A stretch of DNA of 63,984 nucleotides, the filler included, from Lenisia limosa (Eukaryota; Protista; Breviatea): assembly GCA_001655205.1 (NCBI GenBank). It is 17 parts of 17 records of this genome, joined end to end, with 100 filler letters (N's around TTAATTAATTAA, not from the genome) between each part and the next. Parts side by side here need not be neighbours in the genome. Positions count along the whole stretch, not along the records: positions 1 to 1,394 come from LPNZ01006489.1; positions 1,495 to 5,015 come from LPNZ01008760.1; positions 5,116 to 6,587 come from LPNZ01002378.1; positions 6,688 to 12,532 come from LPNZ01004511.1; positions 12,633 to 16,477 come from LPNZ01002004.1; positions 16,578 to 26,327 come from LPNZ01004385.1; positions 26,428 to 30,653 come from LPNZ01003239.1; positions 30,754 to 32,252 come from LPNZ01009005.1; 9 more parts are not named here. The stretch is one strand, 5' to 3'. The position numbers and the translations under genes were made by a program. The notes beneath the pieces are model-generated. The model did no database searches and was not told the origin of the DNA. It saw only the letters and a program-made list of their open reading frames with translations. Below, piece by piece: positions 1 through 63,984 of this stretch. Position 1 is the first letter of the stretch; the number at the start of each line of letters is the position of its first letter.

Positions 1-19
1 CCCCCCCCCCCCTTTCCAG

Positions 20-1225
20 AGCCCACGTTCATCAAGGCAAGACGTACGTCTTCTCGTTCACCTCAGGGGAGCAAAGGACAAGTTGGATGGCGACGCTCCA
101 GAACCGGCAAGTATCACTTAAGTCCGCGTTCTTCACCGTAAGGGGGTGGAGGTAATATTTGGGGTAATTAGTGGGGTATTGTTTGAGTGGGAGATTAGAT
201 TGTCTTTGTGTGGGGCTGAAGTGGACTAGGCCTTCCCTTTGGTCTGATGATGCTGATATGGAGATTGAGTCTTGTATTCTTACAGAAGCTACTGGCTTGG
301 GCTTTGTTAGCTGTTCAAGCCCTCATATTGAGGTTTTAATTTTAGGTTCATAAATTTCCATTTTTCAGTACGTTGGAGTGATGGGATGCGGTTCTGCAAA
401 AGCGACTGATCCGGGCTTTTTTTGTTTTGTTGTTATCAACTCCCGTGTGTTGTCAGCCAACAGAGNNNNNNNNNNNNNNNNNNNNNNNNNNNNNNNNNNN
501 NNNNNNNNNNNNNNNNNNNNNNNNNNNNNNNNNNNNNNNNNNNNNNNNNNNNNNNNNNNNNNNNNNNNNNNNNNNNNNNNNNNNNNNNNNNNNNNNNNNN
601 NNNNNNNNNNNNNNNNNNNNNNNNNNNNNNNNNNNNNNNNNNNNNNNNNNNNNNNNNNNNNNNNNNNNNNNNNNNNCGCAATCTAAAAAGCGCTGGGCAC
701 GGGTCCAACGCCACTATATGCTCTATTTCGACAAGCCACAGGTGGGTGTGGTTTGCGACTCGACATATCTGGCATTGGATGCTGTGTTGTATAATGGATA
801 AAAACAGGTGTATTTCGATTAGATTTGCTAAATTGGCAAAAATTAACAGTATTGAATATATTAGTATTGATTAATACTCTTTCGGTATTTCGACTCAATA
901 TCGTTGGCATTAAAGAGTACAAAGTATCTAGAAGCACCTTTCACACCCCCCCCCCCAGCCACTGGCCTGGGCTTTTTTNNNNNNNNNNNNNNNNNNNNNN
1001 NNNNNNNNNNNNNNNNNNNNNNNNNNNNNNNNNNNNNNNNNNNNNNNNNNNNNNNNNNNNNNNNNNNNNNNNNNNNNNNNNNNNNNNNNNNNNNNNNNNN
1101 NNNNNNNNNNNNNNNNNNNNNNNNNNNNNNNNNNNNNNNNNNNNNNNNNNNNNNGGAACATCAAGGGCAATGTCGACCTTTTCCAGTCCGCCGTTACGAC
1201 CGAGGGAGATGACCAGTTTTCTATA
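20..1225 (+). CDS. Tandem PH-domain protein, internal exons (partial)
   Basis: GT-AG exons: 20-110 (HQGKTYVFSFTSGEQRTSWMATLQNRQ, PH C-terminal helix with the conserved Trp), micro-exon 369-377 (YVG), ~679-745 (SKKRWARVQRHYMLYFDKPQ, PH beta1-2) and ~1155-1225 (NIKGNVDLFQSAVTTEGDDQFSI, PH beta3-5). Confidence 0.75.
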
Positions 1226-1964
1226 TGGTGAGATACAGCCTTATTTTTATTTCTCATTGCTATATAGTATATCATATAGTATATACATATATATCGATAT
1301 GGTGGGGTGAACAGGGGGGTTTCTGGTGAAGGGCTCTATTTGAGTGGGATGTGGTGTGTGGGGGAGTCTATATGATGTGTGTGTGGGGGGTGTTNNNNNN
1401 NNNNNNNNNNNNNNNNNNNNNNNNNNNNNNNNNNNNNNTTAATTAATTAANNNNNNNNNNNNNNNNNNNNNNNNNNNNNNNNNNNNNNNNNNNNGTAAGT
1501 GAAGGAAGAAATTTTTGAAGGATGTTAGCTTAAAGGTGCTCATCACGAGCCGAAAAATTCCAAATAATAATAATAAAAAACATTACCAAACATGGGTAGA
1601 CTTGTTAAAAAAACTTGACAAAATTAAATTTTGAGGTAAGAAGGAATCTCGTTGAAGACTATTGGCGAAAAGATACTATGTAAAATTATGAAAAAAAAAA
1701 AGGGGGGGGGGGAAGAAATTATCAATCTAAAAAAACANNNNNNNNNNNNNNNNNNNNNNNNNNNNNNNNNNNNNNNNNNNNNNNNNNNNNNNNNNNNNNN
1801 NNNNNNNNNNNNNNNNNNNNNNNNNNNNNNNNNNNNNNNNNNNNNNNNNNNNNNNNNNNNNNNNNNNNNNNNNNNNNNNNNNNNNNNNNNNNNNNNNNNN
1901 NNNNNNNNNNNNNNNNNNNNNNNNNNNNNNNNNNNNNNNCACAAACAAATCAGCAGTCGCATAC

Positions 1965-2654
1965 CTGCTGCGCTGGGGTCTGGAGAATGAAATTCGGATG
2001 AAAGAAAGAATGGGGTAAGATAGGTTCTAAGGGGAAAGAATGAAGCGGTGGGGAAAGTAGTGCAATTCCATCAATTCATCAGGAATACACCGTTCTATTC
2101 AAACACAATAAAACGACAATTTCCCGCAAACCTGCGTCCGCGAGAGCGGGATCTGGAGGGGCTGCGCGAGCTGAACAGTCAGGGGAAAGAAGAGAGGGGG
2201 TGATCAAGAGCCATAATCAACCAGAGAGACCAACCTTGAAGAAGAGCGACTCCTGAAGGGATTGAAATGAATGGTTAGTAAAAAAATAAGGGAGAAAGGG
2301 GGAATAAAGTAACTTGAAAGCGAGAGAAGCTTACGAAGAGCGAGATCTTGAGGTGCTAAATCGTGTCAGAACAGTTACTTCCACAAAATCGCATTAAATT
2401 GAATTCGCAAACACACCTGTGGGTCCTGGAACGAGAGCGACGTTTTCCAATGGAGCGAGACCTTGAACGAGAAGTGCTCGCGCTGCGAGAGCTACATAGA
2501 ATAACAACAAAGACATTTAATCCCTAAACAGCCTTGCAGTGAAACATCTTCCCAAAATAAAAACGACCATTAACCCACCTAGAGCTAGAGATAGAGCGAG
2601 AACGTCTAAATAAGGTTATTCACAGTGTTTAATCCAAAAATCAAACCTTCCCAT
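1965..2654 (-). CDS. Protein with N-terminal Arg/Ser-rich (RS) domain, 5' part
   Basis: ATG at 2654. Exons 2647-2654, 2579-2605, 2417-2491, 2335-2346, 2235-2252, 2132-2170 and 1965-1979 are all GT-AG and in frame: MGRRSRSISSSSSRSASTSRSRSRSIGKRRSRSRTHRSRSSSRSSSSSRSPSRSRSRGRRPQRS. The gene continues into the gap. Confidence 0.8.
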
Positions 2655-2911
2655 TTTATGAAACACTTCAAAAGAAAGCCTTTAAACTATTCCTAAAATC
2701 CCCGTATGAAGTACTCCAACTGCCAGAAACCTTTTAAAATCTGTATTTTTGTATTTTTTGAAAGAAAGTGTTGACTTTTATGTACCCTAGTCCAAAACTC
2801 TATATAGTATTTAAGAGCAACATTTTTGAGGATTCGGCACGCGTATGCACTACCCTTAGGCTGTATTTGATCCAGTTTTATATTTAGAAGACGTATTGAT
2901 TGAGTAGCAAA

Positions 2912-4796
2912 ATGGTGAAGGGTTGGTTCCGACCTCAGATTGAGGACATTGGACCCTCCGCTCGCTGCACCCATGTGGCAACAACAACAGTTGACAGCTT
3001 ATTCGTATTCGGTGGCTTTGATGGAGCCAACATGCTCAACGACACTTGGACCCTCAAGCAATCAGGTTCGTCCCTGCTTCCGCTCTCCGGCTGTTCAGCT
3101 GCTTTCTGTCACCCTAAATATTGGTTTATAACAGGAATAATTGTGTTGTTGAAGGCCAGGGTGGTGCTCAGAGTCTTCCCTCTATTGTTTATTAATTGAA
3201 TTTGAAAAGGGGGAATGCGAATGTAATCCCGCCTCTGCATTTCTACTCTTTTTTTTTTGTTTTGCAGTAGAGTCTATATTGAATTTAGGATCATAGAAAA
3301 GTATTTCTATGGGATTCTTTTATTTTTCTAGCCTTGTTAAAGCGTCAGCTCCAATTATATCCTCATCTAGCATTTGACATCCCGCTCCCTCACGATCATA
3401 GTTTCAACAGAGACTACCACAAATAGTTCCATCACCTGACTCTGTAGGCGAATCCATCCATTGGAAGAAGCACCTCATCTCATCACAAGCCATTAGACCC
3501 ACACAGCGGGCCGGAGCGACTGCCGTGGGGGGATACCTAACAGTTTGGCTATGATGGGGTGTTCATGATAGACGGTCTACCAGTGGCAATTCTTGATCAT
3601 AGGCATGTCAAAACTCGATTACCCCCCCCCCCNNNNNNNNNNNNNNNNNNNNNNNNNNNNNNNNNNNNNNNNNNNNNNNNNNNNNNNNNNNNNNNNNNNN
3701 NNNNNNNNNNNNNNNNNNNNNGACATGTAATATGATATTGTTTTTGTAATATGTATTATTTGGGGAGTTTTTTGGAACAAGACAATACATTTTAATAAAT
3801 ACAATCGTGACAATAACTTTGCTGTTTACGATTTTAGGTGTGCCATGACGGACAGATTTACCTCTGGGGCGGGAGCAAAGAGGGCAGGTTCTTCAACGAC
3901 CTTCATATCTACGACCCTCGTGAGCCTTCCCTTTATTGGTGCTAAGTAATGCCACCTCTGTGTATTTCTTGGAATTCGTCAAGGGGGCTTCATGTTATAA
4001 TTATTGTCGTTAAATATTGTCGCCAAATCAGCTATTCCCCTTCAAAACAGTAATATATTTCTGAGATATACACACTTTNNNNNNNNNNNNNNNNNNNNNN
4101 NNNNNNNNNNNNNNNNNNNNNNNNNNNNNNNNNNNNNNNNNNNNNNNNNNNNNNNNNNNNNNNNNNNNNNNNNNNNNNNNNNNNNNNNNNNNNNNNNNNN
4201 NNNNNNNNNNNNNNNNNNNNNNNNNNNNNNNNNNNNNNNNNNNNNNNNNNNNNNNNNNNNNNNNNNNNNNNNNNNNNNNNNNNNNNNNNNNNNNNNNNNN
4301 NNNNNNNNNNNNNNNNNNNNNNNNNNNNNNNNNNNNNNNNNNNNNNATGTACTACACACAATTCACAATATTTAAATTATCCCTTTTTTGCCTTCCTCCC
4401 ATTCACCCCATAGTCGCGCTGGAATGGACAACAGCCCCCACTCGCGGCACTCCTCCCACCCCACGATCAAGGTGAAGGGTGTAAATTATAGTATATTAGG
4501 CCCAGCAATCATCCGGAATATGGACCAGTGAAATTCAAAGAAATACTCTTTTTGCCGTGTTAATAATGAAGCCAATGCATTTCTTAAGTTGTGTGGATGG
4601 TGATTGGGTGAGTTGCGGGAGCCCTATTCACCCTATTTTATCAGATAAGTACTTAAACTCTGTACAAAAATTTTAATTTATTTTTCGATATTAAAGTTGC
4701 TCAGACATTGTGCGAGTCTCATTGGCGACAAAATGTACATTTTCGGTGGAGGCAATGACAAAAGAATGTTCGACGACATCCACATGCTTGATATCC
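2912..4796 (+). CDS. Kelch-repeat protein (5' part)
   Basis: Exons 2912-3065, 3448-3524, 3838-3919, 4414-4471 and 4705-4796 splice in frame. Kelch motifs: PSARCTH..LFVFGGFDG..MLNDTW, IYLWGG..FFNDLHIYD, PRSRHCASLIGDKMYIFGGG..MFDDIHMLD. Confidence 0.9.
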
Positions 4797-4932
4797 GTAA
4801 GGGTCCTTTGGTTGTGTTTTGTACATTTGGTGTTGTATTATTGTACAATATGAGAGAATATAATCCACTGTATTAGTATAATATACTGTCATGTGTGTAT
4901 TGTGGATGTTTAATGAAGAGTGATTTCATCAC

Positions 4933-5015
4933 GGGTCTGTGGTCATACCTTTCCTCCAATATGGGTCTGTGGTCATACCTTTCCGCCAATATGGGTCTGT
5001 GGTCATACCTTTCCG
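4933..5015. repeat. 30-bp tandem minisatellite (~2.8 units, cut by scaffold end)
   Basis: GGGTCTGTGGTCATACCTTTCC(T/G)CCAATAT repeated head-to-tail. Confidence 0.9.
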
Positions 5016-5339
5016 NNNNNNNNNNNNNNNNNNNNNNNNNNNNNNNNNNNNNNNNNNNNTTAATTAATTAANNNNNNNNNNNNNNNNNNNNNNNNNNNNN
5101 NNNNNNNNNNNNNNNCCCCCCCCCCTCCCTCTGATCCAATAGGTGCGAAGAGGAGGGGTACCTCAGAAAAAGAAGAAGGACGAGTTCGGAGTGGGGGGGG
5201 TATCGTCGTCTTTTCTTACTTTATTAATAGTACTTTTACGCGTAGTGCATAATAAATGAAACACTTTAATAAATATGATCTGTTTTGTTAATATGAAAAT
5301 GCAAATATACAATCAAAAACCATTCTGACAGATCATTAG

Positions 5340-6567
5340 ATTGGTAACGGTGTATATGCGGACTACAAGCATCTTCGTCACGTGCCGGTTTCCAAGGAGC
5401 TTGTATCTCGAGTCCACGACACTCTTGGCGAAATGGGCTGTGGATCCTTGCGTGGGTTATTTCGGCTCTTTTGTCTCTTTTTGATGTTGATTTTCTTCTG
5501 TGATGCTTTGAACTATTTTTGTGGTGTTTTGGGCTCTTTTTTTTATTTTTGTTGTTGTTGTTGTTGTTCTATTTTTACCTCTTTGTGTGCTCTCACCCGC
5601 TTCTCCAGCCGAGAAGTTTTCGCGCCACGAGATGCTAAACCAGGCCAGAGGTGAACTCGTGCAGGACCTCCTTCTGCTCTTCGATCTTCAGAAGATGTTG
5701 CAGAAACTCGAATACCAGGTGGGTGTTGGGAAATTGTCTTTAAATTAGAGCGTCATTTTCGGTTCCAAAACACCTGAATAATATCGATATTTATCGAGAA
5801 TTTATCGAGAATTCAGTCTTTTTTGGAACCGAAAGTGAAGCTCTCCTACGATATCCTCTCAGGCCTTTGTGAAGCAAAAGCGGAGGTGGCGCAAGACAAC
5901 ACCTCCACAACACCCCCCCTATATGAGTATAGCATATCATATATTACCATATTTGACGTATACACCATCATATGATATAACATAGTACTAGCTATATGAT
6001 ATGATACATTCATATGATAATCTAGCACATTTGCCCTTTTATATTTTTCGATTTTTACTCCTCAGGCCATTGTGAAGCGGAAGCTGAAGGGACGGAAGGT
6101 GCCTGAAATTGACCGTGAACAGCTGATTGCCGGCCTCCACCTCCCCCCGGAACACCTCAGAAAGGGCTTTGTTGGCGAAACTGAGGTATAGGGGTGTGCA
6201 TAAAAAGGGCTTTGTTTTGTCTTGTTTTATTATTATGATTTTGAGGAATTTTTTCGTTTTTTTGTTTGTTTTATTTTTGTTATATTATCTTTTTGTTGTT
6301 TATTCTTTTTCGCCTTGTCGCACAAACTCAGAATGTGGTCTTTGGGGAGACAAGTGCAGTATTCTTTTTTCCTTATCTTGCTTCATTATTTATTACTTTG
6401 GTGTGTTTTTGATTTGTTCAAAATATCCCGCTGCATTCTTGACTCCGTGAAATCAATATTAAGGTGTCTGAAATGGAGCTCCCGAGCCCTAATTCCTTTG
6501 ATCGCTTTTTAGATCACGGAGGAAGACATGGTGCAATGCCTATACGAACGAGGTCTCAACGAGAACG
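5340..6567 (+). CDS. Hypothetical protein, internal exons
   Basis: GT-AG exons with coding-like composition: IGNGVYADYKHLRHVPVSKELVSRVHDTLGEM, EKFSRHEMLNQARGELVQDLLLLFDLQKMLQKLEYQ, AIVKRKLKGRKVPEIDREQLIAGLHLPPEHLRKGFVGETE, ITEEDMVQCLYERGLNEN. No family recognised. Confidence 0.6.
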
Positions 6568-6699
6568 GTGGGTTACCCCCCCCCCCCNNNNNNNNNNNNN
6601 NNNNNNNNNNNNNNNNNNNNNNNNNNNNNNNTTAATTAATTAANNNNNNNNNNNNNNNNNNNNNNNNNNNNNNNNNNNNNNNNNNNNAGTTTTTAGACG

Positions 6700-9600
6700 C
6701 GTCTTTTTGGAGAGCATGACTCTTCAGTTTCTTCTGTTTCTTTTTGCACTTTCTTCTCTGCTCGCGCTCTGGTTGAAGTTAGAAAAACAAAAAAAAAAGA
6801 AGAAGAAGAAGTTAGGGAAATGACGTTCACATTCGATCACAGAGAGGTGATTCTTGGTCCAAAAGAAGAAGATTTGCAACTACATAATTGCATCGACTTG
6901 GGATTCCCATAAATTTCTTCAAATTTCCATAAAATTCATGGAATTTCCATGTAAAATATGGGAATTCCAACGCTTTCACAAGAATCCCAAGTCGATGCGC
7001 CGTAGTGTAGCAGTGATAAAATAAACAAGGTTGTGTTACAGCTAGTGCGTGTGTGGGGTAATAATTATGAGGAATTAGGTTTACGACCAAAATCACTCGG
7101 CGCCATTGTGGTTCTGAATAAAGTTTGGAATTGAAGATGTTAATAGAGAGATGGGGTGTAAATGAATAAAACAAGTTTTTCTGGCAGAAGCTGCTCACAC
7201 CATCACCCTTATAAAAGATACTCGATTGTAGGATATGATATGAAAATGTATTTAATAATTAATCCATCATTTGCCTTACAACTCTGTGTCTGATTGCCTT
7301 CCCAGCATTTAGATAGTGATAGTTTTTAAGACTCATACTCAACTCCCATAACTTCAGAATTAAGAACAGAATTTCAACAACGTAGTAACAAAATGAAATA
7401 ATAAGAAGATTGAAGCAATTAAATGAAGCAATAAGATGACATAATTTATAAGACGGAGCAATTAGATAGAGCAATTAGATGGAGCAATAAGACGGCAATA
7501 AGATGAAGTAATAAGATGATAAAATTAATGAGATGATTTGGGTAAATTTGATGGCCTAATAGAAGTGTCACGTAATAAGAAGAGAAAAAACAATAGATAA
7601 TAAGATGAGAAGAGTTAACATTTGTGGGAGAATTCAATCCCCCTATCCCACCTTGAGCGACTTTGGGATCAACAGGGGTCATTGGAGTGTCAACTAGGAC
7701 CTCCTGTGGGGTAAAATATCTATAAAAACAATAACACAAATTATTTCAACTCGAAAGTCGTGATGATGATCTTAGCACATGGATACTAAAGGTTAATATC
7801 GTATCCCCGAGTCCTGGCTGTCATATCACTAGGGCCTCACTACGGTCCAACAAAGACCGGTAAAATATCTATATTCATCGAGGATTTATCGAGAATTGAC
7901 ATTGCGCAGAAAATGAAAGTCCAACACCTATGAAAACTATCCAAAATGTCATATGATAATTGACTCATAAGTCCCAATGATACTTTGATACACTCGGGAT
8001 GAACCCTCATGTTTTCTTCGTTCATCATTTCGCCTTGAATTCAAGGTCATATGATCATTCATATCACTAGTGGATATGGGTTAACATCTCAATATCAACC
8101 AAATGAACCACACTAGCACATTCATATTAAAGAACAAAACTCTCCCCTCTCTAATCATATCACTAATGGATATTTGTTAACAGTTGATTGAAGTTTGAAT
8201 CAGTGGCATGTCATTTTCTTTGCAATCATTTAACCATCAATTTGCTAGGTGTAGAGAGATAAAACAAGCCCTACATTATAATAGTACTAATAAAGAGCTT
8301 TACAACAAAGTTGAGCTTTCAGCCCATATTCCAGATTTCTCCAAATATTTGTGTTTTGTTTTTTAACCCGTATCCACTAGTCTCTCACCTCAACAACGTC
8401 TTGGCCTCCCTCCCGCTTGAGAGTCACCTTTTTCATTTCCTTCCTCTTCTGACTCGACAAAGCAACCAAGACTAGTTGTTGGTTTGTTAGTTTGTTGTTC
8501 AGTTATTCTTAGTTGCAGTGTTAGTTGGCTTTTGTATTTTACACGAAGTCCACGTCATCAAATCAGAATTATTCCATTTTCAAATGAAGTGTTAAAAAAA
8601 GTGGAAGTGCCATTGTTGTTGGTATGAAGCACTTATAAAGAGAAACATGAGAAACAAGTAAATATAGAGGAAGAGAATGGGAATGTGAGTCAAGATAAGG
8701 AGAATACTATTTTGACAGGTGAAATCGGTTATTCCACCATCAGTTTAATTCCAATAAGCCTAAAGAAACATAATTAGATGTAAACTGACAGACTTCTACA
8801 AACAAAAACAGTCTATTCATGAGGCCCGGAAAATCGATGACGTGGACTTAGGTAGTAGGACGTCCCTTCGATTGAGTCACAGCAGTCACAGTCAGTTATG
8901 TGTAGTTTTGTAATTCAAATGTAATTAGGTTCTTATTAGGTACAAATTAGGTCTAATTACTATATACAACGATTACGCCCAAAACAATGGTGTAAAGGGT
9001 TTTGGCGAGTGGTGGTGGGGAATCTGGTGGAATATAAAAGAGAAGCCTTTTCGAACACACCAAGAGGTGATTTTATCGAAATTTTTCGGTGTTTATCTCT
9101 ACATTAATCCAATGGTATTATATATTCCCAAATAATAAAAGGGAATTGAAAGTTGATGCACTTGTTTTTTAAAAAGATTTCCATAATATTCCATTGTTCC
9201 CATCTCAAATGAGGATTCCAACTTGTTAACAAGAATTCCTCAATGTGCCGTTGTGGGAGGAAATCAAGGACTGGTCAGGCCTTTAGATTAATGGTTTAAT
9301 TAGGTGACTCGGAATTTCCTTCATCTTCTATGTTTTGTGCACAATTAATTACCACAAGCCCCCTTCTTTCCCCTCAAGTAGACTAAGAAAGAGTACATAA
9401 CCAAACAAAGCAAAAAGAAAACAAAAGGGAACATAACAAAAGGGGTGACGGAGGTAGGGTAGGGTAGTAGGGTCGTAGCGGGGACGGAAGGGGGTAGACA
9501 GGATCTGAGGAGAGCGTTATCTCTTGAGGGTGTATATGCTGATTTTGCCTTCATTATTGGAGCTGGAAACCACGAATTCTGGCAAGGAATTGAGCAGACG

Positions 9601-12426
9601 CACGCACTGGAGTTGCATCTATGGGGGTAGAGTAAAAGGAAAATTTATCAAAAAAAAAAAACCCCCATAATCAACTCCGATGGCAGCTCGCAAATGATAG
9701 GGGAAAATGATACGTTTTCCCCCACATGGTACACCCCCCCCCACGCTTTGAACAAGGGTTCCGTTTGTAATCGAGCGGATCTCCAATGAATGCTCCGAGA
9801 GGGCACAGACTGAATGGTGAGAAGTGGAAACGAGTAAATTTCAAAGATGGAAAATACTAGAGCTTCACTTTAGATTAGATTCCGAAACACCTGTATAATA
9901 TCGAGGATTTATCGAGGATTTATCGAAAATTCAGTCTTTTTTGAAAGTGAAGCTCTAGAAAAGACTAGTGTTAAGCAGGTATGTTACTGAGAACTGCCAC
10001 GTCATTAAGGGTGAGAACGATGAATGATTAGCATTACCCCCTTTATCTTATATAACACATTAGCATATATCTAGCAAAGAAAAAAAAAAAAAAAAANNNN
10101 NNNNNNNNNNNNNNNNNNNNNNNNNNNNNNNNNNNNNNNNNNNNNNNNNNNNNNNNNNNNNNNNNNNNNNNNNNNNNNNNNNNNNNNNNNNNNGATAAGA
10201 GATATTGTTGAATTATTGTATCATATTAATTCACCCAATCATTTGCCTTAGCTGCTCATGTAATTTATACTTATTATCATATTAATACATATCGATATAC
10301 ATATGTACATAATATAGCCCCCCCCCCCCACTATAGGGAGGAATCAAGGCGGTTTCCCTCGGGAGAATTGACCACTTTATTTCCAATCCGTTACGCGTGG
10401 GGGTGCCCTGGGTGGGTTAAAGCGGAAGAAATTTCGATGAAACTTGGATCTTCACCATCATCACCATCACCACATTCATCACCATCATCACCACATTCAT
10501 CCATTATCATCATCACCATCATCATCACCCATCATCATCACCCATCATCACAATAATCATAACCGTAATACTGCTGTCTTCACCTACCTCAAAGTCCACG
10601 AAGGTTGCGTAAGTGGAGTAGCACAATAGAATATCCGCTAAAATAGTAAATTCGGAAAAGAACAATAGAATATCCGCTGAAATCGTGAGATGCAAAAATA
10701 AACTGGAATGCCCCCCCCCCCCTTTTTCCTTCTTCACCTCTAATTAAGGCTTCACTGAGGTGGCCAAAATATCGGTACAACATTGATAGTTTTCGAGGAT
10801 TTATTGAATAATTCAGTAGATTTCTAATGTATATTATTTCACTTTCACACGAGAATATACATTAGAAATCTAGAGAAACAAATAAATACATAGGGATACC
10901 ATTCTTTTATCGAACCAAAGTGAAGCTCTACCTCTATTTATAATATTGCCCTCCCTCCCCTCTCCCACCTTCGGCAGTCACATGTGCACCTAATGGGGCC
11001 AAATTGTTGGCAATGGAAGGGACGTGGAGCTGAAGAAGGGGGGGAGTAAAATTGGAAAATTTATGAAACAAAAAAGCCCAAAAATCCTCTGATAACTGAT
11101 AACATACAACAAAACAAAAAAAGCCAAGGCCAGTCGCTTCTGCATCACCGCCCCATCACTCCGAAAAAAACTCACCTCTATGATTTCGCCTGTCATAGCA
11201 ATCAGGTGAAATTCGTTTCGAATGGAAATGAGCAAGCCAAACTAGGGTGTGAAAATAGAGGGGAACACAAATAAAACTCAAAAATTGAACCTTTAAACAC
11301 ACTCCCCCCCCCCCAGTGTGTCTCGGGGNNNNNNNNNNNNNNNNNNNNNNNNNNNNNNNNNNNNNNNNNNNNNNNNNNNNNNNNNNNNNNNNNNNNNNNN
11401 NNNNNNNNNNNNNNNNNNNNNNNNNNNCCTATGTATTATTTGTTTCCCTAGCTTTCTAATGGATATTATTTGTCCCCCCCCCCCCACGTCGCCGTTGTGC
11501 TCCACTACAGAAAGAGTGGTAGGGGGGCTGCTGGTGTTGAAGGACTTGAAGTGTTTCCAGGAGAGATTGGAATCGTCCCATCGCCAGGTTTCAATTGAGG
11601 ACTTCACGCAGGTTGCTAGCATCTTCGGAGAGGTGAGATTGGAAATTACTGAAGCAGAAAATTTAAAATAAAAAGGAAATATAGTTTTTTTTAATAATAT
11701 TTTTGGTGGTGGTGGTGGGGGTGATTGGAAATTGATGAAATAGAAAAATCGAGAGTTTTCGAAGATAAATCGAGAGATTCAGTCTTTTTTCGAACTTTAA
11801 GTGAAGTAATTCTATAACACCATGTAGTATATAATTCCCACATGGCTGAATCCTGAAGAACCCGACGAAATGAATCTGCACGGACCGGAGGAAAGGAGGG
11901 TGGGGCTAGGGGGTAAAATTGAAAAAAAAATATGAAATGTTTTTTAAAAAACAAAAATGAAATGTTTTTTAAAAAACAAAAATGAAATGTTTTTTAAAAA
12001 ACAAAACTCAAAATCAACTCCGTTGGCTGACAACACAAGAGGGTTGAGAACAAAACAAACAAAGCCCATATAGAAAAACATATTATATCAAACAGTAAAT
12101 GATATGATTTATATTACATGATATGATAAAATAAACAATCTACTTGACTGAATTGAGGTGCACAACATACCAAGGGATAGTTTCGTTGAGGGGGCAATAG
12201 TAGTATCAGTAGAGTATCAAAGCATATTTCAATATACTAAAATATAGAATATCATATGATATAATATAAAATATTATAATACGTAATAGTAATATAATAG
12301 ATATAATATACACGACAGAATACCTGGGGATAGTTTCGGTGGAGGGAGTGGTGAGTTTGGAGAGGGAGTAGACCTCGAGGGTAGGCTTGTTGGCCTTACC
12401 CGTCAGCATGAAGCAGCTGTTGCAGC
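6700..12426 (-). CDS. CNH (citron homology) domain protein, C-terminal part
   Basis: Exons 12324-12426, 11842-11905, ~11509-11622, 11176-11242, 10990-11029, 10588-10637, 10332-10407, 9745-9809 and from 9618, plus probable 3' exons ~8389-8472, ~7654-7702 and ~6700-6770. The joined peptide DILLCYSTYATFVDFEGTPTRNGLEIKWSILPRETALIPPYICALSEHSLEIRSITNGTLVQSMQLQCVRLL matches the CNH pattern (LLCY..FV..G..I.W..P..PY..EIR). One phase junction near the 11329-11427 gap is unresolved. Confidence 0.85.
10449..10560. repeat. CAT/CAC trinucleotide low-complexity tract (intronic)
   Basis: (TCACCATCA)-type repeats inside a CNH-gene intron. Similar tracts occur at ~12700-12770 and 56437-56610. Confidence 0.85.
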
Positions 12427-13579
12427 CTGGGGGTGGGGGGTAAAATCGGAAAACTTATGAAAAAAAGAGACCTATTAAAAGTAACATGGGGAAATTTATG
12501 AAACAAACCCAAATCAACTGGGGGGGGGGGGGNNNNNNNNNNNNNNNNNNNNNNNNNNNNNNNNNNNNNNNNNNNNTTAATTAATTAANNNNNNNNNNNN
12601 NNNNNNNNNNNNNNNNNNNNNNNNNNNNNNNNTGGGGGGGGGGTGGTCTCAAAACCCTGATTCATTCTTTGGATTAACTCTCTTCTAATCCGTTCAGATC
12701 ACCCATCATCCACCACCATCATCATCTTCACCACCAAAACGAACACCATTACCACTATCATTTGTAACCAGTGTAGCGTTCATGTATTATATATATCAAT
12801 GATATCATTAAAGGATTGCAAAGCCTTCTTTTGGCCAAATTCTCACTTAAATCTCATTTTTTGTCACAAATTATATAACCACCACAGCAACACCTTAGTA
12901 ACTACTCTAGCAACAGGAAGCCCATTTGCGAAATCTCGAGACGGTTAAGAGGCTACAGGTTATACCGGTGGGGGGGGGGGGGTATTTAACAGTTNNNNNN
13001 NNNNNNNNNNNNNNNNNNNNNNNNNNNNNNNNNNNNNNNNNNNNNNNNNNNNNNNTAACAGTTGTCTTCTGGTTCACAATTAAAACTGAATTCTGAATAA
13101 TATACAGGATAAGTCTGACCTATTTTTCTTGGGAATCCACATAGCAAATCGGTCAAGACTTATCCCGGTCACTTTTTATCTGAATTTTCGAAAAGTAAAT
13201 GGTCATATAGCATACACTTTGAGACTCCTGTGGGGTGTACTAAACTCTCGAGTATGACACCTGCAGAGGGGATTAATCAATCTCGAAAATGTGATTGGTT
13301 TTTGATTCTTGTTTTATTATTGTTATTAATGTTTCTCTCATTTTTCTTTAGTTCTCTTTTGTGTTCCATTTTCTCACTTGTTTGTGTCCTTGCGCTGGTT
13401 TCCTCGCCACACTGTGGCCGTCTTCATAAGAATTTCTTGAAAAAGAGAAATACTATACTAGGGAAACAAAAAAGCTGCAGTATGATGACAACAAATATAC
13501 CATTGTAACTCAATTGTAAAAACTTCAGAATTCAGCCACGTTTATTAACTAAAATGCCACATTAGGGGTGTGGTCATTA

Positions 13580-16477
13580 GTGATTTTTTCCTCGACCGGG
13601 AGAATGTCTTCTTGATAATGGGTACCAGGTCATCGTAGAAAAGCGGAGGGTTAGTAGCGAAAGATGTGAAATGACCAAGGTCATCGGCCGACAACAGCTC
13701 CCACGTCCGACCTCAGAACTCCAGATCGCGTGGTACAGCATAGTTTCTACCAGTTAGGCCGGCTACAGCGAAATAAATTATTAAAAAACAGTAACACCAA
13801 AAACCCTTCTTCTTCGGATGTTCCATTGAAACTCATCACCAGCAATTTTGGAGTCCTTTTAAGAGACGATGATAGCAGGTCGTCCGTGCGTTTTCCCCAA
13901 GAATCACGAACAATTATCAATTTTATCTGTTGAACAACATTTAGAAATTTCATTAACCATATGATATGCTTGTTTGCTTCGGCAAGAATAAGAGTTCCCT
14001 ATATTCAATAAATGTTTCACAATATTCAAGTTGGTGAATAATACCACATGGTTTGGTCAAAGTATGCGGAGAAGACAGATATTTCATTATGACGACTTCT
14101 TGTTGTTTCCTTTAGGACAAACTTCGACAGTCGCCCAGTTACACCATCAAAGTTGCCTTTCAGAATGGTGCCATTTAGAACCCTTCATCACCAGGTTGAT
14201 GCATGGTTTTAAGGAGTAGGTTAAAGGAAGGGCAGTAGCCGGAGAGGCGACGGAGAGAGCGTAGGAGAGGGTCAGTGAAGATGGCGAAGAGGAGAGGAGA
14301 CAGACGGTTGAGGGGTGCCGCGGGTGAGGTTGATGGGTGTCGTTGGTCCAAAACCCGTCATTGGAGAACTCTGTGAGAAATGATTGGATAAGAGACGTAA
14401 TGGTAGTGCCATGCATCTAATACCAAATAATCAATTATAAATGAGAAAAAAATGTTAACTCGCGATTGTGCTTCGTGCAAAAATACCATCGTCACATTGT
14501 GCGCAGTTCCACCGAGGCGTCACCACCAGCACCGGAGTTGACATGCAACGAAAGTGTCTTTGGACTTGATAACATAATTGCAGCCACGCTTTTCAGGATT
14601 GAATGCGGTGCTTTCATTAGGACCAAAGCAATCCCATACACAATACCTTCGAGGGCGGCTCTTTCAAGGTAGCAATTGTTTAATGATAAACGGGGCACTC
14701 CTCCAATTGAACCTTGTTGATTGGTTGAACATCTGAGTTCCCCAAAACAACACCACCAAATTCAGCTTCATTCTCTTTGTTTGTATTTTGCTTGTCATTA
14801 TTATACACACAATTTTAATAAAGTATATCTTATATAGTAATATATGATATGATAGATGATATGATATGATGTGATTAAATGTGATATAAATATACAATGT
14901 ACTATACATATAGTATGCAATATAGCATACAATATAGTATATTTAATATGTACATGTAATATATGTATATGATGTGTACGTATTATTATTTTGATTTTCT
15001 CATTCTTGCTTCCTCGATTTCAGTTTTTTTGTTTTTGTTTTGAAATGCTCCTTTTTTTCATTTGCAACTCATGGGCTATTTATATGGAGGTCCTTACTTC
15101 TTACTCCTTCAGTTTTTGAACATTTTCAACACCGTGCTCTGCGACGAAGATGTCAAAAAGTTCCGTGAATTGCTGTTTGTTGGTGTTTATTCCTTTACGT
15201 GAATTGATATTTGTTGGTGTTTATTCCTTTTCGTGAATTGATGCTTGCCGGGGGGGGGGGGTTCCNNNNNNNNNNNNNNNNNNNNNNNNNNNNNNNNNNN
15301 NNNNNNNNNNNNNNNNNNNNNNNNNNNNNNNNNNNNNNNNNNNNNNNNNCTTTTTTTTTTCATTGTTATTGTCTTTTTTTTCACAATGCTCTCTTTTGAG
15401 CCTGGTTGTACGATGAGAAATAGACTGAGTCAAAAGAAGGAGAAGATAAATGGTGAAGTATGATATTTGCTGTTTCAAAATAGTAATACTATTACAAACT
15501 GCCTACGTGTCATTTGTAAGGCAAATAATTGGGTGAATTAATAATATTGTCAATTAACTTCCTCAAAAAATTAATTGCAAGGAGCCTAATAGCAAGAAAA
15601 CAGCGCTAACCGGGATACATAACGTAGTAGCTAAGACGAGGTCAGGGAAGCTGAAGCCTGCTTAAATGGTGTTAGGAACAAAAAAGTGGACCCGGCTAAC
15701 AGCAGACGTGCTCGGAGAAGTTTGCCTTTGGAGTTGTTTGCTTGGCTTTAGATAGACCAGAATATTCACCTTTTCCACTTCTTCGACAAGAGCTTCTAAC
15801 CAACACCTTTTGTACCATGAATTCGTTGTTCTATCCAAGTCCGTGTTAAACTCCAAAACATGAAAGTTGTAAAGTCTCTACACATAAGTAAAAATGTGTT
15901 TTTGGCTGACATTGTGGAGCACGGTCGCTGGTTCAATCTGAATAGTTAGTATTGAGAATAAATGTAAATTTTTAATTACTTCAGAGTACAAATAAGTTTT
16001 GCAAAAAATTGACAAAGAGCTGGTTTGATATTTCAAAGTGTCCTCCTCAAACGCGACGACATCTTCAGGGTCGAGATTTGAGTACAGAACTCCATTTAAT
16101 TTAGAACACTAAATATATGAACATTTATTCAACGGTTTATTTGAATAGAAAGTAGCTCTCAACATGCCAACATATATCAGATATCTTCAGAGTAAATTCT
16201 CCGAAGATTTTACAAAGATGTGACCGCGCAGCGACATACATCTGCCAGGCTAAATGCAATGCAAAATTGGGTGGAGCTGGGCGTGGATCTGTGCCTACCT
16301 CGGCGGAGATGTGGACTTTTGCTTCATCCAAAGCCACAAGCTTGTGGTTCTCTGGTGAGGCGGCGTCAAATTCTTGAAAGTCAAATTCATCAAATTCTAT
16401 TCGAAGGGCAATTGCACTACAATAAACAGAGATTTACCATCCGATGAATCCAAAACCAAGGCGTCAGGTGACATTGC
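13580..16477 (-). CDS. Large hypothetical protein, several exons (partial)
   Basis: Protein-like GT-AG segments on the minus strand, e.g. EFDEFDFQEFDAASPENHKLVALDEAKVHISAEV.., VLYSNLDPEDVVAFEEDTLKYQ.., QFTELFDIFVAEHGVENVQKLK, YLERAALEGIVYGIALVLMKAPHSILKSVAAIML.., RTWELLSADDLGHFTSFATNPPLFYDDLVPIIKK. No family recognised and the exon chain was not fully phased. Confidence 0.5.
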
Positions 16478-16968
16478 NNNNNNNNNNNNNNNNNNNNNNN
16501 NNNNNNNNNNNNNNNNNNNNNTTAATTAATTAANNNNNNNNNNNNNNNNNNNNNNNNNNNNNNNNNNNNNNNNNNNNACACACTTATTTATAATATAAAT
16601 ATATTACACTATACAAATTCTCTTATAAGCGTGATGGTTTGGACGGTTTCGCAGATCAACCTTGTACAATAAACTGTAATCTCTAATATAGTTGTGTGTA
16701 GGGATCTCAGCCTGATAAACTGGTATATTTCTCACATTGATCTAGATATCGGCACATAAACGACTGAGGAGGAATATATACATGTATATATGTGCTAAAG
16801 AAAGATGGGAAATTAGTTAAAAAGCAATGGCAAAAATAGGAAGTAGGTTGTTGAGGTGACGGGATAAGTCCTGACCAATTTGCCCTTATTTTTCAAGGTA
16901 AATCGATCAAGGTCTATCCCGTCAGTGTATTGCAAATTAACCTCTCACTAAATGTGATTTTCCAACCA

Positions 16969-18812
16969 ACCGCGTTTTTGGCTTTGGCTACAAATTCACT
17001 GGGGCCATACTGGAGAATTAGTTTGGCTTCACTGGTCATAAAACTAGACTCTGAAATTTATTGAAAAATAAATTTCAAAAAGTTAAGAGGGATATTTGTA
17101 ACGAGAACCATATTTCAGATACAATCATTACTTTGTCAATATTATTATCTATCTTTTACTGGTCAATTTTGAACCAAAATGAAGCCCTGCTCTTGACCAA
17201 CCTGCTTGTGACTGAAGAGCTTCATTGATGCACCTGAAGGATAAAGATCACTTTTACCAAGATGGCCAGTGACAAGAATAAGTCTTGACCGATTTGCTAT
17301 GTGATTTCCCAAGGAAAATAGGTCAAGACTTATCCCGGTTACAATAGGTATTATTTTAAAGCAGTTTATAAGACGATATCATGTGAGATATTTTTTCCAA
17401 AAGAAAATCATATCCTACGGCGCATTTTATCCTGGTTCGGCACACTTTATACTGGAGCAGGAATTCCCGGTCCTGATTGTAGGCAGTATGCCCCCCGCTT
17501 ACATACGCCGTCAAAAACAAGGTGCGTTTGCTTTGCATACCGCATGCTTACTGTGTCAAAAATTCTCTGAAAATATTACAAGAGAAGAGAAATAAAAAAT
17601 CCTGTATCTGACAGAAGCCGTCCAAATTATTACCATCATTAAAAAATACTGACTCTCGAGCAACGTAAGTTGCTTACTCTTTCCACTGCCCTGTAGTACT
17701 CTGCGATGTGCGGCATTTTGCGAAGATAAAGAAGACTGTTCCCTATGATAGTCAAAATCAGAGCGTTACATTAGGTTCCAAAGTAAATGATCGATAATTT
17801 GCAATAATTCACGATATTTAACACTTTTTTTGGAACCCCAAGGGAAGCTCAGAAAAATGTGCAAATTTGGATATAATTGAGGCTTCTCTACGGTCCCAAA
17901 AAAGACTGAATATCTCGTTAAATCCTCGATAAATATAGATATTTGACCGGTCTTTTTCGGACCGCAGGGAATAAGCTAAAGCGTACATTTCAGAGGGTAG
18001 GGAAGGGTAGGTTAACAAAATTACAGTGACCGGGATAAGTCTATGATATACAATGACCGTGATAAGTCTTGACCGTTTACTCTATGATTTCCGCAAGAAC
18101 AATCGGTCAAGAATTATCCCGGTCACTGTGTATAAGATATGATTGTTAGGTCTGCTGATCGTAATAAGTCCCAGCACAGGTATTTTTTTTCTCTTTTTAG
18201 TCAATCATACAAGGCCTTATCTCGGTATAACTGTATACATGACCAACCCCCTCTTACCATCGATGAAGCAATGCGAAGCTTGATTGATGTTGAATGCAGG
18301 ATTATAGCGAAACCTAATAATTAACTCAACTTACATGTACTATAAACAGCTATGAGAACAAGGTTGTATCTGGACGAAGCCCCATCACGCTTATAAGTGA
18401 CATTGAATTATAGTATATATAGTTATTAATTCACCCAATCATTTGCCTTGCTACTCTTTCGGCGTGCATGCATACGCTAATATACGATTTTCAGGATTTT
18501 AAGCAAATTTTTTGAAACAAATCTCCTAATTATCTCATTTTTCCTTGGTTTTCATTGTCTGGTCAGAACGAATGTTAATATATTTCAAAATTTCCTCTCA
18601 CCCCAACACCCACAGCATTTCTTCTTAGAGCTTCACTTTCGGTTCCGAAAAAGACTAAATTCTCGATAAATCCTCGAGTAATATCGATATTCTACCGGTC
18701 TTTTGAAACTGAAAGTGAAGCTCTGCTTCTTCTATCCCCTCCATCGCCAGCTTACAACTTTGATGGGGCTTCATGGGGGGTAACATGCTCAGGAAATCTG
18801 TCCAGGAACTAA
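16969..18812 (-). CDS. Hypothetical protein, short exons (partial)
   Basis: Candidate exons: SFSSWTDFLSMLPPMKPHQS, FVSKNLLKILKI, 15-bp LFIVH (18335-18349, GTAAGT donor), LRIASSM, NSLLYLRKMPHIAEYYRAVER, DREFLLQYKVCRTRIKCA, FMTSEAKLILQYGPSEFVAKAKNA. Not fully phased. Confidence 0.4.
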
Positions 18813-20788
18813 AACTCTGTGAAAAAAATATCCAATATTGTTGGTTGCGAGAAGTCTTGACCGATTTGCTATGTTATCCCGTGAGATCCCTTCTTTAACC
18901 GATGAAGCATTTAACNNNNNNNNNNNNNNNNNNNNNNNNNNNNNNNNNNNNNNNNNNNNNNNNNNNNNNNNNNNNNNNNNNNNNNNNNNNNNNNNNNCGA
19001 GAGTTTTTTTTGGACAGTAGGGAAGCCCTAGTAATAAAGCATCTGGGAGTGCGGGCTATTTAGTAATGTCTCGTGGTGAATGTTGTATCAATGAAATGGT
19101 GCTTTTTCATGCCCCCCCCCCCTACTGCGGCAAATTTATGAATGCCCATTGCTCAACCAAAGGGGCCTTCTTCAAAAAAGAAGATGGATCAGACGGGTGT
19201 GGACAGCAGGGGAGTGGCTTTTCTATACACTATAAGGGTGAAGGGACATTAGCAATAAGGTATCAAGGAGTAAGTAGTGTGCTCAACACACCGATGGATG
19301 CTTGACTGGTCAAAAAGCTACACAAGGGCTGCAGAGCTGCAGATACGTGTGGGGAGGGAAGTCACCCCGAATTCGATCAGGATCACCCCTGTGGTTTAGC
19401 GGGAGTGGAGGGAGAGTCGTCTTTGATGATGAAGATGATGGAGCGAAAGAATGATGAAACAGGTAAGAAGAGGGAGAGGAGAGAGGTGAAGGCAGAGGGT
19501 ATTATTAATTAATTAATTATTATCTAACAGTTATCTATTTATGCAGTAGATAGAGGGCCGGAGAGGCAGGGGGAACGGTTTAAAAGGAAAAAAATATTCG
19601 GATTTTTTTGGGTTGTTATTTGTGAAATGATATCATTTCATTTCTCAAGTTTTTCAGCTTTCTATCAACTTACATGTCTACTTACTCCCCCCCCCCCCTT
19701 CCTTTTGCATGCGTGTATTTATGTGATATGGTGTTATATGCATTTAGGGGAGGGGTATTACAGCTTTCATGGAGAGAGCATGAAGCATGAGACATTGAGA
19801 TTGAGTGACTTCTCCATGATCTCCACATCACATATTTTCATACGAGTAATACGGAAGACAGGATGCTATGGACCAGATTATATTGGCAATATAAAACATT
19901 CATATATAAATGATGAGTTAGTTTTTCTGAAAAGAGAAATACCTGCTTTGCATATCATTTAAACAAAAAAATTACTCCGATACAGGCAGGAATTGTGGGA
20001 CAACTCAATGCACGACATTCTCAGATATCCATGACAATGCGGGGTCAGCTGTTTTGCCCATACACTCCATGGGAGCTTTGAGTTCCTAGGATCATCAGGA
20101 GGGAAACGGGGGAAATGACAAAATGACATCATTCGGATCATTTTCACACGTTTTTATCACTTTTCACGCAGTGATATGATACTACCTCATATCCACTCGT
20201 ATGATAATTGAACGATCATATGATCATATCACTCGTGGATAGGGGTTAACATATCACTTTTTGGATCATTTTCACACATGTGAACTGTCCACGTAGTGAT
20301 ATGATACCTCATGTCGTATGATAATTGACTGACACGTCTCTATTATACTCGGAATGAACCCTCGTGTAATCTTTATTCATCATTTCTACTTAAAAGTGGA
20401 TCATGTGATTGAAAATATCCCTTACTCTTGGAAGATATATGTAATATTCAAATGGAATAGCCCAATTAATCAATAGATAGCCAGTTATCGGATTACTAAA
20501 ACGTCAATTACTCCATGCCGACTTTTTAGTTGTCTCATCAAGGGGCAGTGCAGTACAACATCATCATTATTCTACGATTTACTGAAAATATCCAGCTTCT
20601 TGATTACGACTTTCTTTTGTGGAAAAAAACCTGTTTCTTGAGTAAGACAGTGTCGCCTCCCCGATGTGACGCCCCCCCCCCCCAACGCGAACAATAATAT
20701 AGCGCGACTGTTTTGACACTTTCATGTGGATGTATTTTTTGGTGTTCTGAGTGTGCCCACCCTATATTATTGCGAACCTTTTCAGGAA

Positions 20789-23163
20789 TTAGCTTCTTTT
20801 CTCTAAGGCTGCACGGGCATCTTCTATCATCTTCTTGGCCTGTTCATCGGTCTAAAATGATTAGATATGGCTTGGGCTTCACTTCGGTTCGAAAATAGAC
20901 TGAATTTCACAATAAATCCTCGAAAATTATCGATATTATACCGATCTTTTTCGAACCCAAGTGAAGCCCTAGATATGACTATCAAATAGGTGAAGAGACA
21001 CCAAAATAGATACATGCACAAACATCTTTGACAAATTAGCCATATGACTGTTACTTCTTATCTTTATATTGTTTTGAGTAAATTATTTTTTCATTCCGAG
21101 AGATCTTGAAACCAAATTTCTCCAAAAGGATACTAAACACAACTGGTAACCTTCCTCAACCAAGATAATGACATTTCAATTGAACATTCCCAATTCTCTA
21201 ACCCCATTGCAATAGTATCCCAATAACTAACACATTCTTCAACGTTGTATTCGGCACCATTCTCAATTAGATACTTCACGATATCCAAGTGGCCATATAG
21301 AGCAGCGCAGACAAATGGCGTTTTCCCCTGTTAAGGAGGTTGTAAAAGTAAAAGGCTAATAATCATGCTTGAAACCAGCTGTGCTTACAAAAAAAGCAAC
21401 ATTCCAGTAACTAACATGAATTTCAGCTTTGTTGATGTCAGCACCCTTCCCAATGAGGTACTTCACGACATCCAAGTGTCCATGCATAGCAGCACTTAAG
21501 ATCGGGGCTTGTTCCTATAAAGGCAAGTCATGTGAATTCAAAGAAATTAGGGACCAAAGAGTAAATACAAAATGCCAGAGACAATGATAGAAGCCGTCTT
21601 CAAATTTGGCAATAATGAAAAATTGTGTTCAATTAAAACAATGAAACAGCCCCAAAACCTAATTGAGATAGGTTCTAAAGATTATTTTACCACCTTCAGT
21701 TTTTTTATACTGTCATAATCATCATAATAACTGAACGAAACATAATGCCTATTTGAGAAAGATGGCAATTACCAAAACACACTATTACCAATGTATGCTG
21801 TTTCTCTTAAAAAACGCTTATTCTTCGCATCACAAACCTCTTCGTCAGCTGTGTTGATATTGGCACCTTTCTTTATTAGGTACTCAACGACCTCCAAGTG
21901 ACCTTTTCCAGCCGCACGTATTATTGGAGTTCTTCTCTATAAAGCATGTTAGGAAGTAATAAATGGGATAAATGATGATGACGAGAATAACATAACTGTA
22001 CAATTTAGAAACATTCCAAAAACCAACCCATTGGTCGGCTTTGTTGATGTCAGCACTGTTCTCAATGAGGTACTTCACGCAATCCAAGTGGCCATTTTCA
22101 CAGGCAAAAAACAAGGGTGTGTGAAGCTGTTAAGGTATCAAATTATGCAAGAGAACCATCAATATTGTTGTTAATCACTACAATACCGCGTCTAATGGGA
22201 TATTAATTGATAAAAGAAAGCAAAATCAAATCTCAAAAAGTTGTTCAGCCGAAAGAACACGTCTGTGTGGGTTTTCAAAACACGTAAAATGATGAAACGC
22301 CCAAACCAACATATATATCAGCCTTGTCGACTACAGCACCCTTTTCAATGAGGTACTTCACAACATCCAACTGGCCCTTTTCAGAGGCACGTAAGATGGG
22401 GGATTTTCTCTATCTCATTACTAACAAACGAAAATACTATGTTGTTGTTCCAATCACGATTCATCGATACATATTCCAACTAACCCATTGGTCAGCTTTG
22501 TGGATGTTTGCACCATTCCCAATGAGGACCTTCACAATATCCAAGTGGCCATTTCCAGCAGCAAGTGAGAGGGGTGATCGCTTCTGATATGGATATTAGG
22601 GACTCATTTTGGTGTCAACGAATAATGATAAATCATTCTATTGCTGATATAATCAACCATTAGTCATTCCAATAACCAACATATTCGTCAGCTTTGTTGA
22701 TGTCAGCATCAGCACCCTTCTCAATGAGGTACTTCACGAGATGCAATTTGCCTTTTTCTGCCGCATAGAAGAGAGGAGTTTGTTCCTATTATGTAGGTTA
22801 ATGGATGGAGTAAGGTGGTGAAAATGCAACAAGGATGGTAAGGATGTCAGAAGAACACGAGTTATCCATAGTTTTCACAAATTCGCTGACAGCAACAGGC
22901 GGATTTATTGGTTCGATATTCCTGACTGATTTGGCTATGCATACCATACATACCATCATAGCTTCATCAAATTTAGAGCATTCCTTTGGTTCCAAAATTA
23001 GACATATTTCTCTATATACTATTATAATCATTATTTACACATCGTATGTGTAGTGCCATATTCCTACCGAATCATCAGTTTGATGTATGATATCTTCATC
23101 AGCCTCAATCAGCCTCTTCGCTTGTTCAAGATCACCTTTTTGGCATGCTTCGAAAATATCCAT
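20789..23163 (-). CDS. Ankyrin-repeat protein, complete, 9 exons, ~284 aa
   Basis: Exons 23068-23163, 22681-22785, 22485-22583, 22311-22409, 22028-22126, 21838-21936, 21416-21514, 21232-21327 and 20789-20851 (TAA), all phase 0. Canonical repeats such as HTPLFFACENGHLDCVKYLIENSADINKAD. Confidence 0.95.
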
Positions 23164-26100
23164 TTTCTGGTGGAATCAGGAGCAGTTAAAATTCAATCAA
23201 TATTTAGAGGTGAAATATGAATCAAAAAATTAACAAGGTTGTATCAGACTGAAGCTGGCCAATATACCATCACATTTAGAAGAGATATTAATGAATTACT
23301 GAAACATATTTTTAGAGTACCTAAAAAGACTGCAAAGTTATACACTTTCCAAGTCTATCTTGTATTTGGTAACCTTTGATTTCTTCCCAAAAAGTTGGTG
23401 AGTAGTATTTATTTATGTGTCTATCCTACTCCCACCTCCAAACAACAAATATACACATACACAGTCCCCACACAACCCACCCCACCTAACCAACCCCACC
23501 TTTGTATCTTGTTTGTGTCTTCTATCAAGTATCAAGTACTTCCCTAATGAAATGGAAGGAGGGACAATAAATCTGTTTGCAAAGAAGCAATAATAATAAT
23601 AATCATAAAACAGAACAAAAAAATATTAAAACAAAAACAGGTGAAACAGGTGAAAAAACAAAAGCAGGAAAATAAGTGTGCCCGATTAAAATATGGAGTT
23701 AGTTATCTTTTTTTTTTTTCACAGACCAAGCAAGACCGTGCAAGACCCCTTTTCTGAGAATTCGAATTTGAGTTTCGCACCTTCCTCCATTCTATTCCCC
23801 ATGGCCTCAATATCCCCGGCGTTATTTGTAGGTGAAAAAGGACCACAAGAAACCTTCCTGCTGGAAGAGGTGCCACCACCACCCTTCACGTGGTATGGGG
23901 ATGTACGTGTGTGTATGTGTTTGGAGGGGGGGGGGTTGAGAGGCATGAAAAGCATGTTTGACAGGTGGTGTAATTATCTTTTTTGTTTTAAACAGGGTGG
24001 GGGATGGTGTGTGTGGGCATTATAGCTTTCCAGAAACTTTGCCCTCAATCCTAAATCTTAAATTTCCCGCCCTAAATCTGAGATAATGTGAAAGGGTATT
24101 GGTTTGGGGGGTGGGGCTTCACTTTGGTTCGAAAAAGACATAATTTCTCGATGAATCCTCGAAAACTATCGATATTTTACCGGTCTTTTTAGAACCGAAG
24201 TTAAGCTCTGGGGAGGGGGGAGGGCGGTGTATTGCCTCCCTTCGTAAAGTAAAGGGAGCTTGTGGGAGTGTGTAAAGGATAAACTGGGGTAATGGGGTGG
24301 TAGGTGATAATGGGGCTCATGTGTGCAATACAGTCATTAAAAATACGAAATCTATGGAGAAACGAAAAAGACATACTGAAACACATATTAGCATGTACTT
24401 GTGACTCCCTAATCAGAAGTCCGGTGGAATTTTGGAAGTTTTTCAGGACACCTGGTACATGATAATCTGGAGTAAGTTAGAGCTAGGATGTGTATTTATA
24501 TGCATAACTCCTAGGTTAGAGGAGGCCAAAAAGAGGAATAAGAAGAAGAATATTCATAAATAATTGGAATTTTGGAAAATTGAATTATTCAGAGTCTACT
24601 GATGGGGTCTCTCTACCACCCATGGTCTACTAGAATTTTAATTATGAGTGATTATAATTAGATTATATCGGTCCTGATTACACACTACTATTTACCCTCA
24701 TCATAAACTGTTATCCCCCCCCCCCCGTCTTTACATTACCCACATTCTCACAATTTTTGGCCGCAGAAAGACAACCCAGATTGCTACTGCAGCTTATATT
24801 GTGAAGTAGGGAGGAGGGTTTGCTATATTATATCATGTCACTTTTTTGATCTTTTTTTTCACACGTGTGTCGTTGTTATTTCAAATCCTCATGCTAGTTG
24901 TTATTCCTCTTGTTGCCACCTAGGATCCCAGATTTTGCAAAATTTAGAATTCTAATACCACCCCTTCTCTTCAGCATACACTGAAATATGGATGTCTTCT
25001 ATTAATATTTTACCAACGTATTAGGAGAATATCTTGCACTTATGCCGAAGATACTTGGAACAAAGCAAGGGTATGATGGTGAATATTGGAGCAAACTATT
25101 CGTTGAAAATGATAGTTTACATGTGAAAATATAGAAAAAGACAATTGTGTCATTACTTATCGCGGATAGTACTGTCTAATTTGGACGTGGTAGTAAGATT
25201 TGACTAATATGGATCTAGATTAACCAATATGGAAGATCACATTTAGTATGTGTGACATTTTTTCAAAAAAGGTATAATGATAAACTGCGACAGGGTTAAG
25301 TCTTCACACATATGATTCAGATTCTAAAGATATTACATAAATAAAGGATATTTAAACAAAATAAGAACAGAAAATTTATTTGACGACGCGCAGATGATGG
25401 CGTTGAGCGTATATGTCGCGTTATTTTCTGCAGCCACCCTACTGTAGGGGGGGGGGCAACTTATATATGGTATGGGTGTTTTATTAAGTAAGAGGGGGGC
25501 GGGGTAAATATTTCATTGTAAAGAAAAGTATAAAATATTCTAAATTACTATAAAAGGCAACTTATTTACAATCAATTGCAACAAAATAACCATCAAAGGC
25601 AACTAACAGACCCAGGAACCGCATTTTTTGTATTATAAGGCCTCCGACCCAAGAATGAAGAGAGATGATTTCATCTTTTACGTGAGCTTCTTCTGTGCAG
25701 TATTTATATGCTACTAAATACTAGTATCTCAAATACTATGGTATATATATTGGCCATAATCATGATTTTTTTTTATCCACTGGACTGATGGATGAACTTG
25801 ACTTTCTTTGGTTTATGTTTCTGTCTTGTTTTTAACCATTGTGTAATACAAATACTTGTCGCAGAGTTGATTCTGTTTCATGTCCATTCCCCCCCACAAG
25901 GAACCATGTCTTTGGAAGAGAAAGTGAAGCTCTACCAGTGATTAAGAATTTGTGTGATTATATTGGTGGTTATGCTTTCTTGTCTGTTCTCTCTTCTCAA
26001 ATAATGACCATATGAATGATTGATAGATTAGGATTATTACTTTTAAATCCTCAACTTATTGACCCTTTTTGATTAGTACATGTTTAGTATAGGTCGTGTT

Positions 26101-26213
26101 TTTGAGTAAATTAATTGGCAAAATTATAAATTAAAGTGGGTTCTTGTTACAAAATATTCAAATTTTGAAATTATTTTCCCAATTAATTGCACAGACCTAA
26201 TAATTCCCTTCAG

Positions 26214-26277
26214 GATTATCACGTCTTTTTGGTGGTTGATGAAGGGGACTCCCACACTGTTTATGACTTTGACTCGG
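26214..26277 (+). CDS. Exon of probable protein N-terminal glutamine amidohydrolase (NTAQ1/WDYHV1-like)
   Basis: AG-bounded exon DYHVFLVVDEGDSHTVYDFDS resembles the family signature WDYHV...(I/V)YD(L/F)D(S/T). Upstream exons were not resolved and the scaffold ends just after. Confidence 0.65.
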
Positions 26278-26427
26278 GTGACTGGGGGAGCCCTTTTGTC
26301 AATGGGAAGGGTGTGTGAATGGACATTNNNNNNNNNNNNNNNNNNNNNNNNNNNNNNNNNNNNNNNNNNNNTTAATTAATTAANNNNNNNNNNNNNNNNN
26401 NNNNNNNNNNNNNNNNNNNNNNNNNNN

Positions 26428-27888
26428 TCAACATCTTCCGTGTCCTCAACACCAATGATGTTCTGACCACTCTTGATGTCTCTTTCTGCAAGGGTGTGTG
26501 GGCCTTGTTTTGTTTATTTCCAAAGTCTCGCGTGTTGGAAATAGACTCGCATGTTGGAAATAGTTTCACGCTGATAGCGTTTTTATTCTGTTTCAAACCG
26601 GTATTATTTTATGGACGTCTTTGACAGCTTTCGTCATCTTTTTTCCCTGCAGTGTCTACTGATGCGCTGAAGAAGCTGGCTGAGACCCTGACAACTCGCC
26701 ACTCTCTTCAGGTCGGCTTCATTCAGGTCTTATTCACTGTTATGTTCTTTTTAGTCTCCAAGTTTTCCTCTTTAAATCCTAATATAATTGTATATGAAAT
26801 ACTGATAAGCGTCACCTCTCATTGTAATGACAGCTTTGTCACCCAATAGGCTATCACGAAATTAATCTTCATTCTGCATGACTGGATAAGTATGACTAAC
26901 TGGCCTGGGCTTTGTTTGTTTTGTGGTTATCAACCTTCGTGTGTTGTTAGTCAGAGTTCATTTGGTTTTGTCATTAATTTTCCAATATGACCCCCCCCAG
27001 ATTCTCGGTCTCATCGGAAACGAATTTGGCAAATCAGGCATGAAGCATGTCTGCACCTGCATCAAGGTTGGGTGGGGGGGGGGGGGNNNNNNNNNNNNNN
27101 NNNNNNNNNNNNNNNNNNNNNNNNNNNNNNNNNNNNNNNNNNNNNNNNNNNNNNNNNNNNNNNNNNNNNNNNNNNNNNNNNNNNNNAGCATGAAAAATTA
27201 TAGTTCACACGTGGTGTGAAGATCCAACAATTAATATGGTTGAAGACTTCTTTTTTGAATTGGTTTTTTATCCAATGCACCATTATATTTACTTGACACC
27301 TCCAGGAGTCTCTCTCTCTGAAGAAGATCTTCATCGATAGCAACAAGATCCCTGACAAGGTAGGGACCAACGATCATAAAACTCTCCATTCATGCACTGT
27401 TCGGAATAATCCCTCTTCCTCGTGCCTTGAAGGCAGCTGGAAGCCTCAATACAGAGTGCCATCTAACCCTCCAGTCGGCTGAAGACCTTGTGGAAGCCCT
27501 CTCCAATAACCGAGTTCTGACTGTCCTGTCCATGAAGGACAACCTCTTCACCCGCGACGCCCTCATCGACATCATCTCCTGCCTCGAGCATAACAACGCT
27601 CTCAAGCAGCTCGACCTCACCGGTAAAGGGGGCATCAAACATTGAAGCCGTCCAAGTACGTTTTCACCTTCAGAGCTATTTCCAACAATATCAACATCTA
27701 TATTGGACGGCTGGGCATATACTGTATTTTTATTTCTCATCTCAAACATATATTGGGCTATTTGCCTCTCTTTCATTGTAAGTGGTCATTTGTGCACTGC
27801 TGACACATCAGGCAACCCCGGATGCGACTACAAGCAGCAGCTCGTGGAGGTGGCTAAGAAGAAGTGCAGAGCCCAGTGTCTCATCTAG
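26428..27888 (+). CDS. RNI-like leucine-rich-repeat protein, 3' end
   Basis: Six exons: NTNDVLTTLDVSFCK, STDALKKLAETLTTRHSLQ, ILGLIGNEFGKSGMKHVCTCIK, ESLSLKKIFIDSNKIPDK, SAEDLVEALSNNRVLTVLSMKDNLF..LEHNNALKQLDLT, GNPG..CLI*. Spacing is ~28 aa with LxxLxLxxN. Confidence 0.85.
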
Positions 27889-29040
27889 AGCGTTATCTGT
27901 CTGTTGCATTGTGTATGTATCAAATAGCTAATTTACAAAATAACCACAGTACTTCAAGTCTGTAAACCAAATTAACCAAAGTACTTCAAGTCTGTAAAAC
28001 CAAATAGAGATGAGAAGAAAATACCTAACGCAGTCGATATGGTAAATTCAAAATTCAGTAATTCAGTTATGATATTTGCTGGAAAATTTCTGTGAAATTT
28101 CTGAGAATAAGATAATATTGCGATAATAAGTGAATAAGCTTGGAATAATTAGCATCCCAATGTCCCATGCAATCCCAATGCCATCAAGGAGGTGACTCCT
28201 CCTCGAGATCGGTCGCCAAATGGATCATAGCCAACCATGGTTTAGCTCATGCATTAGGTTAAATGTAAAAGTACGGCTTTCATATATTAGATAGCTACAT
28301 TAATTAATTTTTAAACCAGTGATTCAGCAGATATACTTGAAGCAAGCTCACAGCACCAAGTCCGTCAGCTTGATCTTTCTAAATCCGTATTAAAAATAGA
28401 CTAGAAGCTATTTCCCCTAATTTTGTTGATTTTAATAATTTAATTCACTTTTTTATCTTTCTAACATAAATTACAATACTATTGCATTTGGCGACATTTG
28501 ACTCAGTTTTTTTTTTTGATTCCAGCCTTTTTGACTATCGGCTTCTGTTAGCGCTAGTAGTTGGACGCGCGAGTGATATTCTGGCTGGGTTTGTGAACAG
28601 CACAGACTCAAGCGCGTCATCATGCAGTTCCGCTTCCTTCTGTTTATGGCGCTGGTCTCCGGTAGGAACGAGTGTAACTGAAAATATTTAGAAAATATTA
28701 ACTGTATTCATAGAAATATACTTGATTTCTCATCTGTAACATGAAGGGCAAAAACAATTGCTTACTTAATTGCTCTCCTCACCTTCTCCAGCCGTATTTT
28801 CAACATGTGTCCTTTTGCAATGTGACACTGATCCCGGTTTGTGGGTTTCTTTGACCTTCGGATAGCATGACAACATCCCCTTAATTCATATCTACGTCAA
28901 AATAAAGCTGTTTGTTTGTAATCTACCATCATATGCCACGATACATAGTTTAAATGGTTTTGACCAGGAAAGTGAACAGGCAGGATCAACCATTAATTCG
29001 TACCGCATTTGATGCAGTTAATAGACATGTCACAGTCCAG

Positions 29041-30625
29041 GTCTCAGTAGTCTGAGTGAGTCATCATTGACGGTGACTGCAGGGCAAAACGCCTCTTTCG
29101 TCATTTTCGCTGCTAATGGCCTTGGGACCAGGCAGACCTCTGGCGGCGACAATATCACTGAACCTGTGGGGGGGGGGGGGGGNNNNNNNNNNNNNNNNNN
29201 NNNNNNNNNNNNNNNNNNNNNNNNNNNNNNNNNNNNNNNNNNNNNNNNNNNNNNNNNNNNNNNNNNNNNNNNNNNNNNNNNNNNNNNNNNNNNNNNNNNN
29301 NNNNNNNNNNNNNNNNNNNNNNNNNNNNNNNNNNNNNNNNNNNNNNNNNNNNNNNNNNNNNNNNNNNNNNNNNNNNNNNNNNNNNNNNNNNNNNNNNNNN
29401 NNNNNNNNNNNNNNNNNNNNNNNNNNNNNNNNNNNNNNNNNNNNNNNNNNNNTGAAAGACAACTCCGACGGGTCCTACACCGTGTCTCTTGGGACTTCTG
29501 TTTCGGGCAGTGAGGGGCTTCATGCATTATCGAGTTTACCAGGATCAGGGCAGGGGGTGAACCTCTGTTATTTTTATTGTCTTATTAACGCAGGATATGA
29601 GATGGCCTGGTCCATCAATGGTACCAATTTCCCGGTCTTTGTTTTGAGCGTTCGGCCACTCCAAGTAAGTCATTATGAGGCGATATATTGAGTAATCCCG
29701 AAGCGTGAGAGATACTTTTTAATACTCCTTTTTCATTTACTTCATTGGGTATGAGGAGGGTATCCTGATAACTGTGTAGTTAACATAAAAGGTTGTAAGA
29801 AATGTTTAAACATATTCAATGAACTTTGGAGACATGTTTCTAATGGAACAAGATATAATAAGTAAAATCATAAATAAAACAAATAAAACAATACCATAAT
29901 TTAAAGCGTTGAGAAGCCTGTGGAATGGGTGTAGGTCTGCTTCATACTTATTTCTTATTAGCGTGATGTGGTGGTGTGGACGGCTTCCACCTTTATTGTT
30001 ATTTGTTCCCCATTCATTAATGTACAGGGCTGCTGCTCCTTAAAAACCATTTTACAGTCTTCACGGCCTAGATTGCTACCAACGCGACTTTGACCCTCAG
30101 TCTCAGCGACAAGTTCCAAATCAATGGCAATATTCAGGTCTGTTAAAACGATAACAAAGCCCTTTGCTTACCATTCAAGTAGCTTTTTCACCCTAATTAT
30201 CACCTCTATTATTGTAATTGGTGGCCAGACGTAAACTGTTTCTCATGTCGCCACCTGCAGTTATCCTCCCCTACCCCAGGCAGTCGAGGCTCTTGGTAAC
30301 CCCATCGAGTCCTTTGCTCGGACTTTTGTGATTGAAGTGCAGCGGTCCGGCCTGGCACCAGTCACGCTGGACTTCGACACACTCTTGGCCCAAGGCGTTT
30401 TCGTAGGTGCTGGCATGATGTTTTGCACACGATGTGTTCCATGAAGCTGTAGATGTAAACATATAAGCCCTTTGCTTTGTTTTATCACACCACGTGGCAT
30501 TCATACTTTAGGATGGCACTGTGGAGCGAATGTTCATCCCTGGCTCTCAGGACCTCTCAATCCAACCAGACACCCCCGGCAATTACACGGTTTCTGTTTA
30601 TGGCCTCACCATATCGGGCACAAAG
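29041..30625 (+). CDS. Filamin/Ig-like repeat protein, probably extracellular (partial)
   Basis: TAGQNASFVIFAANGLGTRQTSGGDNIT..LKDNSDGSYTVS..YEMAWSINGTNFP matches the filamin/ABP280 repeat (G..asF.v.a.d..G....GGD..DnxDGtY.V..Y.i.v..nG). Further beta-rich exons run to 30625, with several N-x-S/T sequons. Confidence 0.7.
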
Positions 30626-30819
30626 GTAGGTAGGTAGTCATGGGGGGGGGGGGNNNNNNNNNNNNNNNNNNNNNNNNNNNNNNNNNNNNNNNNNNNNTTA
30701 ATTAATTAANNNNNNNNNNNNNNNNNNNNNNNNNNNNNNNNNNNNNNNNNNNNAGAGTTGATTTTGGGCTCTTTTTGTTTGTTACTAATTTTCCAATTTC
30801 ACCTCTCCCTCCCCCACAG

Positions 30820-32239
30820 CAAACGTCAGCGCAGTAGTAGCCCATCACAGTCTGCCATTCGTCCTGTCCGCGAGCGAGGACGGACAAGTCGGCTTCTTCT
30901 CGACCTCCAACTTCCAGCCGATTCAGATGCGCCCCATGCAGTTGAGTGTAGGCCGAGAAATTCAGACTTTTTCGAACCAAAGTGAAGTTTTACCGCCTAT
31001 CTCATTCCTATGTAGCGAGTTTGGACGTTAGCCCTCCATTCCGAGGCAAATGACCTGGCAATTGGATGTGACAGCGGTTTTACCGTCATCCAAGTGGGGC
31101 CTGGGGGCGGGGGTCGATATGTGATATGTATATTGTTCTTTTTTCTTCTTCACAGAAGTGTATGTGTAGATATTGTCTGCTATGTTTGTTTTTTTTCTTT
31201 TTTTGTGTGGAGTTTTCTTGGACCTGGGGGAAATAATTGAGAATATTGTTCAAGACTTATCCTGGTCACTGTATCTAGTATCTAGGTGTAGGTGCGGGGA
31301 ATGGGGAGGTAATATTATAAGACATATTAAGTTTCACCCAATTTACCCCCCCCCCCCCCCNNNNNNNNNNNNNNNNNNNNNNNNNNNNNNNNNNNNNNNN
31401 NNNNNNNNNNNNNNNNNNNNNNNNNNNNNNNNNNNNNNNNNNNNNNNNNNNNNNNNNNNNNNNNNNAATCGTCTTTGCAAACAATTACTCTGTAAGTGGG
31501 CCGATTCTTCTTCTTCTTCTTCTTCTTCTTCTTTTTCTTTTTCTTTTTCTTTTTCTTTTTCTTTTTCATCTGTTTGGTGTCTAAGACCTTTAGTCTTCAT
31601 CGCGTTACCAGTTTTCCTCATCGGAATTGCTTCTTCACCTCAATTTTCTTCGTTTACACTATTCTCCATTGCAATTTCCTTTGATTTTCTTTGTTTTGTT
31701 GTTTTCAACCCTCTTTGAGGATTTTGGGCTTTATTTTTTCATAACTTTCCTTCATTTTACTCCCCCAGATCAAGGCTGCCAATCTGCGCACTATTGATGA
31801 TGATGTTCAAGATGGCCGACCTTTGGTGGGGGTGGGATGTCATTGTATTTTGAAATGCGAAGGTACATACATGCACAGCATATCAGATCATGGCATGTCA
31901 ACTGTACTTAAATTGGAGGAGNNNNNNNNNNNNNNNNNNNNNNNNNNNNNNNNNNNNNNNNNNNNNNNNNNNNNNNNNNNNNNNNNNNNNNNNNNNNNNN
32001 NNNNNNNNNNNNAGCAGTGACTGGCCTGGGCTTTGTTGTTTTCAACCCTCGCGTGTTGTCAGCCAACAGAGTTGTTTGGCTTTCTTTGTTTCATAAATAT
32101 TCCATTTTTTGATTAGTATTCGCTAATATTCATCGAAGTTTCCTTTGTTTAACTCGCCCTCCCCTCAGACGATCCCAACAAAAGACCTCGGCACCTGTGA
32201 AATGTACCCCAACTCCCTGACTCACAGCTCAAACGGACG
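30820..32239 (+). CDS. COPB2: Coatomer subunit beta' (Sec27), internal exons
   Basis: NVSAVVAHHSLPFVLSASEDGQV, RVWTLALHSEANDLAIGCDSGFTVIQ, IKAANLRTIDDDVQDGRPL and KDLGTCEMYPNSLTHSSNGR match, in order, the beta'-COP motifs NVS..HP.LP.I.TGSEDGTV, RVW..A..N..AIG.DEG and KD(M/L)G.CE.YP....H..NGR. Confidence 0.9.
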
Positions 32240-34759
32240 GTGGGGGGGGGGGNNNNNNNNNNNNNNNNNNNNNNNNNNNNNNNNNNNNNNNNNNNNTTAA
32301 TTAATTAANNNNNNNNNNNNNNNNNNNNNNNNNNNNNNNNNNNNNNNNNNNNCCTCTTCTGTGACCGCAAAAAAAAGTGATCCGCATCTTCTCCACTGAT
32401 CCGCATTTTGACCCATCACATACATATAGCTATATATTACTACCACTAAGGAAGAGTTGTCTCAAAAAACAACTGAATGCAAAAATACACGATTTATCTG
32501 TAAAAGTGTGGTTAAGTATTGGCTACGATGAGCACATGGTCTTCTCCCCGACTAAAAAGATCCATCATCCTAGGTATTTCCTAATATGATAGTCTTTAAT
32601 ATTTATAATACTAATAATTATATAAAAAATATGATATCATACATGTGTACAGTGACCGTGTGAAATTGACCGAAATGTCATTCCTGTAGGGATCGGGTTT
32701 TAGACCTTTCAACCATTTTGAAAGTGACTTTAGATGCAGACCCCTCATTTATGTTTTCAGACAAATTTTGATTAGTTATGAAATAAGTGAATGGATTCAC
32801 TAAATTATGTAAAATATATTCATTTTAGTGAAATTTAGATTAAAGCTGCTGCACAGCGATTGGAGGGAATTGAATCAATCAACTTTTTGACTTCTTCCAA
32901 CATACAGGTCTTTATTACACCCATTTCATTTTGGCGTCTGGCTTGGTTGGCTGAGATGAGTTTGTCACATAGCTCCATTTCGTTTCCCACTCTTTCTTAT
33001 TAGGGCCGAGATTTTGACTTTTTGTTTTCAAAATGGGGCTTCAATTTTGTGTTTACGTTTCATTTTAAAAACAGTGCCCAATGTGGACCGGTGGTATATT
33101 AGAGGTAATGCGAAGACAATTCTCCCTAAACTTTGTGTAAGTTATATTTGGTACCAGTTTTGTATTAGTTGAACAACTTGCTCCTACTAGAAACCCCGAA
33201 TCTGTAGTACTTAAAAAGCGGCTTTGTACCCCTATTTTTACACTATTGTCTGCCAAATTGAGAACCCTTTTCGAAAATGATTCATTCTTGTAGTTTTTGA
33301 GCGAAGTATATGATATTTCCACACACTTAGAACTTTCTATTTGAAAGGAAAAGTGGTTAAAAAAACAGAATAGCGCGAAAACGGGTGAGGGCCTTCTTTT
33401 GTTCAAAAATCAGGGCTAGGACTTCCCCCTTTTTCTCACCAGTCTCCTCACACTCATTCTTTGTTTGACTTTTACATATGATCATATGTCTTTCTTGTTT
33501 AATTATTATGTTTTACCATTTTACTAACTTTTTAGCCAATCATTTCGGCAATAATCAAATCTGTACCTGTGGTGCTCTGCTCATCTCCAAAACAGTTAGA
33601 ATTTTGTTGCTACCCTCAGTCGGCAAAAAGCTACTCTTTTTGTACAAGCGCTGTCGCTCTTCATTTCTGGCTCTTGGGATCGTGGCAGTATTAGAGTTTG
33701 TTCTTGGTTTCCTTTTCCTTTAGCAAAAAGGGATTTTTTCAACTTTAAACTCGTGAGTCGTTCGTTATCTTATAAAGATTGTTTGTCCGGATACCATTCC
33801 AATCACAAAATTTATTAAAAATCATGCACTTGTTGTGGATTTTGGAGTGAACTTATCATTGAAAAACTCAGTCCCATCATCAAAGCAAGTTATTTCCAAA
33901 TAGCTTTCATTTAGAGTGAAAATTGGGTCACTTCAAAATTATTAAAAGGAAGGCATTGGCCGTCAAGTTCATCTTTTCTCATAAATATATTTGCGGTATC
34001 TCTTTATTATAATTTTGGAGCTCTACGGTCTTGGGGAATTAAGTTTACTCAAATATTATCATGATAACCTTGTGATTTTTTTATTATTAAGTTATCAGAT
34101 TCTCAAACGCGCTATGAGGATTTTTCCCAACACTGTCAGCATACCTTCAAATAATTGGCTTTCTTCTGCATTAGTTTGAAATATGTTTTTGTAATCACAG
34201 AGATTCGCCTTTTCAGATTTATATACCTTATCCGGTAGCCTCGTTGCTGAAATTTGTGGGAATACTGATTCCAAGTTTTTGTCTGATAGGACGGTAGTTT
34301 TTTTTGTTGGTTTATAACCGAAACATATCAGATATCAATACCGCCTTCATGTACATATTGTAATAAGGTTAAAACCACGAACAACAAAAAATGGGGCTAT
34401 TCTTTCAATTTTCGACAAAGTGTGATCTTAAAGTTATGGTCAGAGAAGCAGTTGCAACCCCCCCCCCCCACCTTGGGCGATCGAGCGNNNNNNNNNNNNN
34501 NNNNNNNNNNNNNNNNNNNNNNNNNNNNNNNNNNNNNNNNNNNNNNNNNNNNNNNNNNNNNNNNNNNNNNNNNNNNNNNNNNNNNNNNNNNNNNNNNNNN
34601 NNNNNNNNNNNNNNNNNNNNNNNNNNNNNNNNNNNNNNNNNNNNNNNNNNNNNNNNNGTTTCTTGTTTTGAGACTAACCATCTTTATCTAAATCGTATCA
34701 CAGTCTCTTTACATTAATCACTTTGTTTTTGATTTCCAAGGGCGTCTTCGCTGAGGCTT

Positions 34760-35099
34760 TGGCTTATGCTTCCTCTTCAGTTGCTTCACCTGCTTCCTAC
34801 GATACAGATCCTCTCTTCCCCTTTCCTGAAGATGAGAATCGTTACAACAATGGCAAAGTTTGGTATTTCTAAGTCGACATAGCGTATTATAACAACCACC
34901 CTCTTGAAGGGTACACAAAGTACTCTATCCACCATGTCTTCACCATATCGCCCATGCGGCAGATTCCGTAGTACCCTGCCAGGTAAATAACTCGGATGAG
35001 GATGTTTTTCTTCTTATTGGAGCCAGTACTCGCAGTTGCTCTTAGAGCAGTTGAGGAAATAATCCCAATCAGAATTCTTTTAAATTGACTTAAATGCAA
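34760..35099 (-). mobile_element. Degenerate tyrosine-recombinase fragment (box I region)
   Basis: NILIRVIYLAGYYGICRMGDMV resembles YR box I and closely parallels the copy at ~40092 (NILIHLSAFFATARMGDFL). Downstream frames are broken. Confidence 0.5.
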
Positions 35100-35214
35100 G
35101 CGCTACTCTGAGTTGAGAGTAACATCCTTTTTTTTCCTAAGTACTACATTCATGATTTCTGGAAGCAAATGGAGGAAAAACTGAAAACAGGAAAGTATAT
35201 TATGTTCCCGAGGG

Positions 35215-35336
35215 GGTATGGCATTCCAGGATTTCCGCGGTTGTTTTGCGGAGGTTCCTCGGTTCTCACTCAGCTTTGCCTCGTTCGTCCCTTGGAACCT
35301 CCTTAAAACAACCGCGGAAATCCCGAATGCCATATC
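35215..35336. repeat. ~122-bp hairpin/MITE-like element with ~43-bp inverted arms
   Basis: GGTATGGCATTCCAGGATTTCCGCGGTTGTTTTGCGGAGGTTCC ... GGAACCTCCTTAAAACAACCGCGGAAATCCCGAATGCCATATC. Confidence 0.8.
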
Positions 35337-36149
35337 TCCGAGTGTCTGCGCGTCGAGGTGATATGAGCTTTCATAATCCCAAGGGAAATTGGAAAAGTCA
35401 TATTTTTTGGGAAATTCGTCATATTTTTTCAAATCGACAATATTATCAAACAAATATCATATTTTATGCTAATATCACAAGGGGGTGGTAATAAGGGAGG
35501 GGGAAAGAAAGGAATCTTTGGTGACACGTCATCGAAATGTCAAAAATATGATGCATATTACGCCCGAATATGGCAAATGTCCTATGTATAAATATGACGT
35601 TTTTCATATAGGTTGGTGTTTAAAACCGCAACATGATTAAAACGTGAACAAGCCAAAAATCGACATAAATCGCTTCAATAACACCCTTTTTAGCGTGAAA
35701 TTCGGCAGTTTTGAGTACTAGACTATTTATAACATCAAAACAAAGATATTTTGAGCAAAAGGAAAGAAAAAAAAGAGGAGATAAAAAAATAATTAAAAAA
35801 GATCTTTTGATCAGAATCGTCCCCCGGTGGGGGTCACCAAGTTTCCTTACGCGAAAATATTTTTTGAAACCCCCCTCTTTCAGAATAATAGCATTTTGGG
35901 CCTATTAAAGTGCCCCACTCTAGAAACGCAGATTTTTAAGGAGAATTCGAGTCTGAAGTCCATTTTTGGAGAAAATGTAGTGGTTTTAAGGGGTTTAAGT
36001 CAACTTTTGTAACGGTTTTTTCAAGAATTTTCCTTGTTCAGTCTCTATAATGGAGCCAATGGACGAAATAGACGTCTAATTAAAGTATATGCTGCGTCAA
36101 CAACCCATTGACCGTTCTGGAACGGCTTTATTAACATCTTTTATCATAT

Positions 36150-36790
36150 TTTCGCCCATTTATGGGTAATTTACGCTCACTTTTTGCCCGATTTGACTCG
36201 TATTCTCTACTTAAATGCCTCTAGGTTACTCAAGGGTGGAAATAATCCAATCTGATGGTACAAGAACGTCTTCACTTTATCGCAGGGACAATTCTAGGTC
36301 CATAATCAGTGTATTTCGAATGAAAAATTGAAGTACCATGAAGGTGGTATTTTGCATGTATGTTGATACCCCTGCCCCCACGAGCATACTTGTCATGTGC
36401 CTTTTTGATTTGCTCAGGTTCAAGTGAACCATGATGGCCGTCCTCCACTAGTATGTCAGTGTTTGTATGATATGTGTGTTCAATATTCAATGGTTTATCG
36501 GTTCTGATATCAATTTTAAAATCAAGAGATAAATGAGTCACTACAACTCACTGTTTTGATGAGTGAATAGAANNNNNNNNNNGAGCTGACCGTCCTACTT
36601 GTCATCAGTTCAAGACAATAGGAGATGAATTGGGTCACGTTGTATAAATTATCAATAAGTCACTAGCAGATAACCAACCTTTTTGACCGCTCAAGAGCAA
36701 CAACCCCTCTTATTCGAAGGTCTTCGTGCACTACACCGTTAAGACAATAGCCAAAGAATAACGTGACAGTTCACCTCAAACCTATCATCA
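36150..36790 (-). pseudogene. Possible pogo-like (DDE_1) transposase remnant
   Basis: Broken frames carry, in DDE_1 order, TVTLFFGYCLNG, SGQKGWLSASDL, ILVEDGHHGS and GTSIF...DYG....AIK (cf. RvTv.c..a.G, kGWmt, LLlDgHsSH, T..lQPlD.g...lK). The match is weak and interrupted by stops and a gap. Confidence 0.4.
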
Positions 36791-38099
36791 GCTGTAGATG
36801 GAACAAGTCACAGGTTTCGTGTGTGTCTGCGATTACCTACAACAGCGCATATCCCACACTCAGTGATCATATCACATCCCATATATCAATCCTCTGTGAG
36901 GTCACACCGTATGTTGGTCCACCCCCGGGAGTCTTTGGATGTTTGCTGGTTTCTTGCGGTCTCTCTGGGGGGAACTTGGCTTGGATGGCAGGTTACCCAG
37001 GCTTGACCTGAGTAGTTAAATAAAAAACTGAACTTCATTATTGTAGTCTTCTATTCAAGGTCTGAGCATTATGTACACTTGTTGAATATGGGAATCTGCC
37101 AAAACCACGCACCCCTTCTTTTGAACAGTTGGTGTTGGAAGTCCCAAAGAGGACATTCGTCTCGGTAACTGCTGTGGAAGGGGATCGTCTGCCGTGTTAT
37201 TGTCGTGTCCGAAAACGACGAGCATTGATCTTTCAATAACTTAATTAACCACTGAGCACATTTAACAAAACTCAAAGCTCACAAGTGCTGTTAAGGATGG
37301 AGGTTGAGAAGTTGGAGCGGAGAGGGGACGAAGTGGTCTGAATGTATCAAATCCGTTTTTCATAGCGAGAAACCTTCTGTTCAAACCACCAAGGAGACCT
37401 GCTGGACTGGCGCAATCCCTGGGCTAATGGGACTCACAGGACTGAAAAATGAAACAAAAGCANNNNNNNNNNGGACTATTCAAACAAGTTTGGAAAATGA
37501 TAACCAGAGAGAATGTAATGATTGCCATCACTCCTCACCGTGATGGTGTTGGAGTATTATTGGCTGACGATCGCGTGGACCTTGTTCCTCTGAAAGAAGT
37601 AAAACCTCAAGTGAAAACGTTCGGAATTATTAAGCTCATCCTCATACCCAGCCCGTTGGATCATATCCATGTTGCCTCGGCGCATGTGACTTGGCGTGGC
37701 TACACGCGATGCAGCTAAGGACGCCGCCGTCGGTAGTGACGGCTCAAAGAGATCTTTTATTGAGGAGGTCGTCAGCCTGGAGTTGGACCTGAATGGTGAA
37801 AACCTGTTATGCTTTATGCTAATACTCTAATGCTGATCTGAGATAATATAATAATAAGAACTGAGAAATTGAAAAACGCTAACAAGAAAATCACCTTCTA
37901 AGGAACGCTGTGAACTCGCCAAGAGTACGAATCCGACTGCTGCTTCCTGGACAATCAATCACCAAAAGAAATGNNNNNNNNNNNNNNNNNNNNNNNNNNN
38001 NNNNNNNNNNNNNNNNNNNNNNNNNNNNNNNNNNNNNNNNNNNNNNNNNNNNNNNNNNNNNNNNNNNNNNNNNNNNNNNNNNNNNNNNNNNNNNNNATT

Positions 38100-39300
38100 T
38101 TGGTGGTACTGAGCCACGCACCACTTCAGCTGAGGCCCCAACGAATATAACCCTGTATAAAGGAGTGTTTCGTTGCAGATTTTGAGGGCCTCAACCGATC
38201 CTTGGTTGGGTGACTTTGACCATTTTCCAATGCATATCGAGCCAGTGATGAGAAGTAGCTCGAAACAGATTGAGATGAAGTAACAGTTATCGAGACCTGA
38301 GCAATCCACATTTCAATCTGGGTACATTAGCCAATATTATTTGCCTACCTAACTCAGACCACCCAGTATCAAGACACTTCTTCTGATAGATCTTAGCGGC
38401 TCTACCATCTGTTTTCACAGTCGTGTTCCCTACATATCTGGCTTGCTCATCATGGTGGCGGAAGACAACTTCAAGGTAGTGAGACACCAGGATAATTTTA
38501 AAGTAAACAAAAGTTACAATCCTTGCAACAAGACAAACCAAGAAAACTGGTTGCAGACGGAGAACACAATGATCAGTCGCAAAGAGAGCGAAGTCCTTGA
38601 CAGAAGGTCGGAAGGAACTGCAAGGAGTAAATTAAGAATAAACAAGTAGGTACTGACTTTGGGTAATTGGTTTTTTTTGTATATCCTTGAATTGTAAGCG
38701 TTAGCATACGTACATGTGCACAATGAGCTTGCCAAACAGACTTTGCTGCATCCAATTTAACTACAAAACAAAATGCTACACTTCAGAGTAAGTGTACTGA
38801 TGAAAAACTACTCCCCCCCCTCCCCCTTACCCCCAATGAAGGAAAGAGTGGGCTTCATCCAGTACAACCGCAGCTGCAAGACCGCGGGTGACCAGACGGT
38901 AGTAAAGGGCCACGGCTGAGCGGAACTGCTCCGGTGCAAAGTAGACTAATTAGTCAGCCATTATCTTGAATATACCCAGAAACTAGTCGTCTTGTTACCA
39001 ACCAAGATTTACAACCGTCAGAGTGCTAAGGACTCCCTCCACCCCCCTTTCAGCTGGCTGAATTCGATAATAAACCATTATTTGACCAATGGTTTCAATG
39101 GAGGTAGGTTTTGTTTCCCCGTTACCACCTTTCCCTGGTGTTCCATATCGTGAACACGCTTTTTCATAGTTCTGGAATCGTGCCACAGAAGCTTTTGAAG
39201 CCCTTTTTGTTGTAGACAGTGGCAACCTGCTTTTATGAATGCTATCGGCCTCTTCTTCAACCTGCCCACGGTCTTGATGAGGAAGGACAGGTTCGCTTTG
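38100..39300 (-). pseudogene. RecQ-type SF2 helicase, spliced and decayed
   Basis: Exon 38831-38945 reads VYFAPEQFRSAVALYYRLVTRGLAAAVVLDEAHSFLHWG (RecQ motif II: YvtPE..VvDEAH..WG). Downstream frameshifted segments include VRMLTLT (motif III-like) and WSELGRQIILAN..VDCSGL (motif V-like). Confidence 0.7.
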
Positions 39301-39420
39301 GACTATGATCTGCAAATATATCTTTTCTATGTGTATGATATATAGTATATATGCATATATATATAATATAAGAAATGCCAAAACTTCAGCGTATTTGAGA
39401 TTTGTTGAGTCCCCATTTAC

Positions 39421-39590
39421 TGTCAAGTATTGTTGCAAATGGGTGGTGAAGACTCTTGATGAGGTTCTCACTGAACACCCTGATGCCTTCCCGGTGTCCT
39501 CTGCAGACGAGATCCATGACTACCAGAAGGAGGTGGTTGACCTACTCATTGAGAAGCGCCAAAACGTGGCAGCTGTTTTGCCTACTGGCT
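39421..39590 (+). pseudogene. RecQ-type helicase Q-motif/motif I segment in inverted orientation
   Basis: EIHDYQKEVVDLLIEKRQNVAAVLPTG corresponds to RecQ 'r.yQ.eai..il...dv.vvlPTG'. It lies on the strand opposite to the motif II exon. Confidence 0.65.
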
Positions 39591-40059
39591 CACTTATCAC
39601 CGTATTGCGGTTTCTGGTTAGGGGTTGCACCAATCACCATTGGTCACTGGTACCAGCTAAAACGCCCTCTAAAAGAAATATGTTCTGAATTACTAAACTA
39701 AAGACAAATCCGGGTAAAAAAGGAAGGTTATGAAAACTTCCAGGGTATAAAAGAAGTGAAATCGGAGTTAGACCCGCCGGCGAACAGGGAAGTTTTTTCC
39801 TATATTTAAGGTAAAACGTGGTATTATCAGAGTGATGAATTGATGAAAATATAGTCAAATCAAATGAGGAAACCTTCAACGGACTAACGGAACCTAAAAA
39901 TTACGTCACGAAAGAAAAAATACGGCATTATTGCGGCTGTCACAGTAGGTGGTGGTGCCTTAACAGGGTTTTTTCTTAACGGCATCCTTATCGCTGTTGG
40001 TGCTGCTCTTGGAATTTCATGTCAAAAAATCTCAGTGAAATTGAATAAATAAAAATAAA

Positions 40060-40570
40060 AATTTATCTTTCCCACATGCCCTGACAATATTTTGATTCAT
40101 CTATCTGCTTTCTTTGCCACGGCCAGAATGGGTGATTTTCTGCTACCAAAGTCAAATGAAAGGGAAAGAAGCCCACCTCTGGACTCTGTGGTTATTGAAG
40201 ACTCCTTTGTGTCCTTTGTTTCAGCCTTTACTAAAAATTCGGCGAGACCTGTTAAGTTTGTGTTTTCAAAAACAGTCAAACAGAAATTATGTCCTGTCAA
40301 GGCAGTTAGTGACCTTTATTCCCAATCTGTTAACAACCCCAGAAACGTTCATCACGCAGTGTTTACATGGCCTTCAGGCCAATTGGTAAGAACAAGAGCT
40401 ATGTATGGGATACTTAGGGAAGATCTTTGCAAAGGCTGGTATTAATGAGGATCTATTCCATCCGCCATACAAGCACGACTTATATATCTGGCTCTGAGGC
40501 CGACAAAATGAGGAGAGGTGGTTAGAAATCGATCAGAATGATGCGTAAATACGTCCATGGATTGATGCAT
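40060..40570 (+). mobile_element. Tyrosine recombinase pseudogene (DIRS/Ngaro/Crypton-type YR domain)
   Basis: Catalytic-domain motifs in order: AFFATARMGDFLLP (R), FTKN (K), LCPVKAV, VFTWPSGQLV, then after a frameshift YSIRHTSTT (HxxR-like) and GG*KSIRMMRKYV (W replaced by a stop; catalytic Y). Confidence 0.8.
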
Positions 40571-40822
40571 TCTTTACTACCATTTTTACCGTGTTTGGGT
40601 TCATTGGGGGGGTGTTTTGAGTCCTTTCAAGACTCTAAAGCACTGTTATCCAACATAGTTGTTCTCCTAACACAGTAAATAATGGTTGAACGAACATTCA
40701 ATACTCGAAATGTCACAACATATTATAAGCATATTTCTATACTATATCTATTTTCACATTGTAAATTAACACTTGTGGTAACAGTTTGGAATGGTATTCA
40801 GAGTGCATACTTGAGGTGAAAT

Positions 40823-41764
40823 AAAACCCGATTTTACCGATTTTTTAATAAACTTTTTGAACAGTTGCCCTCTTATAACGTGAACATCATTAAAAACCAT
40901 TGGAAATATGAAATAATAACTAACACAAATTCCAGGAAATTTAGCACTCTGGGCCGGGCGCCCGGGCCAATTTTCTTCAAAAAACATAACATCTTGCTAC
41001 TGTTGTGATTTTGTGATGTTCTTAAATTTGGAATTAAGTTTGCGGAGGTTTCATAACTTTTGCGATATTTTTTTATTTGTTTGTGACCCAAATGTTCCAG
41101 AAAGTTCGATACTTGCCATATTGGGAAAACAGGGTTACAAAGTCGAAAAAACGGTCACTTCTCATCGTATGTTTCATTGAAACTTCGAATGACTTCAGAA
41201 ACAGAAAGCCAGACCCCCAAAACCCTAAAAATGGTCGAATCGTTTTTGAAATAGCGTAACTAGGCTCGAATAATAAGCCTGACATTTTGACTGAAATTAG
41301 CAACTGTGGAACATTCGAGAATTTTGGTACTTTTAATTTCCGATTCGACCATTTTTAGGGTTTTGGGGGTCTGGCTTTCTGTTTCTGAAGTCATTGGAAG
41401 TTTTAAAGGGCCGTACGATGAGAAACAACTGTTTTTTCGATTTTTTAAACCCTGTTTTTTTCAATTTGGCAAGTGTCGAACTTTCTGGAACATTTGAGTC
41501 ACAAATAAAAAAAAATATCGCAAAGTTATGAAACCTCTGCAAACTTAATTCCAAATCTAAGAACATCACAAAATCACAACAGTAGCAAGATGTTGTCATG
41601 TTTGAAGAAAATTGGCCCTGGCGCCCGGCCCGGGGTGCCAAATTTTCCGAAATTTGTGAAATTTTACATTTAGTTATTATTTCATATTTCCAATGGCTTT
41701 TAATGATGTTCACGTTATAAGAGGGCAACTGTTCAAAAAGAAAAGGTCGGGTATAATCGGGTTT
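40823..41764. mobile_element. Foldback-type element with ~420-bp imperfect inverted arms and 98-bp spacer
   Basis: Left arm ~40823-41242 and right arm 41341-~41764 are reverse complements, e.g. GAACAGTTGCCCTCTTATAACGTGAACATCATTAAAA / TTTTAATGATGTTCACGTTATAAGAGGGCAACTGTTC. No coding capacity. Confidence 0.92.
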
Positions 41765-42195
41765 AGTGTCGGTAGCAAATATATATTGACAAAATGTGTG
41801 TGTGCGTGCGTGTGTGTGTGGCATCAAGATCTTGTAAAAATCTCTAGAATATGCTGAAAATATCAAGTAAATACCTGGATAACAGTTGCCCTAAGATCAT
41901 TTTAGCTGGTGAATAAACACCATGTTGAACATCTTCTTGACCTTACTTCACTTGATTTTGATGTAAGAAAAGTTGTGTTTTTGGAGAATTTTGGTCATTT
42001 CTCTAGAAATATGACATTTCCCACTCCATCTTGCGTATGTATGTATTGAGAAAACAAAGCACCTACCACCACCACCACCCCACACACACACACACNNNNN
42101 NNNNNNNNNNNNNNNNNNNNNNNNNNNNNNNNNNNNNNNTTAATTAATTAANNNNNNNNNNNNNNNNNNNNNNNNNNNNNNNNNNNNNNNNNNNN

Positions 42196-42370
42196 CAATA
42201 TAATATACACAATATATACACAATATAATATACACAATATATACACAATATAATACACACAATATATACACAATATAATATACACAATATATACACAATA
42301 TATTATACACAATATATACACAATATATACACAATATATACACAATATTGTATATTACACAATATATACA
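42196..42370. repeat. AT-rich degenerate tandem repeat (CAATATATACA-type)
   Basis: Repeating CAATATAATATACA/CAATATATACA units at the scaffold start. Confidence 0.9.
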
Positions 42371-42666
42371 CCCATGTACATGGGGGTATGGGGTCTGGGT
42401 AAGATATGTATATATATTTAAGATTTATTTCTGATGTAATGAGAGTTCACCGATTACAGTTTTTAAACTATCAGAAATTCGTGATGTTACTGATTTCATT
42501 GTTTATGGACAATAGTAAATTGCATGGGAAAACAAAGATTTTTCAGGAGTATTCGTTGACCCCGAATTTTGAAAATAAATCTACTATATATCTTCATGGG
42601 GTCATTGGGTCACAAAATACTTATAGTAGTATATTATGTATATGCATATATTGGATGACCGCCCTC

Positions 42667-42785
42667 GGTCAAGACTTATCACGGTCAGGTCAAGACTTAT
42701 CACGGTCACTGTATCGTATCCAAAGCACTGTCACCCTCGGTCAAGACTTATCACGGTCACTGTATTGTATCCAAAGCACTGTCAA
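42667..42785. repeat. Tandem array of the right TIR of the CAGTG-type MITE
   Basis: GGTCAAGACTTATCACGGTCA occurs three times; two copies continue CTGTAT(C/T)GTATCCAAAGCACTGTCA. Confidence 0.85.
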
Positions 42786-42979
42786 GCCTCATTTCTTCAG
42801 AACGTACACCCCAGGAGCAAAGATCGAAATATACAACGCACCAATAAAACATGGAGTCCTCGTTTTGACCCCTGTTTGTGCCAAAATGCTCGGAGGATTT
42901 GTCTACCAATTTAAGCAGTGAGGGGCACTAATATTACGTGTTTTTTTTTTCCAAACATTTCCCATTTACTCCAACCCAG

Positions 42980-45900
42980 TCGAGGGTCTTCTGCAGTGGA
43001 GCACAATAACCCTGAACCGGACCAAGCAGATCCCACCAATGTACGTGGGGGCTGGATGCAGTGCTGCAGAAGCGACTGGCCTGAGCTTTGTTTGTTTTGT
43101 CATTTTTAGCCCTCAAACCAACAGAGTTAATTTGGGGTTGTTTTTAACCCTCAAACCAACAGAGTTGATTTGAGGTTGTTTTTTGTTTCATAATTCACGT
43201 CCACCCCCCTCCACCAAAAGTGGCAATTCGAATTTGAGGAAGTAACACCACTGAAGTGGGCACTTTTCCACTCGTCGCGAAAACAGTCCTTTTTCGTAGA
43301 CATTACTAATTTCCATCAAAGTCGTTTTTTCTGATCAAAATTGTACTAGGGGAAGCATTGTGCATACCTGCATGTAACACTAACTCTTCAGACTACTTCT
43401 GCAGGCCCCGAAGATGGTCACAGTCCACCCCAACAACAACCGCCTATTAATCCAGTGCAGCATCACTCTAGTTACCCCCCACAGCCACCCCATAAACAAC
43501 AGCCTCAGCGGCACCAAACTGCCCAACACCCACCCACCAACTTCCCTCAAAACTCGGAACCAGAACCCCAGCAATTCTCTCCGTTCCCCCAGAATAATAC
43601 CAATTATCCGCCGAATCAGAATCCGAACCCACAGAATCCCAGTAACCAATTCCAGCAATTTATGGCCCCCCAAGCTGGGCGGCCCTCTATATTCCCTCCG
43701 AGCCATAATCAAACGAAATCCTCTAGGTGGGGGGGGGGGNNNNNNNNNNNNNNNNNNNNNNNNNNNNNNNNNNNNNNNNNNNNNNNNNNNNNNNNNNNNN
43801 NNNNNNNNNNNNNNNNNNNNNNCACTATTTTCTGAAATTTCACTTCATCCCTTTACCCAACCCCTTTCCTGTTTTTCTTTTTTCTGACATATACTTTGTT
43901 TTTTTGACAATCCAACTGTTTTAGTCGAGCCACGTCCCCGGCTCTGAGTAACCACTCTGTAAAGTCAAATCAAAGTGTCCAAAGCAATCAAAGCAACCAA
44001 AGTAACCAAAGCAAGCAGAGTAATCAGACGAGGGCTAGCAATAAGCAGTATCCTCCTCCTATGTATAGTAATCAGAGTAATCAAAGTAATCAAGGCAATA
44101 CTTCCACGCCCCATAGTCGTGCGTCTCCCAATGAGGTTGGTGACTTGCCTCTTTTGGCAGTTTTAGACTGTATTAGGGTCTTTTGAAAGGGGACATTTTT
44201 GTGTCAACCTATTTATTGACAATTTTTCAGTCCAATAAGCCGCACTCCCCTCAAAGAAACACAGCTTCTGTAAGAGGAGCAACTTGATGTCGTTTTTTTG
44301 AAAGATATTGTTTCATAGATTTGTTCAATAGTCCTATTTGAAATCATCGGAGGACTCAATTTTTTATCTTTCTTCTATAAGTCTCAAGATTTGATAACTC
44401 AGTGTTAGTTGCTTTGCTTTATTTTTTACGGAATTTTGATTTAACATGAGCTACCTCAAGAAACCTCTTTGCTTAAATATCAGTTTACTTGTTAGGACAG
44501 TTCCACACTAGCCTCATCCGCAGCAAATGCCCCTTGTTTGTCGGGATTTGGAGCCTTATTCGTTATTACAGGGATATATTCATGAAGTTATCAAACCTCG
44601 ATCAAAAGATCCAGGAATAGTCTTGACGCCATTAACCCATTAGTGCCCCGTACCGTGTCACGACAGGCATCGGGCTCGGAGTTGTCCGAACGGTCCACAC
44701 CAGACTCAAGAAAAACTAAGGCCCCTGATGCCAAGGGTGGGAGATGGGTGAAAAGGAGATAAGGAGCTTGGCATATTATTGGAACTACAAAACGATGTGT
44801 ATAATACATAATTACTTTTTTCGTTTCCTTTTTGACAATTTAGGATCAGCAAGGAAGAAGCCCAACACTACCCCAGGTTTGGATAAAATACACTTATCAT
44901 ATGTTCCTTCACAGAAATCCTCGATATCCTCTCAATCTATCACCACTCTTTTTCGAAGAATGACCCCAATATTAGTGTTGTACTCTGCGTTATTTACAGT
45001 TTTCAAGTAATTATGTTTATTTTTGAAATTCAAGGGATCGTGCTGTTAGTATGCCAATTCAAGGGATCGTGTTGTTAGTATGCCAATTCTAGGGATCGTG
45101 TCGTTAGTATGCCAATTCAAGGGATCGTGTCGTTAATATGCCAATTCAAGGGTTCGTGTCGTTAATATGCCAATTCAAGGGTTCGTGTCGTTAGTATGCC
45201 AGCCCCCCTTAAAATTTAATTGTCAAGCAAAACCAATTCAGAGTCCTGCACCAACTATACAGTACTTGTCATAAACACGCCTGCATCTAAGATCATATTC
45301 CTGTTGGAATGTCTCATATTCCAGTACAACCGTCAGTTGCAGTGTCCGATTCTGACAGCGAATTTGAGGACTGAAGATGGTGGGCTTTCACGTTGCAAAT
45401 GAAAAAATAGACAATGATAAGTTATTTTTATCGAAGACCCTCCCTGATTTTATTTATGCTCTAGAAAACTCTTGAACCGCAAGGTCGTGAATGCTCTGCT
45501 GCTGCTGCTGTTAGTGATGTAATCCGAAGGCGCTGTTTGTTTTTATGGATCTGATTTTGTTGTGTTTTGTGATTGAAGTGAATGTAGAAAATGTGTGTGC
45601 CCCTTCATTTACATCCTTGGGTGGATTGAAACATCAAGTAAATAATGTATAAGTGTATGTGTTTCCAATCCTCTTACAATTCTACAATTAAAAGGTCTTT
45701 TGAGATTGGCCATGTTCCAATTTGGATATTTCATTGAAGTATATTAATTTGCTATTGAAAGGCATTGGAAAGGCATTGATAAAAAAGCCTGAGTAATATA
45801 GTAATATAATGTGAATACAGCAGCACAGCAGAAATACGATGGGTAACCTAGCCTTAGAGTAGGACAAAATGACAAATCTCCGCGGCCGGAATTGGTTATA

Positions 45901-48900
45901 AGCAAAAAACATGAAATTTTTTTTTGTCTCGTTTAAGACAAGGAGGCGTCCATTTCGTTCAGTTTTCTATGTATTTGTACGTTTTGAGTAGCCAAAATGC
46001 CAGATTCCCCTCAAACGGTTTGCTTTTACTTAATATTCGCCAACTACAGCTTCCCCTTTCAGTTTATCAATCTTTTAATATTGTCTAGGAGCTAAACGCG
46101 AAGTTTCAGAGGATTCTAAATAACCTCCAGTTTGTGGCTCTTTAAATGGGTTTTATTGTAGTTTTTCGTTGCTAAACATGTATTATCTAATAAAGAAACC
46201 CACTGATTGCGGTTTAGACCAGTTGAAGGAAAAGCATGGACCAAGTTCAAGAGAAGGCAACTCGAGCTGAACCCTTCCGGTATGCTAAAGCTCTTTCTGA
46301 GAGTATAAAATGCCAATAAGGCTAATCCGAACCCTCCAGCGTTCAGCACGGACGTCAGCGATCATGGCAGCCTATCTCCTCGCCGAATGACCCGTCCGCG
46401 TAACAGGACCAAGCCAATGACTTCTGCTCTCCTTCCTGACCAAGAAAAACACCGTATTAACGAGGCAATCTTCAAGCAGAAGGTCTACACGCCTCAGACC
46501 GTCAAGCCTCTCTACACCTCATCCAAGATCATCAAGCCTACCACGCACACCCCCAAGCTTCCTTCCGAGCGGATCCGTGCAAGGCGCGAAGCCTCCTTGT
46601 TAGGTATGAGGATGGAATTGGGGGCAATAAGCGTGTTGACGATTGTATTTACCTTGGTCCTGATGTTAGGTTTCTTTTGTCATAACCTTGTCAAATTGAC
46701 TGTGATCTGGCTCTGTATTTTGGGTTTCTCTCCGTCGAAAATGACTGAATATACATCTAGGGTTCTCTAATACTACCGTTTTTGGACCTGTGACTACCTT
46801 AGGGAATTCAGGACATAAATGCCTCTCTTTCCCTCACTCATTGTTCTGTTGAACCTCACTCATTGTTCTATTGAACCTCACTCATTGTTCGATTGAACCT
46901 CACTCATTGTTCTGTTGAACCTGTTCATTGAACTTCCGTAATGCATTTCGTTTTCACTTTGGTAATCCGCTGTCTCATGTATTGTATCTTTAGTAATCCG
47001 ACTTTTGATTTTCTTTCACCAACTCTTACTATTTACCGCAAAGGAACATCATTAAGCATCATTAACCAGCTGACCTGGTTCCTCAATTCTTGTTCTAAAA
47101 CTATCTGATTTGATCCTGCAATTCTATCTGATAACTTTCATTCCCGACTTATTGTTACACTTCGCCAAATAAGTTGTCATTATGAGCATTGCCTACCACG
47201 CATCATTAATATCGTCACCAATCCTCATCTTAATGCAAAGCATTTTTAGTATCTCACTACTCCTCATCTTAATGCAAAGCATATAGTATCTCACCTGTCG
47301 CCATCTTAATGCAAAAGCATCATATCAACTTACTCTCATCCAGCTTATCCATTTTACTATACCATTTCTCTCGGTAATCTACCGATGTGTCATTCTAACC
47401 TTCTCAAAAGCGATGAAACACCCTTCCTCAAGTATTTATGTACTTCCATGAATTTATGTTTTCACACCCACCCTCAACAGGCCCGGCAGAACCCTCCTCG
47501 ATAGGACCGGCAGAACCCTCTACTATTGCTGCCCCCTCCCCAAAACATGTCTCAACTCTCATTAAACACTCGGGTAGGGAGAGATATAGGTGGTGAGGGT
47601 GTTGGAGAGGTATAGGTGGTGAGGGTGTTGGAGAGGTACGATGACAAGGGCGTCACTTCGGTTTAAAAAATACCGGTACAATATCGAGGATTTATCGAAA
47701 AACGCATTTTTTTGAACCAAAAGATAACCCATCATTCTTTTCTATCTAATTTAGACTTCTTCACGTTTCAAACGTTATTAGGTTTCTTTTATTCAAAAAT
47801 GGTACTAACAATTCAATCTCTCCCCCATTCATTACAATATAATCTATTTTCGGCTTTTTTTATTTATAATTTTCCAATTATACATACCTTTACACCAATA
47901 TTTCGTCGAAATTTCCTTCATTATCACTCAATACCCCTAGGTACCAAGGCAAAGTCCCTGCCACGAAGCCCGGTGGTTTCCACCCACCCCTCGCCGCCTA
48001 GCCTCTCACCTTCCCCAGGTATGATTAAAGCTGGCTGCTAAATCGGGGAATGATCATGAATTGGAACTGGTGCTCTTTTTGACCAAAATCTTGGATGTTT
48101 GGCCTGGCTACGGCTAAAATGACGTCATGAATCTGTATTGTTCAACGTTACTTTGTTTGGGTCATCCCGTTGGTGATAAATCAACGCCAAAGCCAACCAT
48201 ATTCCATCATCTTACGCCGCCTCAGCCCCCCGCAAGCCCACTCCCCAGCGGATGGGCAAATCCTTGCGGCCTGGCCCGGATCCCGAGTTCCCCGATGTCA
48301 AGTGTGAAGTGTTCGAGTTTGCCAAGGTTTGTGGGGGTGGTCAGTCGTGTTTTTTATTCCGCGAAATCCGATTGGAAAATGTGTTATATTTGTAGATAAT
48401 ATGATGGTGAGGAATGCTGTGGTCAACCATTGCCTTGTTTCTCATATGAAATATGAAACAGCATCCCATTTTATCCCCCCCCCCCAGGATGACCGCCTAC
48501 CCCCATGTCCCACTGCCCGCTCTATCTCGCCAACTGTATTTGACGAGTCCTTCCTGGAGCGCTTGCCGGCCTTTAGAAAGGAGGTATGAGGCCTCGGATT
48601 GGATTCACATTTTATGTTGTGTTGACCTTATTGTGATAATTCCGGGCCCCTTTTGCTGACCTTAATGTAATAATTCCGGACCCATTTCTGATCTTTATCT
48701 AATTCGTAATAAAGGACTCGTCATTACACTAACAAAATGGTGGATTTCGTTGATTAGATTTCTACCCGATATTTTCGTCTATCCGTCTCTGACCTCCCAG
48801 TGTCGACTCCTTACCATCCCGAAGTTCAAGCAGACGCTTGACGATCCAGATTACTCCGATGATGAAAGAAGGTTGGGGAAAATGGGGACGCTTTGACGCG

Positions 48901-49315
48901 GTCTTTTACAGCATGCGAACAGTTAATCGATAAATGTCAGTGACAATTCTCATAAACCCTTGAAATATCAGTAAAAGTTTGAATAAACCCTTGAACTATC
49001 AGTAAAAGTTCTAAAGCTCTAATAAACCCTTGAAATGTCAGTAAAAGTTCACTCCCCCCCCCCCCGTACCTACTTGATAATCTTGTAGGGAATACATCAA
49101 CAACATCCAGGAGAGGAATGAGAATGAGCAAGAGGAGAAAGAAGGCTATGAAGAGCTTCTCGAGCATCTCAAGAAGGTATGGAGGAATGCTAGATAACAT
49201 TGAAAGCTGCCTTTTCTTTAACACACCAGGAGAGGGCCCAGGACTTTATGAGTCGAAAGAAGCCCGGCCTGCTCTCACGCCAGCGTCAACTCCTGCACGA
49301 CTACTACGAAAACGT
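42980..49315 (+). CDS. Large hypothetical protein with P/Q/N/S-rich disordered N-terminal region (partial)
   Basis: Many GT-AG exons: PQ/N-rich 43386-43726, SNQ repeats ~43925-44133, TDVSDHGSLSPRRMTRPR.. ~46350-46602, then ordered C-terminal exons FDESFLERLPAFRKE / CRLLTIPKFKQTLDDPDYSDDER / EYINNIQER..LLEHLKK / ERAQDFMSRKK. A single gene is assumed but not fully phased. Confidence 0.6.
45027..45200. repeat. 29-bp minisatellite, 6 units
   Basis: AATTCAAGGG(A/T)TCGTGTCGTTA(G/A)TATGCC x6, no spacers. Confidence 0.95.
46833..46920. repeat. 22-bp minisatellite, 4 units
   Basis: CCTCACTCATTGTTCTGTTGAA x4. Confidence 0.9.
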
Positions 49316-49415
49316 NNNNNNNNNNNNNNNNNNNNNNNNNNNNNNNNNNNNNNNNNNNNTTAATTAATTAANNNNNNNNNNNNNNNNNNNNNNNNNNNNN
49401 NNNNNNNNNNNNNNN

Positions 49416-50975
49416 GATCTCCACTCAGAACAAAAAGTAATAGCTCCTAAGGAGTTTAATGAAATTAGTGTTTCCCATTTATCAATTAATGGATTTGAAG
49501 TTACCAACAATAGTCAGCTTATTGAATTTCGTGGAGCTGACATAGAGGCATATCACAACTTTGGTAAAAATGAAATAGTTCAAGATTTTGTTTTGGACAA
49601 TTTCAGTGTGGTTGACTATTGGTCATTAAAAGCTGCAGGTATTGTAAATAATGGACTTCCATCGGCTACTGGAAAGTCAATTAAATTATCATTATACAAA
49701 ATCGAAGGAGAAAGTGAAACATTACTAAATACCACACAGCGTGGAGTTGTTGAAAAATATACAGTAGTTTATGAAGCTGATGGAACAACTATACAAAGTA
49801 AAACCTTTAATAGAGTTAAAGCATTTACCCCATTTTATATGAACGATGTGGAAACTAAAATTGAAGCAGGATTGCCTTATAGATTAAAACTTTCTTGTTC
49901 AGATCCTGATGCAGAACTAATGGTATTTTCATACAATCAAACTGATGAACCAATTAGTATTAAAGTTAACGGTGTTGAAACAGGTAAATTAGTAAGTGGG
50001 AGATTATTTGGAGTAGATAGTTCCTCTGAAATACCTTTACTTGAAAAAACTTATGATGACGTCAGTAAAACATCATATATCAATTGTCCAGCCAGATTAC
50101 AGGTTGGAAATATTACTGATTTAGAAACCAGTGTAAATAGTAATATTACTGCAATCACTACTTTAAACAACGATGTAATAGACATAAATAGTGCAATAGC
50201 CACATTACAAGTTGAAGATACTAATATGGTAAATAATATTTTAACTAATAGTGATAAAATTGCAGTGTTAGAAAGTAATAGTGGAACTGATTTAACCAGC
50301 GTTGAGAATAGATTAACTACTGTTGAAGGAACAAGTAACGCTAATACTGGAGCTATAACAAACATCAATACAACTTTAGGTACTCATACTACGTCAATTT
50401 CAAATATCAATACTACAATTAATCCTTATGCTTCTTATTTTAATGTTGTTAAAGAGAGAATAAATAATATGATGTCACTTCAAGGGGTAGTTGGTATGAC
50501 TGCTCATCAAAATCAAATTACAAGCGTTAGTGCAATTCCAGATGGAGTTACAAGTGTATCAATTCCCTTTGAATTTGGTACCGGAATAACCAATTATGTT
50601 GAAGCATATAATAACAAAGCCGACGGAAAGATGACTATTCTTAAAGACTGTACGTTCCTAGCCGAGATAAATTTATATTTTAATAATGCAGTCAACGAAG
50701 GTGATCCTGACAGCTTTAACGTTGCTTTGGCTGTCAATGGAGTTGATAGTTGGTACCATACTGTAAGGTCAGAAACAATGCCTACAACGTTTACAATAAA
50801 CTCCACCAGAATATTATCATTGGTAGCTGGTGATGTAATTCAACTAGTTATTGATCATAATGGAAGAAACGGGCTAACACATGGAGGTAGTGATTATTAT
50901 CAAGAATCCCAATGGAGTTTAACAATACTCTCTCCCAAAGAACTAAGACAGCAGTCACCGATTTGGGAATTTTAA
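49416..50975 (+). CDS. Intronless virus-like fibre/adhesin protein: N-terminal domain, trimeric coiled coil, C1q/TNF-like head (5' truncated, >=519 aa)
   Basis: The frame is open from the scaffold start (59 codons upstream of the called 49593). There are no introns and codons end mostly in A/T, unlike host exons. N/T-rich heptads (ITDLETSVNSNITAITTLNNDV..LTSVENRLTTVEGTSNANTGAITNINTTL) precede a beta-sandwich head ending FNVALAVNG..STRILSLVAGDVIQLVI..SQWSLTIL. Confidence 0.75.
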   Translation, partial: DLHSEQKVIAPKEFNEISVSHLSINGFEVTNNSQLIEFRGADIEAYHNFGKNEIVQDFVLDNFSVVDYWSLKAAGIVNNGLPSATGKSIKLSLYKIEGESETLLNTTQRGVVEKYTVVYEADGTTIQSKTFNRVKAFTPFYMNDVETKIEAGLPYRLKLSCSDPDAELMVFSYNQTDEPISIKVNGVETGKLVSGRLFGVDSSSEIPLLEKTYDDVSKTSYINCPARLQVGNITDLETSVNSNITAITTLNNDVIDINSAIATLQVEDTNMVNNILTNSDKIAVLESNSGTDLTSVENRLTTVEGTSNANTGAITNINTTLGTHTTSISNINTTINPYASYFNVVKERINNMMSLQGVVGMTAHQNQITSVSAIPDGVTSVSIPFEFGTGITNYVEAYNNKADGKMTILKDCTFLAEINLYFNNAVNEGDPDSFNVALAVNGVDSWYHTVRSETMPTTFTINSTRILSLVAGDVIQLVIDHNGRNGLTHGGSDYYQESQWSLTILSPKELRQQSPIWEF

Positions 50976-51789
50976 ATATATATATATATCTATAAAATAC
51001 CCGATAGGGTCGTACCCCTAGAAATTAATATTTAATACCCTCAACAAAAATTCCTGAAATCGTAGAAGGCGTTCTTAGCTTAAGCTAATGCTTGATTAAG
51101 TTAAGCCACTTACCTAAGTAACAACAAATGGAGAGGAGATNNNNNNNNNNNNNNNNNNNNNNNNNNNNNNNNNNNNNNNNNNNNTTAATTAATTAANNNN
51201 NNNNNNNNNNNNNNNNNNNNNNNNNNNNNNNNNNNNNNNNAAAAGCCAGACAAAAACACAAAAACAAAAACAAGCCCGAGCCAGCCTTTGAAGAGTCCCA
51301 TCACTGCTCGATCACCCAAACGTGTGATATAATATAGTATAGTATATGCAAATAAGATAAAAGATGAGAGGGGGAGGGGAGGGTTATCAATAAGTCCTGA
51401 CAATATTTTTGTTTGATCTTTAGTCAATCATGTCAGGAATATTTACGATTTTATAATTATGTATTGACATCAAAGGCATGAACAAAAGACTCTAGGATCT
51501 CTGTTAGATTCTGACGTTGTGTGGTCGTGGAAATGGCTGCAAGCTAATATTCCATCTGGTAAAACACAGTTTTCTTGACTTTGTTTACAAGGGACTCCTA
51601 TCTACAATGGTATATTCAAAGATAATCACAACATTGTGTGAATACAGATCAAATAAAGGCTGTCCCTGACGAGATGGTTAAACCACTTGGAACCTCAATG
51701 AAGTATCACAATCCTCAATCATAGAAATCTTTTGTTAACTTGGTGAGGGATAATTATTACCATAAATGGTAAGTGTTTTTTTAACGAAT

Positions 51790-52761
51790 TTACCAAAGTA
51801 GACGTTTTGAAACAACTGGTTGAGCTGCATGGAGCCGAAATTGCCCACAGAGACATCAAACCGAATGCATCTTGTCCATCTCTGCAGTGGACGTTCTATC
51901 CTAGCTGGATCGTTCAAGCCAGTGCTTGCTAACAAGAGGGTTTGATTTTTTTGAAATGGATGGATTATTTTCTTTTAGGAGCAAGAACACCTAAGGTAGC
52001 TGTTTCGTGAAAGGAAACGGGATTATGAACGGGTCCTGAAAGTGAGTTCATGAGTGGTAGTATATCATTACTTCTTGTGTTGATGTATTGAGCACGGAAC
52101 ACGCAACATAAATGCACAAACTTGGAACATCATGGTGGAGGATAAGATGCTTGTAAAGGTTGACATGATAGCGCATATTTACTCACACTCTATGGTACCA
52201 GAAGTGAAGAGATTATATGTATATATTTTTTCTTCTTCATTGTACCATTAAAGTATATATGATATGATATGAATATGATAACTATAAAAATCATATCTGA
52301 TTGCAAATAATAACAATCATACACTACTATATGTATGATTGACTCGACTCTGTTGGCATGCAGATGTCCACAATAGAATAATATTAATTACCAAATCATT
52401 TGCCTTCCAACTCTGTGAACACAGCTTTCTGCGTGCCTCCCCAGCATACCACCATTGTTAGCACCGTGAAATAAACAGCCGAATTGGACTGAACGTACGT
52501 GCCTGCATTGTGAACAAATGAAGTACTGATCATTCACTACCACTCCTCTCCCCTGAATTATAAAAATATCATATCAAAATAACCTTGGGTTCTGGAACAA
52601 AGTGATCGGGCCAATTTTTGGTAATATTCTTGGGAAAAATTCATGTTGCCACAATACCGCCACCGCCCCGCACCAATAATAGCTGCCGCAATAGCAAGGG
52701 TGAAGGGGCTCAGAAATTCGACGACAAAGATATACCAAAGACAGAGGTGTTGGATAGATTT
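51790..52761 (-). CDS. Hypothetical protein exons
   Basis: AG/GT-bounded protein-like segments, e.g. STGLNDPARIERPLQRWTRCIRFDVSVGNFGSMQLNQLFQNVYF and TSFVHNAGTYVQSNSAVYFTVLTM. Not phased. Confidence 0.35.
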
Positions 52762-53346
52762 CTGGGAGGGTGAAAATGGAAAATTAATGAAATAAAAAAG
52801 GCCCAAATCAACTCTGTTGGCTGACTACAACATTCAAGGGTTGATAACAANNNNNNNNNNNNNNNNNNNNNNNNNNNNNNNNNNNNNNNNNNNNTTAATT
52901 AATTAANNNNNNNNNNNNNNNNNNNNNNNNNNNNNNNNNNNNNNNNNNNNACGGCTTCGGTCCTTATTTTTTATTTCTCATTGCTATGTATCAACACTAC
53001 GTATAATATATAGCAATGGGAAATGAAAAGCAACGTTGTATCTGGTCGAAGCCGTCCACATCATCACGCTTATAAGCGATATTGAATTATAGTATAGTAT
53101 TATTCACTACAAACATATAAACCTCACAGGTCATGATCGCTTTCTATTTGTACTTTGACCGAGCCATATTGTTTTACCCAGCTTTATCGGTCTAATTCCG
53201 TAGATTCTGAGCCTGTTGTCCCGATCACATTAAATCTTGAGTCCGCCAAACCCGTACCGGTAAGACTCAGAAATTAGGCCTCACCCTGTCACAGAAAAGT
53301 GTTATCAAAGATCCCTCACTCCTCTTCTTATTAGCTATAATTCCCC

Positions 53347-54558
53347 AGCCCTGTCCACCTGAACAATCGAAGCACATTGGAATCTTTAATCTTCCCAAGT
53401 CGTTTAAAGAGGGTTTGTTGGATCTACATATGATATAAAATATTGTCTGTTAAACACATTTACTATCTGGAGTGATGATCTTCAAACTCAGACGCTTATC
53501 GTGTCAGTGATTTTTCTAATACCAATTATATCATATACGACTTCAAAATGCTTTCTTGGGGGGTCAAGCTTTTATCGCGTTTAGATGACCTGTACGACTA
53601 CATTTCAAAGTTTGGTACCATTGAGAACCTCAACATCATCAAAGACAAGTCCACCGGAAACAACAAGGGCTACGCATTTGCCGAAATGTCATCACCAGAA
53701 GAGGCATGGATGCTGAAGCAAAAGGGAACCGGTGGGGGGGGGGGGNNNNNNNNNNNNNNNNNNNNNNNNNNNNNNNNNNNNNNNNNNNNNNNNNNNNNNN
53801 NNNNNNNNNNNNNNNNNNNNNNNNNNACTGTGTTGATTTAAGTTTCTTTTGTTCCATAAATTTCTACTTTTATTTTGATTACGTCATAGGCTCGGAGTTT
53901 GGCGGTCAACTTCTTCGAGTTGCTGATGCCCACAGGAAATCGGAGTGAGCATACTGCTTTTTGTTGTTAACCTATATCGGTCATTTGGTTGTCATAGTTT
54001 ATGTGGTTATTTCAAATCAGTTGTTGTTTTGTTCTTTTGTTTTGCTGTTTTTTTGTGTCCCTATGTAACCACTCTAGCGAGCTTCACAAACCAAACCCGT
54101 TCAAAACGGAACCGCCACGCAAAACCCTTCAGAACTTTGTCCCAAGTGACCCAGTCGATAACTTCAAGGCCCCAGCCCTCCCTGATATGTCCAAAGTATG
54201 TACTTACCAGAATCGTAATTTCAATCTCAGTATACCATCTTACGTTTTGGTGGAGTATAGCCCAAGGCAATATCTTTGTTGTCCGTAAAATCCTTTCTAT
54301 CTTCATATCTGCAATTCTTTACAACAAAGTAATCCCAATATCAATGTCAAAATCCTTTATTTACCCAGGGAACATAATGATTATCCCAAATCTCACCCCT
54401 CCATCCTAGTTCTCTCCCCGGTATCCTTTATATTAAAGCACCAATTAATTTCCCAGCTCCCTCCAACGTACCTCGGGCGTATCATGACAAACCCCCAATT
54501 TCTGGCCATGCAGTCAATTGTGTCCAAAGTCGTTGCTGAACGCAAGGCCGGACGATAG
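53347..54558 (+). CDS. RRM RNA-binding protein, 3' part
   Basis: Exon from 53585 reads DLYDYISKFGTIENLNIIKDKSTGNNKGYAFAEMSSPEEA (RNP1 KGYAFAEM), followed by GSEFGGQLLRVADA. The probable RNP2 (IGIFNLP) is in the exon at ~53347 and the last exon ends with TAG at 54558. Confidence 0.85.
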
Positions 54559-55352
54559 GGTATGTTGTCGACATCAATAAGACTTAGGGATTTCAAAAAA
54601 CCCAAGAAAATAATTGAGAAATTCAATCTTTTTTCCAAACGAAGTGAAGCCCTAATAAGACTTCTTTTTTTTGCAATGCCTTGACAGCATTCAGAAAGCA
54701 TTGTGGTTTCCGAAAAGACGGAGTTCTCAGTTCTCAGTATATACTTGTGCAAATGCTACATAACGTATTTTTTTGAGACACTGCTTTTCCTTTTTGACTT
54801 TTTAGTTCTTCGTGACAATGAGTCTCCTTTGAATTTGGAATTTCTAATGTATTTTGAATGGAACAAAGTGCAAAGTGCGTTTATCCTATGTGCTAGTTCT
54901 TTAGTTATTAAGGATGGAAAATAGGAATCTTCTCATCAATAATCTCTAATAACGTGATAGTGTGGACATACGGACATGTGGATGCAAGGAAGGTGGAAGA
55001 ATGGAATAATAGTTGGAAAATAGTAATAATATGACATTGACATGCATAAGCGATACTGGGATATTAATTTTGGTTAAAATAACCAAATACTAACGAAATT
55101 CTTCTTATAGTGGTTTTTTTTTGCATTTTCCCTCTTTGTTTCTTTTAAGTTCTCTCTTTGGTACTATTATTTAACTAGCTGGGGGTTTTAGCCTCTTAAT
55201 CTTTTTAAATCATGAATCAATCTGCAGGGTGGGTTTGTTCCATGTTTTTAGACCTTTACTAATCGTTTATATTTAGATTGAGGGTCATTCCCAACAACTA
55301 TGGGTGCGTTTGGGTTTTTTTGTGAAAGTTCATTTATGTGTTTCATGCTTTC

Positions 55353-55470
55353 AGAGGCAATCGTCCCACAGGAGTGATTGCTAAAGGGCCAACTGCCGAT
55401 GTCCGCGTTATTGGCGGGTTTTCAGACCAAAGGCTGGCACAGGTTGCTCCAGTCGTTCAGAAACAGACCG
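55353..55470 (+). CDS. Isolated candidate exon, unknown protein
   Basis: AG..GTGAG-bounded, GC-richer segment GNRPTGVIAKGPTADVRVIGGFSDQRLAQVAPVVQKQTVRE. Confidence 0.3.
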
Positions 55471-56355
55471 TTAGAGAAGTGAGCGGGGCACTCTTACTAT
55501 TTTTTTGTGTCAAAATGGGCTGTTTTCATTCTTGCAGCGTGCTGTTTCGAAGTGGGGCAAGCCCCCTCCAAATTATGTCCCTGGTTTGTTGGATTACTTT
55601 TGCGCTCTCGCTGAGCTCTTTTTAATTCGGGGCATTAGTTTACTTTTTTGAGAGTGTTTGTGAATCTGGAAAGAACGCATTATTGTCAGTCCCTATATTT
55701 ATTCTGTTAAATTTCTTGAATGAAGAATGAAACCTTTTTTTTACTTTGTGCTTGTCTAAAACTCTGGTTAAGTTTTTTATTTCTTTTTCCTCTTTTTTAC
55801 TACCATTCTATCTTCTTGTTATTGTTGACAGTCATACATATGTATTACAAGACTGTCATTAAGTATAACCCAATATCTCGTTGAAGGATGTGGATAGAAC
55901 TCCTCTCATCTCTTAGATTAGGCCAGCACTAGATAAGCTATTTTTCTTTTCAAAAAGAAATTCGTTTTTTCACCATGTTCTCAACCCGCTTTTTCTTCTT
56001 TACATTCACTTTTTATATTACAATATTTTTTAATATCAAAAAACAAAAAACAAATCATGGTAAAAATAATGTCAGCTTTAATATAGCATTTTTACGAACT
56101 ATTCCTGAAGGTCTTGACCACCCCTCCATCTTAATACCCTTCTAATAGCAATTTTTCTCTTCCCCCANNNNNNNNNNNNNNNNNNNNNNNNNNNNNNNNN
56201 NNNNNNNNNNNTTAATTAATTAANNNNNNNNNNNNNNNNNNNNNNNNNNNNNNNNNNNNNNNNNNNNGAAACAAAACAAAAGCCCAAAATCAACTCTGTT
56301 GGCTGACAATACACAAGGGTTGATACGATGCCGCCATATCGTTACCCCAGCATAC

Positions 56356-57281
56356 CCTCTTTTTTGGGGTCAGTAACCCATTGAACAACTTGCCGTCTTG
56401 AGGGGGGTGTAGCTAATGAGGCACTGGAAGGTGTGGTCATGAAGATGAAGATGTTGATGATGATGATGAAGAAGAAGAAGAAGATGATGGTGGTGGTGAT
56501 GATGATGATGACGGTGGTTGTGATGATGAAGATGAAGATGATGGTGGTGGTGATGATGAAGAAGATGATGATGGTGGTGGTGAAGACGATGTTGATGATG
56601 ATGATGGTAATAAGATATACAATGATAGAAATATGATATGTTCATATGATCATATGGTACGCGCAAGCTTATTAATTAGCCCACCCCCCACCTTAAGTCC
56701 AGTTCTCCCGTTGGTGAACCCGGGATAAACGGCGTGGACAGTCCTGAGTTGAGGCATGACGGGAGAGTGGAAGGAAACCAACCGCCCGCCCCAGCTGAGT
56801 CCACTCCAATTGACCCTCCGAATGCGGTCACTATGCGTCTGGAGAGTAAAAAATGTTTTTTAATAAAGAGACAAAATAGAGAAACAATATGAGTTTTAAT
56901 GATGCTCAATCATGCGCCACCGCATCATCCCAACATACCTGACAAGCGCAAGGCCAAGACCAACGCCGCCATACGACGCAGACGTGTCCGTATCGGCCTA
57001 ATTGGGTCATGGGGGGAGTAGAAATGAAACATTTATAACCCCCCCCCCCCCAAATCATCNNNNNNNNNNNNNNNNNNNNNNNNNNNNNNNNNNNNNNNNN
57101 NNNNNNNNNNNNNNNNNNNNNNNNNNNNNNNNNNNNNNNNATGAGTATGGTGAGTGCTTTGTAAATAGAGCCTCATACTTAACACCCCACGCACCTGCTC
57201 AAATACGCCAAAAACGCGGCGCATGGCAACAGGCTTGAGACCCACGCCGGTGTCAATAACCTCCACCACCAGTTGGCCCTC
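56356..57281 (-). CDS. Eukaryotic two-component histidine kinase, HATPase_c region (partial)
   Basis: Spliced exons 57195-57281 (LVVEVIDTGVGLKPVAMRRVFGVFEQ: G1 and F boxes), 56939-56997 (ADTDTSASYGGVGLGLALVR: G2 box), 56692-56838 (RIVTAFGGSIGVDS) and 56356-56423. Confidence 0.92.
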
Positions 57282-57769
57282 CTAGACGGTTGAGAAGGGA
57301 GGAAGGAGAGACTATGCACATAAAGGCAGTGGCGGTGATATGAGCTGCATTTTGGTGGTAGTCTTGTGCCGATTGTTTAAAGTAATATAAAAATGTCATC
57401 TAATAAAATATTATCATATGTATATTATGTCAGAACCACAATGAATTAATGACTTAATTTAGGACCATGAGCATACTATGTATATTATGTCAGAATCACA
57501 AATAATACAATTATAAAACAAGGTATAATAGTACATAATATTGCTAAATTGACTAAGATACAGATTGTGTGCATTTCATTCCCCAACAAAAAGCAAAGAC
57601 TTTATTGGAGTCAAAAGTCCAAAACAGCACGAATCTATAAAATCCTCTATTTCTCACATCATCTTAGAACATTTGCATCAATAGATCCCCCCCCCCCCCA
57701 AACCTGTGAGAAGGGACCTGGTTTTGAGCTTTGAGGGAGCGATCCTTGGGATTCCGTAAGCTGGGATGA

Positions 57770-57860
57770 CACTGTGGTGGTGACACGAAAGTAAGCTATG
57801 ATGACACTGTGGTAATGACACTAAAGTAAGCTGTGATGACACTGTGGTGGTGAGACTAGA
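57770..57860. repeat. ~33-bp minisatellite, ~3 units
   Basis: GCT(G/A)(G/T)GATGACACTGTGGT(G/A)(G/A)TGACAC(G/T)AAAGTAA repeated. Confidence 0.85.
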
Positions 57861-58369
57861 GATAGTACAAAGGGGGACATAATCGATTATTCTTTGAGAT
57901 AGTGAAGTTGTTCGTTCTAGAGTAGTTTGTGGTTGTTTGTGGTTCTCTGACCTTTTGCGGTCTTTGGTTGTTATTTTTGTATTTGTTTCTGATTTGAGGA
58001 CTATATTACCTATTAATTTACAGGGTGTTCCGACGCTATGGTCGAAAGGGAATAGTAACCAGTTTTATACTGGCAACACAACCACTTTTCACTGGTTCGT
58101 AACTGTTTGATATCTTATCTCAGTGTTTTGTTTCTCTCATTTGTCTCTTGAAAAGTATTGCACCCCCCCCCCCCACCCAAATNNNNNNNNNNNNNNNNNN
58201 NNNNNNNNNNNNNNNNNNNNNNNNNNTTAATTAATTAANNNNNNNNNNNNNNNNNNNNNNNNNNNNNNNNNNNNNNNNNNNNTCTTCCCACGTTGCGCCT
58301 AGATGGTCCCAGAGACACACATCCCCGCGGACACCGTGTTGCTGCTGGTACGCTTTATTGTTCTTAGGC

Positions 58370-59650
58370 TACATCCCTGGGGTGGTTGCTTCTGATCCTG
58401 ACCTCCGTTTAGAACCCCAACGTCCGGAATTGCATCCAGTAGTTGAACCCGCTGCCCCTGCTGCCGCCGTCCTGCCTGCTACCGGTAAGCTAAAACCTTT
58501 GCGCCGGTCAACGTAGCTAACCACTTCAGCTGCCGGTCCTGCCCCTGTGGAAAAGCCCCAGCAAGAACCCGCTTNNNNNNNNNNNNNNNNNNNNNNNNNN
58601 NNNNNNNNNNNNNNNNNNNNNNNNNNNNNNNNNNNNNNNNNNNNGTTTTACCTGCTACCAGTAAGCTAAAACCTTTGCGCCGGGCGACGTAGCTAACTAC
58701 TTCAGCTGCCGGTCCGCCTACACAGCAGCTATCATTGAGGTCTTCATGAAGCAAAGACCATCACAACCAAAGTGGGATTGAATATCTGAAAATGTTGGCA
58801 AATCATGAGATTCAAGTAATAGGGAACATCACGCAGAGCAGGTTTGGGCCTCCCACTTCCCATAGCAGTTGAAGGTGTGAATACTACTAATTTGACAGTG
58901 CTATCACATCATTTCTATGTTATAATTACAACCATTTTAACCCTTAGGTATGACGCCTTTATCAAGCGTTTGAAGCGGGAGTTTACATCAAAGGAAATTC
59001 TCATCTGCTACGAAAACGTCGAGATTATTGGAGTACGTCGTGTTATGCTGCACGAATGGTGAATTTACTCGACTGTTTAGATTCAGTAACCCCCCCCCCC
59101 CCNNNNNNNNNNNNNNNNNNNNNNNNNNNNNNNNNNNNNNNNNNNNNNNNNNNNNNNNNNNNNNNNNNNNNNNNNNNNNNNNNNNNNNNNNNNNNNNNNN
59201 NNGAAAAGATGCCGGGAGAACAATTTATAGTGGATTTTCTAGAGAAATAAGAAGCTAAACAAATGGCAATTTTGTTATTTTGAGCAAAAGCACGTACAAC
59301 TATTTCTTGTTTTTGTTTTTACTCCTGGTGAAAGAAACCTTATTTTTTGTATGAATTAATTGCTCAAAGATTATATGATATTCTATTTGCTCCCCCCATC
59401 CCCCCTTATTTGCCCTTCATTTTTATCACTCCCTTTGGTTATTTGACTATTTGGTTGATGTGGCAATTTGAACATTCATTTCCTGTCCATTATCCCCCCC
59501 CCCACATCCGACACCAACCTCGGAGACATAGTGATATATTTGACTGGACACTTCGTTTTTGAGGATTCAGAAAGAAGAACAAAGGGCCAAATTGTGGCAC
59601 TGTTCTCGGGGGTTTCGCCAAACGCCGGGGCCTGGAATAAATTTAAGGTG
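58370..59650 (+). CDS. Hypothetical coding segments, possibly decayed
   Basis: Segments GYIPGVVASDPDLRLEPQRPELHPVVEP.., YDAFIKRLKREFTSKEILICYENVEIIG and SDTNLGDIVIYLTGHFVFEDSERRTKGQIVALFSG; internal duplication 58478-58535/58650-58710. Confidence 0.3.
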
Positions 59651-60763
59651 AGGCAGGCCTTTTAAAGATTTGGTGAAACAACTGAAAGTGCTTGAAGTAG
59701 TGCGACCCAAATGGACATGCTAAGAATAGGTATCGTAATGATAGTTAACATATGTAGAGAAGAGAAATAAAAAATGGAGTAGCCAAAGCCATCCACATCA
59801 TCAAGCTTATCGATATGATAATAATAATAATAATGATAATAAAAAATAATCATAACAAAAGCTTATTGGGTAGTAATGAGAAAGAAAACAAATAAATCCA
59901 GACGACTACAGTAGGCCTACGCAGATAAGCGGGTACATTGAAGTGAGCGTTGTTCCTAATAAAGTAACTAAAAAACACAAGTACAATACAGGCTCATGGA
60001 TACGGAATCAAATAACGCACGATTTAATGCGCAAGTAATATCTGAGATATTTTAAGCAGATTAAATTACAAGGGTACATAAATACGCGTTAAGTACTCAT
60101 TCACTAGTATTGTCTTCCCCAATCCGTCTAAACTTTGTATATTATTATTTCCAGTAGTATCCTTTAAATATACCTATCTAGACTTGCATGCAAACAAACA
60201 AATATTATTGGGAAGAATATGTTTTCTTCTCCCTGATAAACCAAACGGGGGGGGGGTGGTANNNNNNNNNNNNNNNNNNNNNNNNNNNNNNNNNNNNNNN
60301 NNNNNNNNNNNNNNNNNNNNNNNNNNNNNNNNNNNNNNNNNNNNNNNNNNNNNNNNNNNNNNNNNNNNNNNNNNNNNNNNNNNNNNNNNNNNNNNNNNNN
60401 NTTAATTAAACAGTGAAGAATTAAAAAAAAGCGAACCAAAAATAGCGAAGGGGGATGAGGGGTTAGAAATTAGCCCTCAAACCGTGCACCCTTGAAACGA
60501 ACTTGTTCAAAACGTCAATGCCAATAATGAGGGAAAAGGGGGACGCTAAAAAGTAAAATAAAGTGAGAAGGATGGGATATTACATTNNNNNNNNNNNNNN
60601 NNNNNNNNNNNNNNNNNNNNNNNNNNNNNNTTAATTAATTAANNNNNNNNNNNNNNNNNNNNNNNNNNNNNNNNNNNNNNNNNNNNGGGTAAATATGCAC
60701 ACATGTAAGTTTCTACCAATAGTTGAAAGGGTTCATGCAGTACATTATTGATGATCCCCCCAG

Positions 60764-62533
60764 CGTGTGGGCGTCCCAAGCCTCCGCTAAGCAAAGAGCG
60801 GGGAGAGCAGGTCGCACAATGCCTGGAACGTGCTACAAGGTCTACACCAAGGCCACTCATGACGTTCTTGTCGTGGGTTGGATTCTCAATGAATCATGAT
60901 CATATCTAATTAGGGCTTCACTTCGAAATGAATAAGACCGGTCAAATGGTATCGATAGTGTTCGAGGATTTATCGAGAAATTCAGTCTTTTTTCGAACCG
61001 AAGTGAAACTCTGTCTCAATGTTAAAGGGCTCCAAGGGTTAATGGATTTAAGGACAATATTGGCTCAAAAGGGGGAGGGACGAACGAGGCATAACCGAGT
61101 GAGAACAGATATTTTTACATTTATTATCATGTTTGAACCAATTATTTTTATTCTATCTTCTTGATATTCTTCACTTTACCCAGCCCTTCGATCGATCTGA
61201 GGCATCCTCCTCGCCCCTGGAAAATACGATTCTGTTCCTCCGAACCCGGTAGGCTGTTTATCAGCCAGAAAAGACTGCGTTTTTGAGAAATCTCTGAAAA
61301 CTTATCCGGACTTGCTTCCCCATTTCTGTAACTCTGGGATTCTTGTTCCTCTCAAATAACATAAGAAAAAGGCTGAGCCTCACCCCTTAGGTTACATCAG
61401 GAGGGAGGTGTGCTGTCTCTCCTGGCGGACTCCCTTGACCCCCCTGAGCCGGACCTGGTTCGTTGGTGTTTGTTATGTGTTCTGTATTGAATTGGGGAGT
61501 TGCGCTTTTGTTTGTTCGGCTTCTTATAAGGTTGTGATCAAATCGTATTTTAACCTGTATTATGAAGCTTTTTGTGTGTGTGTGTGTTTTGTTTGGTTGT
61601 TTGTTTCGTTTTATTGAATGGAGATAATTGTTTTAGGTTAGAGCAGCGCTGGACCGATTAGCTATACAAGGTGCACTCACGCACAACTCTGCAAACGCCG
61701 ATGTGACCTTATTAGGTAACACCCAGGGCATTTGAGTGTTCTCCTCTCACCACCCAGGGCATTTGAGTGTTCTCCTCCCTGTGACCGTTCGGATTACGCG
61801 CATGATTTGGATGGCGTGTTGTGCTGGCATGGATAACCCTGGTGAGGGGGGGGGGGGGTTNNNNNNNNNNNNNNNNNNNNNNNNNNNNNNNNNNNNNNNN
61901 NNNNNNNNNNNNNNNNNNNNNNNNNNNNNNNNNNNNNNNNNNNNNNNNNNNNNNNNNNNNNNNNAAGAAAAAAAACCCTCATCCCGCAGGCCTCATTACG
62001 GATGCCCTTGTCCTAGCCTCAGCACTGACTACTGGTGATGTGTATAGGAACCCCTCCAGAATCCATGTCAAGGTGGGCATCTTCAACATAATCACAATTT
62101 CTCAATACACCTTCAAAAGTAGTCCTAATTCCACAATAAACCCTAAATAATCTGCAGAAGCGACTGACCTGGGATTTTTTTTTTGTTTGTTTTTTTGTTG
62201 TTGCTATTAACCCTTGTGTGTTGTCAGCCACAACAGAGTTGNNNNNNNNNNNNNNNNNNNNNNNNNNNNNNNNNNNNNNNNNNNNNNNNNNNNNNNNNNN
62301 NNNNNNNNNNNNNNNNNNNNNNNNNNNNNNNNNNNNNNNNNNNNNNNNNNNNNNNNNNNNNNNNNNNNNNNNNNNNNNNNNNNNNNNNNNNNNNNNNNNN
62401 NNNNNNNGACAATCAGCTAAACTCCGAAAGTAAGCAGGGTATGGCAGCCCGGCTCGAAGCCGATTCCGGCCGCCTATCCGAACCGATTTCAGTCGTCCTG
62501 CTCTGGCGTCACTGGCGGACCCGAATGCAGAAC
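60764..62533 (+). CDS. DEAH/RHA-family RNA helicase, motif VI to HA2 region (partial)
   Basis: [28 protein letters not shown] (motif VI), [68 protein letters not shown] and [13 protein letters not shown] follow the DEAH winged-helix/HA2 order. Confidence 0.92.
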
Positions 62534-62798
62534 GTACGGCCCGGGCGCTGGTGCTCTATGTGGGGGGTCTGTATTATACGTAAGGCTTCACTTCGGTTCG
62601 AAAAAATACTGTCTCGATTAATCCTCGAAAACAATCGATATTTTCCAAGTTTTTTTGAACCTAAGTGAAGCAATTGCAGAAGCGACTGGCCTNNNNNNNN
62701 NNNNNNNNNNNNNNNNNNNNNNNNNNNNNNNNNNNNTTAATTAATTAANNNNNNNNNNNNNNNNNNNNNNNNNNNNNNNNNNNNNNNNNNNNCGTTAT

Positions 62799-63272
62799 GT
62801 GCAAGCGGAAAACAAAAAAATGACAGAAGAAAAATTACAGATAGAATTTTTAAAAGAACTGCTTTTAAATACACCGAATAAATCGGAAATGAATATTAAC
62901 GGATTTTACTCTGAGCATATCTCTGACAAATCATTCCGAAAATTGTTCTCTGAAAAACAAGTTCCTGATAAAAGTGAAATTTCGACTTTTATTATTCCAC
63001 TGACTTCTGAATTAAAAAAAATTCTGTTAAATATTCTCGAATTGGAAAAAGAAAAACTGATTTACGACTTGGTTCATTTCTCAATCGAAAAAGAAAGCAA
63101 ACCGATTTTTGTCAGTTATGACGGAATGGAATTAATGCAAATAAATAAAACGGAATTTAATGAGACATTACTCAATTTGATTTCGGTAAAATATAAAGCA
63201 CTTGAAATTAAATTATTTGACGAAATTAATGACAACGGATTTTTTGCAACGGAGAAAAAAGCCAGCACATAA
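62799..63272 (+). CDS. Bacterial hypothetical protein (gene cassette ORF)
   Basis: Intronless ORF of 157 aa (ATG at 62820 is an alternative start). Its TAA stop lies within the attC-like R'' box. Confidence 0.8.
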   Translation: MQAENKKMTEEKLQIEFLKELLLNTPNKSEMNINGFYSEHISDKSFRKLFSEKQVPDKSEISTFIIPLTSELKKILLNILELEKEKLIYDLVHFSIEKESKPIFVSYDGMELMQINKTEFNETLLNLISVKYKALEIKLFDEINDNGFFATEKKAST

Positions 63273-63400
63273 CACAGTATAAAAATAATTGCTTAGTTTT
63301 AGGCTTAACCCAGTGGCGTTGCAAGTTTACTACGTCTGATTTTCCTGCGGAAAATCCTCGCACGTAAACCCGCAACTCTTTTTATACCAACCGTTAGGGC
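63266..63400 (+). mobile_element. attC-like recombination site (integron gene cassette)
   Basis: R''-like ACATAAC at 63267-63273 and R'-like GTTAGGG(C) at 63393-63400 flank the imperfect inverted repeat AGTATAAAAATAATTGC / GCAACTCTTTTTATACC. The scaffold starts with GTTATGT (62794-62800), the exact complement of ACATAAC. Confidence 0.8.
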
Positions 63401-63404
63401 ACAT

Positions 63405-63984
63405 ATGAAAAAAACATTGGAAATATTGACTTTTCTTTTTGCCATAACATTGATTTCCTGTGGTAGAAATTATCGTGTGGACAAAAACGATTTGAATTAT
63501 ATTCCTTATAACGGAAATGAGGTTTTAATTTTTAAATCTGATTTGAATAGATTGGACACAATTTTCGTCAAAGATTTACGGAAATTTAATGGATGCTATG
63601 ACCCTTTGTCCTTTTCGTCAGATGATTGTGAGGGTTATGAAATTGTCACAAAAGCAACTGACCCGAATTATGACAGATATCTGGAAGGTCAAGGTTTAGT
63701 GCATATTGTAAAATCAAAAGATGGCGAAACTTATATAAACTTTGGAATTACTATGAAAGGCTCTTGGTTTTATGGTGCTGAATTACATCCGATAAACCTA
63801 AACCGATTTGATAGTATTCCGACATCTTCAATGGTTATTGAAAATAAAAAGTATGACGATGTCAAAACCTTAAAATCAAATGGACGATATAGTAAAAGAG
63901 ACAATTACGTGGAAAGAATTTATTGGAGTGTTTCAGAGGGGTTTTTAGGACTTGACAGAAGAGACGAAAAATGGAGATTAATAA
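63405..63984 (+). CDS. Bacterial lipoprotein (second cassette ORF, runs off the window)
   Basis: MKKTLEILTFLFAITLISCGRNYRVDKNDLNYIPYNGNEVLIFKS.. has a signal peptide II lipobox (LISC). It is open to the end of the window and starts 4 nt after the attC R' box. Confidence 0.85.
   Translation, partial: MKKTLEILTFLFAITLISCGRNYRVDKNDLNYIPYNGNEVLIFKSDLNRLDTIFVKDLRKFNGCYDPLSFSSDDCEGYEIVTKATDPNYDRYLEGQGLVHIVKSKDGETYINFGITMKGSWFYGAELHPINLNRFDSIPTSSMVIENKKYDDVKTLKSNGRYSKRDNYVERIYWSVSEGFLGLDRRDEKWRLI

Follow-up and report, generated by a model that had tools for sequence, protein, structure and literature searches.

Family B is a repeated spliceosomal-intron unit of about 150 nt that lies sense-oriented in the introns of unrelated genes and, in many of these introns, provides the 3′ splice site. 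It was characterised in the window, by which we mean the whole 63,984-nt stretch of Lenisia limosa DNA that was analysed, where a B copy can also constitute an entire spliced intron (11030–11175). We give about even weight to the reading that B is an aged introner-like element of the Micromonas IE-A and fungal introner-like element (ILE) kind, likely RNA-propagated, that also stacks at existing acceptors. The strand and junction patterns described below suggest that it likely spread by a transcription-linked RNA route.

The family profile was built from 18 window pieces and searched against the window at a cut-off of E ≤ 5. This returned 30 matches, 21 of them above 9 bits; the top control scores were 5.6 bits (reversed window) and 3.0 bits (five block shuffles). 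The window seeds match the profile by construction, and unseeded contigs formed a separate set. B is present in 19 of 77 hand-annotated introns, spread over 10 scaffolds, with one of the 19 counted from a 6-bit, 19-nt piece at a scaffold end. These counts uphold the initial annotation of B as an intronic repeat on many unlinked scaffolds, and its description as aged is borne out by a median pairwise identity of 71% among copies (range 58–90%). A full copy comprises a GT end, a G/T-rich body, a T-rich tract, a C-run and AG, and the branch point probably lies within a TCATAAAT-like motif 20–30 nt upstream of the AG, a placement that we infer. Summed DNA-contig depth suggests a copy number of about 10^4. 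The copies in the window, with the support for each in brackets, are:

260–368, + strand: older, diverged B ending in an AG that the mRNA skips (43 bits; RNA joint)
368–465, + strand: second B, complete at its 5′ end, whose first base is the G of the AG before it and whose 3′ end falls in a gap; the junction of the two copies at 368 is unbroken in a DNA contig spanning 1–403 (76 bits)
957–978, + strand: 5′-truncated B right behind a C-run and AG, inside intron 742–(gap) (9.6 bits; RNA joint 742 to 1155)
9619–9700, − strand: B 3′ half, ending at the acceptor of intron 9619–9744 in a CNH-domain gene (RNA contig; 48 bits)
11030–11175, − strand: whole-intron B, donor to acceptor, phase 0, hairpin deleted (RNA contig; both ends p = 0.003)
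11906–12068, − strand: 5′-truncated B whose tail is triplicated and reaches acceptor 11906 (67 bits; open spliced frame)
12427–12522, − strand: tandem pair of B 3′ modules behind a C-run and AG, ending at acceptor 12427 (profile match)
25797–25900, + strand: degenerate B running into a likely acceptor in an Nt_Gln_amidase-like gene, whose downstream exon matches Pfam at E = 0.016 (12.5 bits; tail p = 0.046)
26885–27000, + strand: 5′-truncated B, ending at the acceptor of intron 26712–27000 in an LRR-like gene (81 bits; open frame)
30754–30819, + strand: B 3′ part ending at an acceptor in the β′-COP gene (profile match; open frame)
31672–31768, + strand: 5′-truncated B that lacks the hairpin and reaches the acceptor of intron 31492–31768 (profile match; open frame)
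32013–32109, + strand: B stopping about 59 nt short of acceptor 32168, with a second acceptor-like module after it (86 bits)
43041–43220, + strand: B starting at the donor of intron 43041–43391 in an RMI1-like gene, with an internal tandem duplication, then 170 nt of other sequence within the intron (5′ end p = 0.003; Pfam RMI1_N_C)
51241–51321, − strand: 5′ part of a B that lies mid-intron and is cut by a scaffold end, with weak support for the host strand (profile match)
52762–52850, − strand: core and 3′ end of a B that meets a likely acceptor (open frame only for the host exon)
53827–53889, + strand: B 3′ part ending about 20 nt before acceptor 53889 in an RRM gene, in a B-sized intron (158 including gap) (profile match)
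56268–56325, − strand: 5′-truncated B core, cut by a scaffold end, in a HATPase gene (profile match)
56998–57050, − strand: degenerate 3′ part of a B, close to acceptor 56998 (12.4 bits; tail p = 0.002)
62151–62241, + strand: 5′-truncated B running into a gap in a DEAH-helicase-like gene (55 bits)
62674–62692, + strand: 19-nt B piece right behind a MITE, cut by a scaffold end (6.0 bits, sub-threshold)

B is sense to its host gene in all 19 introns, and no antisense copy with a resolved host was found in the window or in the independent contigs. Host strands were taken from RNA on two scaffolds, from Pfam/PDB matches and open spliced frames on seven, and from an open frame only at 51241–52850. 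By comparison, the nine intronic copies of MITE A are divided five on the host strand to four opposite, three of the four opposite copies being in one gene. The all-sense claim of the initial annotation therefore stands, but its figure of 0.5^17 overstates the case because a copy can supply an acceptor only in the sense direction and tandem pieces do not count as independent; the cautious figure, by scaffold, is 0.5^10. B is also absent from the 52% of non-N DNA outside the hand-drawn genes (0/19, P ~ 8e-7), where MITE A is found.

RNA support for B splicing comes from two contigs of one study. Introns 9619–9744 and 11030–11175 are spliced exactly as predicted, using B's own sites, and the 146-bp intron 11030–11175 is B from donor to acceptor. 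Nine acceptor AGs had been proposed: besides these two, open spliced frames back those at 11906, 12427, 27000, 30819 and 31768, whereas the AG at 368 is skipped by an RNA contig that joins about position 137 to an exon inside the gap 466–676 (joint 139 to 677, with 44 letters between), and that at 52762 is weak, its host exon being backed by an open frame only. The tail of B is distinct from other acceptors even with the C-run and AG masked (9 of 13 B-labelled acceptors at p ≤ 0.01 vs 1 of 47 others), and a generic acceptor was rejected on this comparison. B supplies the acceptor of roughly one in six introns (about 10 of the 60 acceptors scored). U12-type introns were likewise rejected, as the donors here (GTRNGN/GTGGGG) are unlike the U12 donor consensus.

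Unseeded eukaryotic contigs from another assembly display the same sense, acceptor-abutting arrangement and, together with the RNA and the open frames, support B as a splice-site-donating family. Copies in this set score up to 121.8 bits, with zero matches in the reversed control, and nine matches of at least 9 bits lie on 5 of 58 contigs. Eight of the nine have an exon-like host, all eight in the sense direction; the ninth (contig L092) is without a resolved host. A sub-threshold piece (8.9 bits, L095:3167) lies between convergent genes, with no host strand assigned.

An appreciable, though minority, possibility is that B is a plain aged introner, every B-bearing intron having been born from a whole B in an exon; unrelated 5′ parts would then be later MITE or microsatellite insertions plus decay, and tandems local duplications. 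The whole-intron copies favour this, namely 11030–11175 and the degenerate L116:1979–2090, as does an intron ending at L087:5489 that resembles an old B split by another repeat. The CNH gene carries about 12 introns per kb of coding sequence, so heavy intron gain is needed. Also in its favour, the three B-bearing β′-COP introns presumably lie at positions that human COPB2 lacks, taking the human exon ends as we understand them; on the same assumption, the human-shared positions K298 and R365 match introns at 31094 and 32240. A literature search found no COPB2 exon data, and in an orthologue check 0 of 80 β′-COP loci had an intron in residues 229–365, these loci being metagenome-contig transcripts or intron-poor genes. 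Protein searches with single exons yielded nothing on lineage. Against a plain introner, only 2 of 14 testable introns have the 5′ end of B at their donor, whereas most keep its 3′ end, and B runs from donor to acceptor in only one of the nine window B introns with both ends visible. Most B introns consist of unrelated sequence with a 5′-incomplete B at the 3′ end, the unrelated part amounting to at least 140 nt in six of the nine complete ones. Non-B acceptor-like ends also stand before truncated B at 957 and at L087:5850, the latter a conventional CTAAC..CTAG acceptor. The proposal that B generates introns is no more than plausible.

The prevalence of copies at the 3′ ends of longer introns could instead suggest a splice-neutral acceptor module that spread among existing intron ends by insertion or ectopic gene conversion and never created an intron; loss of the older part would then account for the whole-B introns. 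In length, B introns exceed other introns only at p = 0.09 (277 nt vs 180 nt). Such a module fits the tandem tails at 12427, 32168 and 47940 and the less pronounced B-like tails at 42979 and ahead of the 31360 gap, this last position presumably being shared with human. We consider it unlikely, given that B's own 5′ GT end falls on the donor at 11175 (RNA), at 43041 (frame) and in L116, and that matches to two further DNA contigs begin exactly at position 368.

The 5′ junctions themselves carry a possible trace of older acceptors. An old, pyrimidine-preceded AG stands right before the junction in 4 of 23 cases (background 2.1%, P = 0.0013), a signal noticed post hoc with junctions set by hand, in which one case (12516) is at a scaffold edge and two are B behind B. 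The excess in the independent set alone is not significant (strict 1/11, P = 0.21; relaxed 4/11, P = 0.07). At 368, the RNA-testable case, the mRNA skips the older AG. Among DNA contigs with a match starting at 374, the upstream consensus of 42 is rich in T/C and resembles an acceptor, with agreement of only 0.47. In two tandem cases (32013/32168 and L087:3756/3863) decay has gone further in the downstream piece, which counts against the newest copy being the one at the acceptor.

It is quite improbable that B is an ordinary non-autonomous DNA transposon or Helitron-like repeat, inserted at random with antisense copies removed by selection. The copy number would suit such an element, and the head-to-tail tandems and 5′ truncation resemble Helitrons, which use a target between A and T, have a CTRR end with a nearby hairpin, and are strand-random. 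A Helitron-like element was rejected: B ends in YAG, the base following its terminal AG varies with no T bias, and its strand is fixed. B has no terminal inverted repeat (TIR), the 5′ ends of full copies not being complementary to the 3′ end, and no target-site duplication (TSD); the junction duplications considered in the initial annotation measure 1.4 nt for B vs 1.6 nt for other introns. Most described introners are, in one survey, argued to be DNA-based and derived from DNA transposons (PMC9860276). Insertion into existing introns, the alternative raised at the outset, does fit most copies, but purging of antisense copies alone fails on the absence of B from non-genic DNA, where strand selection would not act, and on the 5:4 division of MITE A in the same introns.

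The core of B is an interrupted inverted repeat in which 84.8% of cells pair, so the arms of the fold first described are present, but none of the six cores folded is more stable than its shuffles (z −0.26 to +0.52). Of 12 aligned copies, 4 have lost the stem or carry a broken one, and the RNA-confirmed 146-nt intron is among these 4. Compensatory change was likewise not in evidence, stem covariation being no higher than control (76 of 500 shuffles as high). An Rfam search gave no match over any B copy and one chance match elsewhere, and only 12 of 180,449 RNA contigs lie on 1–1240, vs 2,427 of 195,906 DNA-run contigs, a count that is blind to small RNAs because the library is polyA. On the fold and covariation results the hairpin was rejected as a functional RNA, and we give very little credence to B as a family of intron-encoded structured RNAs, despite the inverted repeat.

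A [D1,2] stwintron, described as an internal intron that splits a donor between G and T and whose excision, coming first, rebuilds that donor, was also rejected: AG is followed by T at the 368 and 43220 junctions, but the upstream donors at 138 and 43041 have no G before them.

Among known systems, Micromonas IE-A (Verhelst 2013, PMC3879977; Simmons 2015, PMC4540971) is like B in features: thousands of sense copies in transcribed regions only, remnants in canonical introns, nested or merged copies, and a proposed origin by reverse splicing at R-loops (PMC4540971). IE-A copies are mostly whole, near-identical introns and their remnants have lost splice sites, whereas whole-intron B copies are a minority, identity is ~71%, and partial B copies keep and supply the acceptor. 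Fungal ILEs (Collemare 2013, PMC3609843) are also introns present as repeats; they carry canonical splice signals, come to look like ordinary introns as they decay, and are without TIR or TSD (PMC9860276). Each ILE is a whole intron predicted to have a stable structure, and copies number up to ~500, whereas B has no excess of folding, numbers about 10^4 copies and mostly fills only part of its intron. MITE-type introners (Gozashti 2022, PMC9860276; 2025, PMC12130899) are similarly short and non-autonomous and may co-opt part of a target splice site; unlike them, B has no TIR, TSD, opposite-orientation or intergenic copies in the data examined, and most B introns would fail the both-ends filter of these two studies. 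Retrohoming of linear group II introns, with a precise 3′ junction and an error-prone 5′ junction closed by NHEJ (White and Lambowitz 2012, PMC3280974), is an analogy; B is a 150-nt, non-catalytic, non-coding spliceosomal intron and not a member of that group.

In the parts of the literature covered, family B is not described, and neither is acceptor stacking beyond PMC3879977. In the searched parts of the PMC12130899 and PMC9860276 supplements (for PMC12130899, outside files 13–14), none of three short B motifs occurred, a weak negative because those files may not contain family sequences. B motifs had no match among the viral contigs searched; among the genome contigs searched, the 5′ motif had none and the core motif one.

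For an introner-like element that also stacks at acceptors, excised B intron RNA would be joined by its 3′ end to a transcribed-strand target, as when reverse splicing takes its first step, and copied into DNA, with the 5′ junction sealed without precision, in many cases at a shared AG or G. New introns would arise where a full-length copy enters an exon precisely, and truncated copies landing in an exon or mid-intron would be purged. A copy that lands at an acceptor already in place would be neutral, since the donor upstream of it survives and B provides a substitute acceptor. Such a filter would leave sense-only acceptor stacks, tandem B–B arrangements and a few whole-B introns. Counting against this reading, neither an RNA intermediate nor a reverse transcriptase nor a presence/absence polymorphism turned up in the data. 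That B moved by half reverse splicing of this kind, with a precise 3′ exon joint and a repaired 5′ joint, repeatedly at existing 3′ splice junctions, is a tentative proposal to which we attach a minor share of belief.

Movement of any introner by RNA or reverse splicing is debated, and some 10^4 sense-only B copies with asymmetric junctions make the question countable, through strand, distance to AG and the sequence preceding each 5′ junction. Partial copies of the B type would be a class that both-ends introner screens drop as 'secondary insertions', although they supply working acceptors. If half reverse splicing is true, the ~10^4 stacked copies would amount to a trace of spliceosomal retrohoming across the genome, and would record the serial replacement of working acceptors by a parasite.

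The window comprises 17 short scaffolds separated by N-spacer-N linkers, most of which derive from an AT-rich and very intron-rich eukaryote (its CNH-domain gene has ~12 introns for each kb of coding sequence). We annotated 77 introns by hand from RNA contigs, PDB and Pfam matches, and open spliced frames. Host genes matched beta'-COP, PH, CNH, Nt_Gln_amidase, RMI1, RRM, HATPase and helicase entries, several only weakly because exons are just 20–50 residues long. Two intron-less scaffolds (49416-50975 and 62793-63984) carry long ORFs (535 aa) and bacterial-looking genes, and are likely foreign to the eukaryote or of viral or bacterial origin. Splice ends are rich in runs, with long G runs often opening introns and long C runs closing them, and assembly gaps concentrate at these runs; intron 9619-9744 also folds end to end (z -2.55).

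Examples of G-run/C-run intron ends: 9619-9744, 10331, 11487, 29166, 32240, 43727, 53732, 48487

Family B, the intronic repeat, was detected by self-BLAST of the window, followed by a profile built from 18 window pieces. The profile gave 30 matches at E ≤ 5, of which 21 exceeded 9 bits, with best scores of 5.6 bits on the reversed and 3.0 bits on the shuffled window. Compared pairwise, aligned copies have a median identity of 71% (61 pairs), and the family is therefore old, as the initial annotation held. From X1, the public sequencing run that matches the window, 2,427 of 195,906 DNA contigs matched window positions 1-1240, where summed depth reached 331,373 over the B core compared with ~15-34 on single-copy flanks; values at 11030 and 12038 were of the same order as that core. 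Summed contig depth does not equal copy number, as its tool warns, and read loosely it gives ~10^4 copies, in keeping with the window's density of one B intron every 3 kb. Only 12 of 180,449 polyA-RNA contigs matched positions 1-1240.

B is present in 19 of the 77 introns, on 10 scaffolds, and is sense to its host in all 19, bearing out the claimed orientation, whereas the nine intronic copies of the palindromic control repeat, MITE family A, divide into five on the host strand and four opposite. None of the 19 B sites falls in the non-genic 52% of non-N DNA (P ~ 8e-7), on hand-drawn spans that possibly miss genes; six further MITE A copies lie outside recognised genes. MITE A itself is ~98 nt, palindromic, strand-random, and both intronic and non-genic, at 15 or more loci. 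Two more repeat families are present, one of them another palindromic MITE and the other AT-rich and intronic, and a 941-bp near-palindromic element (40824-41764, arm identity 82%) adjoins ORF 40059-40445, which we take to resemble a putative tyrosine-recombinase remnant. The ankyrin-like gene at 21150-23165 (-) has about ten introns at repeated positions, without B.

MITE A loci, among others: 5747-5844, 9859-9955, 18627-18724, 20874-20970, 24114-24209, 60912-61012, 62583-62671
Two further repeat families, as grouped: 13107-13173, 17268-17342, 18045-18133, 42666-42765; 52968-53100, 18352-18456, 10208-10257

The proposal that the B 3' end supplies the host acceptor was upheld in part. An RNA contig excises introns 9619-9744 and 11030-11175 exactly, and open frames agree at five more sites; the case at 52762 is weak. 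The assignment failed at 368, where an RNA contig joins ~137 to an exon inside a gap, and the G of that AG is also the first base of a second B copy. When the final C-run and AG were masked, tail resemblance at p ≤ 0.01 was found at 9/13 B-labelled and 1/47 other acceptors, ruling out the tail as the generic acceptor of this genome; since the labels rest on the same similarity, the masked test shows only this. A second acceptor module, which contains a TTCATCGAAATTTC-like motif, closes three introns, immediately 3' of a B tail in two of them, and is possibly a diverged B subfamily.

Second acceptor module: 10408-10445 (-); 32118-32168; 47890-47940

The core hairpin fared less well. The inverted repeat is present, with 84.8% of cells pairing, but its covariation was not in excess, none of six cores showed folding excess, and neither did most whole copies. 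Two low z values of whole copies appear to reflect features other than the core, namely an A/T palindrome and the pairing of a G-run with a C-run. The hairpin is deleted from the spliced 146-nt intron, and Rfam returned no match for B.

The full unit begins with a GTACGT/GTGAGT-like 5' end, which coincides with the donor in 2 of 14 testable B introns (11175, by RNA; 43041, by frame). Two other DNA contigs give matches whose first position is exactly 368. Of nine B introns whose two ends can both be seen, only one consists of B throughout, and six contain at least 140 nt of unrelated sequence; 53732-53889 is a candidate second whole-B intron, obscured by a gap. A possible in-frame 21-nt micro-exon lies at 43221-43241, 3' of the AG closing a B tandem, and the frame stays open whether or not it is used; its use would turn 43041-43220 into a second intron made wholly of B. 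Introns with B exceed the others in length, but only at p = 0.09, and they show no target-site duplication (junction repeats of 1.4 nt vs 1.6 nt in other introns). Intron 11906-12323 contains a decayed duplicate of the upstream exon's end at 12165-12200 (-).

A scan with the B core motif matched one contig, in the bacterial genome bin G001. Several contigs of this bin are eukaryotic, with MITE A at 91% identity; those of eukaryotic type (L087, L088, L092, L095, L096, L110, L116 and L130) have shared repeats and spliced genes, and no single-copy overlap with the window was found among 47 tested. G001 is contaminated by contigs of the same eukaryote or a close relative. A set of 58 small contigs from the bin, used as an unseeded test, gave nine B matches of at least 9 bits on five contigs, while neither the last 11 contigs nor the reversed control yielded any. 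Eight of the nine lie in an exon-like host, always sense to it; the ninth, on L092, has no clear host. In L088 and L116, removing the B introns leaves an open frame, and the host genes had no Pfam match and one weak galactokinase-family match (E = 1.3). The best copy, L087:5349-5489 (121.8 bits, 84-89% identity to window copies), begins 3' of an older B tail and its AG and terminates at an acceptor, while L116:1979-2090 is a decayed whole-intron B.

B pieces at 368, 957 and 12516 start directly 3' of a pyrimidine-preceded AG, with a G or AG common to that AG and B's own sequence. A sub-threshold piece at L087:5850 likewise follows a conventional CTAAC..CTAG. By strict tally, such an AG precedes 4/23 5' junctions against a 2.1% background (P = 0.0013); the independent set alone gives 1/11 strict (P = 0.21) and 4/11 relaxed (P = 0.07). 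Against this pattern, the more decayed piece in two tandems is the downstream one, and at L095:3167 a sub-threshold piece of ambiguous host strand is flanked by convergent genes.

None of 80 beta'-COP loci has an intron within residues 229-365, leaving no intron there to compare with B positions. Human COPB2 exon ends, which we take to be K298 (phase 0) and R365 (phase 2), would equal the window introns at 31094, which has a weak B-like end ahead of a gap, and 32240. The three beta'-COP B introns (~residues 230, 321 and 341) are presumably not at human intron positions, which would favour lineage-specific B positions.

An RNA route is consistent with sense-only and genic-only placement, with the lack of terminal inverted repeats or target-site duplications, and with a 3' end that is fixed while the 5' end varies. 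Micromonas introner elements are likewise sense-only; 32 remnants lie within canonical introns that are conserved, and some copies are nested or merged, patterns read as a sign that the elements move before they are spliced (PMC3879977). For these elements, reverse splicing into the DNA of R-loops has been proposed (PMC4540971). Linear group II introns completing only the first reverse-splicing step leave precise 3' and NHEJ-like 5' junctions (PMC3280974), a geometry that B may share. If so, and with selection acting, complete and precise insertions into exons would become introns, those at existing acceptors would be neutral, and all others would be purged. B was not described in the literature searched, where motif look-ups covered parts of supplements. 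B belongs only incompletely among introners, since its intron positions are only putatively new and most of its copies would not pass the both-ends criterion of PMC9860276 and PMC12130899. Family B is a real, high-copy, splice-active repeat that works like an RNA-type introner.

What the first reader, a model, noticed from the sequence alone, without database searches (positions are those of the whole stretch)
49416..50975. Virus-like fibre gene with a C1q/TNF-like head on an intronless scaffold
Seen: at least 519 codons without introns and A/T-ending codons, against heavily spliced, often C-ending host genes. The architecture is N-terminal domain, ~100-aa N/T-rich heptad stalk and beta-sandwich head. 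Known: trimeric coiled coil plus C1q/TNF-like head is typical of viral fibres, phage tail fibres and some bacterial surface proteins. Inference: a fragment of an endogenous or co-cultured DNA virus (Polinton-like virus, virophage, giant virus or phage). No capsid, packaging ATPase or polymerase is on this scaffold, so the virus class cannot be assigned.
Basis: partly seen in the sequence, partly recalled or inferred. Interest (0 to 1): 0.7.

Follow-up and report, generated by a model that had tools for sequence, protein, structure and literature searches.

The report
Shuffled viral fibre in eukaryote genome
This intronless gene is predicted to make a rod-shaped virus attachment fibre with a C1q/TNF-like tip; a broken, part-swapped copy lies on a contig with the host's repeats, so it likely belongs to a small DNA virus that inserts into this eukaryote's genome.

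Summary
A 519-codon frame, cut at the 5' scaffold edge, fills a 1.7-kb, 33% GC scaffold unlike the intron-rich host scaffolds. It has a ~125-residue N/T-rich heptad stalk and a head predicted to fold like C1q/TNF (Foldseek E 5e-7; Z 11.8; model pLDDT 57).

New evidence points to an endogenous eukaryotic virus. A frameshifted, stop-containing second copy lies on a non-coding contig carrying host repeats (L001). Depth is near host level. A roughly 600-bp two-fold repeat begins 80 bp after the stop, as a terminal inverted repeat would. One weak polyA contig is spliced antisense across the gene with host-like splice sites.

Only two full-length relatives were found (P0002, P0007). The broken copy is a chimaera: upper stalk 48/55 identical to P0007, lower stalk 68/75 to this protein, so fibre modules were likely swapped.

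No capsid, ATPase or polymerase could be seen, so the class is unproven. A Polinton-like virus or virophage is most likely (about 0.6), a giant virus next. New variant of a known kind.

The parts
49416..50975 (+). Fibre-like ORF, 519 codons, 5' end cut off by the scaffold edge; no intron, no stop
   Evidence: relatives are 640 and 794 aa
49416..50102 (+). N-terminal beta-rich region (aa 1-229), fold unresolved; aa 176-229 are a neck 26% identical to P0002/P0007, aa 20-175 only 16-18%
50106..50483 (+). Coiled-coil stalk (aa 231-356), N/T-rich heptads with I/V/L at a and N/L/I/V at d, broken once at a conserved GTD hinge (aa 289-292)
50280..50345 (+). Stalk hinge where the broken copy in L001 switches from P0007-like to this-gene-like sequence (inferred crossover zone)
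50499..50951 (+). Predicted C1q/TNF-like beta-sandwich head (aa 362-512)
50969..50998 (.). AT-rich palindrome over the stop codon (13 pairs, includes a TA microsatellite); possible 3'-end hairpin, weak
51056..51140 (.). Start of a repeat present about twice in run X1: a 598-bp contig at depth 76.5 runs beyond the scaffold end, and a different 6,092-bp contig at depth 45.2 enters it; candidate terminal inverted repeat
   Evidence: tables 2, 7, 8
50761..51113 (-). 353-nt GT..AG intron of an antisense polyA transcript; donor inside the repeat, acceptor inside the head-coding region; one 85-nt contig at depth 3
   Evidence: table 5

Best explanation
The gene likely encodes the receptor-binding fibre of a small DNA virus of the Polinton-like virus/virophage kind that is likely integrated in this eukaryote's genome, with a predicted C1q/TNF-like head on a coiled-coil stalk. 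Three chains would wind the stalk and close a three-fold head (inferred from the C1q/TNF fold; not modelled here). The missing N-terminus would anchor it at the capsid vertex (inferred), and the head would bind a surface receptor on the host cell or on a helper giant virus (inferred; ligand unknown). The gene would be the last one before the element's terminal inverted repeat (inferred from a two-fold repeat). Shown: a decayed copy lies on a contig with host repeats, and it joins the upper stalk of one family member to the lower stalk and head of this one. Related elements therefore likely met in one host lineage and swapped fibre modules at a conserved stalk hinge, as phage tail fibres do.
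For: (1) Fold: the top 10 Foldseek PDB hits are all C1q, collagen NC1 or TNF-family heads, best E 4.8e-7. VIA-align best Z 11.8 (rmsd 2.9-3.1, 122-133 aligned); 48 of 48,161 chains reach Z 8; PRD1 vertex protein P5 is at Z 8.4. Atlas neighbours of the head are viral clusters at 0.91-0.93, some with C1q/BclA_C/TNF. (2) Fibre hints in relatives, all weak: PHROG tail fibre E 0.0012 and tail needle E 0.016 for P0002, tail fibre E 0.013 for P0007, reovirus sigma-1 tail E 0.27. (3) Endogenisation: L001 (6,627 bp; longest stop-to-stop frame 143 aa) holds the copy in several frames with an in-frame stop and shares a ~450-bp repeat at 82-87% with host scaffold 32353-42095. Its right junction matches a loose end in run X1. 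Two more short pieces of the gene (41 and 57 nt) have foreign flanks in X1. (4) Depth in X1: 40-47 for the 3 contigs of this gene, 34-39 for the broken copy, 23-38 for the 8 longest contigs shown on one host scaffold. (5) A two-fold repeat of at least ~620 bp starts 80 bp after the stop; published mean TIRs are 485 bp for PLVs and 808 bp for virophages in one protist (10.64898/2026.07.28.741278, passages). (6) The antisense joint uses the only GGTAAGT and the only CCTT..AG on the minus strand of the scaffold; host acceptors read CCTTAACAG/CCTTTATAG; a random joint shows GT..AG 1.9% of the time. (7) Chimaera: L001 upper stalk 48/55 to P0007 against 24/52 to this protein; lower stalk 68/75 and head piece 49/54 to this protein against 20/58 and 17/53 to P0007. 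(8) The relatives lie on contigs of 29,212 and 13,263 bp, near the 15-30 kb of such elements (PMC10120064, passages).
Against: No hallmark gene (capsid, A32 ATPase, pPolB, integrase) was seen, and the neighbours of P0002 and P0007 could not be read. C1q/TNF heads are widespread: the 50 best viral structure matches are mostly tailed phages, with giant viruses too (Terrestrivirus, Marseillevirus, Hokovirus, Cedratvirus). The head model is only middling (pLDDT 57, 2 sequences), and Pfam C1q is not reached (P0007 13.3 bits against a cut-off of 23.7). No host junction was seen for the intact copy, and its depth is about 1.2-1.5 times the controls; the tool warns that contig depth is no copy number. 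The orientation of the repeat's two copies is unknown. The spliced RNA is one 85-nt contig at depth 3 with 27 nt on its short side, from one study. The strong host repeat in L001 is 3.1 kb from the relic, so a mis-join is not excluded. The fibre inventory of PLVs in PMC12220804 (passages) names no C1q, TNF or coiled-coil head.
Confidence: 0.6

Rival explanations
1. Fibre gene of a giant virus (Nucleocytoviricota), as part of an endogenised stretch or a resident infection; the relic is a decayed piece of it.
For: Giant-virus proteins with the same head fold rank 4, 13, 19, 20, 37 and 49 among the 50 viral structure matches shown. AT-rich codons. A 13-pair hairpin over the stop, one of only 2 such in the 64-kb window, recalls the Mimivirus hairpin polyadenylation signal (PMC6723459, passage), though Sputnik virophage genes carry it too.
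Against: No relative in IMG/VR in 4 protein scans. The gene sits directly against a two-fold repeat of TIR size. The hairpin is largely a TA microsatellite and folds at only -6.1 kcal/mol.
Confidence: 0.17
2. The intact copy belongs to a free or episomal small eukaryotic DNA virus in the culture; only the relics are integrated.
For: No host junction was seen for the intact copy; its depth is somewhat above the host's; the frame is intact.
Against: Depth within about 1.5-fold of host single-copy contigs would be a coincidence for a replicating virus; the antisense RNA from the repeat appears to be spliced by the host machinery.
Confidence: 0.1
3. Tail-fibre or vertex-spike gene of a phage (tailed or tectivirus-like) of a co-cultured bacterium, with pieces transferred to the eukaryote.
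For: The assembly holds bacterial DNA (last scaffold). Atlas and Foldseek neighbours are mostly Uroviricota. Tectivirus Toil gp30 has a C-terminal C1q/TNF domain (PMC5773508, passage).
Against: No tblastn match in 50,697 phage records, no PHROG match for this protein, no true prokaryote locus. One long and two short relics, plus host-type splicing, are hard to get from a phage.
Confidence: 0.08
4. A host gene: a C1q-domain coiled-coil protein, native or domesticated from a virus.
For: Host-like depth; coiled coil plus C1q head is also a cellular architecture (EMILIN/multimerin, abstract start).
Against: No intron in 1.56 kb where host exons are about 100 nt; GC3 0.195; composition outside all 32 host chunks; the only 2 RNA contigs laid are antisense-spliced or downstream; no cellular relative among 1.84 billion representatives.
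Confidence: 0.05

Closest known systems
Phage-like fibres of Polinton-like viruses (Gezel-14T Ltf; the inventory in PMC12220804)
   Same: Modular fibre predicted to bind the host surface, in low-GC elements with TIRs that assemble as short separate contigs; Ltf was found in virions (10.1101/2022.07.28.501842, passages).
   Different: The described heads and modules are S74 chaperone, laminin G3, collagen, adenovirus fibre, phage tail repeats, BppL and YadA; the words C1q, TNF and coiled occur 0 times in that main text. This one has a pure coiled-coil stalk and a C1q/TNF-like head, and no element context is proven.
Tectivirus vertex spikes: PRD1 P5 and Toil gp30
   Same: TNF/C1q-like knob at the C-terminus of a spike in the PRD1-adenovirus lineage (P5 Z 8.4, rmsd 3.3, 125 aligned; gp30 per PMC5773508).
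   Different: Bacterial hosts; P5's shaft is collagen-like and beta-spiral (recalled), not a long coiled coil; 9% identity; P5 scores below cellular TNF/C1q heads.
C1q/TNF/BclA-C heads on tailed-phage and giant-virus fibres
   Same: Same predicted head fold (lactococcal phage 1358 RBP Z 10.2, cyanophage A-1(L) short fibre Z 9.3, Marseillevirus putative tail fibre E 1e-6).
   Different: 8-20% identity only; many carry collagen stalks; no sequence-level match.
MELD viruses/adintoviruses of non-animal eukaryotes (PMC8502044)
   Same: Midsize linear integrating DNA viruses whose 'Fiber' genes resemble phage tail fibres or coiled-coil proteins (figure legends).
   Different: No head fold is given in the passages seen; no PolB or capsid is available here to compare.

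Membership tests
C1q/TNF-like superfamily (head) | Ten-stranded jelly-roll beta-sandwich of the C1q/TNF type | tested here: met
   Predicted model, pLDDT 57: Foldseek E 4.8e-7 to C1ql1, Z 11.8 to APRIL/BAFF and EDA-A1 over model residues 75-224
C1q/TNF-like superfamily (head) | Pfam C1q (PF00386) above its cut-off | tested here: not met
   No hit for this protein; P0007 13.3 bits against 23.7. Works like C1q by fold, not a Pfam member
C1q/TNF-like superfamily (head) | Homotrimer | not tested
   No complex model was obtained; inferred from the fold family and the heptad stalk
Polinton-like virus / virophage endogenous element | Double jelly-roll major capsid and penton genes | not testable with these tools
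   Scaffold is 1,725 bp; no whole genome is held; contigs of P0002/P0007 could not be fetched
Polinton-like virus / virophage endogenous element | A32 packaging ATPase, pPolB or primase-helicase, integrase | tested here: inconclusive
   Only the bacterial bin G001 that holds L001 could be searched: Pox_A32 0 matches; the one DNA_pol_B_2 match is a bacterial polymerase II-type gene
Polinton-like virus / virophage endogenous element | Terminal inverted repeats of hundreds of bp | tested here: inconclusive
   Two-fold repeat of at least ~620 bp entered by two different contigs; orientation and outer end unknown
Polinton-like virus / virophage endogenous element | Integration in the host genome | tested here: inconclusive
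   Met for the broken copy (L001 shares host repeats); not shown for the intact copy, whose depth is host-like
Polinton-like virus / virophage endogenous element | Lower GC than host, intronless genes | tested here: met
   GC 0.329 against 0.379-0.459 for the 15 host-like scaffolds; 519 codons without intron
Giant virus (Nucleocytoviricota) | Core genes (NCLDV capsid, PolB, RNA polymerase, VLTF3) in the same element | not testable with these tools
   No flanking genes available
Giant virus (Nucleocytoviricota) | Hairpin polyadenylation signal at the gene end | tested here: inconclusive
   13-pair AT hairpin over the stop, partly a TA repeat; shared with Sputnik-type virophages, so it does not discriminate
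Tailed phage or tectivirus fibre | Sequence relative in phage or prokaryote genomes | tested here: not met
   0 matches in 50,697 phage records; 0 PHROGs for this protein; 1 locus in genome contigs, which is eukaryote-type DNA

The most novel reading that the evidence does not exclude
An undescribed family of integrating eukaryotic DNA viruses carries a vertex fibre with a tectivirus-like TNF/C1q knob on a coiled-coil stalk, and changes its target by recombining stalk and head modules at a conserved hinge among elements resident in one host, with decayed copies in the host genome as a record or reservoir of modules. The terminal repeat carries a promoter and a spliceosomal donor that would drive the first gene at one end and an antisense RNA into the fibre gene at the other.
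Probability: 0.2. Interest if true: 0.7.

Novelty: new variant of a known kind. Interest (0 to 1): 0.47.

Why it matters
How Polinton-like viruses and virophages choose their host cell is open: their receptors are unknown and their fibres are mostly annotated by weak phage similarity. This gives a compact, foldable 150-residue candidate receptor-binding head, three natural variants of it (35-52% identical), and one natural chimaera that marks where modules were exchanged. That makes host-range determination in these viruses testable. It also shows a mis-binned eukaryote contig inside a bacterial genome used as a species reference. Endogenous viruses of this kind are common in protists, so the mere presence is not surprising.

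Tried and rejected
Sequence searches that found nothing for the protein: Pfam (only coiled-coil noise; head and N-part alone), PHROGs, PDB sequences (8; arrestin hits at E about 0.09 are noise), the 5.8-billion word search (12, 49; it also missed P0002, so it is lossy), phage tblastn, IMG/VR (15, 56, 57, 109; repeat motif 108), JGI metagenomes, Rfam, earlier scan findings (27, 39, 40, 111, 112: nothing). P0004 and P0005 match only through the coiled coil and were dropped. The single-sequence fold of the whole protein was uninformative (pLDDT 33.6) and was not searched. The N-terminal domain stays unassigned: Atlas 0.88 to unnamed viral clusters; profile comparisons of the N-domains, the P0007 insert and the head gave probabilities under 3%, so an internal duplication is not supported. 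A DNA_pol_B_2 hit in bin G001 was an ordinary bacterial polymerase gene next to a metabolic gene. A diversity-generating retroelement was considered for the second copy and rejected: only 13 of the 40 substitutions start from A and most sit at codon position 3. No RNA contig covers most of the gene; contigs show presence only, so this is no evidence of silence. The host's lineage was not determined.

Full report
Setting. The window is 17 short scaffolds joined by artificial linkers. Fifteen look like one intron-rich eukaryote: GC 0.38-0.46, poly-C/G runs in 14 of them, short frames; a polyA contig maps to one of them as six exons of 75-140 nt encoding ankyrin repeats. The last scaffold looks bacterial. 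The finding fills scaffold 49416-51140. No whole genome is held. That the host is a cultured protist living with bacteria is my inference; its lineage was not determined.

Observation. The frame is open for 519 codons from the scaffold's first base. GC is 0.329, GC3 0.195, and trinucleotide composition lies outside all 32 host chunks of equal length. Residues 231-356 are predicted helical, with heptad periodicity that 0 of 2000 shuffles reached; a positions are mostly I/V/L and d positions mix N with L/I/V, a pattern I recall as typical of trimeric viral stalks. The frame is a real gene: 26 of 36 substitutions to a second copy outside a gapped zone are at codon position 3, p = 2e-6 (28 of 40 with the gapped zone).

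Head. A two-sequence model of residues 289-519 (pLDDT 57, pTM 0.48) gave C1q, collagen NC1 and TNF-family heads as all top ten Foldseek hits (best E 4.8e-7) and Z 11.8 to APRIL/BAFF and EDA-A1; BclA Z 10.3-10.5, lactococcal phage 1358 RBP 10.2, PRD1 P5 8.4. Viral matches are mostly tailed phages with several giant viruses. The Atlas gave 0.91-0.93 to viral clusters, some with C1q/BclA_C/TNF. The fold call is good; it does not name the virus class, and Pfam C1q is not reached.

Relatives. HMMER over 1.84 billion representatives returned 4 proteins: P0002 (640 aa, 47%, E 3e-79; one ENA contig of 29,212 bp), P0003 (88 aa, the broken second copy), and two coiled-coil-only hits that I dropped. A search with P0002's N-half added P0007 (794 aa; one contig of 13,263 bp). 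Module identities differ sharply: P0002 and P0007 share the N-domain at 79% and the neck at 89% but the head at 35%; this protein shares lower stalk and head with P0002 at 66% and 52% but the N-domain at 18%. P0007 has an extra ~125-residue insert in the stalk. Whether these two contigs come from the same host is unknown.

A decayed copy in host DNA. The one hit in prokaryote genomes, L001, is filed in a bacterial bin but is non-coding (longest frame 143 aa) and shares a ~450-bp repeat at 82-87% with host scaffold 32353-42095 and a 70-bp piece with another. It holds about 690 bp of the fibre gene in several frames with an in-frame stop in the head, ending at about residue 462. The residues of P0003 match the substitutions seen in run X1, and the right junction equals the loose end at 50800. 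The relic is a chimaera: 15/18 and 48/55 identical to P0007 in the upper stalk (24/52 to this protein), then 68/75 and 49/54 to this protein (20/58 and 17/53 to P0007). Nucleotide identity to the window rises from 0.65-0.70 to about 0.9 near 50340, just after the GTD hinge that all members share. Elements of both types must therefore have recombined, most simply inside one host lineage (inference). Two further pieces of 41 and 57 nt with foreign flanks are in X1. Caveat: the strong host repeat is 3.1 kb from the relic and both assemblies are from short reads.

Copy number and right end. In X1 the gene's three contigs have depth 40.3, 46.9 and 44.5, the relic 33.6 and 38.6, and the 8 longest contigs shown on host scaffold 16578-26327 have 23.2-37.5, mean 29 (one scaffold tested, most records not shown). 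This fits about one copy per genome, but contig depth is no copy number. From 51056 the sequence is a repeat: a 598-bp contig at depth 76.5 runs past the scaffold end, and a different 6,092-bp contig at depth 45.2 enters it at the same side. Two arms of equal depth converging on a two-fold repeat of about 620 bp or more is what a terminal inverted repeat gives in an assembly graph; two dispersed copies would look the same. An AT hairpin covers the stop; weak.

RNA. The polyA run X2 laid 2 contigs. One (85 nt, depth 3) joins 50760 to 51114, skipping 353 nt with GT..AG ends on the minus strand. The donor is the only GGTAAGT and the acceptor the only CCTT..AG on that strand, and the acceptor resembles host acceptors; a random joint shows GT..AG in 1.9% of trials. 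This suggests an antisense transcript that starts in the repeat and is spliced by the host, placing the DNA in a eukaryotic nucleus. It is one short contig from one study, and the donor exon could come from either copy of the repeat.

Mechanism. Shown: open frame under selection, heptad stalk, relic on a contig with host repeats, chimaeric relic, adjacent two-fold repeat. Predicted: C1q/TNF-like head. Inferred: trimer, vertex anchoring by the missing N-terminus, receptor binding by the head, TIR, integration of the intact copy, PLV/virophage identity (0.6). Rivals: giant virus 0.17, free small virus 0.10, phage 0.08, host gene 0.05.

Comparison with print. I saw passages only, through term searches, of PMC12220804 (PLV fibres; C1q, TNF, coiled and antisense 0 times in the main text), PMC10120064 (15-30 kb elements, 47% with TIRs, often on short contigs; it also warns that stops in such elements are often assembly artefacts), 10.64898/2026.07.28.741278 (TIR means 485 and 808 bp, fragments), 10.1101/2022.07.28.501842 (Ltf in virions), PMC8502044, PMC6723459 and PMC5773508; PMC10945749 held none of my terms. 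The artefact warning is unlikely to explain the relic, which is a separate 11-18% diverged contig with its own flanks. Searches for C1q with virophage (3 papers) or Polinton (1 paper), and two multi-term searches (0 and 1 papers), listed nothing on such a fibre by title and abstract start. I read no supplements; Supplementary Fig. S6 and the domain tables of PMC12220804 may list C1q domains. The library lacks most subscription papers.

Verdict. A real viral fibre gene, most likely from an endogenous PLV/virophage-type element, with an apparently undescribed head-and-stalk combination for that group and direct sequence evidence of module swapping. Class membership is unproven. New variant of a known kind; interest 0.47.

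Noticed in passing
window 62793-63984: Last scaffold looks bacterial (GC 0.32, CpG o/e 1.3, two unspliced ORFs, the second with a lipoprotein-like signal peptide): a contaminant in the eukaryote assembly.
   Followed up: partly
L001 (G001:C47), whole contig: A eukaryote-type, non-coding contig is filed in a bacterial metagenome bin labelled Colwellia that serves as a species reference.
   Followed up: yes
window 40824-41777: Two ~450-bp arms in inverted orientation, about 87% complementary, about 50-100 bp apart; one copy of the arm is also in L001 938-1416. Probably a host fold-back or MITE-like repeat.
   Followed up: partly
window 19945-22126, minus strand: Expressed host ankyrin-repeat gene with one 33-residue repeat per ~99-nt exon.
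   Followed up: partly
window 51000-51140: Several short palindromes after the gene, including a perfect 14-nt one near 51076-51089 inside the repeat; the 141-nt stretch folds at -28 kcal/mol, no shuffle control run.
   Followed up: no
window 42403-42918: Host exon with an RMI1 N-terminal OB-fold match, E 9e-5, just under the cut-off.
   Followed up: no
window 16578-26327: Short, very high-copy AT-rich repeats in host introns (summed depth up to 31,000 in X1) break the assembly every 0.6-1.9 kb.
   Followed up: no
P0007 residues ~441-590: An extra ~125-residue beta-rich domain is inserted in the stalk of this relative; unassigned.
   Followed up: partly
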